Source of the DNA: Escherichia phage damhaus
Reading direction: 5' to 3' (one strand)
DNA length: 51,154 bases
Sequence record: NC_049827.1
Shown here: piece by piece, positions 1 to 51,154 of the stretch
Numbering within the stretch: the first letter of the stretch is position 1
How the letters are laid out: the number at the start of each line of letters is the position of its first letter
Translations under genes and position numbers: made by a program
Notes under the pieces: generated by a model
Seen by the model: the letters and a program-made list of their open reading frames with translations, nothing else
Told to the model about the DNA's origin: nothing
Database searches by the model: none

Positions 1-31
1 AGCGCCCTTTGTCATATCTGGAGGAAACACA

Positions 32-448
32 ATGGTTGATGAATTTTTCACTGACGCAGAAATCACGCAGCAAATCGTGAAATTAGCGCCACCGATGAAG
101 CAGATTGATCCAGATTTAATGGTGGCATGGATTGGGCTTGCAAAGGAATTTGTTTGCAAGAAGCGGTTTAAAGAATCATATCCCAAAGCGGTTGCTCTTT
201 ATACGTTGCACCTTATGACGCTTGACGGAGCGATGAAACAGGAAGGGGAAAGCGTAGAGAGTTACTCACGGCGCGTGGCGTCATTTTCCCTGACTGGTGA
301 ATTTAGCCAGACATTTGATCGTGTTTCCAGTGATTCAAGCGGAAAAGAGATCAGGCAAACTCCGTGGGGTAAAATGTATGAAACGTTAAATCGCAAAAAA
401 GGCGGCGGATTTGGTCTTGTGACTGGATTTAGGAGACGTTGCAAATGA
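32..448 (+). CDS. virion structural protein, putative head-tail connector/adaptor
   Basis: 138-aa ORF with GGAGG RBS; first of four short coupled ORFs upstream of the major tail protein gene; function inferred from position. Confidence 0.55.
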
Positions 449-816
449 ACTATAACGAGATCGCAAGAATGGCAACAGAAGGAATTAACTTCTTTAGTGA
501 TGGCAATGGTGAGTTTAAGTGCATAACGCAGCGTGGAAGCGTTGAAATCATCGGAGGCGAAGAAGTAGAAAAGCCAGAGATCAGTGTAATGATTAAGGGT
601 TTAATTCGCTCCCCAAAAGTACGCGAGATTGACGGCGAGACAATACGAGTAACCGATAAGTTGGGAGTTTTTAACAACAAGGTTGAAATTAAGAACGGGT
701 ATCATATTGATGTTGATGGTGAATTATATGTTGTAGTTGAAGCAAGACCAATCAGACAAACCAATGTCACTGTTGCTTATCGGCCTATTTTGAGAAGGAT
801 TTCTGTACATGGCTAA
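445..816 (+). CDS. putative head-tail joining protein
   Basis: ATG at 445 overlaps upstream stop (ATGA) with AGGAG RBS; track start 439 is a TTG; position in neck gene block. Confidence 0.5.
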
Positions 817-1252
817 AAACTACACGATAAGGGAATTTCACGGCAACATTGATGCGTGGATAAACGCCGTTGATAGTGGACTAAAAGATTGCGTGGAGTT
901 ATTCGCCGAAAAAGTACACACAGATTTGGTTAAGCGTTCTCCGGTAGATACTGGTCGTTACCGTGGAAACTGGCAGGTAACAGCAAATAAGCCGCCATTG
1001 TATGCGCTTAACCAGTACGATAAGCACGGCGACAAAACGATCGCGGAAGGTAAGCGAGCTATATACGCAATATTGAGAGGTGGCGGAGCGGTAAGGGCTA
1101 TTTATTTTTCAAATATGCTTATTTACGCTAACGCGCTTGAATACGGTCATTCAAAACAAGCGCCAGCTGGTGTGCTTGGTATTGTTGCCGTGAAGTTGCG
1201 TTCATATATGGCTGAAGCAATAAAAGAGTCGAGGGCTAAAAATGCACTATGA
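809..1252 (+). CDS. putative neck / tail completion protein
   Basis: 147-aa ORF overlapping neighbours, in the block preceding the major tail gene. Confidence 0.5.
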   Translation: MAKNYTIREFHGNIDAWINAVDSGLKDCVELFAEKVHTDLVKRSPVDTGRYRGNWQVTANKPPLYALNQYDKHGDKTIAEGKRAIYAILRGGGAVRAIYFSNMLIYANALEYGHSKQAPAGVLGIVAVKLRSYMAEAIKESRAKNAL

Positions 1253-1640
1253 ATTAATGCTATCGGCGCGTAAGGCGCTGGCGACTGAATACGAGAGCAG
1301 ATTCACGATCGCTTATGAAAACGTAGAGTTTACGCCACCTGGTGACGGTTCGCCGTGGTTGAAGTTTGACTATGCCGAAGTTGACACAGAATACTTGTCA
1401 TTGGATCGAAAATGCGTTTCATATATCGGAATGATTCAGGTTGGCATTGTGTTTCCACCAGGTTACGGAACTGACAGGCCGCGCGCTCTAGCTAAAGAGA
1501 TTGCGCAATTCTTTTACGATGGTAAAATGCTGGAGCATGGTTATATATATGAGGGTGCAAGAGTTCACAAGCCGCTCAAGAGTGAAAGCGGTTGGCTTCT
1601 CCCTATAAGGTTTTATGTTCGAATTGAAACAAAGGAGTAA
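1242..1640 (+). CDS. putative tail terminator-like protein
   Basis: 132-aa ORF immediately upstream of the major tail protein gene; positional inference. Confidence 0.45.
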   Translation: MHYELMLSARKALATEYESRFTIAYENVEFTPPGDGSPWLKFDYAEVDTEYLSLDRKCVSYIGMIQVGIVFPPGYGTDRPRALAKEIAQFFYDGKMLEHGYIYEGARVHKPLKSESGWLLPIRFYVRIETKE

Positions 1641-1645
1641 AAATT

Positions 1646-2308
1646 ATGCATTTACCAAATGGATCGCAAATTTTCGTTGAGAGCAATCGCGGAAGCGCTA
1701 TTGAGGCAACGGCAGTATCAAACGCTAAAGATCCTGTATTCACCGTTGCATCTGGCGGAACTGCGTACAAGAAAGGTGATTATGTTATCATCACTGCGTC
1801 TTCTTGGGGTAAGCTGATTGATCGTGTTATGCGTGTAAAGACTAACGGTGAAGAAACAAGCGTAACTCTTGAGGGTGTTGATACTACCGATCAGAACGTG
1901 TTCCCGACTGGCGGCACTGCATCTTTTGCCAAGATTGATGCATGGACGGAGATCCCTTGCGTTCAGGATTTGTCGCAGGACGGCGGCGAACAGCAATACT
2001 ATACTTATCAGTGTTTGGCAGACGACCAGGAACAGCAGTTACCTACCTATAAGAGCGCCGTTTCTCTGACCTACACTTTTGCGCACGAATACGATAACGC
2101 GATCTATCCGTTACTTCGTGCAGCAGATGAATCAGGCGAAGTGACCGCGCTTCGCATGTATGTACCGAAAGCGAAAGAGATGCGTTGCTGGGCTGGTGTC
2201 CTTTCGTTTAACGAGATCCCACAAACGACCGTTAACGAAATGGAAACTGTTTCCCTGTCTGTATCCCTGAAAGGTCGATTCACCTTCCTACCTTCTCAAG
2301 TAGCATAA
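1646..2308 (+). CDS. major tail protein
   Basis: 220-aa ORF with AAGGAG RBS, followed by a strong terminator and then chaperone and tape measure genes (lambda V-like position). Confidence 0.7.
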   Translation: MHLPNGSQIFVESNRGSAIEATAVSNAKDPVFTVASGGTAYKKGDYVIITASSWGKLIDRVMRVKTNGEETSVTLEGVDTTDQNVFPTGGTASFAKIDAWTEIPCVQDLSQDGGEQQYYTYQCLADDQEQQLPTYKSAVSLTYTFAHEYDNAIYPLLRAADESGEVTALRMYVPKAKEMRCWAGVLSFNEIPQTTVNEMETVSLSVSLKGRFTFLPSQVA

Positions 2309-2313
2309 TCACA

Positions 2314-2337
2314 AGGGGCGTTGCGCCCCTTTTTTTG
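2314..2337 (+). terminator. rho-independent terminator after major tail gene
   Basis: AGGGGCG-TTG-CGCCCCT hairpin followed by a T-run. Confidence 0.7.
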
Positions 2338-2375
2338 TTACTGTACAATCATGCTACACGATTCATAATCAATTC

Positions 2376-2394
2376 TTTTAACAAAAAGTGCTAT
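2376..2394 (-). promoter_or_regulatory. conserved intergenic box, inverted copy (late region)
   Basis: TTTTAACAAAAAGTGCTAT on + strand, reverse complement of the ATAGCACTTTTTGTTAAAA box; lies between a CATAAT hexamer and the chaperone RBS. Confidence 0.6.
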
Positions 2395-2407
2395 CAAGGA
2401 GAAAGAA

Positions 2408-2725
2408 ATGTCAAAAATGAAATTGACGATTGGGCCGCTTCCTGACTTTAAATTACCAGTGAAATTTGCAATGCCTAACGGAGAAGATCAAACAATTATC
2501 TTCACAGTTCGCCACCGCAAAACAAGTGAGATTCACGAGCGATACACGTCAGATACTCCAATGAGCGATGTTGAAATGATCACCTTCCTTGCTTCCGGTT
2601 GGAATCTTGATGATGAATTTAACGAAGAAAATATTAAACAGCTTCTTGATTACTACCCAGCAACAGCAATCGGATTAACTAGCGCATACATGAAAGCGCT
2701 TGCTGGGCAGCGAGTAAAAAACTAA
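2408..2725 (+). CDS. tail assembly chaperone (lambda G-like)
   Basis: 105-aa ORF directly upstream of tape measure gene; ends with slippery A_AAA_AAC before its stop. Confidence 0.7.
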   Translation: MSKMKLTIGPLPDFKLPVKFAMPNGEDQTIIFTVRHRKTSEIHERYTSDTPMSDVEMITFLASGWNLDDEFNEENIKQLLDYYPATAIGLTSAYMKALAGQRVKN

Positions 2726-3036
2726 AAAGGGCGGTTTACCTGTTTTATCAGAAACCGCCGACAGATGCAGAGCTTGAGGCCGTTGGCCTTACAAGGGCAG
2801 ACTATGAAGGAGAAGATCCGCCAGAGGTTATATTTGATGAAAGCATGATGCAATCATGGGATATATTTTGCGCAATGCAAACGCAATGGAGATGTTCTGG
2901 CGGTGGCGCTTACGGATTTGATTATAATGTCTTGCCTATGCTTTTTGAGATTTACAAGGTTGAGGATCGCGAGATGGCGCTAAACGACTTGCGAATCATG
3001 GAGCAAAAAGCACTTGAAATGATGCATTCAAAATAA
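2408..3036 (+). CDS. tail assembly chaperone frameshift fusion product (G-T-like), -1 PRF at 2716-2722
   Basis: -1 frame is open from about 2683 to the stop at 3034-3036; slippery heptamer A_AAA_AAC; 8-bp stem-loop begins about 7 nt downstream (about 2730-2759). Confidence 0.55.
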
Positions 3037-3057
3037 GCGCCTACGGGCGCTTTTTTA
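3036..3057 (+). terminator. rho-independent terminator-like hairpin
   Basis: GCGCC-TAC-GGGCGC hairpin plus T-run between chaperone T-frame stop and tape measure start. Confidence 0.55.
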
Positions 3058-3075
3058 TTACCTGGAGGATTAATA

Positions 3076-5748
3076 ATGTCAGAACAATACGCAGGCTTGA
3101 CGCTTGGGGTTGACGTTTCTCAACTCAACAATGCTGTAAAGTCTTTGCAGCAATTCAAGAAGGCAAACGACGACGCAAAGGGGAGCGTTGAGAGTTTTGT
3201 TGATTCAGAGGTTGTTGCAAGACAAAGAGCCAAACAACTGGCTGAGGAATTGGCAAAGCAGAAGCAAGAATTTAAAGCAATTCAGTCGGCAATAGATCCG
3301 ACAGCAAGCAAAATGGATAAGTTGCGCCAGGCTGCGACACAGCTTGATGCGCTTTGGAAAAAAGGAATTGTTCCTGATGACACATTCTTTGAATTAGGAT
3401 CAATTCTTGAGACGCAGCAAAATAAACTGATCGCAACTAAAAAGGCGCTAACTGAAGAAGGCCGCGCAGCGCTTGAGGAAGCAAAAAATAAGGCAAGAGC
3501 AGAGGCTGAGGCAAGAAAGTTCATTGCGGCATTGCAGGCGCAAGCTGACGCAGCGGAAAAAACAAAATCAGAGCTTGTAGAAATGAGAGCCGCACAACTT
3601 GGAGTTAGTGCAGAGGCCGCGCCATTTATTGCAAAAATGAAGGAGCAGGAAAAACAAGCCTCAAAACTTGGCGTTTCTATGGGGCAGTACAAGCAAGCAA
3701 TGGCGCAATTGCCAATGCAGATTACTGACGTTGTTACTTCTCTTGCTTCAGGTATGCCAGTATGGATGATCGCAATCCAGCAGGGCGGGCAAATCAAGGA
3801 CTCATTTGGCGGTGTTGCTAACACGTTTAAAGCGCTAATGACATTTGTCACGCCTTTAAGTGTAGGAATTACGGCGCTGACTGGTGCTCTTGGTTATGCT
3901 GCATATAATGCATACAAAGCAAATGCACAACTGAAGGAGATCACAAAAACCGTTCAGGAGGCAACTGGTCTTTCTGGTGATTTTGCGGAGCGGATTGCAA
4001 CTGGAATCCAGGCGCTATCTGACAAGACAGGTGAGAGCGCCGATAATCTGGCAAAGGCATACATAAGCACTAAGGATGGAGCAACCGAGGCCATACAAAA
4101 ACTCGTCGATGTTGGGTTTACCTATGACGAAGCAAAGGTAAAGGTAAACGAATACAAGAATGCATCAAGTTTTGTAAGTCTCAACAATGAGATTGCTGAT
4201 CACAAAAACAAGGTTCTTGAGCTTGGCGATTCGTGGTATGAAGTCTTAAAAGCGAAGAATGATTATGCTTCACCGTCCGGCGGGCTGTTGGGGAAAGAGC
4301 TTGGTTATGTAAATCCTATGTTGCAATTTGCGAAGAACACCTATGAGGATATAGGAAAGATCGTAAAAGATGCGAATAAGGATATGGCGGAACGAGCAGC
4401 ACGCATCGACAGAGAAAATCTTTCCTTAAACAGAGTTCGAGCGGCGCAAGAGGCTTTAAACAAAGCCATAGAGGATCAGAAAAATGTAGCAAGGACAGCA
4501 GACGAAGAGTTGAAAAAACGAGCAGCCGAGAACGTGGAGTTCAGGCGAAAAGAGCTTGAAGAGGCGAAGAAGGCGCAGCAGCAAAAGGAAAAAGTTGGTG
4601 GAGTTGTAAAAGCACCAACAGAGAAGCTTGATAAGGAGCTATATGTTCTCAAAGCGCAACTTGAAACACTAAAAGAGCACAGGACTGTAAATGATGTTAT
4701 TTCACGCCAGAGGCAATCTTTGTGGAGCATTGAAAAGCAGATCCAGATCCTAGAGGAAGCGCAAAGCAAACGTAAGCTGACAAAAGCGGAACAGGCGTTA
4801 CTAAACGAGCAAAAAACAGTTCTTGCTATGGCAAAAGAAAAGGCCGAGATAGGCGATCAGATTGTTTTGCAACAGAGAAAGAACAAGCAATACCAGGAAG
4901 GGCTAAAGTTCATTCAGCAAACTTCAGATGCCATTGATGCTATGAACTTGCGACAGTCTGGAGCTACAGATCTGCAAATCCAGCGAGAGCTTGAATTGAA
5001 AAAGTTGCGAACTGATTATGTTGCTGGCGGAGGTAGTATCGACGATGAAATTTATCAGCAGATGGAAGCAAAGCTGAAGGAGTATTACGCCACTGAGGAT
5101 CAGCTAAGAAATAACTGGATTGCAGGAGCAAAAAACGCATGGGAGGTTTACGGACAAGATGCAATGGATATGTACGGAAACGTGCAAGATATTGCAAGCG
5201 AGGCGCTCAACGGTCTAACCAACCAAATGGCTACATTCCTTGCAACAGGCAAGGCAAACTTTAAGAGCTTCGCAACGTCAATCATCCAAATGATTATCCA
5301 GATGATCACGAAGATGGTTATCTTTAATGCCATATCCGGTGCGGTTGGCGGTGACACTTGGACGATTGGAAGCCTTCTTAAAAATGTTGGATTTGCAACT
5401 GGTGGATACACTGGCGACGGCGGGAAGTATGAGCCAGCAGGTGTTGTCCATAAAGGCGAGTTTGTCATGACGAAGGAGGCCACGAAGCGGATCGGAGTTG
5501 GAAATCTTTACAAAATGATGCGCGGTTATGCAAATGGCGGCGTTGTTGGCGGCACTTCATACACTGGCGGCGGAGTTTCATCTGGAGCAACAAATCTTAA
5601 TATTGGCGGGATCAACGTTGATATTAACAACGGAAGCGATCCGAAAGGGTTGGAGACTGGCGTAAAAATGATTTTCACTGATATGATTAAGCGTTCCTGT
5701 ACGCAGGGTGGGGAAGTTTACGAATTTGTTATGTCTAAGCGGGGGTGA
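3076..5748 (+). CDS. tail tape measure protein
   Basis: 890-aa ORF, long coiled-coil-like charged/Ala-rich central region, glycine-rich C-terminal part; follows chaperone frameshift pair. Confidence 0.85.
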
Positions 5749-6101
5749 TAGTGAAACTTGAGCAATTTAAATGGTGTACGCAAACGCAAGGAGGCGGCGG
5801 CACTATGACCACATCAAATAACGACAGGGAAATCTCATTTGGTAATGGTTACACACAGGTTGCGTCAGGAGGGTTTAACACGGTACGCAGGGAGTTTTCC
5901 ATTGTCTATGTTGGCAAGGATTACAGAGACGTTGTTGACTTCCTGAATGGTCACAGGTTGAAGCCGTTTTTATGGTTTATGCCTGACGGTCAACCTGGTC
6001 TATTCAGGGTGAAATCCGGTAGTGTTGGATTAACGCCTGTATCAGCAACCGTTCAGGAAGTGAAAGCAACATTTACTGAGCAATTTACATCAATGCAATA
6101 A
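5745..6101 (+). CDS. minor tail protein (lambda M-like)
   Basis: 118-aa ORF starting at GTG overlapping tape measure stop; position in tail tip block. Confidence 0.6.
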
Positions 6102-6104
6102 TTC

Positions 6105-6129
6105 AAGCCGCCTTTGTGCGGCTTTTTTA
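6105..6129 (+). terminator. rho-independent terminator
   Basis: AGCCGC-loop-GCGGCT hairpin followed by TTTTTT. Confidence 0.65.
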
Positions 6130-6162
6130 TTGATGATACAATGCACGAAAGGAGGTGCAATT

Positions 6163-6924
6163 ATGGCTAATGAAACAACAGGTCGCGCAGATCTTGAAAA
6201 CTGTCTGCAAAGCCTTTACCCTGGCGAGATTATCACGCTAATTGAGATTGACGGTACAAAGTTTGGCGCAAACATTTACCGCATACACAATGAGAATATC
6301 TCATACACTGCGGAAGAATTATTGCAGGCGCGAGAAACTGGAGTTCTTCCGCCGAAAGAGATTACATTCCGTGGCGAGGTTTACGGCGCGCGCCCGTTCG
6401 GAATATCTGGAATCAACTTCACAAGCAACGGAAAGGCTGATAAGCCACAATTGATACTATCAAACCTTGATAGCCAGGTGAGCGCGATGATTCGCAACTT
6501 TAACGGCATGATGCAAGCTAAGGTTACAATCTGGATTACGCCAGCGGAATTAATGGGGAAAGATGGCAGCATTAAAGATGGAGCTTCAAGAAAGCTGGTT
6601 TACTACATTGAGCGCCCAAGCCATTACAATAGGATGATGGCAAAATTTGATCTGACATCGCCTTATGATATGGATGGAATAATGATTCCTCCGAGAATAA
6701 CTCAAAGCGTTTGTTATTGGGCGCAGCGTGGATGGTATCGCAGCGGAAAAGGTTGCGGATACAATGGATCGCGAATGTTTGACAAAGACAACAATCCTGT
6801 AACCGATCCATCTCAAGACTTTTGCGCCGGAACTGTAACCGCGTGCAAACTTCGTTTTGGTGCAGATAAGCAGCTTGATTTTGGAGGTGCACCAGTAGCA
6901 AGCCTGTTAAGGAGAAATCAGTGA
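6163..6924 (+). CDS. minor tail protein (lambda L-like)
   Basis: ATG at 6163 with AGGAGG RBS (track start 6130 is TTG); 253 aa; position between M-like and K-like genes. Confidence 0.6.
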   Translation: MANETTGRADLENCLQSLYPGEIITLIEIDGTKFGANIYRIHNENISYTAEELLQARETGVLPPKEITFRGEVYGARPFGISGINFTSNGKADKPQLILSNLDSQVSAMIRNFNGMMQAKVTIWITPAELMGKDGSIKDGASRKLVYYIERPSHYNRMMAKFDLTSPYDMDGIMIPPRITQSVCYWAQRGWYRSGKGCGYNGSRMFDKDNNPVTDPSQDFCAGTVTACKLRFGADKQLDFGGAPVASLLRRNQ

Positions 6925-7655
6925 TGATTAGTGCAAAAATTAAACTTGAAATAATGCAGCACGTAAAAGATGAATACCCGCGCGAGGCTTGCGGTGTTAT
7001 CACTCAAAAATCACGCGTGCAAAAATACCACCGCATAACCAACGTGCATGATGATCCTGAAAATCATTTTGAGATGGACGCAATTGAATACGTTGAAGCG
7101 TGCGAAAGTGGCGAGCTTATTGCTGTTGTGCATAGCCACACTGGAGACGGGGCAAGTACAATCCCAAGCGCCCATGATACATGCATGTGTGATGAAATGG
7201 GTGTTTCATGGGTTATTGTGTCATGGCCCGAAGGTGATATGAGAATAATTGAGCCTGAATCTCGTCCTCTGATTGGTCGCCCGTGGTCGCTTGGTGCGTA
7301 TGATTGCTGGGGGCTTATTATGGAATGGCACAAGCAACATGGAGTTATCCTGAATGATTTCAGGAAACCATATGAATGGTGGAAGCCTGAGCACGGTGAA
7401 AATCTTTATCAAGAAAATTATCTGAAAGAGGGTTTTGTTGAAACAGGAGAGCCGCCAAAACCTGGTGATATGGTTATCTTTCAGCTTTCCGCGCCAGTGT
7501 GGAATCATGCAGGCATTTATCTTGGCAACAATCAGTTGCTTCATCATGCCTTTGGTAAGTTGTCGAGGGTTGATTTGTATTCTGGATGGTATCAGGAACA
7601 TGCAAAAATGGTTTGTAGACATAAGGATCTGAAATATGACTTTGAAGGTGATTAA
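6924..7655 (+). CDS. tail assembly protein (lambda K-like; MPN/JAMM plus NlpC/P60-like motifs)
   Basis: JAMM-like HSHTGDGASTIPSAHD motif and downstream Cys/His (DCWGL...H) typical of K-family tail proteins. Confidence 0.75.
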   Translation: MISAKIKLEIMQHVKDEYPREACGVITQKSRVQKYHRITNVHDDPENHFEMDAIEYVEACESGELIAVVHSHTGDGASTIPSAHDTCMCDEMGVSWVIVSWPEGDMRIIEPESRPLIGRPWSLGAYDCWGLIMEWHKQHGVILNDFRKPYEWWKPEHGENLYQENYLKEGFVETGEPPKPGDMVIFQLSAPVWNHAGIYLGNNQLLHHAFGKLSRVDLYSGWYQEHAKMVCRHKDLKYDFEGD

Positions 7656-8232
7656 ATTATCTGGATCTTTAGGGCGAAGATTTGGTGTATTTCATAAGAT
7701 GGCTGTTGACTCATACCCTGAAGCAATCCGTGCGCTATCTTCGCAGGTGGAAGGATTCAAGGACTACATGCAAAGCGAAGTAGGATCGCGAATGCGTTAT
7801 GCTGTATTTGTTGACGGTAATAATGTAGGACAGCACGACGAAAAAGCGTGGCAATGCGCAAAGGAAGTGAGGATTATTCCAATCCCAACAGGTTCAAAGT
7901 CTGGCGGGTTGTTTCAGGTTGTTCTTGGCGCGGTTATTATGGCGACTGCATTTTTCACTGGCGGCGCTTCACTTGCGTTGATGGGTGCTTTTGCATCGTC
8001 TGCTTTCATGATGGGTGGAGCCATGGTACTTGGCGGAGTAATGCAAATGATCTCACCTCAGCAAGGAGGATCAAGATTGTCATCCCAATCAGCAGAAAAC
8101 AAGCCGTCTTATGCTTTCGGTGGCGCTGTTAACACAACGGCAGCAGGATACCCAATACCATTGCCATATGGTAAAAGGACCGTCGGCGGAGCTATCTGGT
8201 CGGCTGGCAGCTATGCAGAGGATAAGGCTTAA
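7636..8232 (+). CDS. tail assembly protein (lambda I-like)
   Basis: 198-aa ORF with hydrophobic Gly/Ala-rich C-terminal half, between K-like and J-like genes. Confidence 0.6.
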   Translation: MTLKVIKLSGSLGRRFGVFHKMAVDSYPEAIRALSSQVEGFKDYMQSEVGSRMRYAVFVDGNNVGQHDEKAWQCAKEVRIIPIPTGSKSGGLFQVVLGAVIMATAFFTGGASLALMGAFASSAFMMGGAMVLGGVMQMISPQQGGSRLSSQSAENKPSYAFGGAVNTTAAGYPIPLPYGKRTVGGAIWSAGSYAEDKA

Positions 8233-8240
8233 TATAAAAG

Positions 8241-8267
8241 AGTCGCGCGTTGCGCGGCTTTTTTTTT
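8241..8267 (+). terminator. rho-independent terminator-like hairpin
   Basis: GC-rich imperfect hairpin followed by a T-run of about 9. Confidence 0.5.
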
Positions 8268-8313
8268 GCCCGTATAATTCAACAAATCAAATAGCACAAA
8301 AGGTGAAAAAAGC

Positions 8314-11300
8314 ATGGCTGAAAATATGATAACGGGAAGTAAGGGCGGATCATCAAAACCTTATGTTCCGAAAGAGATGGAAGATAACCTGATCTCAATC
8401 AACAAAATCAAAATCCTTCTTGCCGTTTCCGATGGCGAGTGCGATCCAGATTTTACACTTCGCGATCTGTATCTTGATGATGTTCCGGTAATTGCAGACG
8501 ACGGAACTGTTAACTACAAGGGTGTGAAAGCTGAATTTCGACCTGGAACGCAGACGCAAGATTACATCCAGGGGTTTACTGACACATCAAGCGAAGTGAC
8601 GCTGGCGCGTGACATTACGACGACAAATCCTTATGTAATTTCCGTAACCAACAAAACATTATCGGCTATCAGAATCAAAATGCTAATGCCAACAGGCATT
8701 AAGCAAGAGGATAACGGCGATCTTGTCGGCGTTAAGGTTACTTATGCTGTTGATATGGCTGTTGACGGAGACTCTTACAAAGAAGTATTGCGAGACACTA
8801 TCGAAGGTAAAACGCGTTCAGGTTACGACAGAAGCCGAAGGATTGACCTTCCGGCATTTAATGATCGCGTATTACTTAGGGTTAGAAGGGTTACGGCAGA
8901 CAGCGCATCTTCTCGCGTTACTGATCTGATTAAGCTACAAAGTTACGCTGAGGTTATTGATGCAAAATTCCGTTATCCTCTGACTGGTCTTGTATACGTT
9001 GAATTTGACAGTGAGTTGTTCCCTAACCAGATCCCTAACATTTCAATCAAGAAGAAATGGAAGTTGATTAATGTTCCGAGCAATTACGATCCGGTAATGC
9101 GAGAGTATCACGGTTCATGGAATGGCACGTTCAAGAAAGCGTGGTCGAACAATCCGGCGTGGGTACTTTATGACATTATCACAAACCAGCGATACGGATT
9201 AGATCAGCGAGAGCTTGGTGTGCAGGTTGACAAATGGAGTCTTTACGAAGCGGCTCAATACTGCGATCAGAAAGTGCCGGACGGAAAAGGCGGCACAGAG
9301 CCGCGTTATCTATGCGACGTTGTGATTCAAAGTCAGATTGAGGCTTATCAGCTTATTCGTGATATTTGCTCAATCTTCCGAGGCATGAGCTTTTGGAATG
9401 GAGAGAGCTTGTCAATCGTCATTGATAAGCCGCGCGATCCGTCGTACATCTTCACAAATGACAATGTTGTTGATGGTGATTTTCAGTACACAACAGCAAG
9501 TGAAAAGAGCATGTACACGCAGTGCAACGTGACTTTCGATGACGAACAAAACATGTATCAACAGGACGTAGAGGGTGTATTCGACACAGAGGCCGCATTG
9601 CGCTTTGGATACAATCCTACAAGCATAACCGCGATCGGATGTACACGCAGGAGTGAGGCAAATCGGCGCGGTCGATGGATACTAAAAACCAACTTGCGCA
9701 GCACTACGGTAAACTTTGCTACTGGACTGGAAGGCATGATCCCATCAATAGGTGATGTGATTGCTATTGCTGACAATTTTCACAGCAGCAACCTTAAATT
9801 AAACCTATCAGGGCGCGTGATGGAAGTTTCCGGCTTGCAGGTATTCGTTCCGTTTAAGATTGATGCTAGACCAGGTGATTTCATTATCATCAACAAGCCG
9901 GACGGTAAGCCAGTTAAGCGCACAATCTCAAAGGTAAGCGGTGACGGAAAAACCATTGAGCTAAACATAGGGTTTGGGTTTGAAGTTAAGCCGGATACAG
10001 TTTTTGCAATCGACCGCACTGATATTGCATTGCAGCAATACGTTGTTACGTCTATCAGCAAAGGTGATGATGAGGATGAATTTACATACTCCATCACGGC
10101 TGTTGAATATGATCCTAACAAATACGACGAGATTGATTACGGAGTAAACATTGACGACAGGCCAACTTCAATTGTCCAGCCTGACACGATGGCAGCACCG
10201 GAAAACGTGCAAATATCCTCATACTCGCGAATTGTCCAGGGTGCAAGCGTTGAAACAATGGTTGTGTCGTGGGATAAAGTACCTTACGCATCACTGTATG
10301 AAATGCAATGGCGTAAAGGCGATGGCAACTGGCTGAATACACCACAGACCGCAAACAAAGAAATTGAGGTTGAAGGTATTTATTCAGGAAACTACCAGGT
10401 AAGGGTGAGATCTGTTTCTGCTTCCGGTTCGACTTCGCCGTGGTCCAGAATTGTGACAGCTTCACTGACTGGTAAGGTAGGAGAGCCAGGCGCGCCAGTT
10501 AACTTAACCGCATCCGACAATGAAGTTTTTGGCATTCGTGTTAAGTGGGGGATGCCAGAAGGGAGCGGAGACACGGCATACATTGAGCTTCATCAGTCGC
10601 CGGATGGAACGGCTGAAAACTCAAGCCTGCTAACGCTGATCCCGTATCCACAATATGAATACTGGCATGGAACGCTTCCGGCTGGTCATGTTGTATGGTA
10701 TCGGATCAGGAGCGTAGACAGGATCGGCAACGTTTCCGGTTGGACTGATTTTGTTAGAGGTATGGCTTCAGATGATGTGGAGGCTGTTTTAGGAGATATT
10801 CTTGACAAGATTTTTGATACTGAAGCAGGTCAGGATCTGAAAGAGAACGCCATTGACAGTGCAAACAAGATAAAGGACCAGGCGCAAGCAATCATCCAGA
10901 ATGCTCTTGCTAATGATGCTGATATTAAGTGGACGCGAGTACAAAACGGAAAGAGAAAGGCTGAATATGGTCACGCTCTTGAGCTTATAGCCACAGAGAC
11001 TGAGGCACGAGTTACGCAGATTGAAGAATTGAGGGCGTCAATAGACGAGGATATTGTTTCAAGCATAAAGACAGTGCAGGAGGCTATCGCCACAGAATCT
11101 GAAACGCGAGCAACTCAAATAAACGCTTTGGATTCAAAATTCACAACTGAAATTGACGGCGTAAAACGCGATACAGCAGCAAGCATTAATCAGGTGAATC
11201 AAACAATTGCCAACGAATCTGAAGCGCGAGCGCAGGCCGTTAACGCTCTTGATGCGAAGTTCACAAAGGAGATCGAAGATTTAAACGGAGTTATTAAGAC

Positions 11301-11892
11301 TGAGGTTGAGGCTAACATCTCTGAAGTGAAACAGGCTATCGCTAACGAGACAGAAGCAAGGGTGCAGGCTGACCAGGCGTTAACAGCTAAGTTTGGAGAC
11401 GTTGAATCTGCATTAACTCAAAAACTTGATTCATGGGCTAGTGTGTCGTCTGTTGGAGCTAAATACTCAATGAAATTGGGGTTAACATACAACGGTCAAC
11501 AGTACAGCGCAGGAATGGTAATGCAGCTTTCGCAGAGTTCATCCGGCCTTATCTCGCAGATTTTGTTTGATGCGAACAGGTTCGCCATCATGACAAGTTC
11601 GACTGGCGGGGTGTATACGCTGCCTTTCGTGGTGGAAAATAACCAGGTATTCATTAACAGCCTGTTAGTGAAAAACGGTTCAATCACCAATGCGATGATC
11701 GGTAATTATATTCAGTCGAATAACTTTGTTGCCAACTCGACGGGGTGGAGGCTGGATAAAAACGGCAGATTTGAGAACTACGGTTCGACTTCTGGAGAAG
11801 GGGCCATGAAGTTGACCAATGAAACAATAAGTGTGCGAGACGCAAACGGGCGCTTGCGTGTTCAGATTGGTAGGCTTACTGGTACGTGGTAA
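8314..11892 (+). CDS. central tail fiber / host specificity protein (lambda J-like)
   Basis: 1192-aa ORF after I-like gene; fibronectin-III-like segment; C-terminal tandem repeats of about 33 aa. Confidence 0.85.
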   Translation: MAENMITGSKGGSSKPYVPKEMEDNLISINKIKILLAVSDGECDPDFTLRDLYLDDVPVIADDGTVNYKGVKAEFRPGTQTQDYIQGFTDTSSEVTLARDITTTNPYVISVTNKTLSAIRIKMLMPTGIKQEDNGDLVGVKVTYAVDMAVDGDSYKEVLRDTIEGKTRSGYDRSRRIDLPAFNDRVLLRVRRVTADSASSRVTDLIKLQSYAEVIDAKFRYPLTGLVYVEFDSELFPNQIPNISIKKKWKLINVPSNYDPVMREYHGSWNGTFKKAWSNNPAWVLYDIITNQRYGLDQRELGVQVDKWSLYEAAQYCDQKVPDGKGGTEPRYLCDVVIQSQIEAYQLIRDICSIFRGMSFWNGESLSIVIDKPRDPSYIFTNDNVVDGDFQYTTASEKSMYTQCNVTFDDEQNMYQQDVEGVFDTEAALRFGYNPTSITAIGCTRRSEANRRGRWILKTNLRSTTVNFATGLEGMIPSIGDVIAIADNFHSSNLKLNLSGRVMEVSGLQVFVPFKIDARPGDFIIINKPDGKPVKRTISKVSGDGKTIELNIGFGFEVKPDTVFAIDRTDIALQQYVVTSISKGDDEDEFTYSITAVEYDPNKYDEIDYGVNIDDRPTSIVQPDTMAAPENVQISSYSRIVQGASVETMVVSWDKVPYASLYEMQWRKGDGNWLNTPQTANKEIEVEGIYSGNYQVRVRSVSASGSTSPWSRIVTASLTGKVGEPGAPVNLTASDNEVFGIRVKWGMPEGSGDTAYIELHQSPDGTAENSSLLTLIPYPQYEYWHGTLPAGHVVWYRIRSVDRIGNVSGWTDFVRGMASDDVEAVLGDILDKIFDTEAGQDLKENAIDSANKIKDQAQAIIQNALANDADIKWTRVQNGKRKAEYGHALELIATETEARVTQIEELRASIDEDIVSSIKTVQEAIATESETRATQINALDSKFTTEIDGVKRDTAASINQVNQTIANESEARAQAVNALDAKFTKEIEDLNGVIKTEVEANISEVKQAIANETEARVQADQALTAKFGDVESALTQKLDSWASVSSVGAKYSMKLGLTYNGQQYSAGMVMQLSQSSSGLISQILFDANRFAIMTSSTGGVYTLPFVVENNQVFINSLLVKNGSITNAMIGNYIQSNNFVANSTGWRLDKNGRFENYGSTSGEGAMKLTNETISVRDANGRLRVQIGRLTGTW

Positions 11893-11898
11893 AATCAA

Positions 11899-11922
11899 AG
11901 CGGGGCGCTTGCCCCGCATTTA
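11899..11922 (+). terminator. terminator-like hairpin after J-like gene
   Basis: GCGGGGC-GCTT-GCCCCGC hairpin followed by ATTTA (weak U-tract). Confidence 0.45.
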
Positions 11923-11935
11923 TGGAGGTTTAATA

Positions 11936-12241
11936 ATGGCTGAATATGGTGTTTCAACGTGGGATGCTAACGGTAAGTATAACAACTACGGAATCAAGCC
12001 AGTTTCCGTTGTTGGTGTCATCAGCCTTGCCGCTGGTCAGACAAGCGGATCGTGGAGCTTTAGCATTCCAAGTGGTTTTAAGATTGGGTATGTTGTTTCA
12101 CTTGATGAAGGTGCTAGAGGAGTTGGAAGGGAAATAGTAGCATCTGGAAATACAATAAGAATTAGTCCTACATCGTCAATCGGTGCAAATAGGTATTCTT
12201 CTTCAAAGTGCGAGTTAGTTGTTTTTCTTGAGAGGGTTTAA
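11936..12241 (+). CDS. putative receptor-binding protein 1
   Basis: GGAGG RBS; 101 aa starting MAEYG...WDANGK; immediately downstream of J-like gene. Confidence 0.5.
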   Translation: MAEYGVSTWDANGKYNNYGIKPVSVVGVISLAAGQTSGSWSFSIPSGFKIGYVVSLDEGARGVGREIVASGNTIRISPTSSIGANRYSSSKCELVVFLERV

Positions 12242-12242
12242 A

Positions 12243-12881
12243 ATGGCTGAGTATGGAGCGATGTTATCATTATCAAATGGGAATCCATTTGTTACACCAA
12301 AATCAACGCCATTTTGCTTATATGGCAAGTACACTTATTCATCTTCAGGTACTTCTGCCTATCATAGCGCAAGCGCAAATATACCAGTAAATCAATCTTA
12401 TCCATGCATGGCATTTATAAAAACAACAAACACACAGCAGCCAACTGCATTAATAGCTTACAGGAACGGTGGTAATATTTATGTAAACGGAGGTAATCCA
12501 TACGGGCAATCATTTACAATGACTGTTTATATATTTGCCATATTCCCTCAAAATCTACCAAAATATGGCATGGCTATATGGGATGCAAGCGGCAAGTTGG
12601 TTTTAACTAATGAAAGCAGGGTGCTAACAGACCTTGTGACAATTGGTACTCCTGGCTCTTCAGGTGGGACGAATATAGATCAGACATTATCTGGTTCTTA
12701 TGCCGTTTGCCCATCAAGGCTTGGTGCGGTTATAGGTATGGGTGCGTCTGACATATATACATCATGCAGGTATAATGGTTCAGTCACAAGGATAGGTGCA
12801 GCAAGGACAACTCCAGGGACGGGTTCTATAACAAATAACGGAAATTCAATAATTGCAATAAAGACTGATATTTACGACTAA
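12243..12881 (+). CDS. putative receptor-binding protein 2 (paralog)
   Basis: 212 aa, same MAEYG N-terminus and an internal YGMAIWDASGK repeat of the motif. Confidence 0.5.
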   Translation: MAEYGAMLSLSNGNPFVTPKSTPFCLYGKYTYSSSGTSAYHSASANIPVNQSYPCMAFIKTTNTQQPTALIAYRNGGNIYVNGGNPYGQSFTMTVYIFAIFPQNLPKYGMAIWDASGKLVLTNESRVLTDLVTIGTPGSSGGTNIDQTLSGSYAVCPSRLGAVIGMGASDIYTSCRYNGSVTRIGAARTTPGTGSITNNGNSIIAIKTDIYD

Positions 12882-12883
12882 TG

Positions 12884-12912
12884 AAAAAGGGGCTTTCGCC
12901 CCTTTGTTTTTA
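12884..12912. terminator. bidirectional rho-independent terminator
   Basis: AGGGGC-TTTC-GCCCCT hairpin flanked by an A-run and a T-run between convergent genes. Confidence 0.65.
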
Positions 12913-12913
12913 T

Positions 12914-13141
12914 TTACAGACTGCAATCAGCGTTTTTAAAGTTGTCAATGCTTACCCACTGAAAATTAAACGGATAGCCAGCCTTAACAAGAGTGCGGTC
13001 GCCAACTCGTTTTACTCCAAAAATAGCAACTGAATACTGCATACCGCTATTTTCATAAATAGCCGTGCATTCACGTTTAGGCATATTTGCGCAACCAGTC
13101 ATGGTTACGGCTGCAATCAAAACGGCGATTAATTTTTTCAT
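12914..13141 (-). CDS. small outer-membrane lipoprotein, putative superinfection-exclusion (Cor/Llp-like)
   Basis: 75 aa with signal peptide and lipobox (MTGC); convergent with receptor-binding-like genes as in T1/T5-type phages. Confidence 0.55.
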   Translation of the reverse strand: MKKLIAVLIAAVTMTGCANMPKRECTAIYENSGMQYSVAIFGVKRVGDRTLVKAGYPFNFQWVSIDNFKNADCSL

Positions 13142-13196
13142 CTTGGTATCTCCTTCGTTGTTGTTGGTTGCAACTATACACGATCTTACAGCAGGC

Positions 13197-13217
13197 GTTT
13201 AGCAAAAAGTGCTATTC
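13197..13217 (-). promoter_or_regulatory. conserved intergenic box, degenerate copy
   Basis: reverse complement reads GAATAGCACTTTTTGCTAAAC; on the minus strand followed by TATAGT and the leader/RBS of the lipoprotein gene. Confidence 0.5.
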
Positions 13218-13585
13218 TGTTCTTTTTGTTCTCGCGTGTTCTCAAATCTGCGGAGTCTTAAATTTAGCTCAAAAAGTGAACAATAATAGAGAGCAATACA
13301 TACAGATAAATATATATACATACATATAAATCAATAAGTTAGTAGTATATATATTTATGTTTGTTCTTTATTGTTATCTATGTTTTGTGTGATTTTGTGT
13401 GTCTGGTGATTTTTCTGTGATTATGCATGTGTCAGTGGTTATGTGTGCCTATATATCTATATCCGGCGCAAATTGAGGAACAAGAGAACAAAACGACAAC
13501 AAAGATATTTATCAATCACTTACATGTAAGTTTTGTTATCCAAATTGACGAGAACGTTGTTAAAACAGAAAAAACAAAATAACTA

Positions 13586-13613
13586 TTGACTAAACGCATC
13601 AAATAGCTACAAT
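13586..13613 (+). promoter_or_regulatory. sigma70-type promoter (TTGACT-N16-TACAAT)
   Basis: near-consensus -35 and -10 hexamers about 30 nt upstream of the exonuclease start. Confidence 0.6.
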
Positions 13614-13642
13614 GCAGACATACCAACCAATGAGGGCAAATC

Positions 13643-14704
13643 ATGAATAAGTTTATGGCGTACACCAGCGAAGAAATGAGTAATGATCTTTATCACGATC
13701 CAGAAGCGTGGACGGCTGACTATGTTAGTGGATCAAGCCTGGCCGAGATTTACAGCACATGCCCGGCGGCGTGGAAGTTCAAGCCTCGTGACGATAATAG
13801 CAAGGCGCTAGTTTTTGGTACACAGTCGCATACCAACTTTGAAAGCAAGGAGCTTTTCGAAAAAACCTATCGACGCGCGCCAGCGCCAGAAGACTTTAAG
13901 GATCTGATAACTAGCCAAACTGCGCTTGCCGCAAAACTGAAATCATTTGGCCTGAAAGGTACAACCGGAAAGACTTATCCAGACCTTATCAAAATGATGG
14001 TCGATTGCGGAGAAGACCTTAACGTTATGTGGTTGATTGAGATGATCGAAGAAAGCCAGGCCAGAGCCGACGGAGTGCAGCTAATCGACGCTAAAGACTA
14101 CGACGCTTGCGTTGCAATGCGCCAGGTTCTGGAATCAATACCGGAACATAACGCATGTATGAATAGCAAGACAGCACAACGTGAATTATCGTTGTTCGGT
14201 GAAATCAACGGCGTAAAAGTCAAAGTGCGATGCGATCACGTTGACGTAACAAAGAACGTGACAGCAACTCTGATTGATGGTTACGATGAAAAAGGTCAAC
14301 CGATTTGCCGCGATATTATTTATCCAGAGGCCATTGTGATCACAGACTACAAAACCACGATGAGCGCGAATCCGTCTGAGTTTATGCGCCTGGCTTACAA
14401 TCACGGCTATTATTTGAAAATGGCGTTGCAATGTGATTTATTCAGGAAAGCGTATCCAGAAGAAAAGCGACCTATAGTTGTTCGCCTGTTAGCACAGGAG
14501 AAGAAAGAGCCTTATTTGCCGTTGGCTTTCCGCATGAACAACGAGCAATTGAAGATTGGGCGCATTCAGTACATGAGCGTGATTAACCAGTTTGCCATGT
14601 GCCAGCAACATGACGTTTGGCCTTCGTATTCAAACGGTGAGCCGGAGGTTTGTCTTGATACTCCTGATTGGGTGCGACGTCAGTTTAAGCAATATCTTAT
14701 TTAA
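13643..14704 (+). CDS. PD-(D/E)xK recombination exonuclease
   Basis: 353-aa ORF with IVITDYKTT (D-x-K) nuclease motif; first gene of exonuclease / annealase / SSB module. Confidence 0.6.
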   Translation: MNKFMAYTSEEMSNDLYHDPEAWTADYVSGSSLAEIYSTCPAAWKFKPRDDNSKALVFGTQSHTNFESKELFEKTYRRAPAPEDFKDLITSQTALAAKLKSFGLKGTTGKTYPDLIKMMVDCGEDLNVMWLIEMIEESQARADGVQLIDAKDYDACVAMRQVLESIPEHNACMNSKTAQRELSLFGEINGVKVKVRCDHVDVTKNVTATLIDGYDEKGQPICRDIIYPEAIVITDYKTTMSANPSEFMRLAYNHGYYLKMALQCDLFRKAYPEEKRPIVVRLLAQEKKEPYLPLAFRMNNEQLKIGRIQYMSVINQFAMCQQHDVWPSYSNGEPEVCLDTPDWVRRQFKQYLI

Positions 14705-14785
14705 ACAGCACAAATAGCTAAACAAATGAAAAATGCGGTGTTATAATTCACCGCATAAGTTAACAACAAGTGTGAGGAAATAAAC

Positions 14786-15064
14786 ATGGAAAACAAACAA
14801 GTTTCAGAGGTAGCAGTTCATATCAATAATTTTGCAACTGGCATGGCTATGTTGCTTCGTGACTTTGTAGCGCCGCTTGATCCAACGGCAGGCACAGAAG
14901 AAATGGAGTACATCAGAAAAGTAATGGATGCAGTCGATAACGTCGTACTTGTTGCAACAATGAGCGAAGACAACGAGGAAGCAATCAAGGCGGTAAAAGA
15001 AAGTTCTGATCGCATGATGGAAAATCTGATTAAATTACACACCAAAGAAGAAACAAAGCATTAA
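14786..15064 (+). CDS. hypothetical acidic protein
   Basis: 92-aa ORF with GAGGAA RBS; D/E-rich; no recognisable motif. Confidence 0.55.
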   Translation: MENKQVSEVAVHINNFATGMAMLLRDFVAPLDPTAGTEEMEYIRKVMDAVDNVVLVATMSEDNEEAIKAVKESSDRMMENLIKLHTKEETKH

Positions 15065-15109
15065 CAGCAATAAGGCGGCGAAAGCCGCCATTAGTTACGG
15101 GAATTAATC

Positions 15110-15766
15110 ATGAAACTATCAGAGCAATTCGATAAGGTTTTACCAGCACTGCATAAGGCGCGTAGTTTGTTTGTAAAGGTGAAGAAGGATAAGCAAAACA
15201 CTCACCTTAAAAACCGTTACGCAACACTTGATGCCGTACTTGATGCAATCACCCCAGCATTGAATGATAACGAGCTAATGTTGATGCAGGACATGATTGA
15301 AAGCGAACAACCTAACCGCATCAAAGTTGAGACAACCGTTCTTCATGTTTCAGGTCAGTGGGTGAAATTTTACGCAGAGCTACCAATCGTTAAAAACGAT
15401 CCTCAAGGTGTCGGATCTGCATTCACATACGCGCGTCGCTATGCAGCAGCAGCAGCATTTGGCTTAAGCCAGGCAGACGATGACGCACAGATTGCCGTTA
15501 AATCTGCAAACGACTGGAAGCGTGACATTGAGAAATGCGAAAGCGTAAACGAATTGCAAGAAGTGCTTAAATCAGCATGGAAGGCAAGCGATCCGGCAAG
15601 CAAGCAGGTAATTAAAGAGCATTACGAAAAACGCAAAGCAGAGCTTGAGATCGGAAAAGCGCGAGGATTTAATCCAGCGCAACCAAAGCAAAATCTCGCT
15701 ACTCAAGAAGTTGACACAAAAAACGACGAGAAAGTAAAATCACAAAGTATCACTGACTTTGAATAA
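15110..15766 (+). CDS. single-strand annealing protein (ERF-like)
   Basis: 218 aa with [17 protein letters not shown] motif as I recall it from ERF-family proteins; sits between exonuclease and SSB. Confidence 0.55.
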
Positions 15767-15772
15767 TTGACA

Positions 15773-15796
15773 TGGGGCGCTTGCGCCCCTTTCTTA
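15773..15796 (+). terminator. terminator-like hairpin
   Basis: GGGGCGC-TTG-CGCCCC hairpin followed by TTTCTT. Confidence 0.5.
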
Positions 15797-15810
15797 CAGG
15801 AGAATAAATA

Positions 15811-16263
15811 ATGCATATTATTACTGGTGAGATCCGAAAAGAGCCGCGAGTAAAGCAAATGCCTAACGGCAGCACACTTTATGTGGTTGAACTTTCAGAG
15901 CGATACAAAGATAAAGATGGAAACTGGCAATATACAAACTACAGTTTCTTTTTTAATGCCAAAACAGAAGGTCTTAATGGTTGGTATGCTGAGGCGTTCC
16001 AGGTTGGAAAGGTTATTTCTGTATCTTGCGACACGCTGCGCATAGAAACGCGTGAATATAACGGAAAGATGTATTCAAGTTTGATGCCTGGCGGATTTGC
16101 AAATCTTATCTTCAGTCAGCGCGGGGAAAGCCAGCAACAATATCAGCAGCGAACGCAAGGAGGATGGGGACAACCACAACAACAGAATCAACCGCAACAA
16201 CCGCAACAGCCAAGACAAAGCAATCAACCTCCTATGGACTTTGACGACGACATTCCTTTCTGA
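15811..16263 (+). CDS. ssb: single-stranded DNA-binding protein
   Basis: OB-fold-like N-terminus, Q/P/G-rich linker and canonical acidic tail DFDDDIPF. Confidence 0.85.
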   Translation: MHIITGEIRKEPRVKQMPNGSTLYVVELSERYKDKDGNWQYTNYSFFFNAKTEGLNGWYAEAFQVGKVISVSCDTLRIETREYNGKMYSSLMPGGFANLIFSQRGESQQQYQQRTQGGWGQPQQQNQPQQPQQPRQSNQPPMDFDDDIPF

Positions 16264-16268
16264 TCAAC

Positions 16269-16291
16269 AAAGGGGCATTACGCCCCTTTTT
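16269..16291. terminator. bidirectional terminator
   Basis: AAAGGGGC-ATTA-CGCCCCTTTTT between convergent SSB and minus-strand genes. Confidence 0.6.
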
Positions 16292-16535
16292 CACTTTCAG
16301 CCATCCCAAGCACGGCAATCACCTTAACAGCAATTCTCTTTGCAAGTTCAGTTTGATGAGCGTTAAGTTTTCCAGTGGTCATTATTGACAACATTCCGCT
16401 CATACTTCCAAGCCCGTTAAGATCTGACATTGCAGATTTCATTATTGATATTGGTGAATGACCATCATCAGCTATTGTGTGCGCTCTCTCTGACAGGTCT
16501 TTAACTACCTGATCAATTCCTTCACTTTTCGTCAT
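16278..16535 (-). CDS. hypothetical protein
   Basis: 85-aa ORF; its 3' end overlaps the terminator hairpin, so the true extent is uncertain. Confidence 0.4.
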   Translation of the reverse strand: MTKSEGIDQVVKDLSERAHTIADDGHSPISIMKSAMSDLNGLGSMSGMLSIMTTGKLNAHQTELAKRIAVKVIAVLGMAESEKGA

Positions 16536-17013
16536 TTGCTTTTCCTTCAGGAGTTGATTGCTGTTCTGGCATTACAGGCCACGGGCTAATTGATTCCCTT
16601 TCTGCTACTGGTTTTTCAGGTTCAATACCTAAAAACTTTCCTACAAACTCACCAACAAAATTTGAGCTATCGCTTACATAAACATGCATCCTGTCTAGAT
16701 CTGCAACCGTAACGCTATTTGGTGCGATCATGATCCTCTGTTGGTGAAAACCGATATACATCACATTAGCCGGACGCTCAATAGTTCCCATATTTGGCGC
16801 AATTACGCCCATTATCCAACAATAATGAATGTTGCCATCAAGCGGCTCACATCCAGCGTTAAGCCAGTTTACTTTCTGGTGTGGGAATGCCATTGATGAA
16901 TCAGTAGCATCACGCCGCAACGACCATTTAACGCCTCCAATCTCAATGATTTGTTTTGGCCTCATTCCGTTGAATTGAGTCACGCCAGCGCCATTTTGAT
17001 TAATGTTTTGCAT
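16522..17013 (-). CDS. hypothetical protein
   Basis: 163-aa ORF with AAGGTGA RBS. Confidence 0.6.
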   Translation of the reverse strand: MQNINQNGAGVTQFNGMRPKQIIEIGGVKWSLRRDATDSSMAFPHQKVNWLNAGCEPLDGNIHYCWIMGVIAPNMGTIERPANVMYIGFHQQRIMIAPNSVTVADLDRMHVYVSDSSNFVGEFVGKFLGIEPEKPVAERESISPWPVMPEQQSTPEGKANDEK

Positions 17014-17027
17014 ATCGGTTCACCTTG

Positions 17028-17351
17028 TTACATTGATTTCATTTTACGCAATGCGCAGATACAAGCGGCAGCAAGATCGGTTAATTCTTTCTCAATGCCA
17101 TGATGCGATCCGTCTGCCTTTTCTGTCATTAGCTCTTTGTATTCCATTTCTACAATCGACATTAAACCGCCTGGCTTGTCAATGTGCGCGTCCCAGGTCT
17201 TAGGATAGTGCTTAGTTCTTTCAATAACACTTCCCATAACTGCATCATGTTCATGATCTCGATCATAATCTCTATCATGGCCATTTCCTTCAATTACTAC
17301 TCGCGGCAAATGCACGCGCGGTAAATGATAGCCAGCGACAAGAATTTTCAT
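17028..17351 (-). CDS. hypothetical protein, possible MazG-like NTP pyrophosphohydrolase
   Basis: 107 aa with AAGGGGA RBS; weak E-x-x-E...D resemblance to MazG. Confidence 0.45.
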   Translation of the reverse strand: MKILVAGYHLPRVHLPRVVIEGNGHDRDYDRDHEHDAVMGSVIERTKHYPKTWDAHIDKPGGLMSIVEMEYKELMTEKADGSHHGIEKELTDLAAACICALRKMKSM

Positions 17352-17364
17352 GAGTATATCCCCT

Positions 17365-17391
17365 TATAAAAAAGCGCCCCGAAAGGCGCTT
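17365..17391 (-). terminator. rho-independent terminator (minus strand)
   Basis: AAGCGCC-CCGAAA-GGCGCTT hairpin followed by a T-run on the minus strand. Confidence 0.6.
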
Positions 17392-17397
17392 GATTTA

Positions 17398-18102
17398 TTA
17401 GCAACCGCAACAGCCAGTTGGCGGAGTCTGCGGAGTAGGCAACTTGAAGTTTACCAATTGCTCTACCTGGTTGATTTTGCAATTCAGTGAGGCGGTCTGG
17501 TTTGCCTGAGATAGAGCAAAACGCGCTTCCTGCAACTGAGCTTTCATATCGCAAATCAAAACAGCCTGAGAATCAGCAAACTGTTGGCGCATCAGATCTC
17601 GCGTTGCATTGCCTTGTCGCTCAATATTCAGGTTTGTCTCACAGCAACATCTCTCCGCTGCAATCTGTGCCTGATAGGAACGCTCAAGAGCATTAACATC
17701 AGCAGCATTAATCGCAGCAACTGTTTGGTTAGTACCGCTAACAATCGCGGTATTCAGTCCGGCGAAACCTTGCACCGATGCAAGCAGGTTTTGCGTATTC
17801 TGGCTGGTAATGCCGTTAAAGGTTGATGCGGCGGAGCGCTCAACGGTAAGGTTTGTGGAGTTTTGGCCTTGCAGAGTTTGCAGACCCAGGTTGTTTACGC
17901 CTGTCTGGATGTTATTAATACCATCAAGAACAGCGTTAGCACCGACAGCAACAGCAGCACCATCACCACCATAACCACCACGACCATTAAATCCGTTACC
18001 AAACCATGACCCAATCAGGCCACCAACAGCACCGCCAAGACCAGCCGCGCCAGCTTCGCCACCAAAACCACCACCAGTAGGGAGTAAAGTCATATCTGAC
18101 AT
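17398..18102 (-). CDS. glycine-rich / Cys-cluster protein of unknown function
   Basis: 234 aa with AGAGGAA RBS; about 40-aa Gly-rich N-terminus, Q/N/T-rich middle, CCC and CCGC clusters. Confidence 0.65.
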   Translation of the reverse strand: MSDMTLLPTGGGFGGEAGAAGLGGAVGGLIGSWFGNGFNGRGGYGGDGAAVAVGANAVLDGINNIQTGVNNLGLQTLQGQNSTNLTVERSAASTFNGITSQNTQNLLASVQGFAGLNTAIVSGTNQTVAAINAADVNALERSYQAQIAAERCCCETNLNIERQGNATRDLMRQQFADSQAVLICDMKAQLQEARFALSQANQTASLNCKINQVEQLVNFKLPTPQTPPTGCCGC

Positions 18103-18234
18103 AGTAAATTCCTCTTTGACGTTAAAAAATTAAAAAAGTTTGCAACATTTATGTTACAACAAAGAGTATGCGCCTAACTGTCAGGAATAGATATAAAACA
18201 TTTGTAAGCGATATGTAAGCAAATGGCATAAAGA

Positions 18235-18262
18235 CGAAAAAAAGCGCAGCCGGAGCCGCGCT
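18235..18262 (-). terminator. terminator-like hairpin after tail fiber gene
   Basis: GC-rich hairpin followed by a U-run on the minus strand. Confidence 0.45.
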
Positions 18263-18268
18263 TAGTGA

Positions 18269-20431
18269 TTAAAGATTGTTATTTAAAGATGAAACAATGG
18301 CTTTCAACTCTTCAATTTCACTTTCAAGTTTAGAGATCCTTTCATCGCTTTCTCTGCAAACCTGCACAAGCAAGCCAGTTAAAGCCGAGTAATCAACTGC
18401 AAGATACCTTTCCTCGCCAAGAACGCGATCCCCATCAGTTGACGGGCCAGGTAATTCCTCATAATTAAATCCACCGCTTATTGCCTCCGGCAATGCTTCC
18501 ATTACCTCTTGTGCAATAACACCAGCGTAAGGCATACCATTTGATTTGAGTGTGTAGGTGTAACCATTAATCTTGCGCAGCGATTCAGTAGCGTTCTCAA
18601 TCTTCTGAATGTTATCTTTCAGAGTCCCATCTGAAACTTGAGTAAGAGTCGTACACTCAATGTTTCCGTTCATCTTCATCGTTCTTGATCCATCCTTGTT
18701 TTCCTGCACATAGTAGAAATAGCCATCAGGAACGCCCCATTCAATAACAGTTGGTCGATCAGCGCTACCCCATAAACGCATCGCCGCATCTTTTGCCGCA
18801 GACTTAACGTTGTGTAATCTGTAAGCCCTACCGCCATTAATCAATGAGATAACAGAGCCTTTAGAATCAATATATCCGACACCTCCCTTTGAATTTAATT
18901 CAACAGTACCATCTGCTTTCAAAGATAAGTTGTTACCTCCGCCACCGTCATTGTAAAAAGAAGCACCATTGTTACCAGTAATCCTGAATCCGTTACCACT
19001 AATTTCACCACCAAAAGAAACGTTTCCGTCTGGAGTGAGTGACATGCATCTTTTGATTAACTCTGAATTGTTTCTATAAGAATAGATCGCGTAATTCGGG
19101 CCATAAAAGCCAGCCCTAAAACCAGGTTGACCGTCAGCGAATAGGTAAACAGTCCAGCAACCACCACTAGATTCATCCGACGCACGTTGAATTTTTACCG
19201 CGTCTTGACTTCCTTTGAATAATTGAGAGCCAACAAAAGTGTTTGAAACATTTAGACCAGGAACATCAAGATTCTTTCTTGCTTCAGGAGCATTAAGAGC
19301 ACCAGTTCCTCCGCGAGCAACAGAAAGAGCAACCCATCCATCAGTATCATAAACGCCCCAACCAACACCGCGATCTTTCAATGAAAAGTAAGTGTTTTTA
19401 TCTGGGCATCTTACTATTGTTTCAGTGCTGTCTTGTTCAAAGCGATCAAGGCTTAAATTCTGTTTTGATTGTACAACATCAACCACGTCTGAAAGGTTCG
19501 CATCTTTGCGCATCATGTTTGTTGCATCCAACTGTTTTGCAAGTTCAGCGGCGCGATCAGCTTCATTTTTTGCAGTAGTCGCAGAAACAGCGGCGGCAGT
19601 TGCAGAAACAGCGGCGGCAGTTTTCGACGCATCAGCGGATTGCGCTGATTGTGCGGCCTGAGTCTTTGACGTGTTAGCGGCTGTTTCGCTCGCCTTTGCG
19701 TTTGTCTCGCTTGCCTTAGAATTAGTCTCGCTTGTCTTTGCGGCTGTTGCAGATGCGGCGGCGGATGTCTTGCTTGCCATTGCTGCATTCTCTGACGCTT
19801 TCGCGTTTGTTTCGCTGGTTTTCGCGGCTGCCTGGCTTGTCTTTGCCGCAGCCTCTGACGATTTGGCGTTTGTTTCACTGGTCTTTGCGGCGGCTTGTGA
19901 TGCATCGGAGGCGATCTGGCTTGCTCTTGCTGAATCCTGACTTGCCTTTGCAGCATTCTTGAATTGTTCCGCGTCATTTCTTGCATTAACAGCATTTGTT
20001 TCGCTTGTCTTTGCTGCGGAAGCGCTTTGCTTTGCTGATTCAGCGCCTTGCTTGACTTGATTTACAAGATCCTTCAATCCTTCAAGATCAAAGTCTCTAA
20101 AAAATTCAAGTGCATCCGCGATCTCTGTTTCTTTGCTTTGATAGTAACGCAATGTTTCAGCTACATCTTGAGCAAGACCATCAACAGTTATTGAGTCATG
20201 AAGTAAGATCGCGTAATTTGAACGGGTAACTACCGCGCCACCAGTTGTAATTGCACGAATGCTTGTATCGTTAATAACTTCAGTTATCACGGCAATCTGC
20301 AACGGCTGAGTTAAAAATACAATAGTTGCGCCAGGGCGAATGAGCGTTAGTTGTTCTCGCCATTTTGTGTCGTATCCAGTGATATAACCTTGAGCGTCCA
20401 TTGACGCTTGTCCAGTTCTGTAAATTGCCAT
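18269..20431 (-). CDS. lateral tail fiber protein with C-terminal intramolecular chaperone (peptidase S74-like)
   Basis: Start moved to Met34 with GGGAGA RBS; A/S/T-rich repeats [13 protein letters not shown]; C-terminal chaperone-like region ending in a coiled coil. Confidence 0.8.
19550..19990. repeat. imperfect tandem repeats (about 39 bp) inside tail fiber gene
   Basis: Reiterated GCTTGTCTTTGCGGC-like units encoding [13 protein letters not shown]-type repeats. Confidence 0.6.
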
Positions 20432-20488
20432 GCGTTTTCTCCCATGTTGCATGTTAATGTCAATGCAGATAATAGCATTTGATAAGGT

Positions 20489-20511
20489 AAAAAAAAACCC
20501 CGCAATGCGGG
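20489..20511 (-). terminator. rho-independent terminator (minus strand) after primase
   Basis: CCCCGC-ATT-GCGGGG hairpin followed by a long U-run on the minus strand. Confidence 0.65.
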
Positions 20512-20530
20512 GTAAAAGTAGCAGTGACAT

Positions 20531-21463
20531 TTAGAGAAGAGATTCAGGTTTGTAAACCTTCCTCTCTATCCCTTGCCTGTAATTATCATTAATCGGCATC
20601 ATAATTTCAAGTCCTCTTTCCTCGGCAGCAATGATCGCGTCACGATCTGTGCTCTTACAGACAACTCGCATTCTTCTGTTGCCTTTATACCTGTAAGCTA
20701 CAATCTCAATGTTAGTTGCATCAAAGCAGGCCCAAACCTCCTGACCAGTTGCAAGGTGAATATGTTGCGCATCAATCCAGTCAACGCAAAGATAGATCGT
20801 CTTATCTGTGCTTCCTGTTCTCACAACCGACCCGCGCGTGTATTCCTTTGCGAGAAAAGACTGTTTACCTTCTTCATCAATGAAAAGCACATTGCACATT
20901 TCATCATCAATATCATCGGAATGTACCAGGTAACATGGTAACGCGTGAATGTATCGACCATCTTTAACGCCGCATTCATAATGGCCATCTTCAGGCGGGT
21001 ATATCCCTTCATAGGTGCTTAACGGCGTGCGATCAAATTTTAGTGTTTTTGACATAACGCGCTCGCAGCATTCATGGCTTGCCTGTTTCCCAAACGAATA
21101 ACCAGAATCACGAGATACTCGCTTATTTGCCTTGATCCTATAGTCCTGCGGAACTTTTCCAAGAAAGCGGCCCAAAATATTGATCACTTCGCTGTAAGGT
21201 TCTCCGGTTATCTTCATGATCCAACCAATTCCAGTATCGTTCCCGCACACGTTGCAGATAGCGCCGCCGTCGCCTTTTTTATCTCCAAGTTTATCCGTCC
21301 ATCTGAAGCGATCCTTTCCGCCGCAGTGGGGGCAAGATTGATGCTTGCCGTTAAAAACTTCATTTGGAAGACCGCAAATACTTTGTAGCGCCTCACGCCA
21401 TAATCCCTGCATATATGGGAGAACATCTTCCTTTTGATAAACCATAAAGTTTTCGTTGTTCAT
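20531..21463 (-). CDS. DNA primase (zinc-binding)
   Basis: Start moved to Met35 (GAGGTG RBS); CPHCGGKDRFRW zinc-ribbon motif near the N-terminus. Confidence 0.6.
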   Translation of the reverse strand: MNNENFMVYQKEDVLPYMQGLWREALQSICGLPNEVFNGKHQSCPHCGGKDRFRWTDKLGDKKGDGGAICNVCGNDTGIGWIMKITGEPYSEVINILGRFLGKVPQDYRIKANKRVSRDSGYSFGKQASHECCERVMSKTLKFDRTPLSTYEGIYPPEDGHYECGVKDGRYIHALPCYLVHSDDIDDEMCNVLFIDEEGKQSFLAKEYTRGSVVRTGSTDKTIYLCVDWIDAQHIHLATGQEVWACFDATNIEIVAYRYKGNRRMRVVCKSTDRDAIIAAEERGLEIMMPINDNYRQGIERKVYKPESLL

Positions 21464-21518
21464 ATGCACCTCAAACAAAAAAGCCTGACAGATGATAACA
21501 TCATGCCAGGCATTGTTT

Positions 21519-21992
21519 TTAGCAATTAGTGCTTTCAGGTTTATACAGGAATCCGCCAGGTTCATAATCTGACATTCTTACCACTCGCAACATTTCACGC
21601 TTATCACATCTCTTTGTGAGCGGTTTGCCATTGGAATCAAATCGCAGGTCTGGACGACAAAATGATGCGCGATAACCTTGACAGCCATACTTTTTATAAT
21701 CATTGTGCACCTTTTGAGCGCCAGCGGCTGAAATCATACCGCGAACGCGCCACTGATTTACAGTTTGCTGGCTAACGTTAAGACGTTTTGCCATTGCTGA
21801 TACACTTCCGTAATACTCAATAAGGATGTCAAGGCGCGCTTTTAGTCCGGCGCGAACTTCATCTTTTAAAACATAGTATCCTGTAGGGCGCTTGCGCTTT
21901 TTCTTATCTTTACCCCGTCGAGTTCCGTTGTTGCCATTAATTGTGCGCTTGTCAATCTTGCCAGTTGATACGGCGATCCGCTGTTCTTTCAT
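21519..21992 (-). CDS. HTH-domain DNA-binding protein (putative transcriptional regulator)
   Basis: 157 aa; predicted helix-turn-helix SVSAMAKRLNVSQQTVNQW; very basic N-terminus; divergent from helicase gene. Confidence 0.55.
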   Translation of the reverse strand: MKEQRIAVSTGKIDKRTINGNNGTRRGKDKKKRKRPTGYYVLKDEVRAGLKARLDILIEYYGSVSAMAKRLNVSQQTVNQWRVRGMISAAGAQKVHNDYKKYGCQGYRASFCRPDLRFDSNGKPLTKRCDKREMLRVVRMSDYEPGGFLYKPESTNC

Positions 21993-22081
21993 TATTCATT
22001 CTCCAATAGCATTTTTTGTTAAACGATGATTTAATGATTGTGTATTATACACGCCAAATGGCATTACTCAAAGGTTTTAGA

Positions 22082-24127
22082 ATGATTCCAAACATTGAAA
22101 AGCAAATATCAGCACTTGGTGAAGCGGTAATTAAATCCATTCAGGAGCGATTCACTGTTGGCGATATTGTGCCTTACCCTTACCAGTGCGTTGCATACGC
22201 TGAGATCGCAAAGCGTATGAAAAATTATGAGCATCCATTCTTTGTTAAAGCGTCGGTATCGGCTGGAAAAACATTGATGTTTGCAATGGTTGCTCACCAG
22301 TGCCGGAAAATGGGCTTGAAAATGATGGTCCTTGCTCGCCAGGCTGAGATTGTGGATCAGGATTCTGAAGAGATAACAAATCTTGGCGTGCCGAACTCCA
22401 TCTATTGTGCAGGACTGAAGACAAAAAGCGCATACTTTCCGATCGTTGTTGGTTCTGAGGGAACTGTAGTTAATGGACTGTTTAAAGCGCTTGGCGACTA
22501 TGTTCCTCACGTTATCGGGATTGACGAGTGTCACCAGGTGGATTGGGAAGACCTTGCCGACGCCATAGAGAAAGATGAGTCATTTTTACAAATGACGACG
22601 AAGAAAGGCGAAAAAGTACCAAATCCAGATTATGACATAACAAAGGGAAGCAGGAACAGAAATACAGAGTTCCTGATTGGTGAGGATGGCTTGCCAATGG
22701 AGGGAACAGGCCGCACGCAATACACTGTCATTATCATGGAAATGATGCGACGTTGCAGGAAAGCATACGGTCATGAACTGCGCATCTTTGGTATGACTGG
22801 ATCGGAGTTTCGCGGCGTAGTTCCAATACTGGTAGAAGATAAAAAGCAGAAAGGATTTTGGCGTGAACAGGTTACTAATATTGACACCAACTACCTGATC
22901 AAGTTCGGTTCTGTTGTTCCGACTAATTTTGGCGACGTTGGCGATCTTGGGTATGACCTTTCAGAGTTTGAGGCATCCAGTGAGGATGGCGTTGCAGACT
23001 TTGACGCTAAAACGCTTCGTAGGATGGAACAAAAAATTCATGAAGAAGCGACCATGACAAAGCGCATCATGGCGAAAGTGCACGAGATCTGTAAAAACCG
23101 TAACGGTGTACTTGTGACATGTGCAGGCGAAAGGCACTGTAAAGAGGCAGCGGCAGCATTGCCGCCTGGAACGACTTACAGGATCATTACTGGTAAGACT
23201 GGCGATAACCAGCGCAAGGAGTGGTTGAAAGAAGCATACGAGGGAAAGGTTAAATACATCTTCCAGGTGCAGGCGCTAACTACTGGCGTTAACGTGCCGT
23301 TTTGGGATACGTCTGTTATTCTGCGTAAGATTGGATCTCTTACGTTGCTGATTCAGCTTTTAGGTCGCGGAATGCGACTACTTAAGAAGTGGCATAAGGA
23401 GCAAGGATTCCAGAAGGATGATCATCTAGTCATGGATTTTTCAGGAACGATGGACGAGCTAGGGGAGCTTTATTTTGATCCGATACTGGAACAGGCGCAG
23501 CACCAGAAGCGATTTAGGAACGGTAAAGATCCGAAGCCTTGTCCTGTTTGCGGAACTCTTAACAGCTATTATGCTCGTCGTTGTATGAACGTAGATGAAA
23601 ACGGCAACAGATGCGAGTGGTTCTTTAAATTCAGGACATGTGATGATCAGATTGACCCGCGCACTAAAAAGATTATTCATCGCGGTTGCGGAACGAAGAA
23701 TGATATTGCGGCCAGGGTATGCAGACATTGCGACATGTCATTGATTGACCCTAACGAGAAGTTAAGCGGAAAGCACTACACAAAAAACGACTGGTTCCAG
23801 GTGCAATCTTTCGCGGTTGACATGACGAAAAACCAGAAAGGGATAATATTTAATTATGAGCTTTCCGATGGCATAGATACTTTCAAGGCGAGAGAGATAT
23901 TTTTCCCTGAATCTGAAAGCCAAATTTGTCGCGCAAAATGGCGAAGCGTTGCTCTTAAGCACATACCAGATCGCCGTGTCGCTGGCATGGTCGCGAGCTA
24001 TCGTAATGCACGTAAAATCATGCAATATGTGAATCACATTATGCCACCATCGCGTGTGACTCACCGCAAGACGAGCAAGGGCGAAGATAATTTGTATAAG
24101 AAGGAATTTAATTATGGCAATGACTGA
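22082..24127 (+). CDS. SF2 DNA helicase with C-terminal zinc-finger region
   Basis: Walker A (SAGKT) and DECH box (GIDECHQ); C-terminal CxxC clusters; start at Met23. Confidence 0.75.
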   Translation: MIPNIEKQISALGEAVIKSIQERFTVGDIVPYPYQCVAYAEIAKRMKNYEHPFFVKASVSAGKTLMFAMVAHQCRKMGLKMMVLARQAEIVDQDSEEITNLGVPNSIYCAGLKTKSAYFPIVVGSEGTVVNGLFKALGDYVPHVIGIDECHQVDWEDLADAIEKDESFLQMTTKKGEKVPNPDYDITKGSRNRNTEFLIGEDGLPMEGTGRTQYTVIIMEMMRRCRKAYGHELRIFGMTGSEFRGVVPILVEDKKQKGFWREQVTNIDTNYLIKFGSVVPTNFGDVGDLGYDLSEFEASSEDGVADFDAKTLRRMEQKIHEEATMTKRIMAKVHEICKNRNGVLVTCAGERHCKEAAAALPPGTTYRIITGKTGDNQRKEWLKEAYEGKVKYIFQVQALTTGVNVPFWDTSVILRKIGSLTLLIQLLGRGMRLLKKWHKEQGFQKDDHLVMDFSGTMDELGELYFDPILEQAQHQKRFRNGKDPKPCPVCGTLNSYYARRCMNVDENGNRCEWFFKFRTCDDQIDPRTKKIIHRGCGTKNDIAARVCRHCDMSLIDPNEKLSGKHYTKNDWFQVQSFAVDMTKNQKGIIFNYELSDGIDTFKAREIFFPESESQICRAKWRSVALKHIPDRRVAGMVASYRNARKIMQYVNHIMPPSRVTHRKTSKGEDNLYKKEFNYGND

Positions 24128-24533
24128 TAAAGGCGATTATCTGGAGTTTTACGAAAGAGATCCGACAGATACGCTAAAAGAGGAATCTCACCAGATCGGG
24201 GCGTTTCAATGGTTAACTTATGCTCATCCTGAATTACTGGCATGGCATACGAAAAACGAGGGCGACAAGGGGATCGCCACCGCAATGATGGATCAGCAAG
24301 CTGGGCTTGTTAAGGGCGTAAGTGATTTTATCATCCTGATTGGATTAAAAGGTCGTTACCCGTTCGCGGCAATTGAGATGAAGCGCGTCAATAAGTCCGG
24401 CAAGGGTAAGGCTTCACCAGTCAGCAAGGACCAAAAAGCCTTCTTGCGTCGTGTGCGTGAGCTTGGCGGATTCGCTGCCGTAACATACGGATATAAGCAA
24501 TTCATGATCGCTGTAGAATACATGATGAAATAG
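24114..24533 (+). CDS. VRR-NUC-like PD-(D/E)xK nuclease
   Basis: 139 aa with D...E-x-K pattern (GVSDFIIL...AIEMK). Confidence 0.55.
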   Translation: MAMTDKGDYLEFYERDPTDTLKEESHQIGAFQWLTYAHPELLAWHTKNEGDKGIATAMMDQQAGLVKGVSDFIILIGLKGRYPFAAIEMKRVNKSGKGKASPVSKDQKAFLRRVRELGGFAAVTYGYKQFMIAVEYMMK

Positions 24534-24549
24534 CACTTTTTGTTAAAAC
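24528..24549 (+). promoter_or_regulatory. conserved intergenic box copy
   Basis: AAATAGCACTTTTTGTTAAAAC; its TAG is the stop of the upstream gene; followed by a GC hairpin and CATAAT. Confidence 0.7.
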
Positions 24550-24607
24550 AGGCGCGAAGGATTGCGCCATAATAACGCCAGTTCAACAAGCAACAGGTAA
24601 TTAAGAA

Positions 24608-25309
24608 ATGAGTAAAGAAACTGAAGTGACATTTGAACAAATAGAACGCGAAACATTCATTGGCAATGCTCTTGCTACTGGTGGTCATTACCAGGCTGTT
24701 AAACCAAATCAATATTTCAAAGTGACTGGCAACCGCTATAACGGCAGCAATACGCCGGACATTGTGCGCGATTTGTGGTCTACTCCGTATGAGCTTGTCG
24801 CATGGATGGAAAGTGAATACGGTGATTATGACATCGACGCGGCTGCAAGCAAAGAAAATGCTGTATGTGAAAAATTCTACAGCAAGGAAACAAATTGCTT
24901 AAAGCGTTGGTGGGGTAGTAACAAGCATATATGGCTTAATCCACCGTACAGCAATATTACGCCATTTGTTAAGAAGGCGATTGAGCAAATGGAGCACAAC
25001 AACCAGATCGACATGCTGTTACCTTGCGACACATCAACAGGATGGTTTTATGAAGCGCAACAGCGCGCAGCGGAAATCATCTGGATCACTGGCGAAGTTT
25101 ACCAGGAAGACGGAACAGAATATTCCCGCACAGGACGCCTTGCGTTTACCTCTGCTCTTACAGGTAAACCAGTGCAGGGCAACAACAAAGGAAGCGTTAT
25201 TTTCATCATGCGCGAACTTAAAGAAGGTGAGCAGCAGAAAACGCGATACGTTAAAATCAGCGACATTTGCCCTTCGGTGGCAGACCGTCGCGCACGGAAA
25301 CGGAGCTAA
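24608..25309 (+). CDS. dam: DNA N6-adenine methyltransferase (T1 Dam-like)
   Basis: 233 aa with DAAAS and NPPYS motifs. Confidence 0.75.
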   Translation: MSKETEVTFEQIERETFIGNALATGGHYQAVKPNQYFKVTGNRYNGSNTPDIVRDLWSTPYELVAWMESEYGDYDIDAAASKENAVCEKFYSKETNCLKRWWGSNKHIWLNPPYSNITPFVKKAIEQMEHNNQIDMLLPCDTSTGWFYEAQQRAAEIIWITGEVYQEDGTEYSRTGRLAFTSALTGKPVQGNNKGSVIFIMRELKEGEQQKTRYVKISDICPSVADRRARKRS

Positions 25310-25313
25310 AACC

Positions 25314-25553
25314 ATGCAGAAAGAAAGAAGCGTTTATTTAAATGAAACTGGAGAGTGGTTGTTATTTCGCGCTATGGTTTGCGAGGCGCTTGATAAAAAC
25401 GATTTCATAAAGCCGCTATTAGGTTGCGACCCGTGGGAGTTTACAAGCGCGCTTGATATGAGCTTTGAGGAAACAAGAAAACTACCGCTTGAAAAATGGC
25501 ATGAGCAGATCGGTAAAGACTTGCAAGAGTTTTACGAATCCGCGTCAAAATAG
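25314..25553 (+). CDS. hypothetical protein
   Basis: 79 aa from an internal Met of track ORF 24966-25553; GGAG RBS. Confidence 0.5.
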   Translation: MQKERSVYLNETGEWLLFRAMVCEALDKNDFIKPLLGCDPWEFTSALDMSFEETRKLPLEKWHEQIGKDLQEFYESASK

Positions 25554-25569
25554 CACTTTTTGTTAAAAC
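25548..25569 (+). promoter_or_regulatory. conserved intergenic box copy
   Basis: AAATAGCACTTTTTGTTAAAAC overlapping the TAG stop; followed by GCCCGG...CGGGC hairpin and CATAAT. Confidence 0.7.
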
Positions 25570-25625
25570 GCCCGGCCTTGTGTCGGGCATAATTATTTCA
25601 TCAAAACGAACAAGAGGAAAACAAA

Positions 25626-25805
25626 ATGGTTGTTTACGATCCACGCGCTTTTAAAATTGCTCAAGAAGTTTCACGCGAATCTGTTGCTGGCGGTTCGGTT
25701 AACGGCTATCAGTTTGATTGGTCGGCAGCAATGACCTTGCTTAAGGTTGCATATGGTCACGCGCCAATTGAAACAGCGGAGGAATATTATAAGCATGAAG
25801 GTTGA
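25626..25805 (+). CDS. hypothetical small protein (59 aa)
   Basis: Below the ORF-track size cutoff; ATG preceded by the conserved leader ...AAGAGGAAAACAAA. Confidence 0.4.
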   Translation: MVVYDPRAFKIAQEVSRESVAGGSVNGYQFDWSAAMTLLKVAYGHAPIETAEEYYKHEG

Positions 25806-26037
25806 GCAAGGTAGGCAGGCTGTATGGGATCACGCAAAGGAATGCGGGATCGCAGAAGACATATCCAGGATAGCGAAATATTTTGATATTGCTGACATAA
25901 GCATTATCAGCGGCGACAAAATGACATTTCTCAATGAACGCCCGCGCAAGATGCATCGCGTCCCAGCAATACCAACAAAGATTGATTTCAAAGAGGCTAT
26001 GGCGAAAATTCGCGAGCCGCGCAAATACTACAAATGA
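25795..26037 (+). CDS. hypothetical protein
   Basis: Start at Met17 of track ORF with GGAGG RBS. Confidence 0.45.
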   Translation: MKVEQGRQAVWDHAKECGIAEDISRIAKYFDIADISIISGDKMTFLNERPRKMHRVPAIPTKIDFKEAMAKIREPRKYYK

Positions 26038-26133
26038 GGATTATTATCATGTGGCGTTTGTTACTTTTGCCCTTACCTGTTATGATGGCGATCTCTATTG
26101 TATACGTTGTCATAATGAGATAAGGAGAATTTT

Positions 26134-27267
26134 TTGATGAAGCAAATCAAAATCACAGATGAACAATTTATCAATGAGCGCAAGCAGGGAAAGACATATA
26201 AGCAGATCGCTAATGAGTATGGCATGAACGTTCGAAGCATTGAGCGACGTGCGGCACGATTAGCAAAGCAAGGTAAAGTTACAACCATCGGATCGCCTGG
26301 TTTTGGTGTTACTGGAGAATCAAAGCTAATTGATAAAGATGGCAATGTTGTTATGACATGGATTAAGACAAGCAAGGACCGCGAACAGTTAGAAGCATTA
26401 ATGCAGGCCGCTATGGATGCATTTAGCGAAGAAGTTCCGCGACTTGATCCACAGCCAGAATCACAAAAGGATTATAGCGAGACGTTATCACTGTATCCGA
26501 TATTTGACATGCACTTGGGCGCAATGGCGCATAAGCATGAATGCGGCGAGAATTGGGATACAGCAACAGCAGAGCGCGTAATGAATAATTTCATTGATTA
26601 TTCCATCCAGTGCGCGCCGGATAGTGAAAAGGCTGTTTTGCTGATTGGTGGTGATATGCTTCACAGCGACGGACTGGAAGCGGTAACTCCTGCAAGCGGT
26701 CACGTATTAGATCAAGATAGTCGATATGCAAAACTTGTTTATGTTGCTATCCGGTCGGTTCGTCGAGCAATTACAAAGCTGTTATCAAAACACAAAAACG
26801 TCGAGATCCAAATCATTGAAGGCAACCACGACCAAAGCGGTATGATCTGGTTGCGCGCAGCAATGGCGGCAGCATATGAGAATGAGCCGCGAGTGCATGT
26901 TGATGTGTCTCCGCGAGTAGTTCATCACACACAATATGGCAAAACGTTCCTGGCATACCATCACGGGCATACTATCCGCAAACCTGAAACATTGCTCATG
27001 ATGTGCGCGGCAGACTGGCGCGAAGATTTCGGCAATTCAAAAATGATGTATGCTCACGTAGGGCACTGGCATCATCAGACAGTAACTGAAACAAGCCTTG
27101 GCATTGTTGAAGTGCATAGCACTATGGCGGCAAAAGATGCATATGCGGCGCGCGGTGGATGGCGTTCTCGTCGCCGTGCGGCTGTTATTGTTTACGATAA
27201 AGAATACGGCGAAGTCGGGCGATTTATGCATTATCCAGAAATGGCTGATCGAACTTTTAATTATTAA
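26134..27267 (+). CDS. HTH-domain protein fused to calcineurin-like metallophosphoesterase domain
   Basis: N-terminal HTH (TYKQIANEYGMNVRSIERR); phosphoesterase signatures D-x-H, GGDMLHSD, GNHD, GHWHH. Confidence 0.55.
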   Translation: MMKQIKITDEQFINERKQGKTYKQIANEYGMNVRSIERRAARLAKQGKVTTIGSPGFGVTGESKLIDKDGNVVMTWIKTSKDREQLEALMQAAMDAFSEEVPRLDPQPESQKDYSETLSLYPIFDMHLGAMAHKHECGENWDTATAERVMNNFIDYSIQCAPDSEKAVLLIGGDMLHSDGLEAVTPASGHVLDQDSRYAKLVYVAIRSVRRAITKLLSKHKNVEIQIIEGNHDQSGMIWLRAAMAAAYENEPRVHVDVSPRVVHHTQYGKTFLAYHHGHTIRKPETLLMMCAADWREDFGNSKMMYAHVGHWHHQTVTETSLGIVEVHSTMAAKDAYAARGGWRSRRRAAVIVYDKEYGEVGRFMHYPEMADRTFNY

Positions 27268-27295
27268 AATATCAATATAAATCATCAATTTAATT

Positions 27296-27326
27296 GGGCG
27301 AGGCATTTTGCTTTGCCCTTTTTTTA
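27296..27326 (+). terminator. terminator-like hairpin
   Basis: imperfect GC hairpin followed by TTTTTTT. Confidence 0.4.
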
Positions 27327-27398
27327 TTCCTTTTTGTGCGTTCAATGGTTAGGATACAATCAATTAATTGTTGACTTTTATTTACAGGAGATCTAATC

Positions 27399-27614
27399 AT
27401 GAAAGATTTTTTAAACGCTGCAACTTCCGGCACTGGCGGCGCGTCAATCACTGGCGCGGTAACTGGTCAAACAACGATTGCAATAGCCAGCTTCGTTTTG
27501 ATGGCTGCATTTGGTATGTGGGGCGCTTATCTTCGTTGGCGTGATAGTAAGGCGCTACGTGACGCGCTTGAATGCGGTGATATTAAGAAGGCTATTGAAA
27601 TCAGGGGTAAATAA
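27399..27614 (+). CDS. holin (probable pinholin)
   Basis: 71 aa, single hydrophobic segment, charged C-terminus, immediately upstream of endolysin. Confidence 0.6.
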
Positions 27615-28102
27615 TGAGCATAAAACAAAGAGTGACCGCTGCGGCTTTTGGCGTTGCTCTTGCTCTTACTTCTCCATTACTGGAGGAAATAGAAGGAGTA
27701 AAATATAAGCCGTACAAAGATATTGCTGGAATATGGACGGTTTGCGCCGGAATAACTGGACCTGACGTAATACCAGGTAAGACGTACACACAGAGAGAGT
27801 GCGATGCGCTACTGGCAAAGCATATCAAGATCGCAAAGGATGAAGTTGATAAGCGCGTGAAGGTTGATATTCCTGATACAATGCGCGCGGCAATGTATTC
27901 ATTCACGTATAATGCTGGCACTGGTGCTTTTAGAAATTCAACCATGCTTAAGCTGATTAATAAAGGCCGTTACATGGAAGCGTGCGATCAGTTATGGCGA
28001 TGGACCAAATACACCAATCCAAAAACAGGAAAGAAAGAAACGTCTAAAGGACTGCGCAACCGCCGCGCCGTGGAATTTAAATATTGCATTAAGGATCTGT
28101 AA
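27614..28102 (+). CDS. SAR endolysin (T4-lysozyme-like muramidase)
   Basis: Gly/Ala-rich N-terminal signal-anchor-like segment; E-x8-D-x5-T catalytic spacing. Confidence 0.75.
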
Positions 28103-28104
28103 TT

Positions 28105-28503
28105 ATGAGAAAGTTATCAGTAATCGCGATCGCTGTTATCTTGTCTGGATGTTCAAGCGTTACGCCACTGACCGGATTGATAGGAAGCAAGCCTGAGATA
28201 ACAGCACAGGCAGGAGCGGAGAACGTAAAACAGACCGTCGGACTGACAGCAAAACAGGACGCCAGCACAAAACAGGATACGACAATTAAAGAGTCGAAAG
28301 TTGACACTGTTGATACTTCAAACAAAAAGGAGATCAAAACGTCAACCATTCAGGCCAATACCATCAAGGCTGATAAAATCCAGGTCGTGCAGGGTGAGCA
28401 AGGCAAGTGGTACGATCCTATAATATATTGCGCGGCAATTTTTAGTGGTCTTTTGTCAATGCTTTACTTTTCCTGCCGAAAGGGCAACAAAAAGGAGGCT
28501 TAA
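28105..28503 (+). CDS. unimolecular spanin (u-spanin, T1 gp11-like)
   Basis: 132 aa with N-terminal lipoprotein signal (LSGC) and C-terminal transmembrane helix. Confidence 0.7.
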   Translation: MRKLSVIAIAVILSGCSSVTPLTGLIGSKPEITAQAGAENVKQTVGLTAKQDASTKQDTTIKESKVDTVDTSNKKEIKTSTIQANTIKADKIQVVQGEQGKWYDPIIYCAAIFSGLLSMLYFSCRKGNKKEA

Positions 28504-28518
28504 CGCCTCCTTTGTTTT
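28492..28518 (+). terminator. rho-independent terminator after lysis cassette
   Basis: GGAGGC-TTAAC-GCCTCC hairpin followed by TTTGTTTT. Confidence 0.6.
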
Positions 28519-28732
28519 ATGCATCAGCCCACATATAACTTTCGTTTGTGAGTTTTGCATATTCGCGAACTTCAAATTCGCACTTATCACCGTACATCTC
28601 CGCGACTTTCTTCTCGTTCGCTACCGCTGATTCCTCGGTCCATCCATCAGCTTTGCTGTAAAGAGTTGGAATCTCACTGCTAGTACCGTTGGAGTGATTA
28701 TAAACGCGAACTACTAAAAATTTGTTAGCCAT
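28517..28732 (-). CDS. hypothetical protein
   Basis: 71-aa ORF preceded by box, hairpin and conserved leader. Confidence 0.5.
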   Translation of the reverse strand: MANKFLVVRVYNHSNGTSSEIPTLYSKADGWTEESAVANEKKVAEMYGDKCEFEVREYAKLTNESYMWADA

Positions 28733-28793
28733 GATGTTTTCCTTCTGGTCGTTTCGTCTCGATGAAACAAATATACCCGATACGAGATCGGGT

Positions 28794-28815
28794 GTTTTAA
28801 CAAAAAGTGCTATTC
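28794..28815 (-). promoter_or_regulatory. conserved intergenic box copy
   Basis: minus strand reads AAATAGCACTTTTTGTTAAAAC overlapping the TAG stop of gene 28810-29004. Confidence 0.7.
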
Positions 28816-29004
28816 AATACGCTTTACAGTAACCAACAAAACTCCGTCCTCATCACACAAATTATGCTCTGATATATCAAACGCTCGCATGTCAGAATGA
28901 ATGAGCGTTAACATTGCGTGCATGAAGTCGTCATGTGAGATTGAACTTACGGCGCAGAACTTCAATATTTTGTCTATTAGCATTTGACGTAAACAATTCT
29001 TCAT
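28810..29004 (-). CDS. hypothetical protein (start uncertain)
   Basis: 64-aa ORF; overlaps the upstream ORF by 74 nt in another frame, so the start may be an internal Met. Confidence 0.35.
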   Translation of the reverse strand: MKNCLRQMLIDKILKFCAVSSISHDDFMHAMLTLIHSDMRAFDISEHNLCDEDGVLLVTVKRIE

Positions 29005-29323
29005 CGCTCATTTCTCCGATCCGTAAAACATCCCTTACCCATTCGTTTTGCATACCTTCCAGGCTGTAAAGTTCAAACGAGAAAGGGCGATTTGCTGATC
29101 CTTTCTTACACCAGAACTTTCCACCAACTCCATCAAGATAACCAGCGGTCATCATTCTTGCGCAAAATTCTTTTGAAACGGCAGTTGCAAACATCCTCGG
29201 CGTAAATCCTGCGGCCCTTGCGAGCCGCTCACATTCTCTGTGCTGAAAGATAAATTTTGCTATATGTTGACGTGTAAACCATTCGAATGACTCACACCAG
29301 CGATACAGATCCAGAAGAAACAT
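28931..29323 (-). CDS. hypothetical protein
   Basis: 130-aa ORF directly after the DUF3987-like gene. Confidence 0.5.
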   Translation of the reverse strand: MFLLDLYRWCESFEWFTRQHIAKFIFQHRECERLARAAGFTPRMFATAVSKEFCARMMTAGYLDGVGGKFWCKKGSANRPFSFELYSLEGMQNEWVRDVLRIGEMSDEELFTSNANRQNIEVLRRKFNLT

Positions 29324-29325
29324 AA

Positions 29326-30909
29326 TTACCCTAGCAATGTTGGATTTACGAAAACAACGCCATTAATCACACAAATATAATTTCTTTCCTCAATCATCGG
29401 AAGCAGTTGCGTTTCCATGCGCTTCATTACTCCAGCCTGACCAACAAAAGGCTTAACTTTTCGTGCAGCCTCATATATGGCGCGCACATTCAAGATTCCC
29501 TTATTAGCCTTTCCGTGTCGAGTGATGATCTCGATTAGTTTACCCATTTCAGCATCATCACCAGCATAGCCAGAAGCGTTTGCGGCGCTAATGTATGTTT
29601 TGCTCAACTCGCTAAACATCAGCAATGCTTCCTGAACGGTTTCAACCTCAATCTCTTTCGACTTCTGAGGGTATCCACCAGGATTAAACCAATTGCGGAT
29701 AGTGTGCAAAACCGAAGCAATCCTGATCACCTGCTTATCCATTTTGCCAAGCGCACCTCGCAGCATTGTATGCGAATACTTTCCGCCATCAGCAAGGTGC
29801 GGTTCCATCTCCTGACGAGCCATGTTAAGCACTCGCATTGCGGATTTGCTGATCTTAAGCTGGATGTTTGATTCGCTCATGATGTTATGGATCAGCTTAA
29901 AATATTGGCTTTTCAGTTCTCCATCAACAGGCTCATAAGTCGAATCACCGTTATCATCAACAAATTTTCGACGACCTAAAAATGATTCTTCACGCACAAG
30001 CAAATAACGCTCACTCACACCGATACCGCGCGATCCTGCATCCATGATGGCATTAATTGTTTCATCCTGGGCAATTACTGCCATGCAGCCAAGAGCTTTA
30101 AAACTCATGTTATTGTCTGCGTTTGCGCGAGCTATAGAAACATGACCGTGATCCCATGCTTTTAGCACAAGTTCGCTGTTTGTTTTGCGTTCGCTATTGG
30201 CATATGTCAGACCTAAAAGGCTGTTAATACTCGTTGCCTCGTCTGAAATTACAGCAAAGTTACCCTGGCGATTGTTGATTCTTGCAAGTCCTTCCGGCGT
30301 GGTATCGGACACAGGGAAAACAATGTCACACATCTTTTCAAGTTTTTCTTCAAGATCTTCTTTCTCTTGGTATAGCGATTCCATATCAGCGCCAGATCGC
30401 TCGCTTTTCATCTCTTTTGCAAGACCTGCCAACTTTGCCTGAATCTTTTTTCGTTCCTTCTTTCGCTGATCATTAATTCTTTCTACTTCAGCAACCATAG
30501 GAGCAAGTGCCAGGCTGTTAACGGCAGATTTACCAGTTGAAGGAGGCTGGCTTGTGACAACATAAAGAGCTGTCGGCTGATCCGTTCCGTGATACTCAAC
30601 CGTGAAGCGTCCAAGCATTGCAGCAGACACGCAGCCGATAAAATGCATATATGCCGATGATTCAGGGAATTGAACAGAGCGAGCAATGTTGCGAGCCAAC
30701 TTACCAACAACATCAACATCATTGCCAAGAGAAATTACAGGGTAGCGATCGTTTCCGTTATTGACATCATTAACCTCACCCCAAAAGCTGGACGATTGAC
30801 GGTATCCGTTAGCCTGAATGGACACGCGCACCGGAGACAATCCTTGTGCATCAGCTAATTCGATAATTTGTTTTGGTGTTAGTTTATTTGTTTCAAACGA
30901 AAAATTCAT
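29326..30909 (-). CDS. putative replication-associated P-loop protein (DUF3987-like)
   Basis: Start at Met19 with AAAGGAG RBS; 527 aa; Walker-A-like PSTGKSAV; family assignment from memory of motif context. Confidence 0.5.
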   Translation of the reverse strand: MNFSFETNKLTPKQIIELADAQGLSPVRVSIQANGYRQSSSFWGEVNDVNNGNDRYPVISLGNDVDVVGKLARNIARSVQFPESSAYMHFIGCVSAAMLGRFTVEYHGTDQPTALYVVTSQPPSTGKSAVNSLALAPMVAEVERINDQRKKERKKIQAKLAGLAKEMKSERSGADMESLYQEKEDLEEKLEKMCDIVFPVSDTTPEGLARINNRQGNFAVISDEATSINSLLGLTYANSERKTNSELVLKAWDHGHVSIARANADNNMSFKALGCMAVIAQDETINAIMDAGSRGIGVSERYLLVREESFLGRRKFVDDNGDSTYEPVDGELKSQYFKLIHNIMSESNIQLKISKSAMRVLNMARQEMEPHLADGGKYSHTMLRGALGKMDKQVIRIASVLHTIRNWFNPGGYPQKSKEIEVETVQEALLMFSELSKTYISAANASGYAGDDAEMGKLIEIITRHGKANKGILNVRAIYEAARKVKPFVGQAGVMKRMETQLLPMIEERNYICVINGVVFVNPTLLG

Positions 30910-30960
30910 TGATGATAACTCCTTTTTGATGCGGCAATAATACCGCACCAATGCTACCCG

Positions 30961-30982
30961 CATTTAACAAAAAATGCTATTT
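30961..30982 (-). promoter_or_regulatory. conserved intergenic box copy (one mismatch)
   Basis: minus strand AAATAGCATTTTTTGTTAAA overlapping the TAG stop of gene 30977-31198; followed by hairpin containing TATTAT. Confidence 0.6.
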
Positions 30983-31198
30983 GATCCGCTCTATGCTAAC
31001 TAAGATTTTTTCTGGTTCCTTTGCGCTGTGGCAATGCGCGGTTACGGAATCAGCAAAATCAAAATAAAGTGATTTGTTGTAAGAAAAACCAATCAGCCAT
31101 CCAACCATCGTTTTCTTTATTGGCCTGACTATATCGCCAGGCTTGAATGTTTTTGTTGCTGAACAAGTAACCTTATAGCGATATTCAGTCTTGATCAC
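30977..31198 (-). CDS. hypothetical protein
   Basis: 73-aa ORF with GTG start overlapping the upstream stop (GTGA). Confidence 0.45.
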   Translation of the reverse strand: MIKTEYRYKVTCSATKTFKPGDIVRPIKKTMVGWLIGFSYNKSLYFDFADSVTAHCHSAKEPEKILVSIERIK

Positions 31199-31581
31199 TT
31201 ATACATAGCCTCAAACAAATGACAGCCACCAGCGGAAAATCCTACTTCTTCGCGGTATAGCGTCCAGCGGTCGCCAGCTTCATCAAAAACATAACCAGCA
31301 ACAGCACCAAGCGCTCGTCCTTGCTCAATCTGGTAACGCTTTCCTTCTTTGAAATGCTTTTTGCACGGGATCTTGTGATCTACAAAGGTGCATTTAATTG
31401 TTTTTGTCTTGATATGACGATAGTCAGACTCAACAGCGTTTTGCCACTTGCTACCCTTTGTAATACTCTTTACCTGGAATTGTTCCAACTCGATCACATC
31501 ATCGCTACCAGCAATTTTTTCGTATACAGCTTTATAACGACCGTTCATCAAAACGTTGGTTTTATTGCAGATAACTTTCAT
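31195..31581 (-). CDS. hypothetical protein
   Basis: 128-aa ORF with AAAGGAG RBS. Confidence 0.55.
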   Translation of the reverse strand: MKVICNKTNVLMNGRYKAVYEKIAGSDDVIELEQFQVKSITKGSKWQNAVESDYRHIKTKTIKCTFVDHKIPCKKHFKEGKRYQIEQGRALGAVAGYVFDEAGDRWTLYREEVGFSAGGCHLFEAMYK

Positions 31582-31636
31582 CGTTTATTTCTCCTTTCGT
31601 TTCGGTGAAGTGATTATGCCAGGATTTTACACCTGG

Positions 31637-31658
31637 CTTTTAACAAAAAGTGCTATTT
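31637..31658 (-). promoter_or_regulatory. conserved intergenic box copy
   Basis: minus strand AAATAGCACTTTTTGTTAAAA overlapping the TAG stop of the methyltransferase gene; followed by GCCAGG...CCTGGC hairpin and CATAAT. Confidence 0.7.
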
Positions 31659-32363
31659 TGCGTTAGCTTCAAAGACTGCGCGTGCAAAACCGCGCGGGGT
31701 GAGAGAGCGGATCATCTTTGTGCGAGATGATTTTCCGCCAGTTTTGGCCCAGCCTGGATTATCTTTATCGTCCTCTTTCGGCAGTATTAAAGCGCGCGGA
31801 GGAATAACAAAGCCGTTGCCAGTCCAAAGACATGTTTTCTTAAAGTAGCGATCCCGCGCAGGAATAATATCAGGGAAGTCGGGATGTTTATCATCTTCCG
31901 GCAGATAGCCAGCGTAATCGCACGGATGGAACGTATAATCAGGCTTACGCCATAACGTTGACAGCTTGCCTACAGGATTCTCTATCATGTAAGGAACACC
32001 GAAATAATCAGCGATATGCGCCGCTATTTTGCAAGTGTCGGCGGCTTCATCCTGGAATTTTGGATTATCAATTCTCTTTTTAGCCCAATGGCGAGATCCG
32101 CTATTTGCAAGGTCAGTGCATGGAGGGAACGCCATAATAAAATCAGGCTTACCCCAATTTTCAAGTTTTGCGGTATATTTGAATAGATCATCAATCCACA
32201 CATTAACGTAAAAAATATTATCGTGGATTATGCGCACTGAGTGGTAATCACCGTGATCTGCATCATCGTAATTAAAGCAAATGCATTTATATCCAGCATT
32301 AGCCCAATCTTTAACGGCTTTACCAGATCCATCAAACAAAGAGAAAATTAAACCCTTATACAT
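31653..32363 (-). CDS. putative DNA (cytosine-5)-methyltransferase-like protein (short, orphan)
   Basis: 236 aa with FDGSG (motif I-like), PPC (motif IV-like PC dipeptide) and IENP (ENV-like); GAGGTGA RBS. Confidence 0.5.
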   Translation of the reverse strand: MYKGLIFSLFDGSGKAVKDWANAGYKCICFNYDDADHGDYHSVRIIHDNIFYVNVWIDDLFKYTAKLENWGKPDFIMAFPPCTDLANSGSRHWAKKRIDNPKFQDEAADTCKIAAHIADYFGVPYMIENPVGKLSTLWRKPDYTFHPCDYAGYLPEDDKHPDFPDIIPARDRYFKKTCLWTGNGFVIPPRALILPKEDDKDNPGWAKTGGKSSRTKMIRSLTPRGFARAVFEANAK

Positions 32364-32372
32364 TTCATCACC

Positions 32373-32597
32373 TCAAAACGGAAAGCATCGCGGGCAGTTA
32401 GGATCGAAGTTGCAGCCGCAATCATTGACAATCATTGTTGGATCTGCAAATGCAGCGCCGCATTCATGGTCCATATCCATTTCACCCAACGCATCATCAA
32501 GCGTCCTGATTTTATATGCGACTTCAAGCGCGGCCTCTTTATTCAGTCCGGCATCTTCTGCTTTTTGCAGTCGCTCAAAAAATCCGTCCTGACTCAT
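32373..32597 (-). CDS. small Cys-rich protein (possible zinc-binding)
   Basis: 74 aa; C-terminal HECG...CGCNFDPNCPRC cluster; AAGGAG RBS. Confidence 0.55.
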   Translation of the reverse strand: MSQDGFFERLQKAEDAGLNKEAALEVAYKIRTLDDALGEMDMDHECGAAFADPTMIVNDCGCNFDPNCPRCFPF

Positions 32598-32695
32598 TTA
32601 ATAAACTCCTTAATAACAGTAAGAAGAATTGCAAGCCAAAGCAAACCAACAAGGCCAATCATCACGACAAATAAAATATCAAGAAATTTCATCAT
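32594..32695 (-). CDS. putative 33-aa hydrophobic micro-protein
   Basis: Below track cutoff; MMKFLDILFVVMIGLVGLLWLAILLTVIKEFIK; AAAGGTGA RBS; stop overlaps downstream start. Confidence 0.4.
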   Translation of the reverse strand: MMKFLDILFVVMIGLVGLLWLAILLTVIKEFIK

Positions 32696-32742
32696 TATTA
32701 TCACCTTTATTTAAAGGGAGGCGGAAACCTCCCATTGATTAA

Positions 32743-32970
32743 TCATACAGCCTTCCAGCTTTCAATAAACATGCTGTTTTCTTCCAGCAGTTTAATCAAT
32801 TCTTCGCGCGTGTATTTGCGGATTTTACTACCTGGATGTGAGCCAACAACAAACACACCTTTACCACTCGTGATTGTTAACTGGTTGATTCCGCAAGATT
32901 TATCCATCTTAATGGCGACGCGGTGATGTGCATCAACAGTGTGCATGATGTTAGTGACTTTAGCTTTCAT
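32743..32970 (-). CDS. hypothetical protein
   Basis: Start at Met22 of track ORF (GAGGA RBS, TATAAT and a degenerate box upstream). Confidence 0.5.
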   Translation of the reverse strand: MKAKVTNIMHTVDAHHRVAIKMDKSCGINQLTITSGKGVFVVGSHPGSKIRKYTREELIKLLEENSMFIESWKAV

Positions 32971-33022
32971 TATGCGATCCTCATTATATTTGGTGTGGTA
33001 ACTATACAAGGTTTGATAAATA

Positions 33023-33043
33023 TTGTTTAGCAATTCGTGCTAT
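33023..33043 (-). promoter_or_regulatory. conserved intergenic box, variant copy
   Basis: minus strand ATAGCACGAATTGCTAAACAA, like the variant at 39967; followed by TATAGT and TATAAT. Confidence 0.5.
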
Positions 33044-33144
33044 CAGTTGAAATAGCTATGGCGCTTTGCTCGCTTGCCGTCTCCGCCATAATGATCATTT
33101 GCAACAGCTACCATCCAGGCATTATGGAGTATTATTAGCTTCAT

Positions 33145-33426
33145 CTAATTAATACCAACAACGTTAAAACTCACAGCTTTTGTTGCGCTAAATACATACG
33201 CTTCAACAGCCTCACCAAATACACGAATTTTTCCATAACCGTACTGCGCATTCATATTGCGCCAAACCGTCCTGTTAGAACAGAACGCGTTACCAGTCTT
33301 GATAAGATTATCCATCTCTTTTCTTAGGTCATGATAATCAAGCCAGAATCTATAAGCGCGTTGTTTAATGAGTTGCGCCTTTATTGTTTCGATTGCGCTA
33401 TTGAAATCATTCTTTTCGTATGCCAT
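33145..33426 (-). CDS. hypothetical protein
   Basis: 93-aa ORF with GGAGA RBS, translationally coupled to upstream gene. Confidence 0.55.
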   Translation of the reverse strand: MAYEKNDFNSAIETIKAQLIKQRAYRFWLDYHDLRKEMDNLIKTGNAFCSNRTVWRNMNAQYGYGKIRVFGEAVEAYVFSATKAVSFNVVGIN

Positions 33427-33665
33427 TAGACGATCTCCAAATTCTCGATCTTGTTATTGCCAATTGCAGAATGAACGCAACGCTCTTGCGTCTCCTTGTC
33501 GCCATGAACATCAATATAATACCCTGGTATAACAGTAAAAAACCAATTGCCGCGCCAGAAGAAATAAAGGCCGTGCTTGCTTCCTTTTGCGCATTTATTC
33601 GCATTTTTAGGTATTGGAAGTCCGTGGACTCGCCGCAATTCTACATTCTTGTTAAAATTTGGCAT
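33426..33665 (-). CDS. hypothetical protein
   Basis: 79-aa ORF with GGAGG RBS; several Cys/His. Confidence 0.55.
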   Translation of the reverse strand: MPNFNKNVELRRVHGLPIPKNANKCAKGSKHGLYFFWRGNWFFTVIPGYYIDVHGDKETQERCVHSAIGNNKIENLEIV

Positions 33666-33859
33666 TATACAACCTCCATAAAAGTATTGAATCCACGCAG
33701 TTTGAAAGCATTGCCGTGTTTAACAACGTTCCATGTCAGACCGGAGTGATACGCAACCATATCCTCAAGATCAATTGTGATGATAGCGCCTTTCTTAAAG
33801 ATTCCTTTCTCGTGAGTGGTGTCGCGCTGCACAACTTTAACATCAACCTGTGTTTCCAT
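33665..33859 (-). CDS. hypothetical protein
   Basis: 64-aa ORF with GAGGA RBS, preceded by box, hairpin and conserved leader. Confidence 0.5.
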   Translation of the reverse strand: METQVDVKVVQRDTTHEKGIFKKGAIITIDLEDMVAYHSGLTWNVVKHGNAFKLRGFNTFMEVV

Positions 33860-33914
33860 TTTTAAATCCTCGTTCGTTGTCGATGCGCATAATATACCAA
33901 TCAGAGGCGCATCG

Positions 33915-33936
33915 GTTTTAACAAAAAGTGCTATTT
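33915..33936 (-). promoter_or_regulatory. conserved intergenic box copy
   Basis: minus strand AAATAGCACTTTTTGTTAAAAC directly after the TAA stop; followed by hairpin containing TATATTAT. Confidence 0.7.
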
Positions 33937-34201
33937 AGTCCAGGAATTCGATTTCACGATCGCCAGTTAACGGATCTACAAGCCAGAATCCGAGCGGTTC
34001 GCCGTAAACACCGCCATAGAATCCAAGCGCCGCCAGATCTTCACCTTTAACGAATGCCAGGTTTCCGCTACGGCTTACATGAGACACGTTAACGATAACC
34101 GGAAAGGTGCGATCCTTAAACGCAGGCCGCAGGGCGTAACATCCGTTATTGAGTAAACGGGCCTTGCGCTTAACTGGAATAGGTGCATTGATACGTGGCA
34201 T
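33935..34201 (-). CDS. hypothetical protein
   Basis: Start at Met32 of track ORF with AAGGAG RBS; 88 aa. Confidence 0.5.
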   Translation of the reverse strand: MPRINAPIPVKRKARLLNNGCYALRPAFKDRTFPVIVNVSHVSRSGNLAFVKGEDLAALGFYGGVYGEPLGFWLVDPLTGDREIEFLD

Positions 34202-34220
34202 CTTTATTTCTCCTTTGTTG

Positions 34221-34460
34221 TTAACCATGTTTAACGGCATCCAGAACATCACAGGATTCGTTAATAAATTTTGCCATGCGCTTATCATCACCAACAGGTA
34301 TTAGCGCGTTACACTCGCGTTCGCTACTGAACACTGTCACTTTATGGAATGATGCGAAAGGCATCGACGGGAACTCGACTGTTTGCCTCAAGATCCGCAA
34401 CCCCATCTTTTTGGCCCTTACCTGGGCCTCTGCAAGTTCAAAATCCACTTCGCTAATCAT
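34221..34460 (-). CDS. hypothetical protein
   Basis: 79-aa ORF with AAGGAG RBS. Confidence 0.55.
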   Translation of the reverse strand: MISEVDFELAEAQVRAKKMGLRILRQTVEFPSMPFASFHKVTVFSSERECNALIPVGDDKRMAKFINESCDVLDAVKHG

Positions 34461-34729
34461 TTCTTGATCTCCTTAGCAATAAACTTCAATACCTTGCGCA
34501 AAAATACCTCGTTGTTGATGGTCGCTGGCAATTCTTCTTTCACTTCTTGCGGCAGGTAAATATTGCCGTGCCAGGTTAGGCAATCGTAGTTGATACGATA
34601 AGAGCAAAGCCACTCGCAATCGTTATCAGCTTCCCAAATGCAAAGCTGCATTACGTCGCCAAAATCTTCAACAGTCAGTTCCAGACCATGACGCTTTGCA
34701 AAGTTGAAGGTGGTTTTGCTGATGTTCAT
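34457..34729 (-). CDS. hypothetical protein (first gene of minus-strand block)
   Basis: 90-aa ORF; GGAGA RBS; Cys-rich (CxxxxxxC...C...C). Confidence 0.55.
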   Translation of the reverse strand: MNISKTTFNFAKRHGLELTVEDFGDVMQLCIWEADNDCEWLCSYRINYDCLTWHGNIYLPQEVKEELPATINNEVFLRKVLKFIAKEIKK

Positions 34730-34790
34730 TGCTATCTCCTGATTGGTATCTCGTTTCGATGAGATAACTATACCAGGTTATTCCGATCTT

Positions 34791-34812
34791 GTTTTAACAA
34801 AAAGTGCTATTT
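34791..34812 (-). promoter_or_regulatory. conserved intergenic box copy at head of minus-strand block
   Basis: minus strand AAATAGCACTTTTTGTTAAAAC followed by TATAGT and the CATCGAAACGAGAT leader. Confidence 0.7.
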
Positions 34813-35345
34813 CTCAACTGGCGATTATTCCATCTATTCCATTAATCAGGAATAACAGGAATAACTCATTCGAGATCACCTGGATTGTGAGATCTTGAGT
34901 TTGATCAATTTTAATCAGGTGATTAACTTTTTGTGTGGAGGGGATAGAGAAACGCGGTCCTCTTGCGTCCTTTCCGGCAATCCTGGCGCGCGCATCTGTT
35001 ATCTTCTGTTATCGCTGTTATGCGTGTTATTCCGGCGTGGAATCGCATAACAAAAAATAACAAGAGAAATCCATATAACATACTAAAAAATAAGGATTAT
35101 TTATTTATATGTATCTATAAATTACTATCTGTTGTGCGTGTTATGTGGTCATATTGATGCCTGATGTATTTTTGGTGATTGTATGTGGTTGTGTGTTGGC
35201 AGGTATGTATATATGGGGCGGTGGCGTATCCGCGCATTTTTAGATAACACGCAAAAACAACATTGATTTATAAGAAAAAAAACACAAATCCTGTTGTGTT
35301 CTGAAAAGACAACATAGGAAAACCGCCAATAACAATAAAAAACAG

Positions 35346-35375
35346 TTGACACACCAGGTGACGGTAAATGATAAT
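35346..35375 (+). promoter_or_regulatory. sigma70 promoter (TTGACA-N18-GATAAT)
   Basis: consensus -35 and near-consensus -10 about 30 nt upstream of the first plus-strand early gene. Confidence 0.65.
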
Positions 35376-35405
35376 GCAGCCACTGAATCACGAGGGGGAT
35401 AAAGC

Positions 35406-35876
35406 ATGAGTGAATCTGTATTTACAAATGAGCTTCGCAAGGTTGCAATTGCTCTAGCCACTGGAGTGCATGAATCTATCCAGATACCTGAAAGATGGGT
35501 AAGGCAGCACCTGGAGGGCAAGAAGTCAGCCAGCAACGCCGGATCATATCTGCGTCAGATTATGGGGCGCGTTCCAGAAGTGGCGGAGAAGGGGAGAGTT
35601 TCAGTCTCAAAGAAACCTTACGGCCCTGATAGCGAATATTTCGGAGAAAATTACTTTGATGTGGCGATTGTTAGTGCTCCGAATCGCAGGGTGTACAACA
35701 AGGCCGCGCTTGAGAAGGCTGTAGCGAAAGCAAAACGCCAGGTTGCTGAGTCGATGCTTAAAGTCTCACCAAACCTAGCGAACTACTCGCCAGATGAATA
35801 TGAAACACTTGCTAAGGCGATCGCAGACTTTCACGCGATCATTAAAGAAACATATCTTAACGATGAGGATCAATAA
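35406..35876 (+). CDS. hypothetical protein (first plus-strand early gene)
   Basis: 156-aa ORF with GAGGGGGA RBS. Confidence 0.6.
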   Translation: MSESVFTNELRKVAIALATGVHESIQIPERWVRQHLEGKKSASNAGSYLRQIMGRVPEVAEKGRVSVSKKPYGPDSEYFGENYFDVAIVSAPNRRVYNKAALEKAVAKAKRQVAESMLKVSPNLANYSPDEYETLAKAIADFHAIIKETYLNDEDQ

Positions 35877-35877
35877 A

Positions 35878-36126
35878 ATGAGCAAACTTACTCTTGATGA
35901 ACTGATGGAAAAAATTGATGAAGTGGGCTTTAACAAACTGGTTGATTTCCACTTGACCGCATGTGAAATCACCGCGCAGGAGTTTAGCGAAATGCTATCT
36001 GATGCGAGCGAGATTTACACAAGCCTATGCGGAAGAGAAATCAAAGTCATTGAAATTGAAATGCCTGGAGATCCGGTATTTGCAAGGCTTGTGGCTGCAT
36101 TCGATGAGGAGAATGTTGGACTCTGA
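35878..36126 (+). CDS. hypothetical acidic protein
   Basis: Start at Met29 of track ORF (GAGGA RBS); 82 aa. Confidence 0.5.
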   Translation: MSKLTLDELMEKIDEVGFNKLVDFHLTACEITAQEFSEMLSDASEIYTSLCGREIKVIEIEMPGDPVFARLVAAFDEENVGL

Positions 36127-36130
36127 GCGG

Positions 36131-36152
36131 AAATAGCACTTTTTGTTAAAAC
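36131..36152 (+). promoter_or_regulatory. conserved intergenic box copy
   Basis: AAATAGCACTTTTTGTTAAAAC followed by GCCAGGC...GCCTGG hairpin, AATAAT and conserved leader. Confidence 0.7.
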
Positions 36153-36209
36153 GCCAGGCGCAAAGCCTGGAATAATAGCCTCATCGAAACGAGATTGAGG
36201 AAAACAAAA

Positions 36210-36395
36210 ATGGCACGTCGCATCACCAAAGACCTTAAAGTTCTGAACAAAGAAAACGTAGTTAAAATCCTGGTTATCTGGGGATACAACGAAGAAACAG
36301 CAAAGCAGAAGGTAGAAGCAGGTTATGAGCTGGCTGTAAAAGCAATGCCAAACGACGACGCAAAAGGCATTGCAAACTATGTAGCTTTCTTTTAA
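36210..36395 (+). CDS. hypothetical protein
   Basis: 61 aa from the ATG after the conserved GAGGAAAACAAAA leader. Confidence 0.5.
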   Translation: MARRITKDLKVLNKENVVKILVIWGYNEETAKQKVEAGYELAVKAMPNDDAKGIANYVAFF

Positions 36396-36410
36396 TTATC
36401 AGGTGAATAA

Positions 36411-36596
36411 ATGAAAACGAAATTAGTCCATAAATCAGAAATCAAGATCGGCGATACTGTAATTCACAACGGCGAGCTTAGAACGGTTGGCAAAGAGTCA
36501 ATAATCCACGATGAATTTATGGGGATCTTGTTGTTCGGTGACTCTTATCGTCTTGGTTATAAAATGGTTGAGCTTGTGGAAGATGTAAAATTCTAA
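36411..36596 (+). CDS. hypothetical protein
   Basis: 61-aa ORF with AGGTGA RBS. Confidence 0.5.
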   Translation: MKTKLVHKSEIKIGDTVIHNGELRTVGKESIIHDEFMGILLFGDSYRLGYKMVELVEDVKF

Positions 36597-36617
36597 ATAG
36601 CACTTTTTGTTAAAAAC
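36595..36617 (+). promoter_or_regulatory. conserved intergenic box copy
   Basis: AAATAGCACTTTTTGTTAAAAAC overlapping the TAA stop; followed by CATAAT. Confidence 0.7.
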
Positions 36618-36696
36618 GCCAATCTGAAAACCTGGCATAATGCATCACATAGGGCGGCACGGCGTCGCCCAGTTAAACCAATCAGGAGAAAGTACC

Positions 36697-37017
36697 ATGT
36701 TAAAACTTGCTGACATTAAATTCCCGATCACCTTCGAATCTCGCGGCGTTGGTCATTACACATTCACAGATAAGAACACTTGCCATCAAGTCTACATGTA
36801 TAGCGACAAGCCAGAGCCATCAACAATGAAGATTGAGGACTTCATTGATAAGCACAACAAGCACTACAATTCGCTAAAAGATTATGGATACGCAATGCCA
36901 GGATACACCTGTTTGCACTATAAGCCATATAAGGGCCAGGTGTTACCAGTGCGCTCAACGGAACGCGCAGAGATTCATACGGTAGATATGAAAACCTGCG
37001 ACTACAAAAAATTGTAG
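36697..37017 (+). CDS. hypothetical protein
   Basis: Start at Met20 of track ORF with AGGAG RBS; 106 aa. Confidence 0.5.
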   Translation: MLKLADIKFPITFESRGVGHYTFTDKNTCHQVYMYSDKPEPSTMKIEDFIDKHNKHYNSLKDYGYAMPGYTCLHYKPYKGQVLPVRSTERAEIHTVDMKTCDYKKL

Positions 37018-37026
37018 TGCTTAAGC

Positions 37027-37605
37027 GTGGATAATATCAAGTATCCGATTGTTTTTCATTGTGGCGGTTCAACAATCAGGTTCACATCGCGCGACAATGG
37101 CGTTTATAGCGATGGTCAGAAATCAGAGTTGAAAGTTGATTTCTTTGTTAATGGTCACAACAAATTCAATCCGCACAATGAAACTGGCAATGTGTACTAC
37201 GTGGAAGACATTACAAAACACTTGTTTGGGGAAACACCATTCGGCGGCGGGAAGACGTCAATTCAACAAATCATTGGCGAGGAGATCCACAAGGCAGCCG
37301 TTGAAATGAAAGCGCCTGGAGGCTGTAAGATTGATAAAATCGACCTTATCACCATTCGCTCAAAGATTGGCGGAGTTGAATACGAGGGCAAAATTGAAAA
37401 AATGCCGCTCGGCGCTTCAATTATCGGCATCAAAGACGACAACGGCGATTGGCATGATGTTTCTTTCCCGATCAAGCGTATCGAAGTTCTCGACGACTTG
37501 ATTTGCCTCCTGGCGCATCATGGCAGCTATAAGAACAATCCGTTCTCCGCAGAGCTAAACATCAAGCGCGGAACGCTGGTTAAGTGGAAGGTTAAGTGTA
37601 AATAG
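37027..37605 (+). CDS. hypothetical protein
   Basis: 192-aa ORF; only possible start is GTG without a clear SD; ends inside a box copy. Confidence 0.45.
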   Translation: MDNIKYPIVFHCGGSTIRFTSRDNGVYSDGQKSELKVDFFVNGHNKFNPHNETGNVYYVEDITKHLFGETPFGGGKTSIQQIIGEEIHKAAVEMKAPGGCKIDKIDLITIRSKIGGVEYEGKIEKMPLGASIIGIKDDNGDWHDVSFPIKRIEVLDDLICLLAHHGSYKNNPFSAELNIKRGTLVKWKVKCK

Positions 37606-37621
37606 CACTAATTGTTAAAAC
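37600..37621 (+). promoter_or_regulatory. conserved intergenic box copy (variant)
   Basis: AAATAGCACTAATTGTTAAAAC overlapping the TAG stop; TATAAT about 17 nt downstream. Confidence 0.65.
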
Positions 37622-37674
37622 TCAAATGTGGGGCCAAGTATAATGGCCTCACTTTCAACGAAGGAGATAAAACG

Positions 37675-37896
37675 ATGTACATTAACAAGAAGATGAAATG
37701 CATTTCCGTTAACTATGGTTGCGCTGGAATGTTCAAGCCTGGCGAAATATATATGGCGCAAAAGTTGAAATCGTCAACCGGATCTTTTTACGTGAGCAAT
37801 AGTAAGGGGCATCGCATGTTCCTGAACGGCGGTGAAGGCACTAAGGTTATGGCACACGCTATGGTAATTGCTGAATTTGAGGAAGTGAAAGAATGA
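37675..37896 (+). CDS. hypothetical protein
   Basis: Start at Met22 of track ORF with AAGGAG RBS; 73 aa. Confidence 0.5.
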   Translation: MYINKKMKCISVNYGCAGMFKPGEIYMAQKLKSSTGSFYVSNSKGHRMFLNGGEGTKVMAHAMVIAEFEEVKE

Positions 37897-38078
37897 TTGT
37901 TTACGTTGTGCATGGTGATATTATCTACGACGGTGAATACTATGAGGGCGTTTTCAGTACGTTCGAACAGGCAGAGCATCATGCAAAGAATCTTCCTGAT
38001 TATTACGATAACGTAACAGTCAGAGAGTCAAAAATTGACGATCCAGCATACGAAGGTAACACATGGGATTTCCGATGA
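37893..38078 (+). CDS. hypothetical protein
   Basis: 61-aa ORF, ATGA overlap with upstream gene, GAGGAAG RBS. Confidence 0.5.
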   Translation: MIVYVVHGDIIYDGEYYEGVFSTFEQAEHHAKNLPDYYDNVTVRESKIDDPAYEGNTWDFR

Positions 38079-38614
38079 AAAAATACGAATTTGAACTTTG
38101 GGGAAGCAAATACCATTTTTCCACTAGCAAGCCGATTGTTATTGTTGACCTTGACGGCACGTTATCAGATGGAACGCACCGCTTGCACCTGCTGCCGACA
38201 GAAGATTTGCACCTTACAGAAAGCTGGTCTGAGTTCAACAAAGCGGCTGTTGGCGATTCGCCGATTAAGAGCACGGTTTCAGTGGTTAACGGATTGTGGA
38301 TGTCAGGATTTGCCATCGTTATCCTGACAGGGCGCAGCGATGAGGTGATGGCTGACACCTGCGACTGGTTAAATTATAACGGCATCAAGTACGACGCGTT
38401 AATCATGCGCCGAAAGGAAGATAACCGAAAAGACACGATCATCAAAGAGGAAGTCTTGCGAGCTATCGGACTGGAAAACATTGTGTGCGCTTTTGATGAT
38501 TCGCCGAACGTGGTTAAGCACTTCCGCAGCCTGGGAATCACAACCTATCAGGTCACGGAATACGAAAAGCCACATAATCACATCCAATCGCACGGCGTGG
38601 ATGAATTAAAATAG
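38075..38614 (+). CDS. HAD-superfamily phosphatase (polynucleotide 3'-phosphatase-like)
   Basis: DLDGTL (DxDxT) motif near the N-terminus; start at Met5 overlapping the upstream stop. Confidence 0.6.
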   Translation: MKKYEFELWGSKYHFSTSKPIVIVDLDGTLSDGTHRLHLLPTEDLHLTESWSEFNKAAVGDSPIKSTVSVVNGLWMSGFAIVILTGRSDEVMADTCDWLNYNGIKYDALIMRRKEDNRKDTIIKEEVLRAIGLENIVCAFDDSPNVVKHFRSLGITTYQVTEYEKPHNHIQSHGVDELK

Positions 38615-38630
38615 CACTTTTTGCAAAAAC
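38609..38630 (+). promoter_or_regulatory. conserved intergenic box copy (variant)
   Basis: AAATAGCACTTTTTGCAAAAAC overlapping the TAG stop; followed by hairpin and TATAGT. Confidence 0.65.
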
Positions 38631-38685
38631 AGATTGTCGGGCTTGCGGTATAGTAAGCCCATCGACAACGAAAAAGGAAAACATC

Positions 38686-38985
38686 ATGTTAGTTCGTAAT
38701 GCGATTTATAAATTCACCAACGAGATGGGAGTTCACCTTTACCACGTAAACCATCAAGGCCACACATCAATTGCGATGTATCGCGACGCTCGCGGGAAGT
38801 GCAAACCTTCTCTGCGTGGCAGAATTTCGCCTGCGTTCTTCATGTTCAGATGGTATGCAACAGAACAAAGCAACCATAACCATTGGAATAAAGTATTGGT
38901 TGCAGGAGGCCGAATTGTTGCCAGCCACGTAGTCGATCCGCGCAAACTAACCAGCCGCCAGCTTCGCAAAATGGCGCGCAAGTGA
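38686..38985 (+). CDS. hypothetical protein
   Basis: 99-aa ORF after the conserved AAAAAGGAAAACATC leader. Confidence 0.5.
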   Translation: MLVRNAIYKFTNEMGVHLYHVNHQGHTSIAMYRDARGKCKPSLRGRISPAFFMFRWYATEQSNHNHWNKVLVAGGRIVASHVVDPRKLTSRQLRKMARK

Positions 38986-39001
38986 TAGAGGAGAAGAACA
39001 A

Positions 39002-39187
39002 ATGATCTATGCGCTTGTATTTTTAGTGATTTTCTTTTATATTTCAGGATTATTTATCTTCCGCGCATTGGTTAAAGCGTGTGATTGCACTGATAAAGAT
39101 CAGCCTATTGTTCTGATTTTCTGGTTTGTGTGGTTTTGGGTGGCGCTTTACCAGATTGTGCGGGATGAAAGCGGCTTTAAGTGGTGA
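39002..39187 (+). CDS. small membrane protein
   Basis: 61 aa with two hydrophobic segments; AGAGGAG RBS. Confidence 0.5.
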   Translation: MIYALVFLVIFFYISGLFIFRALVKACDCTDKDQPIVLIFWFVWFWVALYQIVRDESGFKW

Positions 39188-39381
39188 TTCTTGCTATAGC
39201 GCATTCATGCAGTGCGCTATGTTGAGATAACAACATGAGATCATGAAGATGCGAAACTTCGAAAAAATCGTATCCAAAAAGAAGCGATACAGCTACCACG
39301 AGCACCAAGAGATGAATCAACGCTATCGCAATAAGCGCCAGCGCCCAGGTAAACATTCAAGCCGATATGGAGACAACTAAT

Positions 39382-39972
39382 ATGAAAAGAGACATTATCA
39401 TCCTTAACGGACCGCCAGGGGTTGGCAAGGATACGCTTGCGGCATACTTAACGGGCCATCGTTACGCAGCCGTTAAAGCGTCGTTTAAACAGCCTATGTT
39501 TGATATTGCGTTTTCCATGCTTGGCGTTTACCGATATGACGAGTTCATTGATCTGTATAACGACCGCGAGCAGAAAGAAAAGCCTCAAGCAATCTTGCAA
39601 GGCAAGTCGCCTCGCCAGTTCATGATCTGGATTAGCGAAGAAGTTATGAAGCCAGCTTTTGGCGAGCAATATTTCGGAAATCGCATGGTTGAGCAAGTAC
39701 ACGAGATGTACAGAGATTTAGCTGTTGTAATTAGTGATGGCGGATTCCCTGAAGAAATCAAACCGCTCGTTAAGGCAGGCCATGAAGTTCACATTTGCCG
39801 ACTGCATCGCGAAGGCTTCACGTTTGATGGCGATTCACGAAACTATATTGACCTGAGCGGATACCATCACCGCGTAAAACATTACGACTTCACAATGATT
39901 GATGGCGATCAAGAAAAGACTGTTGACGAGATCATCAAAACGGTCCAGTGGAAACACATTAAGATCAAATAG
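39382..39972 (+). CDS. P-loop nucleotide kinase (dNMP kinase-like)
   Basis: GPPGVGKDT Walker A near the N-terminus, a GKDT-type motif as I recall it from phage dNMP kinases; start at Met6. Confidence 0.55.
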   Translation: MKRDIIILNGPPGVGKDTLAAYLTGHRYAAVKASFKQPMFDIAFSMLGVYRYDEFIDLYNDREQKEKPQAILQGKSPRQFMIWISEEVMKPAFGEQYFGNRMVEQVHEMYRDLAVVISDGGFPEEIKPLVKAGHEVHICRLHREGFTFDGDSRNYIDLSGYHHRVKHYDFTMIDGDQEKTVDEIIKTVQWKHIKIK

Positions 39973-39988
39973 CACGAATTGCTAAAAG
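39967..39988 (+). promoter_or_regulatory. conserved intergenic box copy (variant)
   Basis: AAATAGCACGAATTGCTAAAAG overlapping the TAG stop; hairpin then TATAAT about 18 nt downstream. Confidence 0.6.
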
Positions 39989-40042
39989 CGGGGCGCAATG
40001 CCTCGCTATAATGCAAACACCAATCAACGAGAGGAAATCATC

Positions 40043-40444
40043 ATGGTAGAGTTAAACGACATTCGCGTTGGAACAAAATTTCGCGTAACCTGGGCAGATG
40101 AATATTGCGGCGTTAGCAAGGGCCAGGTTGTTACTGTGGATAGTATTTATCGCGGATGCAGCAAAGACTTTCGCCGCCCACGCATCAAGAATGGCTATAT
40201 CATTACTCGCCGTTTTGGCTTTGAGCATTATTACGTAGTGGCGACTCAAGGAGTTTTGATTGAGCTTCAGCGAATCAGCGATCATCGCGGCTGTCATGTC
40301 AAAACAACGAAGATACCATTTCAGCGAGCGAGATACGATGCGCGACGGATGCGCCGACTTGCTCGAAATGCGATCAAGTTCAAGAAGCATGGTGGTAACT
40401 TTTACCGAATGTACAAAGGGATTGCGCGAAATGCTGGAAAATAA
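40043..40444 (+). CDS. hypothetical basic protein
   Basis: Start at Met16 with GAGAGGAAA RBS; Arg/Lys-rich C-terminus. Confidence 0.5.
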   Translation: MVELNDIRVGTKFRVTWADEYCGVSKGQVVTVDSIYRGCSKDFRRPRIKNGYIITRRFGFEHYYVVATQGVLIELQRISDHRGCHVKTTKIPFQRARYDARRMRRLARNAIKFKKHGGNFYRMYKGIARNAGK

Positions 40445-40543
40445 CAACAACGCAACCAATCCAAAGCCGCCATTTGATTTTCATGAAATCATGATTGTGT
40501 TATTCTTGATTCTCTTAGTTATCTATTCAGTGAGGGCCGCACT

Positions 40544-40807
40544 ATGGTTTTTAACGCACTAAAACGAATCTTTAAACCTGAATACCGGATCGTTGCTTGC
40601 ACAGAATGCAAGATTTATTACCTGCAACGCCGCCGCGTTATCAGTGGCGATTGGGAATATCTGACGGATGACGCTTTCGGCTTTTGGGCTATGGAGTTCA
40701 ATAGCTACAGTGAAGCGCGCGAATACGCTAAAAAGTTGCACAAGTTCCGACCTTACAAAATGCGTTTGCTTGTTGTAAAAAAATGCGATGTGTGGGATCA
40801 CGTATGA
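40544..40807 (+). CDS. hypothetical protein
   Basis: 87-aa ORF with GAGGG RBS. Confidence 0.5.
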   Translation: MVFNALKRIFKPEYRIVACTECKIYYLQRRRVISGDWEYLTDDAFGFWAMEFNSYSEAREYAKKLHKFRPYKMRLLVVKKCDVWDHV

Positions 40808-40983
40808 AAAGAGTAATTATCACTTTTATTGCCCTTATCGCTGGTTGCTACTTGGCTTATGGATATGGCGGCATTGTTGAGTCAATCGGCGGATTGATTA
40901 TCTTCATGGCTGGCGGATATGCTGGCTATGGTGACGGATTCAAAGACGGTAAGCGATACATGCTGACCGGAAAAAAGAAGTAA
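40804..40983 (+). CDS. small membrane protein
   Basis: 59 aa, Gly/Tyr-rich hydrophobic; ATGA overlap with upstream gene. Confidence 0.45.
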   Translation: MKRVIITFIALIAGCYLAYGYGGIVESIGGLIIFMAGGYAGYGDGFKDGKRYMLTGKKK

Positions 40984-41025
40984 TGTTAACCGCGCCGCTT
41001 AGGTGGCGCCAAAAGGAGGAAACAA

Positions 41026-41313
41026 ATGGCTAAAAGCTATCGTAAAATGTTGATTAACGCATTCGAAAAGGCAGCGCTTGAGCGTGGTTGGAATGACTCA
41101 TTTCACACAGCAAACTGTATCCGCCGTTACGGATTCAAGAATTGCCGCTCATGGGCGCGTGAAATGGCTTCATGGTATGATCTTGATGCGCATTACCTTG
41201 ATATGGATTGCGCCCTGGTTGAAATGATTGAACAGGCAGCATTAGAGGATCGACCATTAACGCAATCTGATTTTGACGATTTTGTGCGCGATGAAATTTA
41301 TTATATGAGCTAA
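41026..41313 (+). CDS. hypothetical protein
   Basis: 95-aa ORF with AAAGGAGG RBS. Confidence 0.55.
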   Translation: MAKSYRKMLINAFEKAALERGWNDSFHTANCIRRYGFKNCRSWAREMASWYDLDAHYLDMDCALVEMIEQAALEDRPLTQSDFDDFVRDEIYYMS

Positions 41314-41332
41314 TAGCACTTTTTGTTAAAAC
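41312..41332 (+). promoter_or_regulatory. conserved intergenic box copy
   Basis: AATAGCACTTTTTGTTAAAAC directly after the TAA stop. Confidence 0.65.
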
Positions 41333-41388
41333 TTCCGCGAGGGCATTTGTTAAAGTGTCCTCATTGAAGCGAAACAGAGGAAAGCGCA

Positions 41389-41613
41389 ATGAAAATTCGA
41401 ATTACCAATATTGAATCAACTAGCCCGTTTGATACTGACGAATTAAGCCTTGAGCAGTGTGGGATCGAGGTTGGCGATGTGTTCGAAGTTACCGGACAAT
41501 ATCGCGATGGGACTTTGAGCATTCAAGCGCCACGAGATACCGATGATGGTTGCATCAAGGCTGGCGATGAATTGAGCGTTAACGAAGGTGAATATGAGGT
41601 TGTAGAAGAATGA
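41389..41613 (+). CDS. small highly acidic protein
   Basis: 74 aa, D/E-rich; first of three coupled acidic ORFs. Confidence 0.55.
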   Translation: MKIRITNIESTSPFDTDELSLEQCGIEVGDVFEVTGQYRDGTLSIQAPRDTDDGCIKAGDELSVNEGEYEVVEE

Positions 41614-41873
41614 TCACGATTAACCTGTCAGAGCAGCAAGCGCGCATTATGTTAGCGGCCTTTGGCTGGCGAGATGATGACGGCATCCAGGCAACTGTTA
41701 AAATTCCTGAGCCAGTGGCGCGTGAAGTTTTCAGCCAGCTAGAACACGCATTTGATCCTGCTGGGACTGAGCAAGCGGAAACTGCCGCATGGTTCGGTGA
41801 GAACGGATACCGCGATCAGCAGATTGAAGAATGGAAGCGCAAAAACGAGACTGCGGAGGATGCAGGATTATGA
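41610..41873 (+). CDS. small acidic protein
   Basis: 87 aa; ATGA overlap with upstream gene. Confidence 0.55.
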   Translation: MITINLSEQQARIMLAAFGWRDDDGIQATVKIPEPVAREVFSQLEHAFDPAGTEQAETAAWFGENGYRDQQIEEWKRKNETAEDAGL

Positions 41874-42184
41874 TTTACATTCACTACTACCAGATCGGGA
41901 CAAACGAAAACAAGCAGGAGCGCAGAGCAATTTGTGACACGCTCGACGATGCGAAAGCACAGCAACGCGTTTTGGGTGGTGTAATTCAGGCTTTTGAGCC
42001 AGTGGAAGATATAGAGCACCGAGAGCATTTGAAAGAGATTGTTGTTGATGAAATTTCATCACTAATCGACGACATGACAAATCACGGGCCTGGTTCTCCG
42101 TGGGAAGAAGCCGGATCGACGGAGTGGGATTGCGCTAAAGTTGCAACGCTTAACAACTTTCGTGAGTTGCTCGACGATTTTTAA
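41870..42184 (+). CDS. small acidic protein
   Basis: Start at Met14 overlapping the upstream stop; 104 aa, D/E-rich. Confidence 0.5.
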   Translation: MIYIHYYQIGTNENKQERRAICDTLDDAKAQQRVLGGVIQAFEPVEDIEHREHLKEIVVDEISSLIDDMTNHGPGSPWEEAGSTEWDCAKVATLNNFRELLDDF

Positions 42185-42193
42185 TTAAAAATG

Positions 42194-42240
42194 AATGCCT
42201 CATACAGCGAACAGGACGCATTTTGACGAGGCATTTTTTA
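42194..42240 (+). terminator. rho-independent terminator
   Basis: AATGCCTC ... GAGGCATT stem with long loop followed by TTTTTT. Confidence 0.55.
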
Positions 42241-42254
42241 GGTAAGGTGATTCA

Positions 42255-42383
42255 ATGGATAACTACATAAAACCGTCGCAGTGGTGCGCACAGAAGCAAG
42301 AGGAAGCATTAGAACGCGGCGACACTGAAACGGCAATGCACTATTTCGAAATGTACAACTTGTGGAAGGGTAGAGGTCTGTAA
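42255..42383 (+). CDS. putative 42-aa protein
   Basis: Below track cutoff; AAGGTGA RBS; stop overlaps downstream start (TAATG). Confidence 0.4.
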   Translation: MDNYIKPSQWCAQKQEEALERGDTETAMHYFEMYNLWKGRGL

Positions 42384-42613
42384 TGTTTGGAATGAACGAG
42401 GCACAATTCAACGCTGCAAAGCGCCAGGCTAAGAAGTGCGGCGAGGCAATGAAAGCGGATGTTGAAAAGCGCGGAAAGTATGTTGATGAAGTTATGAAGG
42501 GCATTATTGCCGAACATTATCAGCCAGTTGCGCCAATGCTGACAATTACCCAATTCATCTGGTTGTGTGGTTATCTTCGTGGTAGATGGGGAAACGCATT
42601 TGACCGCGAATGA
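42383..42613 (+). CDS. hypothetical protein
   Basis: 76-aa ORF coupled to the upstream small ORF. Confidence 0.5.
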   Translation: MFGMNEAQFNAAKRQAKKCGEAMKADVEKRGKYVDEVMKGIIAEHYQPVAPMLTITQFIWLCGYLRGRWGNAFDRE

Positions 42614-42759
42614 TTGACAACGCTTTCCTGATTGGTTAGCATCTTTGGTGTTTACATAAGAGCGGCGTTAGTGCCGAACGGGTGGCGCGGTTGCCACGCA
42701 GCAACGGCGATATGCAGGTTTTTACCGTAAGACGTATCGCCTTTTTTATAGGTGAATAT

Positions 42760-42993
42760 ATGGAAAAGTACAAATTAACTTTCATGTTTAATAGTATGGT
42801 GATGAATCCATTAAATGGTTACGCTTGCAATAGCTTTTCTGTTACCGTGGATGAGGATGGAATTGATGATGATGGTAAATTTATTCAAATAGGTGATTAC
42901 CTTTATCCTATTCACAATATCAATTGCATCAAACGCGAGATTGTTAAAGATGAAGTACAAAGTAAAGCTGACGATCAGGCGAATGGGGCGTAA
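42760..42993 (+). CDS. hypothetical protein
   Basis: Start at Met27 of track ORF with AGGTGA RBS; 77 aa. Confidence 0.5.
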   Translation: MEKYKLTFMFNSMVMNPLNGYACNSFSVTVDEDGIDDDGKFIQIGDYLYPIHNINCIKREIVKDEVQSKADDQANGA

Positions 42994-43131
42994 TTGCTCG
43001 TCATGTAGGCAGGATTTTGAATGCGAGATTTCAGCGCAAAATCCTGTTGACGCGATTCAATGTGCTAAAGTTATATCAGGTGCAGATCCAGAGACGCATC
43101 AATTTTCAATCAATTTTGTAAGGGAAGTATC

Positions 43132-43365
43132 ATGTTGAACTTAATTTCTGCTTTTGTTATTGGTTTTGTTTTTGCTGTAATTATTCTGTTTGTCGCATCG
43201 GAAAAGATTTGCAAATTTCTTGCTAAGAACGGGAAGTTTGCAAGCGTGACATGGAATAACAAGATGCATCGATGGGATGTTCGCGGTCACTATCTGACGA
43301 TTGGTAGCAAAATCCATCAGCACCTGAAGAATCAAGAAGATGAAAAAGTAAAATACAAGTATTGA
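43132..43365 (+). CDS. small membrane protein
   Basis: 77 aa with N-terminal transmembrane helix; AGGGAAG RBS. Confidence 0.55.
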   Translation: MLNLISAFVIGFVFAVIILFVASEKICKFLAKNGKFASVTWNNKMHRWDVRGHYLTIGSKIHQHLKNQEDEKVKYKY

Positions 43366-43371
43366 CCAACT

Positions 43372-43396
43372 ACCCGCCAAATGGCGGGTTTTTTAT
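43372..43396 (+). terminator. rho-independent terminator
   Basis: CCCGCC-AAAT-GGCGGG hairpin followed by TTTTTTATT. Confidence 0.7.
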
Positions 43397-43445
43397 TGTT
43401 TGCAATTTGTCTATAATGAGGCTTTGTTATAAAGGAGGGCGCATT

Positions 43446-43967
43446 ATGGCTAAAAACGTTGAGCCAGCAGTAAAGGCTTGCAATTTTAAAAAACTATATA
43501 ATAAGCAATATGGCGATATTGCAAAAATGACAAAGGCGCACAAGTACACGCCGGAACAGGTGTTTGATCTGGCTGTACGTTACTTTACGTGGGCCGAGGA
43601 AAACCATATACAGGCTGCGGAAACTGCATCCTTTCAGGGTGATGTATACGAAAGCAAGGTTCACAAGCCGCGCGTGTTCACCTTAAATGGATTCCGCTTA
43701 TTCGCTGGCCTTTCTGCTTCCGTGCTTGAAAAATGGCGACGCGAGCCAGGATTCAGCGATGTTATGGACTTTATCGACGGCGTTGTTTACGAGCAAAAAT
43801 TCCAGCTTGCTGCAAACAATATTGTTAACGCCGGATTCATTGGTAAAGAGATCGGCATTGAAAAGCCAGCCACCGTTACCATTGAGAATAACACAAGCGC
43901 CAGCGTTGACGCTGTAACGGCGGAGGAAGTCAAAGAGGCGGTAATTGACATTCTGGAGAAGATATAA
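43446..43967 (+). CDS. terS: terminase small subunit
   Basis: 173 aa from Met29 of track ORF (AAAGGAGGG RBS), immediately upstream of and overlapping the large terminase gene. Confidence 0.6.
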   Translation: MAKNVEPAVKACNFKKLYNKQYGDIAKMTKAHKYTPEQVFDLAVRYFTWAEENHIQAAETASFQGDVYESKVHKPRVFTLNGFRLFAGLSASVLEKWRREPGFSDVMDFIDGVVYEQKFQLAANNIVNAGFIGKEIGIEKPATVTIENNTSASVDAVTAEEVKEAVIDILEKI

Positions 43968-45535
43968 TGCTGATTTGGGAAGACTTAACAGCGGCGCAGA
44001 AACGCGCCGTTAAGGAAATGAGCGAATATTCATTCGAAAAGATGATCCGCATCTGGTTTCAATTATTGCAAGGTCAGAAATTCTTAGGAAACTGGCATTT
44101 CAGCTACCTATGCAGCGAAGTTGAAAAAATCATCAAAGGCGAGTCACAGAATGTAATTTTCAACATAACGCCAGGCAGCGGTAAAACAGAGATATTCTCG
44201 ATCCATATGTCACCTTATGCGTCATTGAAAAGTAAGAAGGTGCGAAATCTTAATCTTTCGTTTAGTGATGGCCTTGTCCAGCAGAATAGCAACCGAATTA
44301 AGGAGATTATTGGTTCTCCAGAATGGCAGGAGCTATGGCCTGGAAAGCTGGCAAAGGCGAGCGCAAAGGATTTGATTGTAACCGATGGCGGCAAGGTTAA
44401 GTTACAAGTTAACTCGCGTTCTATCGGTGGCCAGGTTACTGGTCTGCGTGGTGGCTACATGGACGATGGATTTACTGGTATGCTGGTTCTTGACGATCCA
44501 GACAAGCCGGATGACATGCTTTCTAAGGTAAAGCGCGAAGCCGGACACATGCGCCTAAAGAACACAGTGCGATCGCGTCGAATGAAGGACACAACGCCAA
44601 TCGTAATGGTCCAGCAACGTCTACACGTCAATGATTCAACATGGTTCATGACAAACGGAGGTATGGGCGGCATCCAGTTTAAGGTTGTTAGCATTCCGGC
44701 GCTAGTTACTAAGGAATATCGCGAAACGCTTCCTGATTGGTTAAAGCCTGAGTTTGATCGCGATGTTTTGTCCAGTAAGCCAGTGATGATTGATGGAGTT
44801 GCTCATTATTCATTCTGGCCTGCTAAGGAAAGCGCGGAGGAATTGCTTGCGCTTCGAAATGCTGATCCGTACACGTTCGCTAGTCAGTATCAGCAACAGC
44901 CTGTTGCGCTTGGCGGTAACGTGTTTAAAACAGAGTGGTTTCAGTATTACGGCAGCAGCGAAAAATGCACGCTACCAAAACCGGATCGCTTTGAATATAC
45001 ATTTATCACGGTTGATACCGCACAGAAAACAGGGGAGCTTAACGACTATTCCGTGATCTGTTATTGGGGGATGTATAAAGATCGTGTTTACTTCATTGAT
45101 GGTGTTCGCGGAAAATGGGAAGCACCGGACCTTGAGACGAATTTTGTTGCATTCGTTAATCAGTGCTGGAAGCGCAATAAAGAATGCGGAACGTTGAGAA
45201 GGATTCATGTTGAAGATAAATCGTCTGGCACTGGTTTGATTCAGAGTGCAGCGAAAAAAATCATGATCAAGATCAATCCCGTTCAGCGAGATAAAGATAA
45301 GGTTACGCGAGCAATGGACGCAGCGCCAGTAATGCGCGCCGGACGCGTAGCACTTCCAGAATCGCATCCTATGCTGGCTGAGATACTCGCTGAAGTTGCG
45401 GCGTTTACATTCGATGATTCGCATCCTCATGATGATATTGTTGATAACATCATTGATGCGGTTAACATTGAAATGAACATGGCAGATGATCCGGTAGGAA
45501 GAATGAAAAAATTGGCAGGTTTGCGGAACAAATAG
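43967..45535 (+). CDS. terL: terminase large subunit
   Basis: 522 aa; Walker A (PGSGKTE); size and position upstream of portal. Confidence 0.8.
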   Translation: MLIWEDLTAAQKRAVKEMSEYSFEKMIRIWFQLLQGQKFLGNWHFSYLCSEVEKIIKGESQNVIFNITPGSGKTEIFSIHMSPYASLKSKKVRNLNLSFSDGLVQQNSNRIKEIIGSPEWQELWPGKLAKASAKDLIVTDGGKVKLQVNSRSIGGQVTGLRGGYMDDGFTGMLVLDDPDKPDDMLSKVKREAGHMRLKNTVRSRRMKDTTPIVMVQQRLHVNDSTWFMTNGGMGGIQFKVVSIPALVTKEYRETLPDWLKPEFDRDVLSSKPVMIDGVAHYSFWPAKESAEELLALRNADPYTFASQYQQQPVALGGNVFKTEWFQYYGSSEKCTLPKPDRFEYTFITVDTAQKTGELNDYSVICYWGMYKDRVYFIDGVRGKWEAPDLETNFVAFVNQCWKRNKECGTLRRIHVEDKSSGTGLIQSAAKKIMIKINPVQRDKDKVTRAMDAAPVMRAGRVALPESHPMLAEILAEVAAFTFDDSHPHDDIVDNIIDAVNIEMNMADDPVGRMKKLAGLRNK

Positions 45536-45550
45536 CACGAATCGACAAAC
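45530..45550 (+). promoter_or_regulatory. conserved intergenic box, degenerate copy
   Basis: AAATAGCACGAATCGACAAAC overlapping the TAG stop of terL; TATATAAT and a canonical terminator follow. Confidence 0.5.
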
Positions 45551-45563
45551 CAATATATAATCA

Positions 45564-45589
45564 AAGGCTGGTAAATCCAGCCTTTTTTA
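45564..45589 (+). terminator. rho-independent terminator
   Basis: AAGGCTGG-TAAAT-CCAGCCTT hairpin followed by TTTTTT. Confidence 0.7.
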
Positions 45590-45603
45590 TTGGAGGAAAG
45601 ATA

Positions 45604-46884
45604 ATGAGTAAATCACGAATCGTTAAGGCTGACGGCTACAACGAGATCTTTAAAGGCGAGAATTGCAAATCGCGAGTAGAGCAACCATTCTACATGCAGT
45701 CAATGCCATACAAGACGCTTGCTGACTTTTACGAAAAAGATGGCCTGGCAAAAAGGATTATTGACGTAGTACCAGAGGAAATGGTTTCCCCTGGCTTTAC
45801 TGTTGACGGCGTGGCAGACGAGGCAGCATTCCGTTCTTTGTGGGATGAGAAGCGATTGAATGCAAAAATCATTGATGCGCTTTGCTGGTCGCGTTTGTTT
45901 GGCGGATCTGCAATCATTGCTCTTGTTCAGGATGGGCGAGCGCTCAAATCACCTGTAAAGCCTGGTGCCATGCTGGAAGATGTGCGAGTTTACGATCGTT
46001 ATCAGATTCGCGTTGAAGCGCGAGAAACAAATCCCCGCAAGGTTCGCTATGGTGAGCCAGTGCTTTACACTGTAACGCCAGGCGGAGACTTGCCGGAATA
46101 CCAGGTACACTACACGCGAGTTTGCATTATCGACGGTGAGCGGATACCTAACGCAAAGCGACGCAGCAATGATGGCTGGGGTGAGTCAGTTCTTAACAAG
46201 AGACTTGTTGAGTCTATTGTTGATTATAACTATTGTGAAACATTGGCAACGCAATTATTGCGGAGGAAACAACAGGCGGTATGGAAGGCTAAAGGACTTG
46301 CTGACTTGTGCGATGATGAGGAAGGTGTTAGCGCGGCACGCCTGAGACTTGCGCAGGTTGACGATGAGGGAGGCGTAGGTAGGGCCATTGGTATTGATGC
46401 TGAGGATGAGGAATATGATGTTCTTAACTCTGACATTAGCGGCGTTGATTCTTTTCTGGAAAAGAAAATGGATCGCATAGTTTCCCTTTCAGGCATTCAT
46501 GAAATCATCCTGAAAAATAAAAACGTTGGCGGCGTTAGCGCAAGCCAAAATACGGCGCTTGAAACATTCTATAAGCTGATTGAAAGAAAACGCGTTGAGG
46601 ATTACAAGCCTATCCTTGAATTTCTATTGCCGTTCATCATTAGCGAGCAGGAGTGGAGCATTGAGTTTTCACCTTTGAGCGTACCTAGCGATAAAGATCA
46701 GGCTGAAATTCTGAATAAGAATATCGACTCAATCAGCAAGGCTATTGATGGTCAGTTCCTTGATGTTGAAGAAGCGCGAGACACGTTGCGAGCAATCGCC
46801 CCAAGCGTTAAACTAAAGGACACTAATAAAATCAAGCTGCCGGAGCCAGCGGAGCCGGAGCCAGGCACACAGGGGAATGAGTAA
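45604..46884 (+). CDS. portal protein
   Basis: 426-aa ORF directly downstream of terL; acidic C-terminus. Confidence 0.7.
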   Translation: MSKSRIVKADGYNEIFKGENCKSRVEQPFYMQSMPYKTLADFYEKDGLAKRIIDVVPEEMVSPGFTVDGVADEAAFRSLWDEKRLNAKIIDALCWSRLFGGSAIIALVQDGRALKSPVKPGAMLEDVRVYDRYQIRVEARETNPRKVRYGEPVLYTVTPGGDLPEYQVHYTRVCIIDGERIPNAKRRSNDGWGESVLNKRLVESIVDYNYCETLATQLLRRKQQAVWKAKGLADLCDDEEGVSAARLRLAQVDDEGGVGRAIGIDAEDEEYDVLNSDISGVDSFLEKKMDRIVSLSGIHEIILKNKNVGGVSASQNTALETFYKLIERKRVEDYKPILEFLLPFIISEQEWSIEFSPLSVPSDKDQAEILNKNIDSISKAIDGQFLDVEEARDTLRAIAPSVKLKDTNKIKLPEPAEPEPGTQGNE

Positions 46885-47648
46885 TGAAAGTGAAGGGCGT
46901 CGTTAAACAATGGCGCTTTCCTGAAGCAAGCGAGCGGCAATTTAGCCGCTCAATTCAGGAGGCAATTAGAGATCTTGTGGTTCTCATGCGCAAGCGAACA
47001 AAAGCGATGAAGTTTGACGCAACAGATAATGAGATCAACAGCGCAGAAGATGAAATTAACGGCCTGGCAACTGACCTTATAGCTGGCATTGTTTCAACTC
47101 TTCCTGCAATCGCGTTGACCATTTATAAATTCAATGCGAAGCAGTTTATCAATGTTGCCAAGTCAACTGGAGGAAAGGATAATACGGCGGTAATTGTTTT
47201 GATCGCGGTTGGAGCTAACGCTAACGAGGAGTGGTATCAGACGCTTTACGGGCAATGGCACGGACTCACAGAATCATCGCTAAGGAAGTTGTTTACAAAT
47301 ATTGTGTCTGACTGGTCAACAAACATTCGCAATGCAAACTTTCGCGGAAGCAATGATAAACAGGTTAATGATCTTGCAGAAAAGAGATTTGCTGTTTATA
47401 GCTCCTGGGGTAAAACGAGATCAGAAAACATTATCGGCGCGTGGAATAGTCGCCTGATGCGCCAGCGTCTTTATGATGCTAAGGTAACTCATTATTTCTG
47501 GCATGGAATGTTAGATGATAGAGAGCGATTGCAGCATGTGTTATGGGAAGGTAAAAGAATAGCTCTTGATGCAATTCATGATTTCCCTGGTGAGCCGTGG
47601 GGTTGCCGTTGCTGGGCGATTCCAGATTGGAATAGTAAAGGAGAGTAA
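46884..47648 (+). CDS. head morphogenesis / minor capsid protein
   Basis: 254-aa ORF coupled to portal gene; positional inference. Confidence 0.5.
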   Translation: MKVKGVVKQWRFPEASERQFSRSIQEAIRDLVVLMRKRTKAMKFDATDNEINSAEDEINGLATDLIAGIVSTLPAIALTIYKFNAKQFINVAKSTGGKDNTAVIVLIAVGANANEEWYQTLYGQWHGLTESSLRKLFTNIVSDWSTNIRNANFRGSNDKQVNDLAEKRFAVYSSWGKTRSENIIGAWNSRLMRQRLYDAKVTHYFWHGMLDDRERLQHVLWEGKRIALDAIHDFPGEPWGCRCWAIPDWNSKGE

Positions 47649-47651
47649 TTA

Positions 47652-48764
47652 ATGAAGGCAAAACAAAGATTTGATAGCGTCCAAGTTAAGGCGCATTTTG
47701 ATGATAATGGCTTTTTAGTGGATCGCCCAATTGTGGCGCGAATTGGCTTGCAGGAGTATCACACGCCGTATGGAATCAGACGAGAGTTCAGACCAGCGTC
47801 AGAGGTGTTCAAAGCTGATTCCCTTGCCACGTTCGCAGGCAAGCCGATCACTATCGGTCACGTCACGGTAACACCGGACAATGCGGATCAGGTTGTTGTT
47901 GGTTCATGCGCTGGCGCTGGTGTTCCTAATGGGATTGGCGTTGAAGTTCCGTTAAGCATTTACTCAAAGCGAGCAATTGAGAGTGCAAAAAAGAAAGATA
48001 CGGCTGAAATTTCAGTTGGTTACACATCAATTGATATTGATAAACCAGGATGGGGCAACAATAAAACTGGTGATTACTTATTTGATGAAGACCTTAAAGA
48101 AGACTGGAAGCCTGATTCTCCTGATTGGGTCAAATTTGACGCCATTCAGACGAATATCCGTGTCAACCACATTGCGCTTGTCTTTCGTGGTCGTGCTGGC
48201 ATTGCCAAATTAAATCTTGATAGTGAACAAGATTTTCCGTATAGTGACGAGGTTCTAAATGACAAAGGAGATGAGGAAATGACAGTGAAAATTAAACTTG
48301 ATGGCGCGGTAGAATTTGATGTTCCAAAGGCCGTTGCTGATCATATTGAGGCGTTAAAGGCAGATGCAAAAGCTGCAACCGAAAAAGCTGATGGCCTTGA
48401 GGCCGAGCGCGACGCCCTGAAAACTAAAGTCGATGGAATTCCGGCGCAGATTGCAGAAGCTGTTAAGAAGGCAAAGACTGACGCAGAAGAACACGCCAAG
48501 CTGGTTGCAGATGCAACTGAAATTGGCATCAAGTGTGACGGCTTGGACGCTAAAGCGATCAAGGTTGCTTACGTCAAAGAAGTCACTGGCGCTGATATTT
48601 CAGAAAAAGCCGATGCATATATTGAAACAGCTTTTGACCTTGCGAAGCAGTCTGATAAAATGGCGGCGCAGCGTAAATCTGTTAAGGGCGATTCTTTCGA
48701 ATCTGGCAAGAGTGAAAAAACCGACTCCCTTGATCCTACTGCGCGTTTGAAAAAACTTAAATAA
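47652..48764 (+). CDS. putative scaffolding protein / prohead protease
   Basis: 370 aa; C-terminal half charged and helical (repetitive K/A/E/D); position between head morphogenesis and capsid genes. Confidence 0.5.
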   Translation: MKAKQRFDSVQVKAHFDDNGFLVDRPIVARIGLQEYHTPYGIRREFRPASEVFKADSLATFAGKPITIGHVTVTPDNADQVVVGSCAGAGVPNGIGVEVPLSIYSKRAIESAKKKDTAEISVGYTSIDIDKPGWGNNKTGDYLFDEDLKEDWKPDSPDWVKFDAIQTNIRVNHIALVFRGRAGIAKLNLDSEQDFPYSDEVLNDKGDEEMTVKIKLDGAVEFDVPKAVADHIEALKADAKAATEKADGLEAERDALKTKVDGIPAQIAEAVKKAKTDAEEHAKLVADATEIGIKCDGLDAKAIKVAYVKEVTGADISEKADAYIETAFDLAKQSDKMAAQRKSVKGDSFESGKSEKTDSLDPTARLKKLK

Positions 48765-48776
48765 GGAGAAATAAAC

Positions 48777-49289
48777 ATGGCTACAATTGGAGCAAGCTAC
48801 TTTGCTGTAATGTCTCGTGCGTTACCTGGTCAGGTTTCTGACACTTCGGCTTATAATATTGATGGCGCTTGTGTTCTTGAGAATGCGGCAGGCAATCAGA
48901 ATCAGTCTGTTTTTGTTGGTGTGGCGGTCCAGCATGGCGGCGTTGACGCTATGGGCAATAAGCTAATTAAGCCGATGGCGGCAAGCGGCAAGGCTTACGG
49001 CGTTGCAATTCGATCTCACTTTCAGACAACTTCGTCTGACGGTCGAATGATTTATGAATCTGGCGGCGGAATCAACGTAATGACTGAAGGGCGTGTTTGG
49101 ATGTTGGCTAAAGACGCCTCCGCGCCAGCGTTCGGCACTACAATCAAACTGTCTGACGATGGTCAGGTTGATACCGGGTCTGGCACTATCGAAACAAACT
49201 GGATCGCGACTGGTGATTTCACCAAGTTTCAAGACTTGAAGCTGGTAGAGGTTCAGGTGCAAAAAGTTCCGGCAGTTTCAGCAGGTTAA
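48777..49289 (+). CDS. putative capsid decoration / structural protein
   Basis: 170-aa ORF with GGAGA RBS upstream of major capsid gene; paralog of next ORF. Confidence 0.5.
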   Translation: MATIGASYFAVMSRALPGQVSDTSAYNIDGACVLENAAGNQNQSVFVGVAVQHGGVDAMGNKLIKPMAASGKAYGVAIRSHFQTTSSDGRMIYESGGGINVMTEGRVWMLAKDASAPAFGTTIKLSDDGQVDTGSGTIETNWIATGDFTKFQDLKLVEVQVQKVPAVSAG

Positions 49290-49295
49290 TAAATA

Positions 49296-49320
49296 CGGCG
49301 CTCACTGAGCGCCTTTTTTA
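49296..49320 (+). terminator. rho-independent terminator
   Basis: GGCGCTC-ACT-GAGCGCC hairpin followed by TTTTTT. Confidence 0.7.
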
Positions 49321-49334
49321 TATTTGGAGTTCTC

Positions 49335-49769
49335 ATGAGTGATTATTCAGTCATTGTTGGCGCTGAGTCGCCAGGGTGCATGGTCGATTCTTCAATAATG
49401 GTGATTAACGGATCTTTCGTGTGCGGAGATGAATTTATTGCGCCAGGTAAGATTGTGCGACTATCACATATAACAAATGGATACAAAATAGCAAGTGTTA
49501 ATGGGGATCTCGTTATTGGCGTGGCAGTAAGGCCGCCGGACTCGTGCATATATGAGGAGGGCGATCCAGTTAATGTGGTTAGTCGAGGTAGTGTTTGGTG
49601 CTTAACTTCTGAGAGCGAAGCGCCAGAATATGGAGATAAAGTATTTGTAACGCAAGATGGATATGCGGCATACAGTGAAGGCGACTTGCTGATTGGTTGG
49701 ATCTTTACTGGCGAACATGTAAAGGTTGATCATGATTCATATATTGTCGGGGTAAGCATTGACTCATAA
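49335..49769 (+). CDS. putative capsid decoration / structural protein (paralog)
   Basis: 144 aa sharing the G(V/I)A(V/I)R ... VW(M/C)L ... A(P/E) pattern with the preceding ORF. Confidence 0.5.
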   Translation: MSDYSVIVGAESPGCMVDSSIMVINGSFVCGDEFIAPGKIVRLSHITNGYKIASVNGDLVIGVAVRPPDSCIYEEGDPVNVVSRGSVWCLTSESEAPEYGDKVFVTQDGYAAYSEGDLLIGWIFTGEHVKVDHDSYIVGVSIDS

Positions 49770-49787
49770 CACAAAATTATGTTGCAC

Positions 49788-49806
49788 GTTTAACAAAAAA
49801 TGCTAT
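49788..49806 (-). promoter_or_regulatory. conserved intergenic box, inverted degenerate copy (late region)
   Basis: GTTTAACAAAAAATGCTAT on + strand upstream of the major capsid gene, followed by a hairpin and RBS. Confidence 0.5.
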
Positions 49807-49852
49807 CATTGGTCCGTTACATACTAACGGCCTTTATATATGGAGGAAGAAA

Positions 49853-50827
49853 ATGGAAAAAGAAAAATTTGATCAGCTAGATGCGGATATTGTTTCTAGC
49901 TATCTGGCTACTCGCGGCGTTAAAGGTGATGCGTCCGATATGGGTATTTGGACCGCTCAAGAACTGCATAAGATTCGCTCTAATGCTTACGAGAAAGAAT
50001 ATCCGGCAGGTTCGGCGCTTCGTGTATTCCCTGTAACTAATGAGCTTTCTGATACTGATAAGACTTTTGAATATCAGATGTTTGACAAAGTTGGTTACGC
50101 AAAAATTATCGCTGATTACACCGACGACCTGCCGACCGTTGATGCGCTGATGTCTAGCGAATTCGGTAAAGTGTTCCGCTTGGGTAACGCGTTCTTGATC
50201 TCAATTGACGAAATCAAGGCTGGTCAGCGTACTGGTAAGAGCCTTTCTACTCGCAAGGCAAACGCAGCGCAAAACGCTCATGATCAGGAAGTTAACCGCT
50301 TAGTGTTTAAGGGTTCAAAGCCGCATAAGATTCTTTCTGTGTTTGAACATCCTAACCTGACAAAGATCGTGTCAACTGGCTGGTTAAGTTCTGATGAAAA
50401 CACCAAGTTCCCACAGGCGGCATCTGATGAACTGGAAAAGGCTATTGAAACCATTCAGACCATTACCAATGGTCAGCACCGCGCAACCAATATCCTGATT
50501 CCGCCGTCTATGCGCAAGGTTCTTTCAGTTCGAATGGAAAACACCACTGAAAGTTATCTGGAATACTTCCAGAAACAAAACAGCGGGATCACCATCGATT
50601 CAATCGCAGAGCTTGAGGATATTGATGGCGTTGGAACGAAAGGTTGCCTGGTATATGAGAAAGACCCGATGAACATGTCGATCGAAATTCCAGAAGCATT
50701 TAACATGCTTCCGGCGCAACCAAAAGATCTGCATTTCAAAGTTCCGTGCACTTCAAAATGTACTGGCCTGACGATTTACCGTCCGTTTACGCTAGTACTT
50801 ATTACTGGCTTGAAAAAATCAGGTTAA
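49853..50827 (+). CDS. major capsid protein
   Basis: 324-aa ORF with GGAGGAAG RBS, strong terminator downstream, position after decoration-like genes. Confidence 0.7.
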   Translation: MEKEKFDQLDADIVSSYLATRGVKGDASDMGIWTAQELHKIRSNAYEKEYPAGSALRVFPVTNELSDTDKTFEYQMFDKVGYAKIIADYTDDLPTVDALMSSEFGKVFRLGNAFLISIDEIKAGQRTGKSLSTRKANAAQNAHDQEVNRLVFKGSKPHKILSVFEHPNLTKIVSTGWLSSDENTKFPQAASDELEKAIETIQTITNGQHRATNILIPPSMRKVLSVRMENTTESYLEYFQKQNSGITIDSIAELEDIDGVGTKGCLVYEKDPMNMSIEIPEAFNMLPAQPKDLHFKVPCTSKCTGLTIYRPFTLVLITGLKKSG

Positions 50828-50839
50828 TCGTATAACATT

Positions 50840-50870
50840 GGGGAATCCTTAACTGGATTCCCTTTTTTAT
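50840..50870 (+). terminator. rho-independent terminator after capsid gene
   Basis: GGGAATCC-TTAACT-GGATTCCC hairpin followed by TTTTTT. Confidence 0.7.
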
Positions 50871-50883
50871 TGGAGGTTATGAA

Positions 50884-51154
50884 ATGGCTAAAGAAAAAAC
50901 TGTAACGCTAAAGGTTTCCGGCGTGTGCCTTATCATTGTTGATGGTGAGCATTATCATCCAGGCAAAGAGTTTGACGTAGAAGAATCAAAATTGAAAACA
51001 AGCGCGTTTGAATATCTAATTGCAAAAGGCGATCTGGAGGTTAAAGACAACTCCGCATTGAACGAAGAAATCAAACAGAGCGCAGCAAGCAAACGTAAAA
51101 AAGACCCACGAGAGGGCAAGAGCAAAGCCGAACTTGAAGACGGCGGCATCTATT
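50884..51154 (+). CDS. hypothetical structural protein (partial, runs off window end)
   Basis: ATG with GGAGG RBS after the capsid terminator; open to the last base; not in ORF track because no stop is reached. Confidence 0.5.
   Translation, partial: MAKEKTVTLKVSGVCLIIVDGEHYHPGKEFDVEESKLKTSAFEYLIAKGDLEVKDNSALNEEIKQSAASKRKKDPREGKSKAELEDGGIY

Follow-up and report, generated by a model that had tools for sequence, protein, structure and literature searches.

A candidate Cro-like regulator at the primase/helicase junction of Escherichia phage damhaus and marbox-like promoters in T1-like phages

Which DNA is recognised by the small helix-turn-helix (HTH) protein encoded between the primase and helicase genes of Escherichia phage damhaus? 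A sequence-only reading of the 51,154-nt record NC_049827.1 (the window, to whose full length all coordinates refer unless another phage is named) had singled out this protein as one of the first candidates for recognising two repeated elements, a conserved box and a set of iterons. To answer the question, the gene and the predicted structure of its product, the box, the promoters around the gene and the iterons have to be considered side by side.

The HTH gene, its family and the predicted fold of its product

The open reading frame at 21519–21992 (minus strand) encodes 157 residues from an ATG start, which is preceded at a distance of 7 nt by the Shine-Dalgarno sequence GGAGA (22000–22004, minus strand), and constitutes a real and conserved gene. 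Directly 3′ of it follows the primase gene (Zn-ribbon plus Toprim; 20531–21462, minus strand), the true start of which is 21462 according to the annotation of phage grams. The intergenic region 21993–22081 separates the HTH gene from the ATG at 22082 of the SF2 helicase gene (22082–24127, plus strand), the first of a helicase/VRR-NUC/Dam unit, so that the divergent junction with a helicase operon noticed in the sequence-only reading is confirmed. Both neighbours were assigned on the basis of Pfam, phrog and the grams annotation. Over the 3.7-kb stretch around the gene, identity amounts to 98% with Escherichia phage grams and to 95–97% with many further Hanrivervirus phages (Drexlerviridae, Tempevirinae). 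In grams, one strand of the neighbourhood carries tail fibre, primase and “transcriptional regulator”, the opposite one helicase, VRR-NUC, Dam methylase, small ORFs, phosphoesterase and lysis genes. The location of the HTH gene 5′ of the primase gene on the same strand and divergent from the SF2 helicase gene is kept in grams, T1, Rtp, Klebsiella 1513, Motto and Vc1.

The gene is already known, as its counterparts are annotated as “putative transcriptional regulator” in public records (grams gp63, T1 ST23, Rtp52 and Klebsiella 1513 gp66), and its product matches phrog_2856 (“transcriptional regulator”, the T1 gp23/Rtp52 family) over aa 4–144 with an E value of 3.3e-78. A collection of 5.8 billion proteins yielded 118 homologues with identities of 46–99%, almost all of them encoded on phage contigs of about 50 kb, while tblastn retrieved 841 phage records, 804 of them with a coverage of at least 80%. 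Proteins with at least 99% identity are encoded in 59 phage records, and those listed among them, e.g. JakobBernoulli, show 100% identity. A profile search against 1.84 billion representatives recovered the full-length architecture in only ca. 17 clusters, all of the Drexlerviridae type; outside of these it returned generic 80-residue Cro/YdaS proteins, and no informative domain fusions were found in it. The protein is therefore a Drexlerviridae-specific elaboration of the Cro/YdaS-type HTH.

The helix-turn-helix previously read from the sequence of the 157-residue protein is supported by Pfam, by an AlphaFold2 model and by Foldseek matches to Cro proteins. The Pfam families YdaS_toxin (29.8 bits, curated cut-off 30.0) and P22_Cro (25.2 bits, curated cut-off 30.2) both match aa 55–89, and near-identical homologues carry precomputed PF14549 and PF15943 matches; NCBIfam gave solely a sub-threshold “carph-isopro” HTH match. 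The AlphaFold2 model, calculated with 44 homologues, has a mean pLDDT of 85.8, exceeding 93 over aa 40–140, and places helices at residues 44–61, 64–71, 75–84 and 89–101. Residues 1–38 are predicted to be disordered and the C-terminal part to be compact, with good confidence up to about residue 145. The top Foldseek matches in the PDB are the all-alpha Cro proteins of Xfaso1 (3bd1) and N15 (6on0), with a probability of 1.00 and TM scores on the target of 0.64–0.73, the best value belonging to Xfaso1 Cro; among the viral models of BFVD only family members and XRE/YdaS proteins were matched. Foldseek against the PDB gave no match to the AraC/MarA fold, and the Pfam scan revealed no AraC-type domain (HTH_18/HTH_AraC) in the protein. 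As modelled, the protein has the fold of an all-alpha Cro-type HTH, to which a basic arm at the N-terminus and a further domain at the C-terminus are added, both of them conserved.

In both fold and Pfam match the protein resembles P22 Cro, N15 Cro, Xfaso1 Cro and YdaS of the Rac prophage. In contrast to these, it is twice as large, its 40-residue basic arm and 55-residue C-domain are without counterpart, its Pfam scores fall just under the curated cut-offs, and its operator is only a candidate (see below). The arm is the most conserved segment of the protein in a 44-sequence alignment, with a mean column identity of 0.80 and the consensus DKRTxNGNNGTRRGKDKKxRKR; in damhaus it reads DKRTINGNNGTRRGKDKKKRKRPTG (aa 12–38, codons at 21879–21959, minus strand). 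The very basic N-terminus described earlier is evident from 14 K/R against 3 D/E in aa 1–38. The C-domain has a mean column identity of 0.74, and the GMIS motif is also among the best conserved parts; W81, R84 and G85-M-I-S are retained as in DNA-binding Cro/YdaS proteins.

The DNA-reading part itself, helix 2, turn and helix 3 (aa 64–84, codons at 21741–21803, minus strand, delimited by AlphaFold2, Foldseek and the alignment), with the recognition helix QQTVNQWRVR, is the least conserved structured segment, the column identities amounting to 0.49 for helix 2 and 0.53 for the recognition helix. Position 75 is occupied by 14 and position 79 by 12 different residue types in the same alignment. 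More than 20 recognition helices occur among 84 loci, e.g. SQQTVNQW in damhaus, SIQVVQQW in Webervirus, TPQAVEEW in Rtp, SNQTVQGW in T1 and PYVTVRNAY in Motto and Vc1, besides NLKTVWGW, TTKVVTGW and SHATLYEW.

The genome-wide box and its likely reader

The box has the sequence ATAGCACTTTTTGTTAAAAC, with ATAGCACGAATTGCTAAAAC as second common form. Each copy is oriented with the downstream gene and followed by 17–18 nt, a TATAAT-like hexamer, a leader tCATCGAAACGA, a Shine-Dalgarno sequence and the ATG; a −35 hexamer is lacking in these promoters. All ten specified positions of the marbox consensus 5′-gcannwwntgnnaaa-3′ (PMC12052159) are matched by the box. Exact matches to this consensus were found 20 times in the whole window, compared to 1.88 ± 1.32 times in shuffled sequences, and 19 of the 20 are copies of the box. 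When the damhaus window was analysed together with T1, Rtp and Klebsiella 1513, i.e. four genomes from four genera or subfamilies, a −10 hexamer was detected 17–19 nt after the 20-mer in 63 of 69 matches, with a distance of exactly 18 nt in 54 of the 63.

With the −10 hexamer set to −12 to −7 relative to the predicted transcription start, position −47 is taken by the G of GCAC and positions −35 to −33 by the AAA. The cryo-EM structure of Rob and RNA polymerase on the class II promoter micF shows Rob in contact with −47G and −45A at the A site and with −38G, −37T, −35 and −34 at the B site (PMC9178005). RamA is located at about −41 on micF, the site of which reads CACT-7N-AAA (PMC8811837); the phage box is spelled CACT-TTTTGTT-AAA. 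Class II promoters carry a forward marbox over the −35 region and have no recognisable −35 hexamer (PMC12052159, PMC10268841), and one phage box, located at 38614 (GCACTTTTTGCAAAA), has exactly the sequence of a Salmonella site assigned to RamA/SoxS by ChIP-seq (PMC10268841). The phage box is like the class II MarA/SoxS/Rob/RamA promoters micF, lpxC P2 and lpxL P1 in its consensus (GCAnnWWnTGnnAAA), its forward orientation, the missing −35 hexamer and, for the predicted start, the −47 position of the G and a centre at about −41. Unlike chromosomal marboxes, the phage boxes are much nearer to the consensus and to each other and extend to a 20-mer (ATAGCAC...TAAAAC), and the spacer between box and −10 hexamer often holds a terminator hairpin.

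The conservation of the box is asymmetric in the four genomes, involving A1 (0.94), T2 (0.90), A3 (0.97), GCAC, TTG, TAAA, A19 and C20, as would be predicted for a monomeric reader with a dual HTH rather than for a symmetric dimer. The box itself stays the same throughout T1, Rtp, Klebsiella 1513, Motto, Vc1 and some 20 metagenomic lineages. A profile of MarA, SoxS and Rob, the MarA query of which was verified against 1bl0, detected no MarA-like protein among all ORFs of four Drexlerviridae genomes (best E value 0.11). In the literature searched, we found no link between T1-like phages and marbox, MarA, SoxS or Rob, and nothing on the box or on the function of the HTH protein. Published papers on T1-like genomes offer generic sigma-70 promoter predictions only, and a Keio screen with the T1-like phage LL5 leaves rob, marA and soxS unmentioned, which is weak counter-evidence because these genes are redundant. 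Based on sequence, orientation and spacing, the box looks like a class II MarA/SoxS/Rob site, and we consider binding by host MarA/SoxS/Rob (RamA in Klebsiella and Salmonella) to be the most economical reading of this candidate site.

The proposal that the HTH protein is a box-binding regulator thus stands in part. A DNA-binding HTH type at a divergent junction has been established, while its reading of the box conflicts with the perfect marbox match, the variable recognition helix and the presence of one Cro-type HTH as opposed to the dual HTH of MarA and Rob. The same box consensus accompanies about 20 variants of the recognition helix, and since the box is fixed while the helix varies at nearly every exposed position (e.g. 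PYVTVRNAY versus SQQTVNQWR), the HTH protein is probably not its reader.

A phage-encoded activator in the manner of T4 MotA, made first from its own sigma-70 promoter and then acting on the box promoters, would nevertheless offer some explanations. The promoter of the HTH gene is free of the box, in contrast to at least 19 other promoters, and the HTH protein is the only universally conserved regulator of HTH type found. Among about 29 other early ORFs scanned, none has a Pfam DNA-binding domain, and to this extent the earlier statement naming it and the HTH-phosphoesterase as the sole obvious DNA-binding regulators is borne out. A box variant, TAGCAcgaatTGCTA, has a 5-bp dyad symmetry which suits a dimer. 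As in T4 middle promoters, many phage promoters combine a good −10 hexamer with a conserved box in place of the −35 hexamer; MotA, however, has a different fold from the HTH protein and needs the co-factor AsiA, and in the present case the box equals a host transcription-factor site and the DNA-reading helix of the candidate is not conserved. Moreover, Vc1 and Motto, whose records name Vibrio cholerae and Pseudomonas aeruginosa, respectively, as hosts, retain the boxes, and these hosts may be devoid of Mar/Sox/Rob. If so, a phage-encoded reader of the box would be needed, and the HTH protein would again become a candidate. The Motto paper describes growth on P. aeruginosa isolates. Host labels are, however, unreliable, as “Campylobacter phage” records are 100% identical to coliphages, and the G+C content of both Motto and Vc1 is 45%. 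Given that the site of an unrelated factor would hardly be expected to agree by chance with the host marbox in sequence, orientation and distance, as this asymmetric box does, we regard a MotA-like role of the HTH protein as very unlikely. Highly improbable, in our estimation, is the variant that it reads the box via its conserved arm and C-domain instead of the variable helix, thereby mimicking the specificity of MarA/SoxS/Rob; if true, marbox-type promoters would become usable in any host, including Vibrio and Pseudomonas.

Promoters flanking the HTH gene and the iteron region

The HTH gene appears to be transcribed from a sigma-70 promoter of its own (22044–22071, minus strand), composed of TTGAGT (22071–22066), a 16-nt spacer and TATAAT (22049–22044), which matches the consensus at 10 of 12 positions. 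Equivalent promoters were read by eye in Klebsiella 1513 (TTGTCA-16-TATAAT) and T1 (TTGAAT-17-TATAAT), and a consensus-like sigma-70 promoter devoid of the box precedes the gene in every lineage examined. The divergent helicase promoter consists of a degenerate marbox-type box, ATAGCATTTTTTGTTAAACG (22006–22025, plus strand), and of the −10 hexamer TATTAT (22043–22048, plus strand), 17 nt 3′ of the box. The two −10 hexamers share five of six bases on opposite strands, so two polymerases should exclude each other. Transcription of the HTH gene is predicted to start near 22037 and to read through the box; because the degenerate box would thereby be part of the 5′ leader of this transcript, occupancy of the box is probably coupled to HTH gene expression, which speaks in favour of the earlier proposal.

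A search of the window revealed a perfect 13-bp palindrome, GTGTAT-t-ATACAC (GTGTATtATACAC), at 22040–22052 (no strand assigned), which spans both −10 hexamers and is unique within the 51 kb. If a Cro-like protein binds here as a dimer, this palindrome is the most promising candidate for its operator, on the understanding that the palindrome is partly forced by the two overlapping hexamers and that the operator assignment rests on this single element. Many lineages show, around the paired −10 hexamers, a dyad symmetry that exceeds the TAT/ATA core forced by the promoters, with outer arms that are lineage-specific, and this weakly supports an operator function; in T1 there is a half-palindrome only. 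The left arm GTGTAT recurs in lineages with differing recognition helices, an observation equally compatible with a promoter feature and with an operator.

The 3′ end of the HTH gene is interlocked with the primase promoter. The marbox-type box of this promoter, AAAGCACTAATTGCTAAAAA (21516–21535, minus strand), extends over the final five codons of the HTH ORF together with its stop codon and encodes the tail ESTNC. Tails of the type STNC, STNS or STDC recur in homologues whose tails are otherwise unrelated, because the box encodes the C-terminus. Behind the stop codon, the sequence can be read as a hairpin formed by GCCTGGCA and TGTCAGGC followed by a T-run (21477–21511, minus strand), the loop of which accommodates the putative primase −10 hexamer TATCAT (21497–21492). 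As judged from this arrangement, hairpin and −10 hexamer form a composite terminator/promoter; the equivalent hairpin of T1 (35930–35971 of that genome) is annotated as a terminator.

The second candidate target, the iterons, is found in the gap between the divergent early arms (34812–35405), where at least 11 copies of TGTTAT/ATAACA flank an AT-rich core, four of them in tandem at 34996–35033 with a spacing of 9–10 bp. Anchoring on the first box located the corresponding region in other lineages, and the layout of iterons, AT-rich core and iterons recurs there in matching relative positions, with repeats whose flavour depends on the lineage: ATAACA in damhaus, GAAACA in Klebsiella 1513 and in the lineage L092, GATTAAC in T1 and ATCCTCCG in the lineage L130, all sharing an AACA core. 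In T1, the region spans the ends of the genome record and the terminal repeat. It could serve as origin, as packaging site or as both.

Two pairs of related lineages bear on the question of what reads the iterons. L126 and L089 are 96% identical over 15 kb and their HTH proteins differ at two residues outside of the HTH, yet their iterons are of the types ATAACA (seven copies) and GAAAAC/GAACA, respectively, a contrast blurred by the shared AACA core; the adjacent DUF7174 gene has been swapped alongside. L087 has the same HTH protein as damhaus and, although its origin segment has otherwise been replaced, still contains several ATAACA repeats, together with the other DUF7174 type. DUF7174 as iteron reader accordingly fits the pair L126/L089 but not the pair damhaus/L087. 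TerS was rejected as iteron reader, since it is (essentially) identical in L126 and L089 despite their differing iterons and thus performs no better than the HTH protein. An apparent case of differing iterons within one helix group, suggested by k-mer comparison, was withdrawn, the sequences being the same GAAAC-type repeats. Altogether, the evidence from these sequence comparisons leans against the HTH protein as iteron reader.

A proposed mechanism and its implications

We tentatively favour, at somewhat less than an even chance, that the protein is a Cro-like early protein whose target is a lineage-specific operator located where its own promoter overlaps the divergent one, the palindrome being the best candidate. 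The following scenario is conceivable: The HTH protein would be made right after infection by the unmodified host RNA polymerase. Its dimer would bind to the lineage-specific operator, in damhaus presumably GTGTATtATACAC, thereby shutting off its own synthesis and gating transcription of the helicase gene, in the way known for Cro at a pair of divergent promoters. The box would be read by host MarA/SoxS/Rob, which would recruit RNA polymerase to about 19 phage promoters without a −35 hexamer. Like lambdoid Cro, the protein is small, early and encoded at a divergent promoter junction, and its recognition helix diversifies among relatives as immunity specificities do. In contrast to lambdoid Cro, it occurs in strictly lytic phages without a repressor partner, and its gene is coupled to the primase gene. 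Against the proposal, a simple Cro model leaves the most conserved parts of the protein, the arm and the C-domain, unaccounted for; they point to a conserved partner.

Two other functions of the HTH protein have to be weighed against this proposal. It might be a replication initiator, the variable helix binding to the TGTTAT/ATAACA iterons at about 34826–35340 and the arm and C-domain recruiting primase and helicase. In every lineage the gene is flanked by those of primase and helicase, a variable helix between conserved flanking domains corresponds to an initiator-like pattern, the iteron architecture is conserved with lineage-specific flavours, and L087 shares both the HTH protein and the ATAACA repeats with damhaus. 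However, the iterons are 12.8 kb away from the gene, their coincidence with the genome ends and terminal repeat of T1 would equally allow a role in packaging, and lineage-specific repeats and helices are explained just as well by shared ancestry. In L126 and L089 an identical HTH is moreover combined with different iteron flavours, only DUF7174 being swapped with them, although the AACA core common to all flavours prevents a clean test. We therefore consider an initiator function unlikely. Alternatively, the protein might act mainly via contacts to other proteins, such as RNA polymerase, host Rob/MarA or the phage primase or helicase, with the HTH merely providing general DNA affinity. Such a role would agree with an arm and a C-domain far more conserved than the HTH (about 0.5), with the predicted disorder of the arm, which is typical of a partner-binding peptide, and with the confinement of the full-length family to Drexlerviridae. 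On the other hand, the partner is hypothetical, the residues from W81 to GMIS are kept as in DNA-binding relatives, and basic disordered arms also wrap DNA, as known from lambda repressor. A function exerted mainly by protein contacts thus appears quite unlikely to us, and the Cro-like action on the palindrome is retained as the working proposal.

The HTH gene is present in hundreds of T1-like phages, and knowledge of its target would complete part of the gene-expression programme of T1, which is poorly known. The more consequential by-product of the analysis is the apparent marbox identity of the box promoters, which deserves a follow-up of its own. In the Drexlerviridae examined, early and replication genes have promoters that resemble class II MarA/SoxS/Rob promoters close to the consensus. 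Should this hold true, phage growth would be wired to bile-activated Rob, to salicylate- or antibiotic-induced MarA and to SoxS of the oxidative-stress response, and an altered phage susceptibility would be predicted for mar-type resistant mutants. Very common enteric phages would then be linked to the regulators of stress response and antibiotic resistance of their hosts.

Marbox-like promoters and their spacers

The box is distributed over the whole window, its 19 core starts lying at 2377, 13198, 21518, 22009, 24533, 25553, 28796, 30963, 31639, 33026, 33917, 34793, 36136, 36600, 37605, 38614, 39972, 41316 and 49789. A −10 hexamer is positioned 18 nt downstream of the box, which is present also in the related phages T1, Rtp, 1513, Motto and Vc1. 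This genome-wide box is a predicted near-consensus class II marbox for MarA/SoxS/Rob; no description of it was found in the literature searched.

The 18-nt spacer between box and −10 often forms a G+C-rich hairpin whose pairing is kept while its sequence varies, as at 24550–24568, 25570–25588 and 36153–36170 and, on the minus strand, at 28776–28793 and 31619–31636. Spacer hairpins of T1 (38973–39001, 39998–40024 and 41980–42007) are annotated in its record as rho-independent terminators; the end of one transcription unit and the start of the following one would therefore share ca. 45 bp, with terminator and promoter nested. Most transcripts attributed to the box also share a conserved leader, tCATCGAAACGA, upstream of the Shine-Dalgarno sequence and about 8–30 nt past each box-promoter −10 (e.g. 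25596–25610, 36179–36193 and 34745–34760 on the minus strand). The leader, which is found in T1, 1513, Motto and Vc1 as well, could represent the initial transcribed sequence or an element of translation or stability.

Within the structural gene block, box promoters are oriented antisense, at 2375–2394 and 49787–49806 on the minus strand, and this arrangement is conserved in T1 (15067 and 18831, minus strand). As a bidirectional terminator follows ca. 60 nt downstream of the promoter at 2375, the latter may give rise to a short antisense RNA.

The region between the divergent early arms

The origin- or pac-like region between the divergent early arms (34812–35405) contains at least 11 TGTTAT/ATAACA repeats surrounding an AT-rich core, and a quartet TATTCC-TATTCC/GGAATA-GGAATA, conserved in T1 and 1513, adjoins the leftward box. 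Its counterpart in T1 is formed by the ends of the genome record. Repeat positions are conserved and the repeat flavour is lineage-specific. In L126 and L089, two otherwise 96%-identical phages, the iteron flavour and the gene for DUF7174 (phrog_4841; window 35406–35876, plus strand; L126 4445–4903; L089 1961–2398), the first rightward early gene, have been swapped together, which makes DUF7174 a candidate iteron-binding protein. The genome L087, which combines several ATAACA repeats, the flavour of the window, with the other DUF7174 type, departs from this pairing.

Small genes and host labels

A 75-aa ORF (12914–13141, minus strand) with a box promoter at 13196–13215 (minus strand) begins with the lipoprotein-signal-like sequence MKKLIAVLIAAV and is assigned by position as a Cor-like superinfection-exclusion gene. 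The 64-aa early protein encoded at 33665–33859 (minus strand) has a Pfam match, at E 1.5e-37, to the family PF25180 (‘Phage antiviral trigger protein Gp54’).

The 157-aa HTH protein of this coliphage has counterparts of 100% identity in MG065638, MG065680 and other entries whose name is ‘Campylobacter phage’; host labels of the phage collection searched cannot be taken at face value.

Across all Drexlerviridae lineages checked, the predicted box promoters would serve most early, replication and accessory genes.

Follow-up and report, generated by a model that had tools for sequence, protein, structure and literature searches.

Many genes of Escherichia phage damhaus are preceded by a conserved 21-base box with an internal, invariant TAG that is also the stop codon of the upstream gene, and this raises the question of why gene ends should be phased to a repeated sequence lying ahead of the next gene. 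The window analyzed (NC_049827.1, 51,154 nt) is the whole genome of this T1-like phage (Drexlerviridae, Hanrivervirus). The box is the same element as aaATAGCACnnnTTGnTAAAA, presented in the repeat section of the phage TLS paper as a 21-nt intergenic direct repeat also recorded for T1, Rtp and Rogue1 (German, Kropinski, Misra et al. 2024, PMC11447400). That section treats the repeat as intergenic and mentions neither its TAG as the upstream stop, nor a -10-like hexamer at a constant 22 nt, nor hairpin classes. The putative recognition element, ATAGCAC-N3-TTG-N-TAAAA, can be read as an imperfect palindrome (TAGCA-N5-TGYTA) and has a stop triplet in each of two frames, TAG at positions 4-6 and TAA at positions 17-19. 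The box always points along transcription, about 72-80 nt ahead of start codons; the TLS repeat section reports the same direction and placement (PMC11447400).

Gene ends on the box in the window

Thirteen boxes have a co-directional upstream gene (Table 1). The TAG is the stop of nine of these genes, and the ORF list and box hits bore out the preliminary description for all the ORFs that it named (plus-strand ends at 24533, 25553, 37605, 38614, 39972 and 45535; minus-strand ends at 28810, 30977 and 31653). The copy at 30977 is an ATAGCAT variant, that at 45532 is degenerate (GAATCGACAAACC replaces TTTTTGTTAAAAC), and the ORF ending at 28810 is weakly supported (a 37-aa CDS annotated in pSf-1 and unannotated in aaroes). 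A TAA directly before ATAGCAC had been claimed in three further cases; this holds at 36596 (+) and 33935 (-), but at 41313 the TAA shares one base with ATAGCAC (TAATAGCAC), forming an in-frame TAA-TAG tandem that belongs to the TAG frame. The thirteenth gene, ending at 36126, has a TGA stop ahead of the box. Ten of the 13 genes end in the TAG frame (p=0.0016, binomial against 1/3). Support for the genes was taken from homology to annotated CDSs of aaroes and pSf-1, and those involved include the large terminase, polynucleotide kinase and methyltransferase genes.

Table 1. Units, boxes and associated genes in the window (whole-stretch coordinates)
Feature	Position	Strand	Description
Unit	13142..13217	-	Before cor-like gene, divergent region; no upstream gene, no clear hairpin
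Box variant (TGAAAGCACTAATTGCTAAAAAC)	21464..21537	-	Before primase gene; TAG lost; TAA 17-19 (frame 2), the second stop triplet, ends regulator gene 21519-21992 (sequence reading)
157-aa Cro/YdaS-like HTH protein	21519..21992	-	phrog_2856, 'transcriptional regulator'
Box variant ATAGCATTTTTTGTTAAAC	22003..22082	+	Divergent region before helicase gene; no co-directional upstream gene, TAG kept
Unit	24528..24607	+	Box AAATAGCACTTTTTGTTAAAAC, spacer hairpin, CATAAT, leader, to Dam methylase ATG 24608; TAG 24531-24533 stops gene 24114-24533
Unit	25548..25625	+	TAG 25551-25553 stops 79-aa gene ending 25553; hairpin GCCCGGCCTTGTGTCGGGC, ATAATT directly after
Unit	28733..28815	-	TAG 28812-28810 ends weakly supported small ORF 28810-29004
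Unit, ATAGCAT variant	30910..30984	-	Before DNA helicase gene; TAG 30979-30977 stops gene 30977-31198
Unit	31582..31658	-	TAG 31655-31653 stops DNA methyltransferase gene 31653-32363
Unit without GC-rich hairpin	32971..33045	-	Missing as clean 62-nt indel in JLBYU26
Conserved 23-aa micro-ORF MVAVANDHYGGDGKRAKRHSYFN	33043..33114	-	Ends TGA-TAG on box at 33043
Unit	33860..33936	-	TAA 33937-33935 abuts ATAGCAC
Unit, first of leftward operon	34730..34812	-	No upstream gene; weak hairpin; ATAGCAC intact
Unit	36131..36209	+	Gene 35878-36126 TGA-stopped 6 nt before ATAGCAC (frame 0); one endpoint of relatives' unit-to-unit deletion 36177/36595
Unit, long leader	36595..36696	+	TAA 36594-36596 abuts ATAGCAC; breakpoint hot spot
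Unit	37600..37674	+	TAG 37603-37605 stops gene 37027-37605; hairpin GGCC...GGCC around TATAAT
Unit	38609..38685	+	TAG 38612-38614 stops polynucleotide kinase
Unit, palindromic box variant ATAGCACGAATTGCTAAAA	39967..40042	+	TAG 39970-39972 stops gene 39382-39972
Unit	41311..41388	+	TAA 41311-41313 and TAG 41314-41316, in-frame tandem stop, gene 41026-41313
Degenerate box (ATAGCACGAATCGACAAACC), then canonical terminator	45530..45603	+	TAG 45533-45535 stops large terminase

Stop phasing in related phages

A search pattern that did not require the TAG yielded 659 copies of the box in about 70 related genomes, and stops were counted over 126 unrelated upstream gene families, each represented by its modal stop position. 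The stop lay on the TAG (position 4) in 57 families, in a tandem stop-TAG (position 1) in 11, at position 0 in 15, at position 17 in 14 and at position 10 in three, and 102 of the 126 families (81%) stopped within box positions 0-19. The TAG frame was used by 74 of the 126 (p=4.6e-9), a count to be read with the caution that the copies are phylogenetically related and that gene families may have moved with their box. Where stops did not touch the box, 15 families were in the frame without a box stop, versus three and five in the other frames. Identical phasing was found in phage T1, a member of a different subfamily. The earlier statement that gene ends are phased to the repeat is thus upheld in the window and in the families, and the stop-in-box arrangement is present in relatives.

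These counts refute the reading in which a TAG-bearing repeat near gene ends is only sometimes in frame by chance or through ORF calling. The poor support for the ORF ending at 28810 would suit it, as would the 26 hits obtained with AAATAGCAC alone at up to one mismatch, not significantly above the 17.5 expected. However, full units reach nhmmer E-values of 1e-13, and the concentration of stops within positions 0-19 and the homology of the genes to annotated CDSs also speak against such an artefact, to which we attach almost no credence.

Architecture of the unit

The box appears to form the 5' portion of a discrete module, about 75 nt long and intergenic, in which the recognition element would be followed by a spacer of 22 nt, a -10-like hexamer (yATAaT), a leader and a Shine-Dalgarno sequence. 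Of 484 units, 427 have the start of the hexamer at box position 41, and the 22-nt gap is rigid even where there is no hairpin. The leader, CATCGAAACGA, is conserved and precedes the Shine-Dalgarno sequence. A standard sigma-70 -35/-10 promoter is ruled out by the 22-nt gap. No transcription-start or 3'-end data for T1-like phages were found in the literature searched, so promoter function is something we infer.

Class II activator-dependent promoters include those with CRP or FNR sites centred at -41.5 and lambda PRM with cI. The unit resembles these in having a palindrome-like site centred about 42 bp before the start predicted from the hexamer and a good -10, while lacking a usable -35 at 17 bp. 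The box may be read as class-II-activator-like, with its centre near -42. It differs in being imperfectly symmetric and extending into an A-tract; its start is placed from the -10 position only, and the activator is putative. The HTH protein encoded at 21519..21992 is, by inference only, a candidate box-binding factor; it had no detectable homologue in KP15-type phages, though these carry the unit.

An RNA-type hairpin lies in the spacer or around the -10, with a mean folding energy of -12.5 kcal/mol versus -5.7 in shuffled sequence; it is weaker (-8.5 kcal/mol) where the unit has no ORF upstream (p=2e-8). GNRA tetraloops account for 49 of 125 (about 3% expected), and adjoining hairpins bear GNRA or UUCG loops. 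At least five T within 8 nt follow only about 10% of the hairpins, and a terminator scan flagged only two. The GC-rich hairpin usually encoded there is rarely a canonical terminator, and may serve as an attenuator or 3' stabiliser in read-through RNA of the upstream gene.

One might suppose that the box itself works as RNA together with the hairpin, as a 3'-UTR or intercistronic motif of the upstream message starting at the stop. The box is always found on the sense strand, immediately behind gene ends, the neighbouring loops are of RNA type, and in the T1 annotation the hairpins are labelled as terminators. However, intact boxes head divergent operons, for which a sense transcript from upstream is not expected, the distance to the hexamer holds without any hairpin, and no Rfam family matched. 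We consider this reading very improbable.

TAG as part of the DNA element

Among 69 distinct boxes without an upstream ORF of at least 30 codons, a class that may conceal micro-ORFs such as the 23-aa one, T4, A5 and G6 are conserved at 100%, 97% and 97%, respectively, whereas T4 conservation is only 90% in boxes with an upstream ORF. In strictly divergent regions, the TAG is kept in 12 of 12 true boxes, and the window copies at 34810(-), 13215(-) and 22005(+) retain ATAGCA with no gene upstream. Since the triplet is invariant where the upstream gene is absent, it belongs to the DNA element; it would be an invariant base triplet of that element, with no selection as a stop codon.

These results bear on the proposal that TAG is selected as a stop at a fixed distance, such that ribosomes halt about 17 nt before the stem and allow the RNA hairpin to fold, or, in a variant, that translation termination is coupled to events at the downstream promoter or leader. 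The hairpin 5' arm starts at a median box position of 23, which would be just past a ribosome stalled on the TAG, hairpins are stronger where an ORF lies upstream, and the frame-2 stop at position 17 is four times rarer than the TAG. However, TAG conservation is at least as high without an upstream ORF, and in the 14 families stopping at position 17 the hairpins show no significant displacement (median start 26 versus 23; p=0.07 by copy, p=0.22 by family). Single gene families tolerate stops at positions 0, 1, 3 and 10 alike. The two versions taken together seem improbable to us.

Probable packing of genes against the unit

The packing of gene ends against a discrete promoter-hairpin-leader module, with subsequent decay of the original stop, is the best explanation and probably the correct one. 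Genes end at the box because a constrained DNA element holds stop triplets in two frames, whereas recombination leaves the phase unexplained. The purine-A flank of the box would put a TAA or TGA a single mutation away, and any gene packed against the box should end in it or at its 5' edge as a result of this flank and the two-frame triplets. The excess in the TAG frame would reflect the manner in which units join genes. A unit joining directly behind a gene's own TAA or TGA would bring the TAG into frame as a second stop in reserve, and the gene's own stop could then decay to AAA, GAA or CGA, so that the protein would gain one residue and the TAG become the stop.

The last sense codon before the TAG in 68 families is AAA in 35, GAA in 20, CGA in five and CAA in three, all first-base neighbours of TAA or TGA, and AAA exceeds the 17% expected among NNA codons (p=5e-11). 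However, position 2 is a purine in 83% of boxes without an upstream ORF, so the AAA/GAA bias could come from box preference or translation-termination context, the latter suiting a selected stop, rather than from decayed stops. Several states of this process are seen at the micro-ORF at 33043..33114, the differences of which among relatives are mostly synonymous: it ends in TGA-TAG, TTA-TAG, TAA/ATAGCAC, or TGA without a unit (slashes mark junctions). JLBYU26 reads ...AAT TGA/GGAT where the window reads ...AAC TGA/TAGCAC...ATAA/TGAGGAT.

Units and mosaic breakpoints

The preliminary description saw in the box-hairpin-leader unit a cassette boundary at which PeSL-like recombination gains, loses and shuffles genes. 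This interpretation, under which only cassettes with their stop in the shared box would be portable, is partly supported. In a comparison of the window with eight relatives, 17 of 86 mosaic breakpoint clusters fell within units, which make up 3.5% of the genome; of 20 breakpoints within units, nine were at the box 5' edge and eight at the start-codon end, and six units had breakpoints exactly at box positions 1-3. Three unit-to-unit indels (33935/33856, 36177/36595 and 33007/33854) each left a single hybrid unit, the sequence shared being 22-80 nt long. At unit 38609..38685, aaroes has an extra gene inserted precisely at the box edge and likewise ending AAA TAG; at unit 33860..33936, aaroes and pSf-1 carry a two-gene cassette of 504 nt that is flanked there by two units; and the gene downstream of unit 28733..28815 is deleted or replaced in relatives, with a breakpoint at box position 8. 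T1-type units are also present between non-T1-like genes of KP15, an unrelated T4-like phage.

Compared with ordinary gene junctions, however, the enrichment is marginal. In the 22-46 kb region, breakpoint density is 10.8 per kb at unit and other junctions alike, and the proportions of junctions hit (11 of 15 unit junctions versus 17 of 38 others) differ only marginally (p=0.057). Most clean indels involve no unit; many are insertions of roughly 500 nt at box-less junctions, several of which hold annotated homing-endonuclease genes in BEC3 and pSf-1. Furthermore, a crossover anywhere in the 75-nt unit would work without a stop inside it, and the TAG is conserved even without an upstream gene. 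We therefore regard cassette shuffling as an unlikely cause of the phasing; packing against a promoter-type module, rather than a box existing for gene shuffling, most likely accounts for the TAG overlap. As islands of conservation among variable genes, units also serve as mosaic boundaries and occasionally as substrates for unit-to-unit homologous recombination, a role that would be a consequence of the arrangement and not the cause of the phasing.

Comparison with known systems

The architecture fits subclasses of the PeSL/PmSL elements of T4-like phages (Arbiol et al. 2010, PMC2839356; Comeau et al. 2014, PMC4122927). Like these elements, the unit is a composite intergenic cassette beginning at the upstream stop, with a stem-loop between -35 and -10 or overlapping the -10, repeated among small accessory genes and with indels linked to recombination between copies. 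However, PeSLs have sigma-70 promoters close to consensus, with N17 spacing, and lack a long conserved box; the unit fails the PeSL promoter definition because its -35-like element is 22 nt, not 17 nt, from the -10. In the unit a 21-nt box lies 22 nt from the -10, one fixed base of this box marks the stop, and breakpoint enrichment over other junctions is marginal; terminator and promoter activities were measured for PeSLs (PMC2839356, PMC4122927), whereas those of the unit are putative.

An analogy with the stoperators of mycobacteriophage L5 is proposed in the TLS repeat section (PMC11447400), and both are short sites in many oriented copies between genes, along transcription. Stoperators, however, are repressor sites of a temperate phage, with no -10 at a fixed distance, and T1-like phages are virulent.

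The promoter-coupled terminators of bacteria (Fletcher et al. 2026, bioRxiv 10.64898/2026.08.19.745784) also have the -10 immediately 3' of the stem-loop, and in both cases the termination and structure signals of one transcription unit overlap the next promoter. In those elements the T-tract and stem DNA are promoter parts (-35), whereas the hairpins of the T1-type units mostly lack a T-tract and have a separate conserved box upstream.

Gene ends and copies of the box

The damhaus genome (51,154 bases) is that of a complete T1-like siphovirus of the family Drexlerviridae, genus Hanrivervirus, and is about 94% identical to those of Shigella phage pSf-1 and Escherichia phages herni and aaroes, of the same genus; 485 phage records matched the window. 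ATAGCAC occurs 17 times, and a profile search added variants with ATAGCAT or AAAGCAC. Each of the approximately 19 box copies is co-directional with its downstream gene and opens a unit of 75–102 nt (box, spacer or hairpin, −10-like hexamer and leader). The copies conform to the consensus aaATAGCACnnnTTGnTAAAA, the per-position composition of which was taken from 484 and 69 distinct copies. The element itself is already known: aaATAGCACnnnTTGnTAAAA is the 21-nt direct repeat described in phage TLS and noted in T1, Rtp and Rogue1 (PMC11447400), and the window displays the published traits of that repeat (orientation with transcription, a position about 76 nt before the start codon and multiple copies). 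In their section on the repeat, the TLS authors assigned it no function, listing it as an open question and mentioning stoperators, enhancer sites and UP elements, and that section is silent on any overlap with stop codons (PMC11447400). Searches of the literature on ATAGCAC and on Drexlerviridae promoters, transcription starts and transcriptomes returned nothing relevant beyond the TLS paper and the papers on PeSL, the stem-loop cassettes of T4-like phages (PMC2839356, PMC4122927).

Gene ends in the window were assigned by homology, the CDSs annotated in aaroes and pSf-1 being matched to the window ORFs with blastp, and the box was numbered A1 A2 A3 T4 A5 G6 C7 A8 C9 onward, with the TAG at positions 4–6. 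The nine upstream genes that the preliminary description had reported to stop at the box TAG were all confirmed to do so. It had also reported three cases of a TAA immediately before ATAGCAC; this holds for two of them, but the third (41313) proved to be an overlapping TAA-TAG tandem.

Features of the window associated with the box, with gene ends and with differences between relatives
Feature	Position	Strand	Remark
Gene end at box TAG (in frame)	24533	+	
Gene end at box TAG (in frame)	25553	+	
Gene end at box TAG (in frame)	37605	+	
Gene end at box TAG (in frame)	38614	+	
Gene end at box TAG (in frame)	39972	+	
Gene end at box TAG (in frame)	45535	+	
Gene end at box TAG (in frame)	28810	-	
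Gene end at box TAG (in frame)	30977	-	
Gene end at box TAG (in frame)	31653	-	
Gene end at TAA-TAG tandem (in frame)	41313		TAA shares one base with ATAGCAC
Gene end, TAA abutting ATAGCAC	36596		
Gene end, TAA abutting ATAGCAC	33935		
Gene end, TGA 6 nt before box	36126		
HTH protein gene	21519-21992	-	Ends on TAA at positions 17-19 of a TAG-less box variant; read off the printed sequence and homology-based coordinates
Micro-ORF (23 aa, conserved)	33043-33114	-	Ends on TGA-TAG on the box at 33043
Box variant ATAGCAT	30984	-	
Box variant ATAGCAT	22005	+	
Box variant ATAGCAT	49807	-	
Box variant AAAGCAC	21533	-	
Insertion in relatives, ~490-550 nt	16244/16257		
Insertion in relatives, ~490-550 nt	24073/24120		
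Insertion in relatives, ~490-550 nt	26120/26144		
Insertion in relatives, ~490-550 nt	28942/28991		
Insertion in relatives, ~490-550 nt	29324/29326		
Insertion in relatives, ~490-550 nt	31197/31252		
Insertion in relatives, ~490-550 nt	45519/45531		Exactly at the box 5' edge, after the large terminase
Canonical terminator outside units	27296		
Canonical terminator outside units	43372		
Canonical terminator outside units	28491		

Across the family, boxes were located with a pattern that did not contain the TAG, which gave 659 copies, 549 of them with an upstream ORF; these ORFs grouped into 126 unrelated gene families. The modal stop was at the TAG (position 4) in 57 families and in a tandem stop-TAG arrangement (position 1) in 11, with a further 15 families at position 0, 14 at position 17, three at position 10 and one at position 3; box positions 0–19 hold the stops of 102 of the 126 families. 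The arrangement was also present in phage T1, from another subfamily, at non-orthologous genes, and a scan of IMG/VR with one box variant recovered 120 pieces of T1-like genomes. The preliminary description was thus correct in claiming that gene ends are phased to the repeat, and the phasing is statistically robust throughout the family: in the window, the TAG frame is used by 10 of 13 gene ends (p=0.0016), and the family stops are distributed 74, 32 and 20 between the three frames (p=4.6e-9 against thirds). Compared with the TLS section on the repeat (PMC11447400), it is new that the box TAG is the working stop codon for about half of the upstream gene families. About half of the early genes end in UAG with C as the next base. 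In the approximately 800 Drexlerviridae genomes, the box can help gene callers and annotators to settle where genes end and to detect micro-ORFs and, in the engineering of therapy-relevant T1-like phages, edits to the box alter a stop codon and a regulatory site together.

Origin of the phasing

The box TAG does not owe its maintenance to a role as stop codon. Conservation of T4, A5 and G6 was 100%, 97% and 97%, respectively, across 69 distinct boxes that have no ORF upstream, compared with 90% for T4 in boxes that have one, and the TAG was kept in 12 of 12 true boxes from strictly divergent regions. The TAG must therefore be considered a constrained part of a DNA element. The box contains stop triplets in two frames and, among the stops that do not touch it, 15 families fall in the third frame, versus three and five in the others, as expected if the loss of an upstream stop is harmless only where the box provides a back-up.

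The micro-ORF family displays the whole evolutionary path of stop decay. In the relative JLBYU26, the 62-nt unit is absent and the micro-ORF ends in ...AAT TGA/GGAT; in the window, it ends in ...AAC TGA/TAGCAC...ATAA/TGAGGAT. One other relative has TAA/ATAGCAC, and another has TTA-TAG, in which the original stop has decayed. These states indicate that units join directly onto the gene's own stop, an arrangement that necessarily places the TAG in frame. Among 68 families, the final sense codon ahead of the TAG was AAA in 35 (17% expected; p=5e-11), GAA in 20, CGA in five and CAA in three; each of these codons differs from TAA or TGA at its first base alone. A preference of the box for a purine at position 2, or the context of translation termination, could contribute to the bias towards AAA and GAA. 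The most likely explanation for the phasing is the overlap of gene ends with a constrained promoter-type module, together with the decay of backed-up stops: a unit would join right behind the stop of a gene, its TAG thereby becoming an in-frame back-up; the original stop would then decay, leaving the box TAG as the working stop, and modular shuffling would be a secondary consequence of this overlap. The gain and loss of units as discrete modules directly after stop codons is also new with respect to the TLS section on the repeat.

The micro-ORF in the window (MVAVANDHYGGDGKRAKRHSYFN) is unannotated and fills what had appeared to be a gap of 100 nt preceding the box at 33043; relatives conserve the peptide, differing mostly by synonymous changes.

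Units as mosaic boundaries

The preliminary description had proposed to explain the phasing by cassette boundaries at which short homologous sequences mediate gene shuffling. Most of the IMG/VR loci were only 60–75% identical to the window, and GenBank relatives were therefore used for breakpoints; the comparison set comprised 18 relatives or loci sharing at least 80% identity with the window. In the 22–46 kb region, 71 breakpoint clusters were identified: 24 at unit junctions, 21 at other gene junctions and 26 within genes. Breakpoints were present at 11 of 15 unit junctions, versus 17 of 38 others (p=0.057), but their density was 10.8 per kb in either type of junction, with 1.3 per kb within genes. 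Within units, breakpoints gathered towards either end, near the box 5' edge and near the start codon, so that the unit is an island of conservation flanked by variable genes. Three indels joined two units, each leaving one hybrid unit with 22–80 nt of shared sequence. Many other indels were insertions of about 500 nt at box-less junctions, and homing (HNH) endonuclease genes are annotated in BEC3 and pSf-1 at several such insertion junctions. The edge breakpoints and the unit-to-unit indels partly support the proposal of shuffling boundaries, but the equal densities do not single out the units: they are mosaic boundaries and occasional recombination substrates, without a clear preference over the remaining gene boundaries. 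The stop phase is not explained by recombination.

Promoter-like geometry and hairpin

Among 484 distinct units, 88% have a −10-like hexamer (CATAAT, TATAGT, TATTAT or similar) with its first base at box position 41, at a rigid distance of 22 nt from TTGyTA. This spacer is too long for TTGyTA to be the −35 of a standard sigma-70 promoter, which is ruled out; TTAAAA with a 19-nt spacer is a weak possibility. A consensus scan found fewer sigma-70-like sites than in shuffled sequence, and two of the flagged sites overlap a unit. Between 24000 and 43900, 25 such sites were counted, versus 40.3 +/- 6.8 after shuffling. In the TLS genome, likewise, only three sigma-70-like promoters were found by its authors (PMC11447400). 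A sigma-54 promoter (TGGCAC-N5-TTGC) was also rejected, since TAGCAC-N5-TTGC lacks the GG and its spacing is 2 nt short. The MotA-box promoters of T4 carry TGCTTTA at a set distance from the −10; TTGCTAAA resembles this sequence but is about 8 nt too distant, and this candidate was discarded.

TAGCA-N5-TGYTA forms an inverted repeat, which has full symmetry in the GAATTGCTA variant and is centred on box position 11, some 42 bp before the start predicted from the −10. Class II activator-dependent promoters have a dimer site centred near −41.5 and a weak or absent −35, and the geometry of the unit would fit this class, given the predicted start; the box may therefore be a class II activator site. 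The TLS authors suggested, in the section on the repeat, that it might be an UP element (PMC11447400), which is still a candidate, although the invariance of positions that include G or C (TAGCAC, TTG) is an argument in favour of recognition by sequence. For an activator site, the only obvious phage-encoded candidate for box binding would be the conserved HTH protein encoded by 21519-21992, which matches phrog_2856 (E=3e-78) and has weak Cro/YdaS-like Pfam matches, below the curated cut-offs.

The region between box positions 19 and 65 has a mean folding energy of −12.5 kcal/mol, versus −5.7 for shuffled sequence, with the stem in the spacer in 180 units and enclosing the −10 in 264. The hairpin sequences differ completely among units, orthologous junctions included, and the hairpins are weaker in units without an upstream ORF. 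GNRA loops account for 49 of 125 tetraloops, which points to a role of the hairpin in RNA. The T1 annotation labels the hairpins after the box as rho-independent terminators. However, at least five T residues in the next 8 nt follow only about 10% of unit hairpins, and the terminator scan flagged two, so that canonical intrinsic terminators are ruled out for most units. An Rfam scan of the window gave no match at the gathering score. A ribosome footprint, by which a stop at position 17 should push the hairpin downstream, was also rejected (shift only from 23 to 26, not significant). We infer a promoter function for the unit, a reader of the box and a role for the hairpin from these sequence features. 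The rigid distance from box to −10-like hexamer, with an RNA-type hairpin nested between them, is a further addition to the TLS section on the repeat, and a repeat of unknown function thereby acquires cheaply testable hypotheses (activator-type promoter, back-up stop and attenuator hairpin).

In antisense reading, units (e.g. 24551-24568) present a hairpin followed by GTTTTAAC, the complement of GTTAAAAC of the box; units could thus terminate antisense transcription, and one site was flagged by the terminator scan. The unit at 36597 has an unusually long leader (102 nt), in which an extra GC-rich inverted repeat (gggcggcacggcgtcgccc, about 36650-36672) separates the −10 from the Shine-Dalgarno sequence; a 945-nt insertion is present at this leader in one relative. 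A full box copy (ATAGCACTTTTTGTTAAAAG, 2309-2396, minus strand) lies antisense to the major tail protein gene, beside the canonical major-tail terminator, and adjoins the ribosome-binding site of the gene that begins at 2408 on the plus strand. Its possible roles include those of antisense promoter and operator.

PeSL is the closest analogue of the unit, but the unit fails its promoter definition: PeSL has a sigma-70-like early promoter (−35 N17 −10), whereas T1-type units have the 22-nt gap. The stem-loop of PeSL lies between the −35 and −10 or overlaps the −10, and its two main subclasses have the same stem placements as T1-type units. A PeSL cassette begins at the upstream stop codon, as do T1-type units. 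PeSL indels and replacements between close relatives occur by recombination between copies; for T1-type units, the three events, the marginal junction excess and the equal densities described were observed. PeSL is further characterised by measured promoter and terminator activity and by the formation of mini-circles. With our results, the concept of promoter-hairpin cassettes located at mosaic boundaries no longer applies to T4-like phages alone; it is also tempered, because the recombination signal at T1-type units is modest.

Units in a T4-like phage and related observations

The sole match outside T1-like phages in the IMG/VR scan was Klebsiella phage KP15, a T4-like Slopekvirus (GU295964; loci L133, L020 and L132), which carries two complete T1-type units and a third leader at 9,730-10,450 (minus strand). 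The units (10.0-10.4 kb) lie among small non-T1-like genes, each with box, hairpin, −10 and CATCGAAACGA leader, and are annotated "putative middle promoter (MEME)". Both have the stop in the box, KP15_14 ending on TAG and KP15_13B on TAA-TAG, and 117 phage records share this region. The T1-type HTH regulator matched 841 records; of 40 of these, sampled across the ranking, all but one 22.7-kb partial record were genomes of about 44–53 kb, with no genome of Slopekvirus size among them. Either a host factor reads the box, or the KP15 copies are imported relics. It is possible, though rather unlikely, that the unit is a portable stop-promoter-leader module of a phage-specific promoter class, its box at −42 being read by a dedicated factor (the Drexlerviridae HTH regulator or a host protein), and that this module inserts directly after stops and can move from T1-like siphoviruses to T4-like Slopekviruses together with its back-up stop.

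The terminase-portal junction of damhaus (45530-45603) has a degenerate box and a canonical terminator, whereas its T1 counterpart (10515-10590) has no box, which suggests a decaying or nascent unit. Finally, the GenBank records MG065636-MG065687, labelled "Campylobacter phage" (UNVERIFIED, host C. jejuni), are Hanriverviruses that share about 90% identity with the coliphage-type genome of damhaus, and their host label is probably wrong.

Follow-up and report, generated by a model that had tools for sequence, protein, structure and literature searches.

An HTH-metallophosphoesterase of the T1-like Escherichia phage damhaus, member of a widespread phage family, as a candidate DNA-tethered nuclease

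Proteins built on a metallophosphoesterase (MPE) domain act on DNA in cells as well as in phages, and the described systems differ in what accompanies this domain. Mre11/SbcD carries a C-terminal capping domain and Rad50-binding helices, while DP1, the small subunit of archaeal PolD and a 3'-5' proofreading exonuclease, has an OB domain and the partner DP2. The P. putida MPE, PdeM, is a small stand-alone MPE nuclease, a ligase-associated Mn2+-dependent ssDNA endonuclease found in an operon context of ligase, Lhr and exonuclease. In phages, T4 gp46/47 has a dual role, in the processing of DNA for replication and recombination and in host-DNA breakdown. Bxb1 gp47, a 255-aa MPE of mycobacteriophage cluster A, is a recombination directionality factor that is tied to the integrase and is required for DNA replication. 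A10ZJ24 gp48, a DNA nuclease with a counter-defence function, breaks down DNA of linear, circular and genomic form in vitro, and its toxicity depends on the metal motifs; it is needed for phage DNA replication in M. tuberculosis (PMC12287305). Here we describe an MPE gene of Escherichia phage damhaus whose product bears an HTH domain at its N-terminus, and compare it with these systems.

The window analysed, a stretch of 51,154 bp, is the complete genome of phage damhaus (Hanrivervirus, Drexlerviridae, T1-like). According to the ORF list and its translation, the gene occupies positions 26137..27267 of the plus strand, stop codon included, and encodes a protein of 376 aa that is 100% identical to 'putative phosphoesterase [Escherichia phage damhaus]' and is named 'DNA repair exonuclease' in RefSeq. 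The first-pass annotation had started this frame at 26134, which is an in-frame TTG one codon 5' of the ATG; the frame itself is retained, and the start is moved to ATG 26137, the start codon in RefSeq relatives. A Shine-Dalgarno AAGGAG, read from the sequence at 26122..26127 (+), lies 9 nt from this ATG and 6 nt from the TTG. The ORF 26134-27267 (+) is uninterrupted and the opposite strand is dense in stops. Downstream of the gene, a terminator scan and the sequence itself reveal a strong intrinsic terminator at 27296..27328 (+; also delimited as 27296-27318), consisting of a 10-bp stem (6 G-C pairs) followed by a T run. It closes the early/middle transcription unit ahead of the lysis cassette, and coliphage T1 has an annotated terminator at the equivalent place, after ORF16. 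The promoter scan near the gene stayed below shuffled expectation, and the only operator-like or iteron-like repeats found around it were short two-copy matches, as chance expects. Two close copies are informative: the Fulano1 gene has about 35 nucleotide differences (96.9% DNA identity) but only 1 amino-acid difference, and the egaa gene, at 97.5% DNA identity, has 2 changed residues. Because these copies vary in DNA and hardly in protein, the ORF is not a chance ORF, and selection on it is, judging from these comparisons, strongly purifying.

The C-terminal two thirds of the protein form the calcineurin-like MPE domain (residues 116-365; 26482..27231, +, from the AlphaFold2 model). With the alignment of the relatives as input, AlphaFold2 returned both an HTH and an MPE β-sandwich, the outcome of the structure prediction that the first-pass annotation had proposed as a check, with a mean pLDDT of 92.8 and high confidence for the MPE fold. 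In this model, a linker that follows helix 82-97 leads into the β-sandwich, in which each MPE motif comes after a strand, at the C-terminal strand ends as in the superfamily fold. The protein carries all five motifs of the superfamily (PF00149 clan; DxH, GDxx(D/H), GNH(D/E), H, GHxH), in agreement with the full motif set claimed earlier, every quoted string of which was found: FDMHLG (D124-x-H126), GGDMLHSDG (171-179), GNHD (229-232), HHGH (275-278) and GHWHH (309-313). Conservation was assessed in an alignment of 144 relatives with 30-90% identity to the damhaus protein. Motif I, IFDMHLG (26500..26520, +), contains D124 and H126, both invariant, and aligns with 'sDWHLG' of T. maritima Mre11. 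Motif II, LIGGDMLHSDG (26641..26673, +), aligns with Mre11 'TGDLLHSRN' and contains the invariant D173 together with H176 and D178, each kept in at least 90% of the relatives. Motif III, IEGNHD (26815..26832, +), in which N230 and H231 are invariant, aligns with 'EGNHD' of Bxb1 gp47. In motif IV, AYHHGH (26953..26970, +), H276 is invariant and H278 near-invariant (at least 90%), and in motif V, HVGHWHH (27055..27075, +), H312 is invariant and H310 is kept in at least 90%. A further set of positions, G69, W75, E135, T184, D192, D194, R196, R252, G268 and D334, is specific to the family and likewise conserved in at least 90% of the relatives. General domain models barely register this domain: the damhaus protein scores 14.1 bits against Pfam Metallophos (E 0.064), under the cut-off of 21.5, and only 26 of 114 relatives match that model at E<=0.01. 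On these profile comparisons, HTH-MPE proteins are a divergent MPE subfamily that is not captured by Pfam. The residues of the metal site are invariant or near-invariant, and enzymatic activity is therefore the selected function; the best reading of the motifs is that the damhaus domain is catalytically competent, a predicted two-metal phosphodiesterase.

The N-terminal part contains two modules. The first is a three-helix HTH domain (residues 8-44; 26158..26268, +), identified from the AlphaFold2 model and from family matches, with helices at residues 8-16, 21-28 and 32-44. Fold comparison of the N-terminal domain found the same three-helix HTH fold and a resemblance to sigma-70 region 4 and to LuxR/GerE HTHs. 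Residues 1-50 are basic (12 K/R vs 5 D/E). The damhaus protein itself reaches 18.2 bits against Pfam HTH_28, under the curated cut-off of 25, and its relatives (n=114) match several HTH families (Sigma70_r4_2, 1.5e-9; GerE, 2.4e-8; HTH_8, 2.6e-7), the family matched changing from one member to another. Together, the model, the fold match and the HTH matches in relatives bear out the earlier assignment of the N-terminal ~50 residues to an HTH, and the string on which that assignment had been based, TYKQIANEYGMNVRSIERR, is present as residues 20-38. The HTH is the least conserved segment of the protein. The second module, located between the HTH and the catalytic domain, consists in the predicted secondary structure of a β-hairpin (residues 56-80) followed by a helix (82-97) and is family-specific (26302..26427, +). 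G69 and W75, both in the hairpin, are the near-invariant positions of this module, and fold comparison of the hairpin-helix module gave no specific match. The HTH probably binds DNA; it could instead serve protein contacts or regulation rather than the tethering of a nuclease.

The affinities of the catalytic domain were sought at the levels of fold and sequence. PolD DP1 exonuclease, Mre11 and SbcD are the best fold matches of the damhaus model. A family profile restricted to the MPE domain, compared with 177,635 distinct PDB sequences, retrieved nothing beyond T. maritima Mre11/SbcD (E 0.08-0.25) and, at E 0.43, the Nuclease MPE of P. putida (PDB 6nvo), and in the former alignment the family consensus 'tDaHLG ... 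lGDfLH' pairs with Mre11 'sDWHLG ... tGDLLH'. Motif II of the damhaus protein is of the Mre11-like form GDxLH. Every one of the sequence matches to nucleases is below significance (E 0.08-1), and a single-sequence phmmer search against the PDB returned only noise. NCBIfam TIGR04123, the PdeM endonuclease model, gives a weak match (E 3.9e-4, with 19.9 bits vs a cut-off of 150). The PPP-type signatures GDxHG, GDxVDRG and GNHE are absent from the damhaus protein. The first-pass annotation had offered two options, a nuclease of the Mre11/SbcD type or a signalling phosphatase; the former gains from the fold matches, the PDB profile search and the GDxLH motif, while the latter loses by the absence of the PPP signatures. 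Fold and weak profile matches thus point to the nuclease branch, although not decisively, and a DNA nuclease of Mre11/SbcD type is the preferred option, ahead of a signalling or protein phosphatase.

The family to which the protein belongs is large. The damhaus protein matches PHROG 704 ('DNA repair exonuclease') over its full length (E 2.5e-151, 505 bits, residues 5-370 against positions 3-389 of the 390 in the profile). By tblastn, relatives are present in 2006 of 50,697 phage records, 1952 of which cover at least 80% of the query, and an exhaustive HMMER search collected 4646 clusters (50% identity) at E<=1e-3 and 1041 at E<=1e-30, with nearly all clustered relatives having lengths of 370-420 aa. 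The phages detected by tblastn include Drexlerviridae, Dhillonvirus-like and Jersey-like siphoviruses, phages of Vibrio, Campylobacter, Rhodobacter and Roseobacter, and the podovirus phiEa1H, and BFVD holds many structural relatives in phages that are still more distant. Coliphage T1 ORF16 and gp38 of Pantoea phage AAS23 are relatives with 57% and 59% identity over the full length, respectively. The gene is reported to be a persistent one in 508 of 522 Drexlerviridae (PMC13164509). The fusion had at first been regarded as an unusual architecture, a view that does not hold given the full-length PHROG match and the numbers of phage records and clusters: about 93% of 150 diverse representatives keep the N-terminal module, and the HTH-MPE fusion is therefore the normal form of the family. 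Gene and family are already catalogued and annotated in phages. The family name 'DNA repair exonuclease' is a prediction, and in our literature search no PHROG 704 member turned up that had been characterised biochemically or genetically. One GenBank record labels a relative 'putative serine/threonine protein phosphatase'. The AAS23 orthologue has been detected in purified virions.

In damhaus, the HTH-MPE gene is the last of a rightward early/middle DNA-metabolism unit that comprises genes for a helicase (22016-24127), a VRR-NUC nuclease (24114-24533) and a Dam methylase (24608-25309), followed by small ORFs and the MPE gene; the terminator and then the holin, endolysin and spanin genes come next. 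Helicase, VRR-NUC, Dam and HTH-MPE gene succeed each other in this order in T1-like phages. Elsewhere in the damhaus genome are encoded a RecE-like exonuclease, Erf, a primase, a second helicase, a dNMP kinase and a PNK (38063-38614). Other phages place the gene differently. In lambdoid E. coli prophages (66% identity) it is found between the antirepressor (ANT) and DnaB genes, 3' of a Lin1244_N replication initiator and 5' of NinB, in the early-right operon, and in T7-like podoviruses the order is DNA polymerase A, a putative gp6-like gene (read as such by eye), Endo VII, HTH-MPE gene, PNKP and dGTP diphosphohydrolase. Copies in bacterial genomes, mostly Proteobacteria, have lysozyme, NinB, NinG, Q and terminase genes as neighbours and, because these are phage genes, lie in prophages. 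For a systematic view, viral loci were grouped into 29 clades at 75% identity, giving 100 neighbours, and about 45 loci with 87 neighbour proteins were sampled from bacterial genomes; no conserved partner gene emerged across either set. Apart from lysis genes, whose recurrence is a position effect, only PNKP turned up repeatedly, a HAD-phosphatase gene that occupies the +1 position in 3 of the 29 clades, including T7-like podoviruses and Webervirus/Sauletekiovirus. Among Drexlerviridae, 508 of 522 genomes have the gene directly 5' of the lysis cassette, and in those that do not have the SH3 gene, PNK and dNMP kinase are the commonest genes just after it (PMC13164509). The neighbours of the HTH-MPE gene are always genes of phage DNA replication, recombination or nucleotide salvage.

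What the analysis shows is how the domains are composed, how strictly the catalytic residues are kept, which fold the model has, where the family occurs and which genes surround it; that the substrate is DNA, that the HTH binds DNA and what the protein does in vivo are inferred. We propose a stand-alone two-metal nuclease that its own HTH tethers to DNA and that acts in the processing of phage DNA ends and/or host DNA breakdown, a reading to which we give a probability of roughly 0.55. In this model, the flexibly linked, basic HTH would keep the enzyme bound to duplex DNA, possibly assisted by the family-specific hairpin-helix module, and would thus replace the tethering to DNA that Mre11 owes to Rad50 and its capping domain, and PolD DP1 to the OB domain and DP2. 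With Mn2+/Mg2+, the MPE domain could then cleave or shorten DNA ends, and this nucleolytic processing would support phage DNA replication and recombination. In virulent phages, an additional breakdown of host DNA might feed nucleotide salvage, a double task like that of T4 gp46/47 and in keeping with the reports on Bxb1 gp47 and A10ZJ24 gp48. Since the gene is also present in early-right operons of temperate phages, indiscriminate destruction of host DNA is unlikely as its general role. A more specific version, which we put forward only tentatively and regard as rather doubtful, is that the HTH-MPE protein is a self-sufficient minimal Mre11 with its own DNA anchor and no Rad50, the enzyme by which T1-like phages break down the host chromosome and carry out recombination-dependent replication. 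On this version, the protein may even travel bound to phage DNA. We know of no ORF to which the host-DNA-degradation function of T1 'gene 2.5' has been assigned. If the minimal-Mre11 version were true, the family would yield the methylated mononucleotides (m6dAMP) that are sensed by Metis and PUA-Cal-HAD in T1-like infections. A link of the family to escape mutants of these two defences was considered and rejected, as the published escapers map to denA of T4/T2/T6 and to no T1-like genes. PUA-Cal-HAD protects against the T1-like phage Bas12, which is the sole link of these defences to T1-like phages.

Other activities are compatible with an MPE domain and have to be weighed against a DNA-tethered nuclease. 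The protein might be a counter-defence phosphodiesterase that degrades cyclic or linear nucleotide messengers (of CBASS, Pycsar, type III CRISPR or Thoeris-like systems) or small phosphodiesters, with an HTH that is regulatory or incidental. Judged by fold scores, small-molecule phosphodiesterases are not cleanly set apart; however, the HTH module is kept in about 93% of relatives, the gene is part of the persistent core of Drexlerviridae and not a variable accessory (PMC13164509), its neighbours serve replication, recombination and salvage, the damhaus protein has no PADLOC match, and the only sequence-level matches in the PDB are DNA nucleases, all of which makes this explanation unlikely. 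We would give an equally small chance to an end-healing enzyme that works with the phage PNKP, as a 2',3'-cyclic phosphodiesterase, as a 3'-phosphatase or by removing blocked ends, to mend tRNA or DNA in which host defence nucleases have made nicks. Such end healing is carried out by the MPE domain of Clostridium thermocellum Pnkp, and the PNKP gene immediately 3' in 3 of 29 clades, the PNK encoded by damhaus (38063-38614) and the frequency of PNK and dNMP kinase as next genes in Drexlerviridae without the SH3 gene (PMC13164509) would fit. Yet this linkage is absent from most clades, in both damhaus and T1 the PNK gene belongs to a different transcription unit at a distance of over 10 kb, no RNA ligase partner was seen at any locus examined, and the HTH suggests duplex DNA over tRNA.

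The resemblance of the N-terminal domain to sigma-70 region 4 and LuxR/GerE HTHs invites the idea of an enzyme-regulator like BirA or NadR, in which the HTH would sit on a phage operator, for instance to set the timing of the neighbouring lysis or late genes, while the MPE domain senses or consumes a small ligand. The position just ahead of the lysis genes in 508 of the 522 Drexlerviridae (PMC13164509) and the lysis or late genes that adjoin the copies in bacterial genomes agree with this, and the low conservation of the HTH would suit phage-specific operators. It is nevertheless improbable: a strong terminator separates the gene from the lysis genes, the lambdoid prophage copies belong to a replication module far from late genes, no repeated operator-like sites occur around the gene, and the invariant catalytic residues mark enzymatic activity as the function under selection. 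A Ser/Thr/Tyr protein phosphatase like lambda NinI (lambda-PPase), which would reprogram phosphoproteins of host or phage, belongs to the same superfamily. The ninI gene of lambda is located in the nin region, which the nin-like position of prophage copies near NinB, NinG and Q parallels, and the GenBank name mentioned above points the same way; both the motifs, among which GDxHG, GDxVDRG and GNHE are missing, and the fold ranking contradict this explanation, and we consider it very improbable.

The damhaus gene itself adds nothing beyond public annotation and is an ordinary, catalogued phage gene. The interest lies in the family, which occurs in about 4% of sequenced phage genomes and in nearly all Drexlerviridae and is strictly conserved while having no Pfam model. 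If its members are DNA-anchored, Rad50-independent Mre11-like nucleases, this would explain end processing and recycling of host DNA in small siphoviruses that have neither SbcCD-type complexes nor a polymerase of their own, and would offer a compact nuclease scaffold for study. The upside is modest: the nuclease for host-DNA breakdown or recombination that is still missing in T1-like phages might be encoded by this core gene of Drexlerviridae.

Compared with the known systems, the HTH-MPE protein combines familiar chemistry with a different arrangement. Mre11/SbcD has no N-terminal HTH, whereas the extra modules of the damhaus protein are all N-terminal; conversely, the damhaus protein is without the capping domain and the Rad50-binding helices, and ends at residue 376 soon after the MPE domain, the last strand of which spans 358-365. 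A Rad50/SbcC gene was found neither in the T1 annotation nor in the region around the gene in aaroes nor among the 100 neighbours from 29 viral clades, and the 87 neighbours from bacterial genomes include a single SMC_N match. Because the capping domain and a Rad50/SbcC partner are both absent, the HTH-MPE protein is not a strict member of the Mre11/SbcD group. PolD DP1 is only 15% identical, and its OB domain and DP2 partner have no counterpart in the damhaus protein; no phage-encoded DNA polymerase is annotated in T1-like phages, as judged from the T1 annotation. PdeM is likewise a stand-alone enzyme and matches weakly around motif III, but the matched stretch covers only about 25-30 residues, PdeM is without an HTH, and the HTH-MPE gene is not part of a ligase, Lhr or exonuclease operon. 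Bxb1 gp47 is without both the HTH and the hairpin-helix module and belongs to PHROG 221 (E 4.5e-116), a family that the damhaus protein does not match at E<=0.01, and damhaus, in contrast to the integrase-linked Bxb1 system, has no integrase. The similarity of the HTH-MPE family to Bxb1 gp47 is marginal (hhalign E 0.0034, motifs III-V only); still, the MPEs of cluster A mycobacteriophages are the closest characterised phage proteins. Within PHROG 704, finally, the damhaus protein is a plain member that shows no difference from the others, T1 ORF16 and the 'putative phosphoesterase' of Drexlerviridae being part of the same family, and the relatives in T1 and AAS23 share its gene position, the last before the terminator and the lysis cassette.

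The PUA-Cal-HAD defence system senses m6-dAMP, a signal that arises from phage-induced degradation of the chromosome, and is protective against the T1-like phage Bas12 (10.64898/2026.01.15.699771). Together, these two properties imply that T1-like phages break host DNA down to mononucleotides. In Webervirus, Sauletekiovirus and some podoviruses the metallophosphoesterase (MPE) gene is directly followed by a PNKP gene and a kinase or dGTPase gene (also PMC13164509), while in damhaus about 11 kb separate the MPE gene from the genes for polynucleotide kinase and dNMP kinase (window 38063-38614 and 39367-39972). Linkage of the MPE gene to PNKP/kinase genes is variable across phages.

Copies of HTH-MPE are also present in lambdoid E. 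coli prophages (loci L002-L005, 8001-9119; 66% identical), in which the gene resides within the replication module in the order cI, cro, Lin1244_N initiator, ANT, HTH-MPE, DnaB helicase and NinB. Among phages, the orthologue gp38 of Pantoea phage AAS23 (L172:30800-31924) is 59% identical and has been found by LC-MS/MS in purified virions (PMC8004638). It was found there despite its predicted role as a DNA-metabolism enzyme, and it may be either packaged in the virion or bound to DNA and co-purifying with it. A further comparison is offered by the metallophosphoesterase gp47 of mycobacteriophage Bxb1 (L090:6021-6788), the alignment of which to the PHROG 221 profile (367 positions) is limited to positions 110-363. 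Because gp47 aligns only from position 110, other PHROG 221 members probably have about 110 additional residues at the N-terminus, an extension that is possibly analogous to the N-terminal module of HTH-MPE.

T1-like copies of the MPE gene are also present in records labelled as Campylobacter phages, 20 of which were returned by the near-DNA search (e.g., Campylobacter phage A143, MG065649), and in one labelled as a Streptococcus phage (P0051, Streptococcus phage MBBL140). These copies are 79-96% identical to the damhaus gene, and the hosts given in the records appear to result from contamination or wrong assignment.

Directly upstream of the MPE gene in the window are two small conserved ORFs of 59 aa (25626-25805) and 96 aa (25747-26037), the latter matching PHROG 2817, which lie in different frames and share about 60 nt. 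The helicase and VRR-NUC genes are located at 22016-24533, where the helicase ORF (703 aa, with a TTG start as called) extends 14 nt into the beginning of the VRR-NUC gene. The two genes are arranged in the same way in the annotation of T1, in which ORF22 (helicase) is followed by ORF21 (VRR-NUC-like).

Follow-up and report, generated by a model that had tools for sequence, protein, structure and literature searches.

A direct repeat of 21 nt has already been published for the phages TLS, T1 and Rtp, and also for Rogue1; the re-annotation of TLS, in which few sigma-70 promoters were found, left its function open between a stoperator, an enhancer site and a UP-like element (PMC11447400). In T4-type phages, small promoter and stem-loop/terminator repeats are described as PeSL (promoter-early stem-loop) cassettes (PMC2839356, PMC4122927). 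In phage Bas11, promoter activity was shown by others for a cassette orthologous to those described below: the 'native promoter' clone of gene 54 begins at the box sequence TAGCAC, and Gp54-FLAG was produced in MG1655 without infection. Expression fell with two escape mutations located upstream of gene 54; their positions are not given in the text of the paper, so the box itself is not pinned as the required element. Others have also shown that Gp54 interacts with the defence protein CapRelSJ46 as its direct activator, and that each of the substitutions A7V and I25V abolishes the activation. Gp54 is non-essential, deletions removing neighbouring genes take out gene 54 too, and the homologues of Bas5, Bas8, Bas10 and SECphi27 do not trigger CapRelSJ46; the authors suggest that the family may inhibit another defence system. 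Our literature search found neither mapped transcription starts or terminators nor expression timing for any T1-like phage, damhaus included.

The window analysed here is the whole 51,154-nt sequence of Escherichia phage damhaus (NC_049827.1), which by sequence comparison is a Hanrivervirus (Drexlerviridae, T1-like). The block at 28517-34729 contains 17 minus-strand ORFs, designated a to q, and six copies of a 20-bp box. It represents the leftward arm of non-structural genes in a T1-like coliphage of a kind sequenced before, and is largely known: deposited phage genomes match the whole block at 92-97% identity, phage aaroes is 96.7% identical across 96% of it, and there is synteny with ST1-ST10 of T1 and with genes 45-55 of Bas11. 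As a whole, the block is likely best explained as six units, each headed by a promoter cassette, with a variable accessory proximal part and a conserved distal part for modification and replication.

Gene content of the leftward arm

All 17 ORFs lay where the first-pass annotation had placed them; the coordinates below use start codons chosen as in annotated relatives. Many are indeed translationally coupled: at 7 of the 16 junctions the neighbouring ORFs overlap or are separated by 0-2 nt. Its remark that almost none of the proteins could be recognised was overstated: 14 of the 17 match PHROG families end to end, the exceptions being b, f and i. Eleven of the 17 have no predicted activity. 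Among the relatives the cargo is of two parts, hypervariable in the proximal ORFs a-i and conserved in the distal core, where k, l, n, o and p each occur in 22 of 22 relatives.

The proximal cargo would consist of small accessory proteins. ORF a (34457-34729; 90 aa, phrog_6147, 11/22 relatives) is followed with an ATGA overlap by ORF b (34221-34460; 79 aa, no family, 3/22 relatives), and ORF c (33935-34201; 88 aa, 5/22 relatives) matches the C-terminal part of phrog_9595. ORF d (33665-33859) encodes a Gp54-family small beta-barrel of 64 aa (PF25180, E 1.5e-37; PDB 9axb, E 1.5e-14). Like Bas11 Gp54 (PF25180; PDB 9axb, 9erv), it is a full-length member of the family and the first gene after a box cassette; unlike it, ORF d carries V7 and A25, whereas the CapRelSJ46 trigger needs A7 and I25, and the two proteins are only 53% identical. 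ORF e (33426-33665; 79 aa, DUF7274, 4/22 relatives) is missing in aaroes, and the bounds of this indel lie at about 33439 and 33660. ORFs a, e and j had been described as a Cys/His-rich trio, which holds for the three conserved cysteines of ORF a and the CxC-x5-CxxC motif of ORF j; ORF e has no conserved Cys or His. ORF f (33145-33426; 93 aa) belongs to no family, and HMM support was absent here for the label 'putative homing endonuclease' that it bears in phage JakobBernoulli. ORFs g (33043-33144; 33 aa, phrog_32259) and h (32743-32970; 75 aa, phrog_4344, 18/22 relatives) are followed by ORF i (32594-32704), a hydrophobic, single transmembrane-like peptide of 36 aa from a GTG or of 33 aa, the length first reported, from an internal ATG; tblastn located it in 3 of 22 relatives. 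The ribosome-binding sites of g and i are weak. At the far end of the arm, ORF q (28517-28732; 71 aa, phrog_27210) is likewise shared by only 3 of 22 relatives.

The distal cargo would comprise functions of DNA modification and replication: a four-cysteine protein next to a short C5-methyltransferase, a DUF3987 helicase paired with a winged-helix protein, and ORFs l, m and p. ORF j (32373-32597; 74 aa, phrog_9323, 20/22 relatives) precedes the methyltransferase gene by 9 nt, and its near-invariant cysteine motif is a probable zinc knuckle. ORF k (31653-32363; 236 aa, phrog_757, E 1e-85) had been recognised as a short C5-methyltransferase-like protein, and its motifs and fold agree: GSG, PPC and ENPV are invariant, and the best Foldseek matches of the AF2 model (pLDDT 83) are the DNMT3A/B catalytic domains (E 4.6e-7). 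ORF k resembles the short C5 DNA methyltransferases (DNMT3 catalytic domain; M.HaeIII) in motifs I, IV and VI, the Rossmann fold and the small target-recognition region. It differs from them in scoring below the Pfam PF00145 cut-off and in being always preceded by ORF j; the NCBIfam search gave no match. ORF l (31195-31581; 128 aa, phrog_2684) ends in an overlap with the GTG start of ORF m (30977-31198; 73 aa, 14/22 relatives). ORF n (29326-30909; 527 aa) is the DUF3987-like P-loop protein already noted, here a predicted helicase (PF13148, E 1.8e-43; phrog_2373, E 4e-245) with the Walker A motif PPSTGKS and the Walker B motif AVISDE. For a DUF3987 protein, 5'-3' helicase activity has been shown (PMC11724360). 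Like the DUF3987 helicases of mobile elements, e.g., AgaPH (PMC11724360), ORF n sits in a replication context; unlike them, it has no detected N-terminal PriCT domain, and the primase is encoded apart from it at 20543-21472. ORF o (28931-29323; 130 aa) has a winged-helix fold and starts 2 nt past the helicase stop, and ORF p (28810-29004; 64 aa, phrog_9539) overlaps it by 74 nt.

Box cassettes, hairpins and homology breakpoints

The window carries 19 copies of the box against 0.06 expected by chance, and the copy reported at the start of the block was found together with the five others within it. Each block cassette consists, in order, of the box (about -51 to -32), a GC-rich spacer of 18-20 nt (usually 19) and a sigma-70-type -10, which is TGn-extended in three of the six; downstream follow the conserved leader CATCGAAACGA, a ribosome-binding site (SD) and the ATG. 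Among 371 distinct copies from 41 genomes or loci, a good -10 stands exactly 19 nt from the box in 304 (82%) and at 18 or 20 nt in 41 more, with the information content of the hexamer peaking at A2 and T6. The fixed distance, the leader with its ribosome-binding site and the expression of the Bas11 clone together indicate that the boxes are promoter cassettes, which would divide the block into six units. Box promoters with a good -10 are confined to non-structural modules, which fits early or middle expression.

All six cassettes lie on the minus strand. Cassette 1 (34730-34811) has its box at 34792-34811, a 19-nt spacer and the TGn-extended -10 TATAGT (34767-34772), and leads through the leader and SD to the ATG of ORF a. 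In cassette 2 (33860-33935; box 33916-33935), hairpin arms stand on either side of the -10 TATATT (33891-33896). Cassette 3 (32971-33044) has a box of the GAA subtype (33025-33044), detected only with a degenerate consensus, and an 18-nt spacer before the -10 TATAGT (33001-33006). In cassette 4 (31582-31657; box 31638-31657), the spacer hairpin GCCAGG...CCTGGC adjoins the TGn-extended -10 CATAAT (31613-31618), while in cassette 5 (30910-30981; box 30962-30981) the -10 TATTAT (30937-30942) lies within the hairpin. Cassette 6 (28733-28814; box 28795-28814) has a spacer that forms the terminator-like hairpin ACCCGAT...ATCGGGT; behind it come a -10 and a tail that are T-rich (TATATTTGTTT). The corresponding short transcription units would be a-c, d-g, h-k, l-m, n-p and q. 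Host RNA polymerase would initiate about 7 nt past the -10, with the box taking the place of a canonical -35; a point against this is that a distance of 22 bp between TTGTTA in the box and the -10 does not account for recognition by sigma-70 region 4.

A GC hairpin is present in most cassettes, and the excess is significant among 98 non-redundant cassettes (mean z -2.0, p 5e-17). In the block it is seen in cassettes 2 (z -3.43), 4 (-5.19), 5 (-3.91) and 6 (-3.20); cassette 1 has no significant hairpin (z -0.55), and cassette 3 has none. The GenBank record of T1 labels such hairpins, directly after boxes, as terminators. Those whose arms flank the -10 cannot be intrinsic terminators because they lack a U tract; the spacer hairpins probably damp read-through out of the preceding unit. 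The palindromic GC hairpin at 28491-28513, with T runs on both strands, may act as a bidirectional terminator common to the leftward block and to the lysis cassette convergent with it. The arm would be bounded by this terminator and, at its other end, by a divergent control region of 600 bp.

Homology breakpoints, taken as BLAST segment ends in relatives at least 85% identical, fell in cassettes in 8 of 15 cases against 8.9% of the block covered by cassettes (p 1.4e-5), a value to be read with the caveats that repeats alone can end BLAST segments at cassettes and that the two ends of a single indel are not independent events. At cassette 2, homology to 7-8 close relatives breaks at 33856 and 33935, and cassette 6 has breakpoints at 28753 and 28808. 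As the cassettes are near-identical repeats, we propose that they serve as recombination joints for the gain and loss of gene modules.

Alternative readings of the block

The first-pass annotation had taken the block for an early region of host takeover and anti-defence. That the whole block is such an island, its small proteins mainly inhibiting host defence or machinery, seems rather unlikely to us, although parts of the idea stand: ORFs a-i are hypervariable, ORF d belongs to a non-essential family that is sensed by CapRelSJ46 and may, according to its authors, inhibit another system, an anti-restriction function of ORF k is plausible, and the genes would lie behind host-polymerase promoters in a non-structural arm. 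The idea finds no support in about half of the block length, which looks like a conserved core for DNA modification and replication, not host-takeover cargo. Moreover, none of the 17 ORFs matched a defence or anti-defence family or a solved anti-defence protein, in the BASEL study restriction resistance of Drexlerviridae did not track in any simple way with methyltransferase genes, and the sole experimental link to immunity, that of the Gp54 family, is as a trigger, not an inhibitor; the residues required for triggering are lacking in ORF d. It is very improbable that many of the small ORFs are spurious and have arisen by chance in the gaps between true genes; the lack of a PHROG or Pfam family for b, f and i and the weak ribosome-binding sites of g and i would agree with this, but the end-to-end family matches, the tiling of the strand with coupling overlaps and SD sequences, the annotation of the ORFs in independent genomes and a strand-wide GC skew in agreement with minus-strand coding argue for genes.

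The boxes could also be primarily operators or 'stoperators', at which a phage regulator (candidates are the conserved regulator at 21564-21980 and ORF o, with its winged-helix fold) times or silences expression, rather than a promoter part read by RNA polymerase. Positions with G or C that hardly vary between genera (ATAGCAC...TAAAA) point to sequence-specific binding by a protein, boxes stand on either side of the regulator gene (21518, minus; 22005, plus), and stoperators and enhancer-binding sites were raised by the TLS authors (PMC11447400). We nevertheless consider this unlikely as the primary role, since the fixed 19 nt to the -10 is the behaviour of a promoter element and a fragment beginning at the box was expressed without any phage protein; the operator and promoter roles are not exclusive. 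Sigma-54 promoters follow the consensus TGGCAC-N5-TTGC and the GG-N10-GC rule. The T5...A4 tracts of the box recall the UP consensus, and TAGCAC-N3-TTG is superficially like the sigma-54 consensus. Both UP elements and enhancers are mentioned in the TLS paper (PMC11447400). An ordinary UP element is nonetheless highly unlikely, as the box sits 7-8 bp farther downstream than a UP element would and contains invariant G and C, and so is a -24/-12 element needing an enhancer-binding protein, given that the box has no GG, spaces its G residues by 9 instead of 11, and fails the GG-N10-GC rule, and that relatives have no annotated phage sigma factor or enhancer-binding ATPase. A sigma-70-type -10 at a fixed distance after the box argues against both and for promoter cassettes.

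Comparison with known repeat systems

Read as promoter cassettes, the boxes resemble the T4 PeSL elements (PMC2839356, PMC4122927) in being small composite repeats that join a promoter to a stem-loop, in separating groups of small, non-essential ORFs within hyperplastic regions and in marking indel or replacement junctions. They differ in having no sequence relationship to PeSL, in belonging to another phage family, in carrying a 20-bp box instead of a canonical -35, and in the hairpin, which is placed in the interval from the box to the start site or surrounds the -10, and whose terminator role here is putative. The closer counterparts are the TLS-type 21-nt repeats, with which the boxes share the consensus aaATAGCACnnnTTGnTAAAA, the orientation with transcription, the T and GAA subtypes and a location between genes, some 72-82 nt ahead of the start codons (PMC11447400). 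Beyond that description, the repeat is here tied to a -10 at 19 nt, a conserved leader, a hairpin excess and homology breakpoints.

Genomic setting and gene content of the block

Between positions 28517 and 34800, the window shares 96.7% identity with Escherichia phage aaroes, and about twenty further genomes of Hanrivervirus, a genus of T1-like phages (Drexlerviridae, Tempevirinae), reach 92-94%. T1-like phages are common laboratory contaminants, phage-therapy candidates and test phages in many defence-system studies, and their transcription programme is essentially unmapped. The gene map, made by placing the proteins of phage Bas11 on the window, showed the standard T1-like layout: tail genes at 1-12 kb, recombination genes at 13.6-16 kb, the lateral fibre, primase and regulator genes on the minus strand at 16-22 kb, the SNF2 helicase and Dam genes at 22-25 kb and the lysis genes at 27.4-28.5 kb. 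The minus-strand block of ORFs a to q (28517-34729) lies between the lysis genes and a non-coding divergent region of 600 bp (34812-35405), after which come a rightward arm of small ORFs and, from 43.5 kb, the terminase through capsid genes. The counterparts of the block are genes ST1-ST10 in T1 and genes 45-55 in Bas11.

Two repeat arrays were observed elsewhere in the window. The divergent region (34812-35405) carries four tandem ATAACA(G/C) motifs on the minus strand at 34996-35030, 9-10 nt apart, with three more nearby, as well as the sole near-consensus sigma-70 promoter of the area (TTGACA-18-GATAAT, plus strand, 35346-35375). The array and the promoter could represent iterons, an origin or regulator sites; the exact ATAACAG pattern is not kept in most of the other loci fetched. 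An imperfect array with a 21-nt period, comprising eight copies of a 44-nt family that are 61-73% identical to the reference copy, is located at 19656-20035 on the minus-strand coding side, apparently within the lateral tail fibre gene.

The first-pass annotation, which had been made from the sequence alone, gave a good description of a block that is real; the phage genus is well sampled, and the repeat is already published. The 17 minus-strand ORFs, lettered from the promoter-proximal a (34457-34729) to the distal q (28517-28732), tile 28517-34729 with the coordinates accurately given. Translational coupling, also proposed there, was recovered at 7 of the 16 junctions, which overlap or lie 0-2 nt apart when start codons are taken as in annotated relatives. 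A Shine-Dalgarno sequence is present for most of the 17 ORFs.

The gene content was surveyed in 22 related loci spanning the whole block. ORFs k (methyltransferase), l, n (helicase), o and p occur in all 22 loci, ORF j in 20 and ORF h in 18. ORFs a, d, g and m are variable (11, 12, 13 and 14 of 22 loci, respectively), while b, c, e, f, i and q are rare, each being found in 3-5 loci. Based on this conservation, the distal half of the block is a DNA-modification and replication core. The earlier view of the whole block as an early island for host takeover and anti-defence suits only the variable proximal half, and there only by analogy. The sole experimental link to immunity in the Gp54 family, to which ORF d belongs, is that of a trigger and not of an inhibitor. 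The variable small ORFs a-i and q are sensible candidates for anti-defence screens.

ORF d is the only proximal ORF with a known family. It matched PF25180 (Gp54 family) over residues 1-64 of 64 (E 1.5e-37, 127.6 bits vs a cut-off of 27) and the beta-barrel structure PDB 9axb (E 1.5e-14), with 53% identity to Bas11 Gp54. The Bas11 protein, which is non-essential and has no known function, directly activates CapRelSJ46; close homologues fail to do so, and A7V or I25V each abolish activation. Instead of the activating residues A7, G24 and I25, ORF d has V7, G24 and A25, and because of V7 and A25 it is predicted not to be a CapRelSJ46 trigger.

In the distal half, the proposed DUF3987-like P-loop protein (ORF n) was confirmed by PF13148 (E 1.8e-43, 149.6 bits vs a cut-off of 27), and the Walker A (PPSTGKS) and Walker B (AVISDE) motifs are visible in its sequence. 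The short C5-methyltransferase-like protein (ORF k, 31653-32363, 236 aa) was also upheld by invariant motifs and a fold match, though Pfam PF00145 gave only 13.6 bits, below the cut-off of 22, and the profile search against PDB was weak (E 0.3). Motifs I (FxGxG), IV (PC) and VI (ENV) are present, and G12-S13-G14, P80-P81-C82 and E128-N129-P130-V131 are invariant in 20 homologues. The AlphaFold model (pLDDT 83) matched the catalytic domains of DNMT3A and DNMT3B in Foldseek (E 4.6e-7, probability 1.0, TM about 0.5). ORF j (32373-32597), present in 20 of the 22 relatives, is always located directly upstream of ORF k, with a 9-nt gap in the window. The methyltransferase has a very small target-recognition region, and ORF j may act as its partner or as a specificity factor. 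Among the small proteins that had been called Cys/His-rich, the label suits ORF j (near-invariant CxC-x5-CxxC) and ORF a (three conserved Cys) and not ORF e, in which no Cys or His is conserved.

ORF p (28810-29004), which matched phrog_9539 over residues 6-63, overlaps the 3' end of ORF o (28931-29323) by 74 nt in another frame. The overlap of the two genes could be genuine; alternatively, an internal Met immediately past the stop of o may serve as the start of p. The label 'YdbL' given to ORF o in some records had no support in any library searched. PADLOC assigned no convincing family to the block ORFs; apart from weak methyltransferase-type hits, it gave DruM for ORF l (E 0.004) and JetC for ORF n (E 0.005), both weak and probably spurious. 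PDB sequence searches with n, k, l, j, a and h found no relatives, and NCBIfam returned nothing for ten block proteins.

The box repeat as part of a predicted promoter

The window contains 19 copies of a 20-bp repeat (box) against 0.06 expected by chance. The six copies of the block, one at its start and five more as had been counted before, match ATAGCAYNNNTTGNTAAA with zero mismatches: AATAGCACTTTTTGTTAAAA occurs at 34792, 33916, 31638, 30962 and 28795, and the sixth copy, at 33025, is the GAA subtype GATAGCACGAATTGCTAAAC. All six are intergenic and lie on the coding strand, oriented with transcription, and the distance from the 5' end of the box to the ATG is 82, 76, 74, 76, 72 and 82 nt for cassettes 1-6 (boxes at 34792, 33916, 33025, 31638, 30962 and 28795), a cassette being the box, spacer, -10, leader and Shine-Dalgarno sequence in front of a start codon. 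In consensus, orientation and distance to the start codon, they agree with the 21-nt direct repeat aaATAGCACnnnTTGnTAAAA described at 21 sites in the 2024 re-annotation of phage TLS, where it follows the direction of transcription and precedes start codons by about 76 nt; it was also found in T1, Rtp and Rogue1 (PMC11447400). A search of the literature on the box sequence and on T1/Drexlerviridae transcriptomes or promoter studies returned nothing beyond the TLS paper, and no T1-like transcriptome was found.

To describe the cassette across the family, all boxes in the window, T1, Bas11 and 38 related IMG/VR loci were collected, which gave 371 distinct cassettes. A hexamer near TATAAT lies exactly 19 nt past the box in 304 of them (82%) and at 18 or 20 nt in 41 more. 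Its information content is highest at A2 and T6, as is characteristic of sigma-70, and the commonest forms are CATAAT, TATAGT and TATTAT. The six block cassettes conform to the family-wide pattern, with TATAGT, TATATT, TATAGT, CATAAT, TATTAT and TATATT in cassettes 1-6, 18-19 nt from the box. TG at -15/-14 (TGn) is present in three of the six (34792, 33916 and 31638) and in about one third family-wide (99/292); a TGn-extended -10 can compensate for an absent -35. The conserved leader CATCGAAACGA begins 3-4 nt past the hexamer and is followed by GAGGA and the ATG. On this pattern, the box would lie at about -51 to -32, and the boxes are predicted to be the upstream half of a promoter.

The TLS authors, who noted that few sigma-70 promoters were findable, named a stoperator, an enhancer-binding site or a UP-like element as possible roles for the repeat (PMC11447400). 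A UP element is rejected here, as the box sits 7-8 bp downstream of the UP position and has invariant G and C. A sigma-54 promoter of the -24/-12 type is likewise rejected, since TAGCAC-N3-TTG lacks the GG and is 2 nt short of GG-N10-GC. Reading the box as a conventional -35 fares no better: no canonical hexamer was found 16-19 bp before the -10, where the sequence is AAAACN, and TTGTTA of the box, at 22 bp from the -10, is too far away. A consensus promoter scan missed all block cassettes except the one at 33025. With its box at a fixed distance from the -10, the predicted promoter offers a specific model of how all non-structural genes of the T1-like family are transcribed, one that can be tested at low cost, and it accounts for standard promoter scans finding almost none.

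Expression evidence comes from Bas11, in which gene 54 is the first gene behind a box cassette. Zhang et al. made a gp54 clone 'with its native promoter', the phage part of the primer beginning at TAGCACTTTTTGTTAAAA, and detected Gp54-FLAG in uninfected MG1655; two CapRel-escape mutations upstream of gene 54 reduced its expression. As this clone starts at the box and expresses Gp54-FLAG in uninfected cells, the Bas11 cassette would work with the host polymerase alone, and by orthology the block cassettes are probably driven by host RNA polymerase as well, an indirect argument. In the window and in Bas11, sense boxes with a good -10 are confined to non-structural modules, which fits a predicted early or middle promoter class.

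Several boxes were observed outside the block. The rightward arm (35406-43400) is organised like the block and carries six sense boxes, at 36132, 36596, 37601, 38610, 39968 and 41312, with an ATG 70-100 nt downstream of each. Two further boxes flank a conserved gene (21564-21980, minus strand) for a putative transcriptional regulator: one at 21518-21535 (minus strand), just past the regulator stop and upstream of the primase gene, and one at 22005-22024 (plus strand), in the divergent gap toward the SNF2 helicase gene. Because of this flanking position, it is a possibility that the regulator acts on the boxes. Antisense boxes were seen among the late genes, at 2376-2395 and 49788-49807 (both minus strand) in the window, at 18832 and 15068 in T1 and at 6348 in Bas11. 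One separates the major tail gene from the gene of the tape-measure chaperone; about 25 nt past its weak -10 there is a GC hairpin with a T run, so a short antisense RNA could arise from it. A second one, whose -10 (TGTTAT) is poor, immediately precedes the major capsid gene. T1 and/or Bas11 share both positions.

Hairpins, recombination joints and resemblance to T4 PeSLs

From the box to the start site, the sequence is prone to hairpin formation. The folding of each cassette was compared with shuffled sequences in place of fixed-column covariation; in 98 non-redundant cassettes the mean z was -2.0 (p 5e-17), and 52% of them had z < -2. Four of the six block cassettes gave values between -3.2 and -5.2 (28760-28794, 31603-31637, 30927-30961 and 33881-33915). 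When spacer columns were compared with post -10 columns for covariation in a fixed register, no pair was conspicuous, because the hairpins sit in variable register. Two layouts occur, both in the block and family-wide. One is a stem-loop within the spacer, abutting the -10; in the GenBank record of T1, such hairpins are annotated as rho-independent terminators directly after the boxes, and in our terminator scan cassette 6 alone fits. In the other, the arms flank the -10 and the hexamer is in the loop; a role as intrinsic terminators is ruled out for these, as they have no U tract. Rfam gave no family match in the block, its sole hit (E 0.066) being a terminator hairpin.

When relatives and segments of at least 85% identity were considered, the six cassettes, which make up 8.9% of the block, contained 8 of 15 distinct homology breakpoints (p 1.4e-5), with the caveats that repeats influence BLAST segment ends and that the two ends of one event are non-independent. 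With all relatives, the enrichment was weak (0.18 vs 0.11, p 0.03), because segment ends in distant relatives reflect similarity decay. In aaroes and several other relatives, an extra two-gene unit is flanked on each side by the segment 33856-33935. The cassettes mark the edges of exchanged modules, and the cassette model suggests a route of accessory-gene exchange.

The new elements of this analysis are the promoter model for the T1-family repeat, the evidence of PeSL-like cassette behaviour, the core/accessory split of the block and the fold assignments for the methyltransferase and ORF o. A joint reading, which we offer tentatively and consider rather unlikely, is that the box cassettes are the Drexlerviridae counterpart of the PeSLs of T4 and shuffle counter-defence genes, and that at least one of ORFs a-j is a new defence inhibitor. 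Each cassette would be a self-contained module of promoter, hairpin, leader and ribosome-binding site without a -35, its 20-bp box being recognised by the host RNA polymerase or another factor, and would double as a recombination joint for small counter-defence genes. The new inhibitor of bacterial defence could possibly be the Gp54-family protein itself.

As regards known systems, the box cassettes resemble the T4-type PeSLs (PMC2839356, PMC4122927) by analogy. Both are composites of a promoter and a stable stem-loop, the terminator role of the stem-loop being putative for the box cassettes, and both mark the junctions of indels or replacements in variable regions, called hyperplastic in the case of PeSLs; however, there is no sequence relationship between the two.

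Follow-up and report, generated by a model that had tools for sequence, protein, structure and literature searches.

Bacterial small inner-membrane regulators such as AcrZ, MgtS, MgrB, and PmrR are proteins of 30 to 50 amino acids that have one membrane helix and bind larger membrane proteins. Phages encode membrane proteins of another kind, those of superinfection exclusion, among them T4 Imm and HK97 gp15. P22 SieA is also a phage superinfection-exclusion membrane protein (PMC10883804), and the Cor-like exclusion genes of the Drexlerviridae are neighbors of the receptor-binding locus, on the downstream side of gpJ (PMC8594841). A survey of intergenic micro-ORFs in enterobacteria, which has the review "Small Proteins; Big Questions" in its reference list, describes peptides that are mainly hydrophobic, partly as a by-product of AT-rich sequence, in which hydrophobic small ORFs arise easily; the formation of a membrane domain nevertheless appears to be selected (PMC11188072).

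Here we analyze a 33-codon micro-ORF in Escherichia phage damhaus (NC_049827.1), for which the window is the whole stretch of 51,154 nucleotides. The annotated orthologues are gp23 of phage pSf-1 (AGI61406.1) and bas07_0056 of JakobBernoulli/Bas07 (QXV80731.1), each entered as a "hypothetical protein." They resemble the damhaus ORF in their slot, Shine-Dalgarno (SD) site, ATGA overlap, and hydrophobic architecture but are 37 aa long, compared with 33 aa in damhaus, with a peptide identity of 73 to 76%. The gene is therefore already in the databases, where these two entries precede ours, and is worth adding to the annotation where it has been skipped. Our search of the literature on T1-like and T1-family phages found no transcription-timing, Ribo-seq, or other expression data, and a search on small membrane proteins of T1-family phages found nothing on the micro-ORF. 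Our overall reading, to which we assign a probability of roughly 70%, is that the Tempevirinae have here a real and translated accessory gene, specific to their lineage, for a 33-aa bitopic inner-membrane micro-protein; the figure weighs mainly the reality of the gene.

Layout and genomic setting of the micro-ORF

Phage damhaus is a T1-like siphovirus (Drexlerviridae, Tempevirinae, Hanrivervirus). Along its minus strand, the stop codon of a 75-aa gene is followed by a hairpin, the bases TTTAAAT, the SD site AAAGGTGA, and an ATG ATG start beginning at 32695. The features of this region, together with those of the lysis cassette, are as follows.

32743..32970, minus strand: upstream 75-aa gene, PHROG 4344, hypothetical; ends in ...ESWKAV, with its stop codon at 32745..32743
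32716..32733, minus strand: GC-rich hairpin GGGAGG-TTTCCG-CCTCCC, 9 nt past the stop of the upstream gene
32701..32708, minus strand: AAAGGTGA, the micro-ORF's Shine-Dalgarno site, spaced 5 nt from the first ATG
32594..32695, minus strand: micro-ORF coding sequence, 33 codons plus TGA; peptide MMKFLDILFVVMIGLVGLLWLAILLTVIKEFIK
32612..32677, minus strand: hydrophobic membrane-spanning core predicted from sequence, residues 7 to 28, ILFVVMIGLVGLLWLAILLTVI
32606..32611, minus strand: AAGGAG, serving both as micro-protein codons K29-E30 and as the SD of the 74-aa gene, whose ATG lies 8 nt further on
32594..32597, minus strand: ATGA stop/start overlap, the micro-ORF TGA (32596..32594) lying on the ATG of the 74-aa gene (32597..32595)
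32373..32597, minus strand: downstream 74-aa gene, PHROG 9323, hypothetical; four invariant cysteines, CxC-x5-CxxC
27399..27614, plus strand: holin, phrog_2877 match at 1e-35
27614..28102, plus strand: endolysin of the lysis cassette
28105..28503, plus strand: Rz-like spanin of the lysis cassette

Direct reading of the sequence bears out the SD site, the ATGATG start, and the 33-codon minus-strand ORF of a preliminary description of this locus, as well as the overlap of its TGA with the ATG of the next gene. A mechanical list of ORFs gives the same frame as a 36-aa product with a GTG start (32594..32704). We prefer the ATG because the GTG falls inside the SD site and has no SD ahead of it. All variants of the ORF keep an SD-like G-rich motif 5 to 9 nt before the start (GGTGA or GAGGTGG, and GGAGGG for an unrelated ORF in the same slot, type b below), so that the site is retained although its sequence turns over between variants.

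The ATGA overlap is found at all loci that carry the micro-protein family (type a below), and an equivalent overlap is found at the type b loci, implying a probable termination-reinitiation coupling of the micro-ORF to the 74-aa gene. Further, the last five codons of the micro-ORF overprint the ribosome-binding region of that gene, its F-I-K codons forming the spacer between AAGGAG and the downstream start. The K of the K-E pair is present in 43 of 44 family members and the E in 37 of 44. Because these codons double as the downstream SD site, the conservation of the C-terminal tail is confounded by constraint at the RNA level. Variants of 41 aa contain a tandem 12-nt duplication of AAGGAGTTTATG, which is the SD-plus-spacer unit, giving KEFMKEFMK.

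The hairpin has arms at 32733..32728 (GGGAGG) and 32721..32716 (CCTCCC), which form a 6-bp stem with five G-C pairs around a 6-nt loop (dG of -12.6 kcal/mol). The preliminary description had correctly placed a hairpin ahead of the micro-ORF, but the sequence divides as GGGAGG/TTTCCG/CCTCCC, with a longer right arm than first drawn, and ends 2 nt past the end then given to the whole feature. A GC hairpin occupies the same position at 26 of the 28 related loci compared, whichever of the three states described below the slot is in, and also at loci without the micro-ORF. The stems vary among loci (GGGAGG, GGCGGC, GGGCGG, GGCGGG, and GCGGG), with dG values of -10 to -18 kcal/mol. Since it is kept in all three states, the hairpin goes with the upstream gene, whose end it marks, and is not a feature of the micro-ORF.

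Only three GC-rich perfect hairpins occur in the operon, the one at 32716..32733 being among them. A scan for the terminator consensus, which calls for a U-tract directly after the stem with at least 5 T in 8 bases, did not report it. The stem is followed by TTTAAATA, with TTT only in damhaus and 3 to 4 T in relatives, and it is for this shortage of T that the hairpin fails the consensus. We infer that it is a leaky or weak terminator, or an RNA (3'-end) stability element, that would be read through.

In nucleotide comparison, the 1.9-kb neighborhood of the micro-ORF has its nearest relative in Escherichia phage aaroes, at 95% identity, followed by slyngel, pSf-1, and JakobBernoulli/Bas07 at 92 to 93%. 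No copy of the micro-ORF region was found in the E. coli chromosomes or plasmids searched, indicating that this is not a prophage or plasmid gene. The curated Bas07 record places the orthologue within a co-directional run of about 18 genes that starts at a divergent intergenic region; small hypothetical genes come first in it, and after them a Dcm-like methyltransferase and a putative helicase. Both of these recur in damhaus, downstream of the micro-ORF (methyltransferase, phrog_757; helicase, phrog_2373). The term "early operon," used in the preliminary description, is plausible in that it fits this gene content of small hypotheticals, Dcm-like methylase, and helicase. Scanning for promoters gave none in the interval from the hairpin to the micro-ORF and no clear minus-strand one at the head of the operon.

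The downstream 74-aa gene belongs to a family that is confined to T1-like phages and in which every member is "hypothetical." Its product yields a low-confidence AlphaFold2 model (pLDDT of 59). An attempt to reach the function of the micro-protein through its association with this coupled gene consequently gave no lead.

Conservation of the frame and its hydrophobic core

Searching phages by tblastn with the 33-aa peptide returned only near-identical copies (E of about 2); the method is insensitive for such a query, and relatives were hence sought by synteny. A query of 147 nt, which spans the hairpin and the ORF through its stop codon, matched 62 phage records, all at full length. The conservation in relatives on which the preliminary description had made its gene depend is present, the ORF being open and syntenic in these 62 records. 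It keeps the same frame and position in Hanrivervirus and, at a peptide identity of 45 to 48%, in Warwickvirus. The 33-aa form of the window occurs in only three of the records, namely, aaroes (GenBank and RefSeq accessions) and SFP17. In the RefSeq/GenBank entries for aaroes, G29-2, and tonnikala, this interval carries no annotation though the ORF is there.

A profile search of 5.8 billion proteins recovered 37 clusters (at 90% identity), all with E values of 1e-6 or less and none functionally named. Almost all of them are 33 to 41 aa long, most are on contigs of about 50 kb, and all come from T1-like genomes. The exact damhaus peptide is among the called proteins (P0035, on 5 public contigs) and matches the family profile at an E value of 9e-11. 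An exhaustive HMMER pass over 1.84 billion representatives at 50% identity returned only 6 clusters and no relatives outside the family; all 6 are the same phage peptides, indicating that the family is narrow and lineage specific. Its members share profile similarity, synteny with the PHROG 4344 and PHROG 9323 genes together with the ATGA overlap, and a single hydrophobic helix.

The best 19-residue Kyte-Doolittle mean of the damhaus peptide is 3.03. Given the family alignment, AlphaFold2 predicts one continuous helix over residues 2 to 32 (pLDDT of 93), flanked by K/D on the N-terminal side and by K-x-x-x-K/R on the C-terminal side, where the tail consists of the 5 residues KEFIK. The single-pass hydrophobic peptide of the preliminary description thus looks like the product of a genuine gene, with one predicted helix and a conserved hydrophobic core. 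Neither the type a nor the type b peptides have a significant family in PHROGs or Pfam. The best matches, below threshold and for the pSf-1 variant only, are phrog_33409 (E of 0.018) and NCE101 (E of 0.22). For the damhaus peptide, no Pfam family was found at E values of 1 or less, holins and type I toxin families included, and a PDB sequence search gave 0 matches at E values of 10 or less. A search of Rfam over 32200..33200 gave nothing credible, the best hit, ssnA, scoring 15 bits where the gathering score is 37.

The frame of the micro-ORF contains no stops in 11 of 11 distinct orthologous nucleotide sequences, compared with 1 to 7 stops in the other two sense frames. At codon positions 1, 2, and 3, T is found in 6, 23, and 19 of the 33 codons, respectively (chi-square P of 7e-5). 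This phase-specific enrichment rules out a uniformly T-rich spacer. Every length difference among orthologues is a multiple of three. The 33-aa form (damhaus, aaroes, and SFP17) has a 12-nt deletion and a G-to-W change relative to the 37-aa form, and Warwickvirus has one extra codon (+3). The 73-aa protein P0037, seen in two independent samples, owes its second hydrophobic helix to an insertion of 120 nt that follows the same SD and start codon.

Selection on individual residues is weak. By the Nei-Gojobori method, dN/dS for the micro-ORF is 0.3 to 0.6 in divergent pairs and near 1 in some (0.3 to 1.0 overall), against 0.01 to 0.18 for the flanking genes in nearly all of the same pairs, the exception being one nearly identical pair. 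Residue identity is therefore barely constrained. Composition is constrained. Replacements, counted across 26 core columns of 44 distinct family peptides, number at least 52. Only 1 of these introduced a polar or charged residue (an N), whereas 17 to 23% would be expected from random single-nucleotide nonsynonymous changes of the same codons at transition/transversion ratios of 1 to 8 (P of 2e-5 to 6e-4).

K3, D6, G17, and K29 are invariant or nearly so, as are a V and an A among the four residues missing from the 33-aa form. Conservation shows no significant helical-face (100-degree) periodicity (permutation P of 0.31), so that a specific packing face or interface has no positive evidence. 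The pattern of substitution shows that what selection is keeping is an uninterrupted hydrophobic helix, with the exact residues hardly constrained. It bears on the distinction drawn in the enterobacterial survey between hydrophobicity as a by-product of AT-rich sequence and a selected membrane domain (PMC11188072). Very probably, to judge from these sequence comparisons, the micro-ORF is a real gene for a membrane helix.

To see what else occupies the slot, we took the 74-aa gene as the anchor at 28 related loci and compared the space up to the upstream gene. Three states were found. Type a, in Hanrivervirus and Warwickvirus, carries the pSf-1 gp23/bas07_0056 micro-protein family. Type b, in Peekayseptimavirus (Klebsiella phages), carries a 40-aa hydrophobic ORF, MMNSVEKLIKILIAVFIFLDCLLIGGMAFLLFDEIWRSLL, that has its own SD and a stop overlapping the start of the 74-aa gene orthologue; in phage RCIP0096 it is annotated as RCIP0096_00050. 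Type c has only the hairpin, an SD site, and the anchor gene, with no ORF, and is the state of Henuseptimavirus (e.g., Bas10). The lack of the micro-ORF in that genus indicates that it is dispensable.

RCIP0096_00050 and its counterpart in P-K7R are like the damhaus ORF in their slot, GC hairpin, SD, and stop overlapping the start of the Cys-rich gene. They differ in their length of 40 aa and in an acidic/aromatic C terminus (FDEIWRSLL), and some members have a D in mid-helix. Homology between type a and type b was considered and rejected, as hhalign gave a probability of 2.3% and the exhaustive HMMER pass did not recover type b. We count this nonhomologous hydrophobic ORF in the same slot as a case of convergence, in favor of the gene reading.

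Alternative readings and a possible mode of action

Several other readings of the locus deserve weighing against that of an accessory membrane-protein gene. One is that the peptide resembles type I toxins or forms pores, partially depolarizing or permeabilizing the inner membrane in aid of host shutdown and without a specific partner. At 33 to 41 aa, with one very hydrophobic helix and short charged ends, the family has a likeness to TisB, Ldr, and Fst. Weak constraint on residues combined with strong constraint on hydrophobicity would suit an action directed at lipid, as would the lack of a conserved interaction face. The core, however, has no polar or charged residues able to line a pore, and no Pfam toxin family (Hok/Gef, Ldr, TisB, Ibs, and others) matches at E values of 1 or less. 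Nor does the locus match an antitoxin RNA or other Rfam entry, a comparison that covers known families and leaves room for a novel RNA. Finally, the gene sits in a polycistronic operon, coupled to another gene, and is not an independently regulated locus. Taken together, these points make the reading quite unlikely.

A second reading, which we hold to be very unlikely, makes the micro-ORF a leader for coupling only: its translation would deliver ribosomes to the start of the 74-aa gene or open the ribosome-binding region, and the peptide would be a by-product. The 74-aa gene has a strong AAGGAG SD of its own, 8 nt from its ATG, and no leader precedes it in Henuseptimavirus or the other type c loci, its SD there coming directly after the hairpin. 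These observations weigh against what the stop/start overlap, the doubling of the C-terminal codons as downstream SD and spacer, the dN/dS values of up to about 1 (5 to 30 times those of the neighbors), and the absence of a conserved helix face would otherwise favor. Similarly, the 120-nt in-frame insertion added a hydrophobic helix and not random sequence, and the unrelated ORF in the same slot is likewise a membrane helix. A coupling-only role is contradicted by the leaderless relatives together with the avoidance of polar replacements, at 1 in at least 52 against the 17 to 23% of an ORF kept merely open.

The "holin-like modulator" of the preliminary description, whether taken as a holin, an antiholin, or a modulator of lysis timing, is disfavored to the point of being hardly credible: the product is indeed a small single-pass membrane peptide of a lytic phage, but a complete lysis cassette lies elsewhere (27399..28503, on the opposite strand and about 4 kb away, and likewise separate in Bas07), the peptide matches no holin PHROG or Pfam family, its tail is 5 residues only as opposed to the charged hydrophilic C-terminal domain of holins, and the gene is missing from the sister genus Henuseptimavirus, which has the same lysis system. 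We find it just as hard to believe that there is no gene, only a T-rich spacer that separates the hairpin from the 74-aa gene and is open in one frame by chance; most annotation pipelines do skip the ORF, AT-rich sequence gives hydrophobic ORFs by default (PMC11188072), and the antisense frame over the same span is also open in Hanrivervirus, but that frame is broken in Warwickvirus, whereas the sense frame is kept open with its SD across two genera at 45 to 50% peptide identity, with phase-specific T enrichment (P of 7e-5), all indels in frame, and polar replacements avoided.

If the micro-ORF is the accessory membrane-protein gene proposed here, its transcription would pass through the hairpin along the long minus-strand operon of small genes, Dcm methylase, and helicase; we infer read-through because the stretch from hairpin to SD site is too short to hold a promoter. 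Translation would begin at the micro-ORF's own SD and ATG and then continue into the 74-aa gene by termination and reinitiation. As the peptide is too short for co-translational targeting, its insertion into the inner membrane would probably be post-translational. In the Warwickvirus forms, the predicted charge is -1 at the N terminus and +1 at the C terminus, which weakly favors an N-out/C-in orientation.

Within the bilayer, the peptide might pack against or perturb a larger membrane component. Candidate targets would include a host inner-membrane protein, a membrane-bound defense effector, and the DNA-entry route of superinfecting relatives. The micro-protein would presumably be dispensable for the core lytic cycle. 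The micro-ORF is, on this view, an ordinary accessory gene of small size, and its product, a phage-encoded single-helix micro-protein, is of a kind already known in general; its role may be accessory, conflict related, or mildly beneficial. An accessory role suits the weak residue constraint, the loss of the gene in a sister genus, and its replacement by an unrelated helix in another.

The nature of that role is a more tentative matter. Granted a real gene, we regard as doubtful, though worth entertaining, that the peptide is a specific modulator of a membrane protein or an exclusion factor, rather than a generic membrane-perturbing peptide or one with no important role. The "membrane-targeted inhibitor" of the preliminary description is likewise a conjecture. 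A broader proposal, which we consider unlikely, is that the gap between the hairpin and the Cys-rich gene is a hotspot in the Tempevirinae, where unrelated single-helix micro-proteins would have been gained from elsewhere or have arisen de novo on two or more occasions, in each case overprinting the ribosome-binding site of the neighbor. Their fast diversification might then be driven by conflict at the membrane, with a membrane-bound defense effector being neutralized or the DNA entry of competing T1-like phages being blocked.

Significance and comparison with known systems

The immediate gain is a modest one for annotation: a T1-like phage receives a further real small gene, of a sort that most pipelines skip. 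The locus also offers a worked example in which a 33-codon ORF is validated by comparative data alone despite near-neutral dN/dS, the evidence being indels that keep the frame, a composition specific to codon phase, and replacements that avoid polar residues. It presents a micro-protein whose C terminus doubles as the ribosome-binding site of the next gene. The presence, absence, and replacement of the gene in sister genera supply natural controls, such as aaroes or Bas07 versus Bas10, for asking what phage micro-proteins of this sort do, and the locus is convenient as a test case. Were the peptide an anti-defense or exclusion factor, few known ones would be as small.

Compared with the type I toxins TisB, Ldr, Hok/Gef, Ibs, and Fst, the damhaus peptide is similar in size, in hydrophobicity, and in its expected targeting to the membrane. 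It differs from them in having no Pfam match and no antisense-RNA family, and in its place within a coupled polycistronic phage operon. With the exclusion proteins (SieA, Imm, HK97 gp15, and the Cor-like proteins), it would share the character of a phage-made protein of the envelope or inner membrane, and its fast evolution would suit such a conflict. Those proteins are much larger and have no sequence similarity to it, and the damhaus ORF lies in a methylase/helicase operon, not at the Cor-like position. The bacterial regulators AcrZ, MgtS, MgrB, and PmrR likewise have no sequence similarity to the damhaus peptide, which is phage encoded and has no detected conserved face. In its size, its one helix, and its lack of an enzymatic domain, however, the peptide is like them, and a small membrane regulator of this kind is our favored working model.

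The cysteine-rich gene downstream of the micro-ORF

Two reading frames overlap the 33-codon micro-ORF:

32373-32597, minus strand: 74-aa gene, PHROG 9323
32466-32714, plus strand: 82-aa antisense ORF, overlapping the 5' part of the 74-aa gene as well as the micro-ORF

The 74-aa gene, found only in T1-like phages, is under very strong conservation, with dN/dS mostly between 0.01 and 0.18. Four cysteines (C60, C62, C68, and C71) are invariant and form a CxC-x5-CxxC pattern, and the C-terminal RCFPF is likewise invariant. The product may bind zinc; its AlphaFold2 model is of low confidence (pLDDT 59). Two related loci carry aberrant forms. In phage pSf-1 (KC710998.1; locus L003, 2359-3242), the gene is frameshifted to 82 aa, ending ...CPDAFRFEVMKCIKV, and the methylase ORF is shortened; in a 2019SD1-like contig (L028), a frameshift lies at the start of the gene, around position 1500. 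These aberrant ORFs could be sequencing errors or genuine pseudogenes.

The antisense frame spanning the micro-ORF is open in Hanrivervirus and broken in Warwickvirus. The 82-aa antisense ORF is probably a by-product of NTN-rich sense codons.

Length variants of the micro-protein and an unrelated ORF in its slot

Two metagenome contigs (L032, ERZ1034973, 1827-2048; L033, SRR7658665, 984-1205) carry a 120-nt in-frame insertion immediately after the common SD and ATG. The insertion encodes a second hydrophobic helix, MKHESDIPILIFLIAVILVCCGLALIFCLPLTSSMYCGAR, and its product is a 73-aa micro-protein with two hydrophobic helices (P0037). At the other end of the protein, the 41-aa variants P0015, P0016, P0027, and P0028 terminate in KEFMKEFMK (relatives of window 32594-32611). 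This ending comes from the duplication in tandem of 12 nt, AAGGAGTTTATG; the SD and spacer of the downstream gene are thereby doubled within the micro-ORF.

Klebsiella phages of the genus Peekayseptimavirus (L021-L024, L026, L027, and L030; 828-950) carry an unrelated 40-aa hydrophobic ORF in the slot equivalent to window 32594-32715. In L027, the stop codon of this ORF is changed from TGA to TTA, and the reading frame continues past it.

Hairpins, promoters, and other small hydrophobic ORFs

Besides the hairpin at 32716-32733, the minus-strand operon contains only two GC-rich perfect hairpins; the region at its head is listed with them:

28491-28513: 9-bp hairpin with A and T runs on both flanks, where the operon and the lysis cassette converge
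31618-31637: hairpin 3' of the Dcm methylase gene, matching a terminator annotated in G29-2
34730-35405: divergent intergenic region where the operon begins

The hairpin at 28491-28513 is likely a bidirectional terminator. A near-consensus sigma-70 promoter (TTGACA-18-GATAAT, 35346..35375) is directed at the plus-strand genes; no comparable minus-strand promoter was found in the divergent region. A full-length counterpart of the Bas07 gene bas07_0066 seems to be absent from the window.

Two further small hydrophobic ORFs look like real genes:

39002-39187, plus strand: 61-aa ORF encoding two hydrophobic segments, preceded by a GAGGAG SD, phrog_9755
43132-43365, plus strand: 77-aa ORF with an N-terminal hydrophobic helix, phrog_5976

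Related genomes recorded as Campylobacter phages

The micro-ORF region occurs at 74-81% identity in twenty "Campylobacter phage" records (GenBank MG065638-MG065687; hits H83-H115). These records are unannotated and give C. jejuni as the host, yet they are T1-like Drexlerviridae genomes, an odd host assignment for sequences so like those of coliphages.
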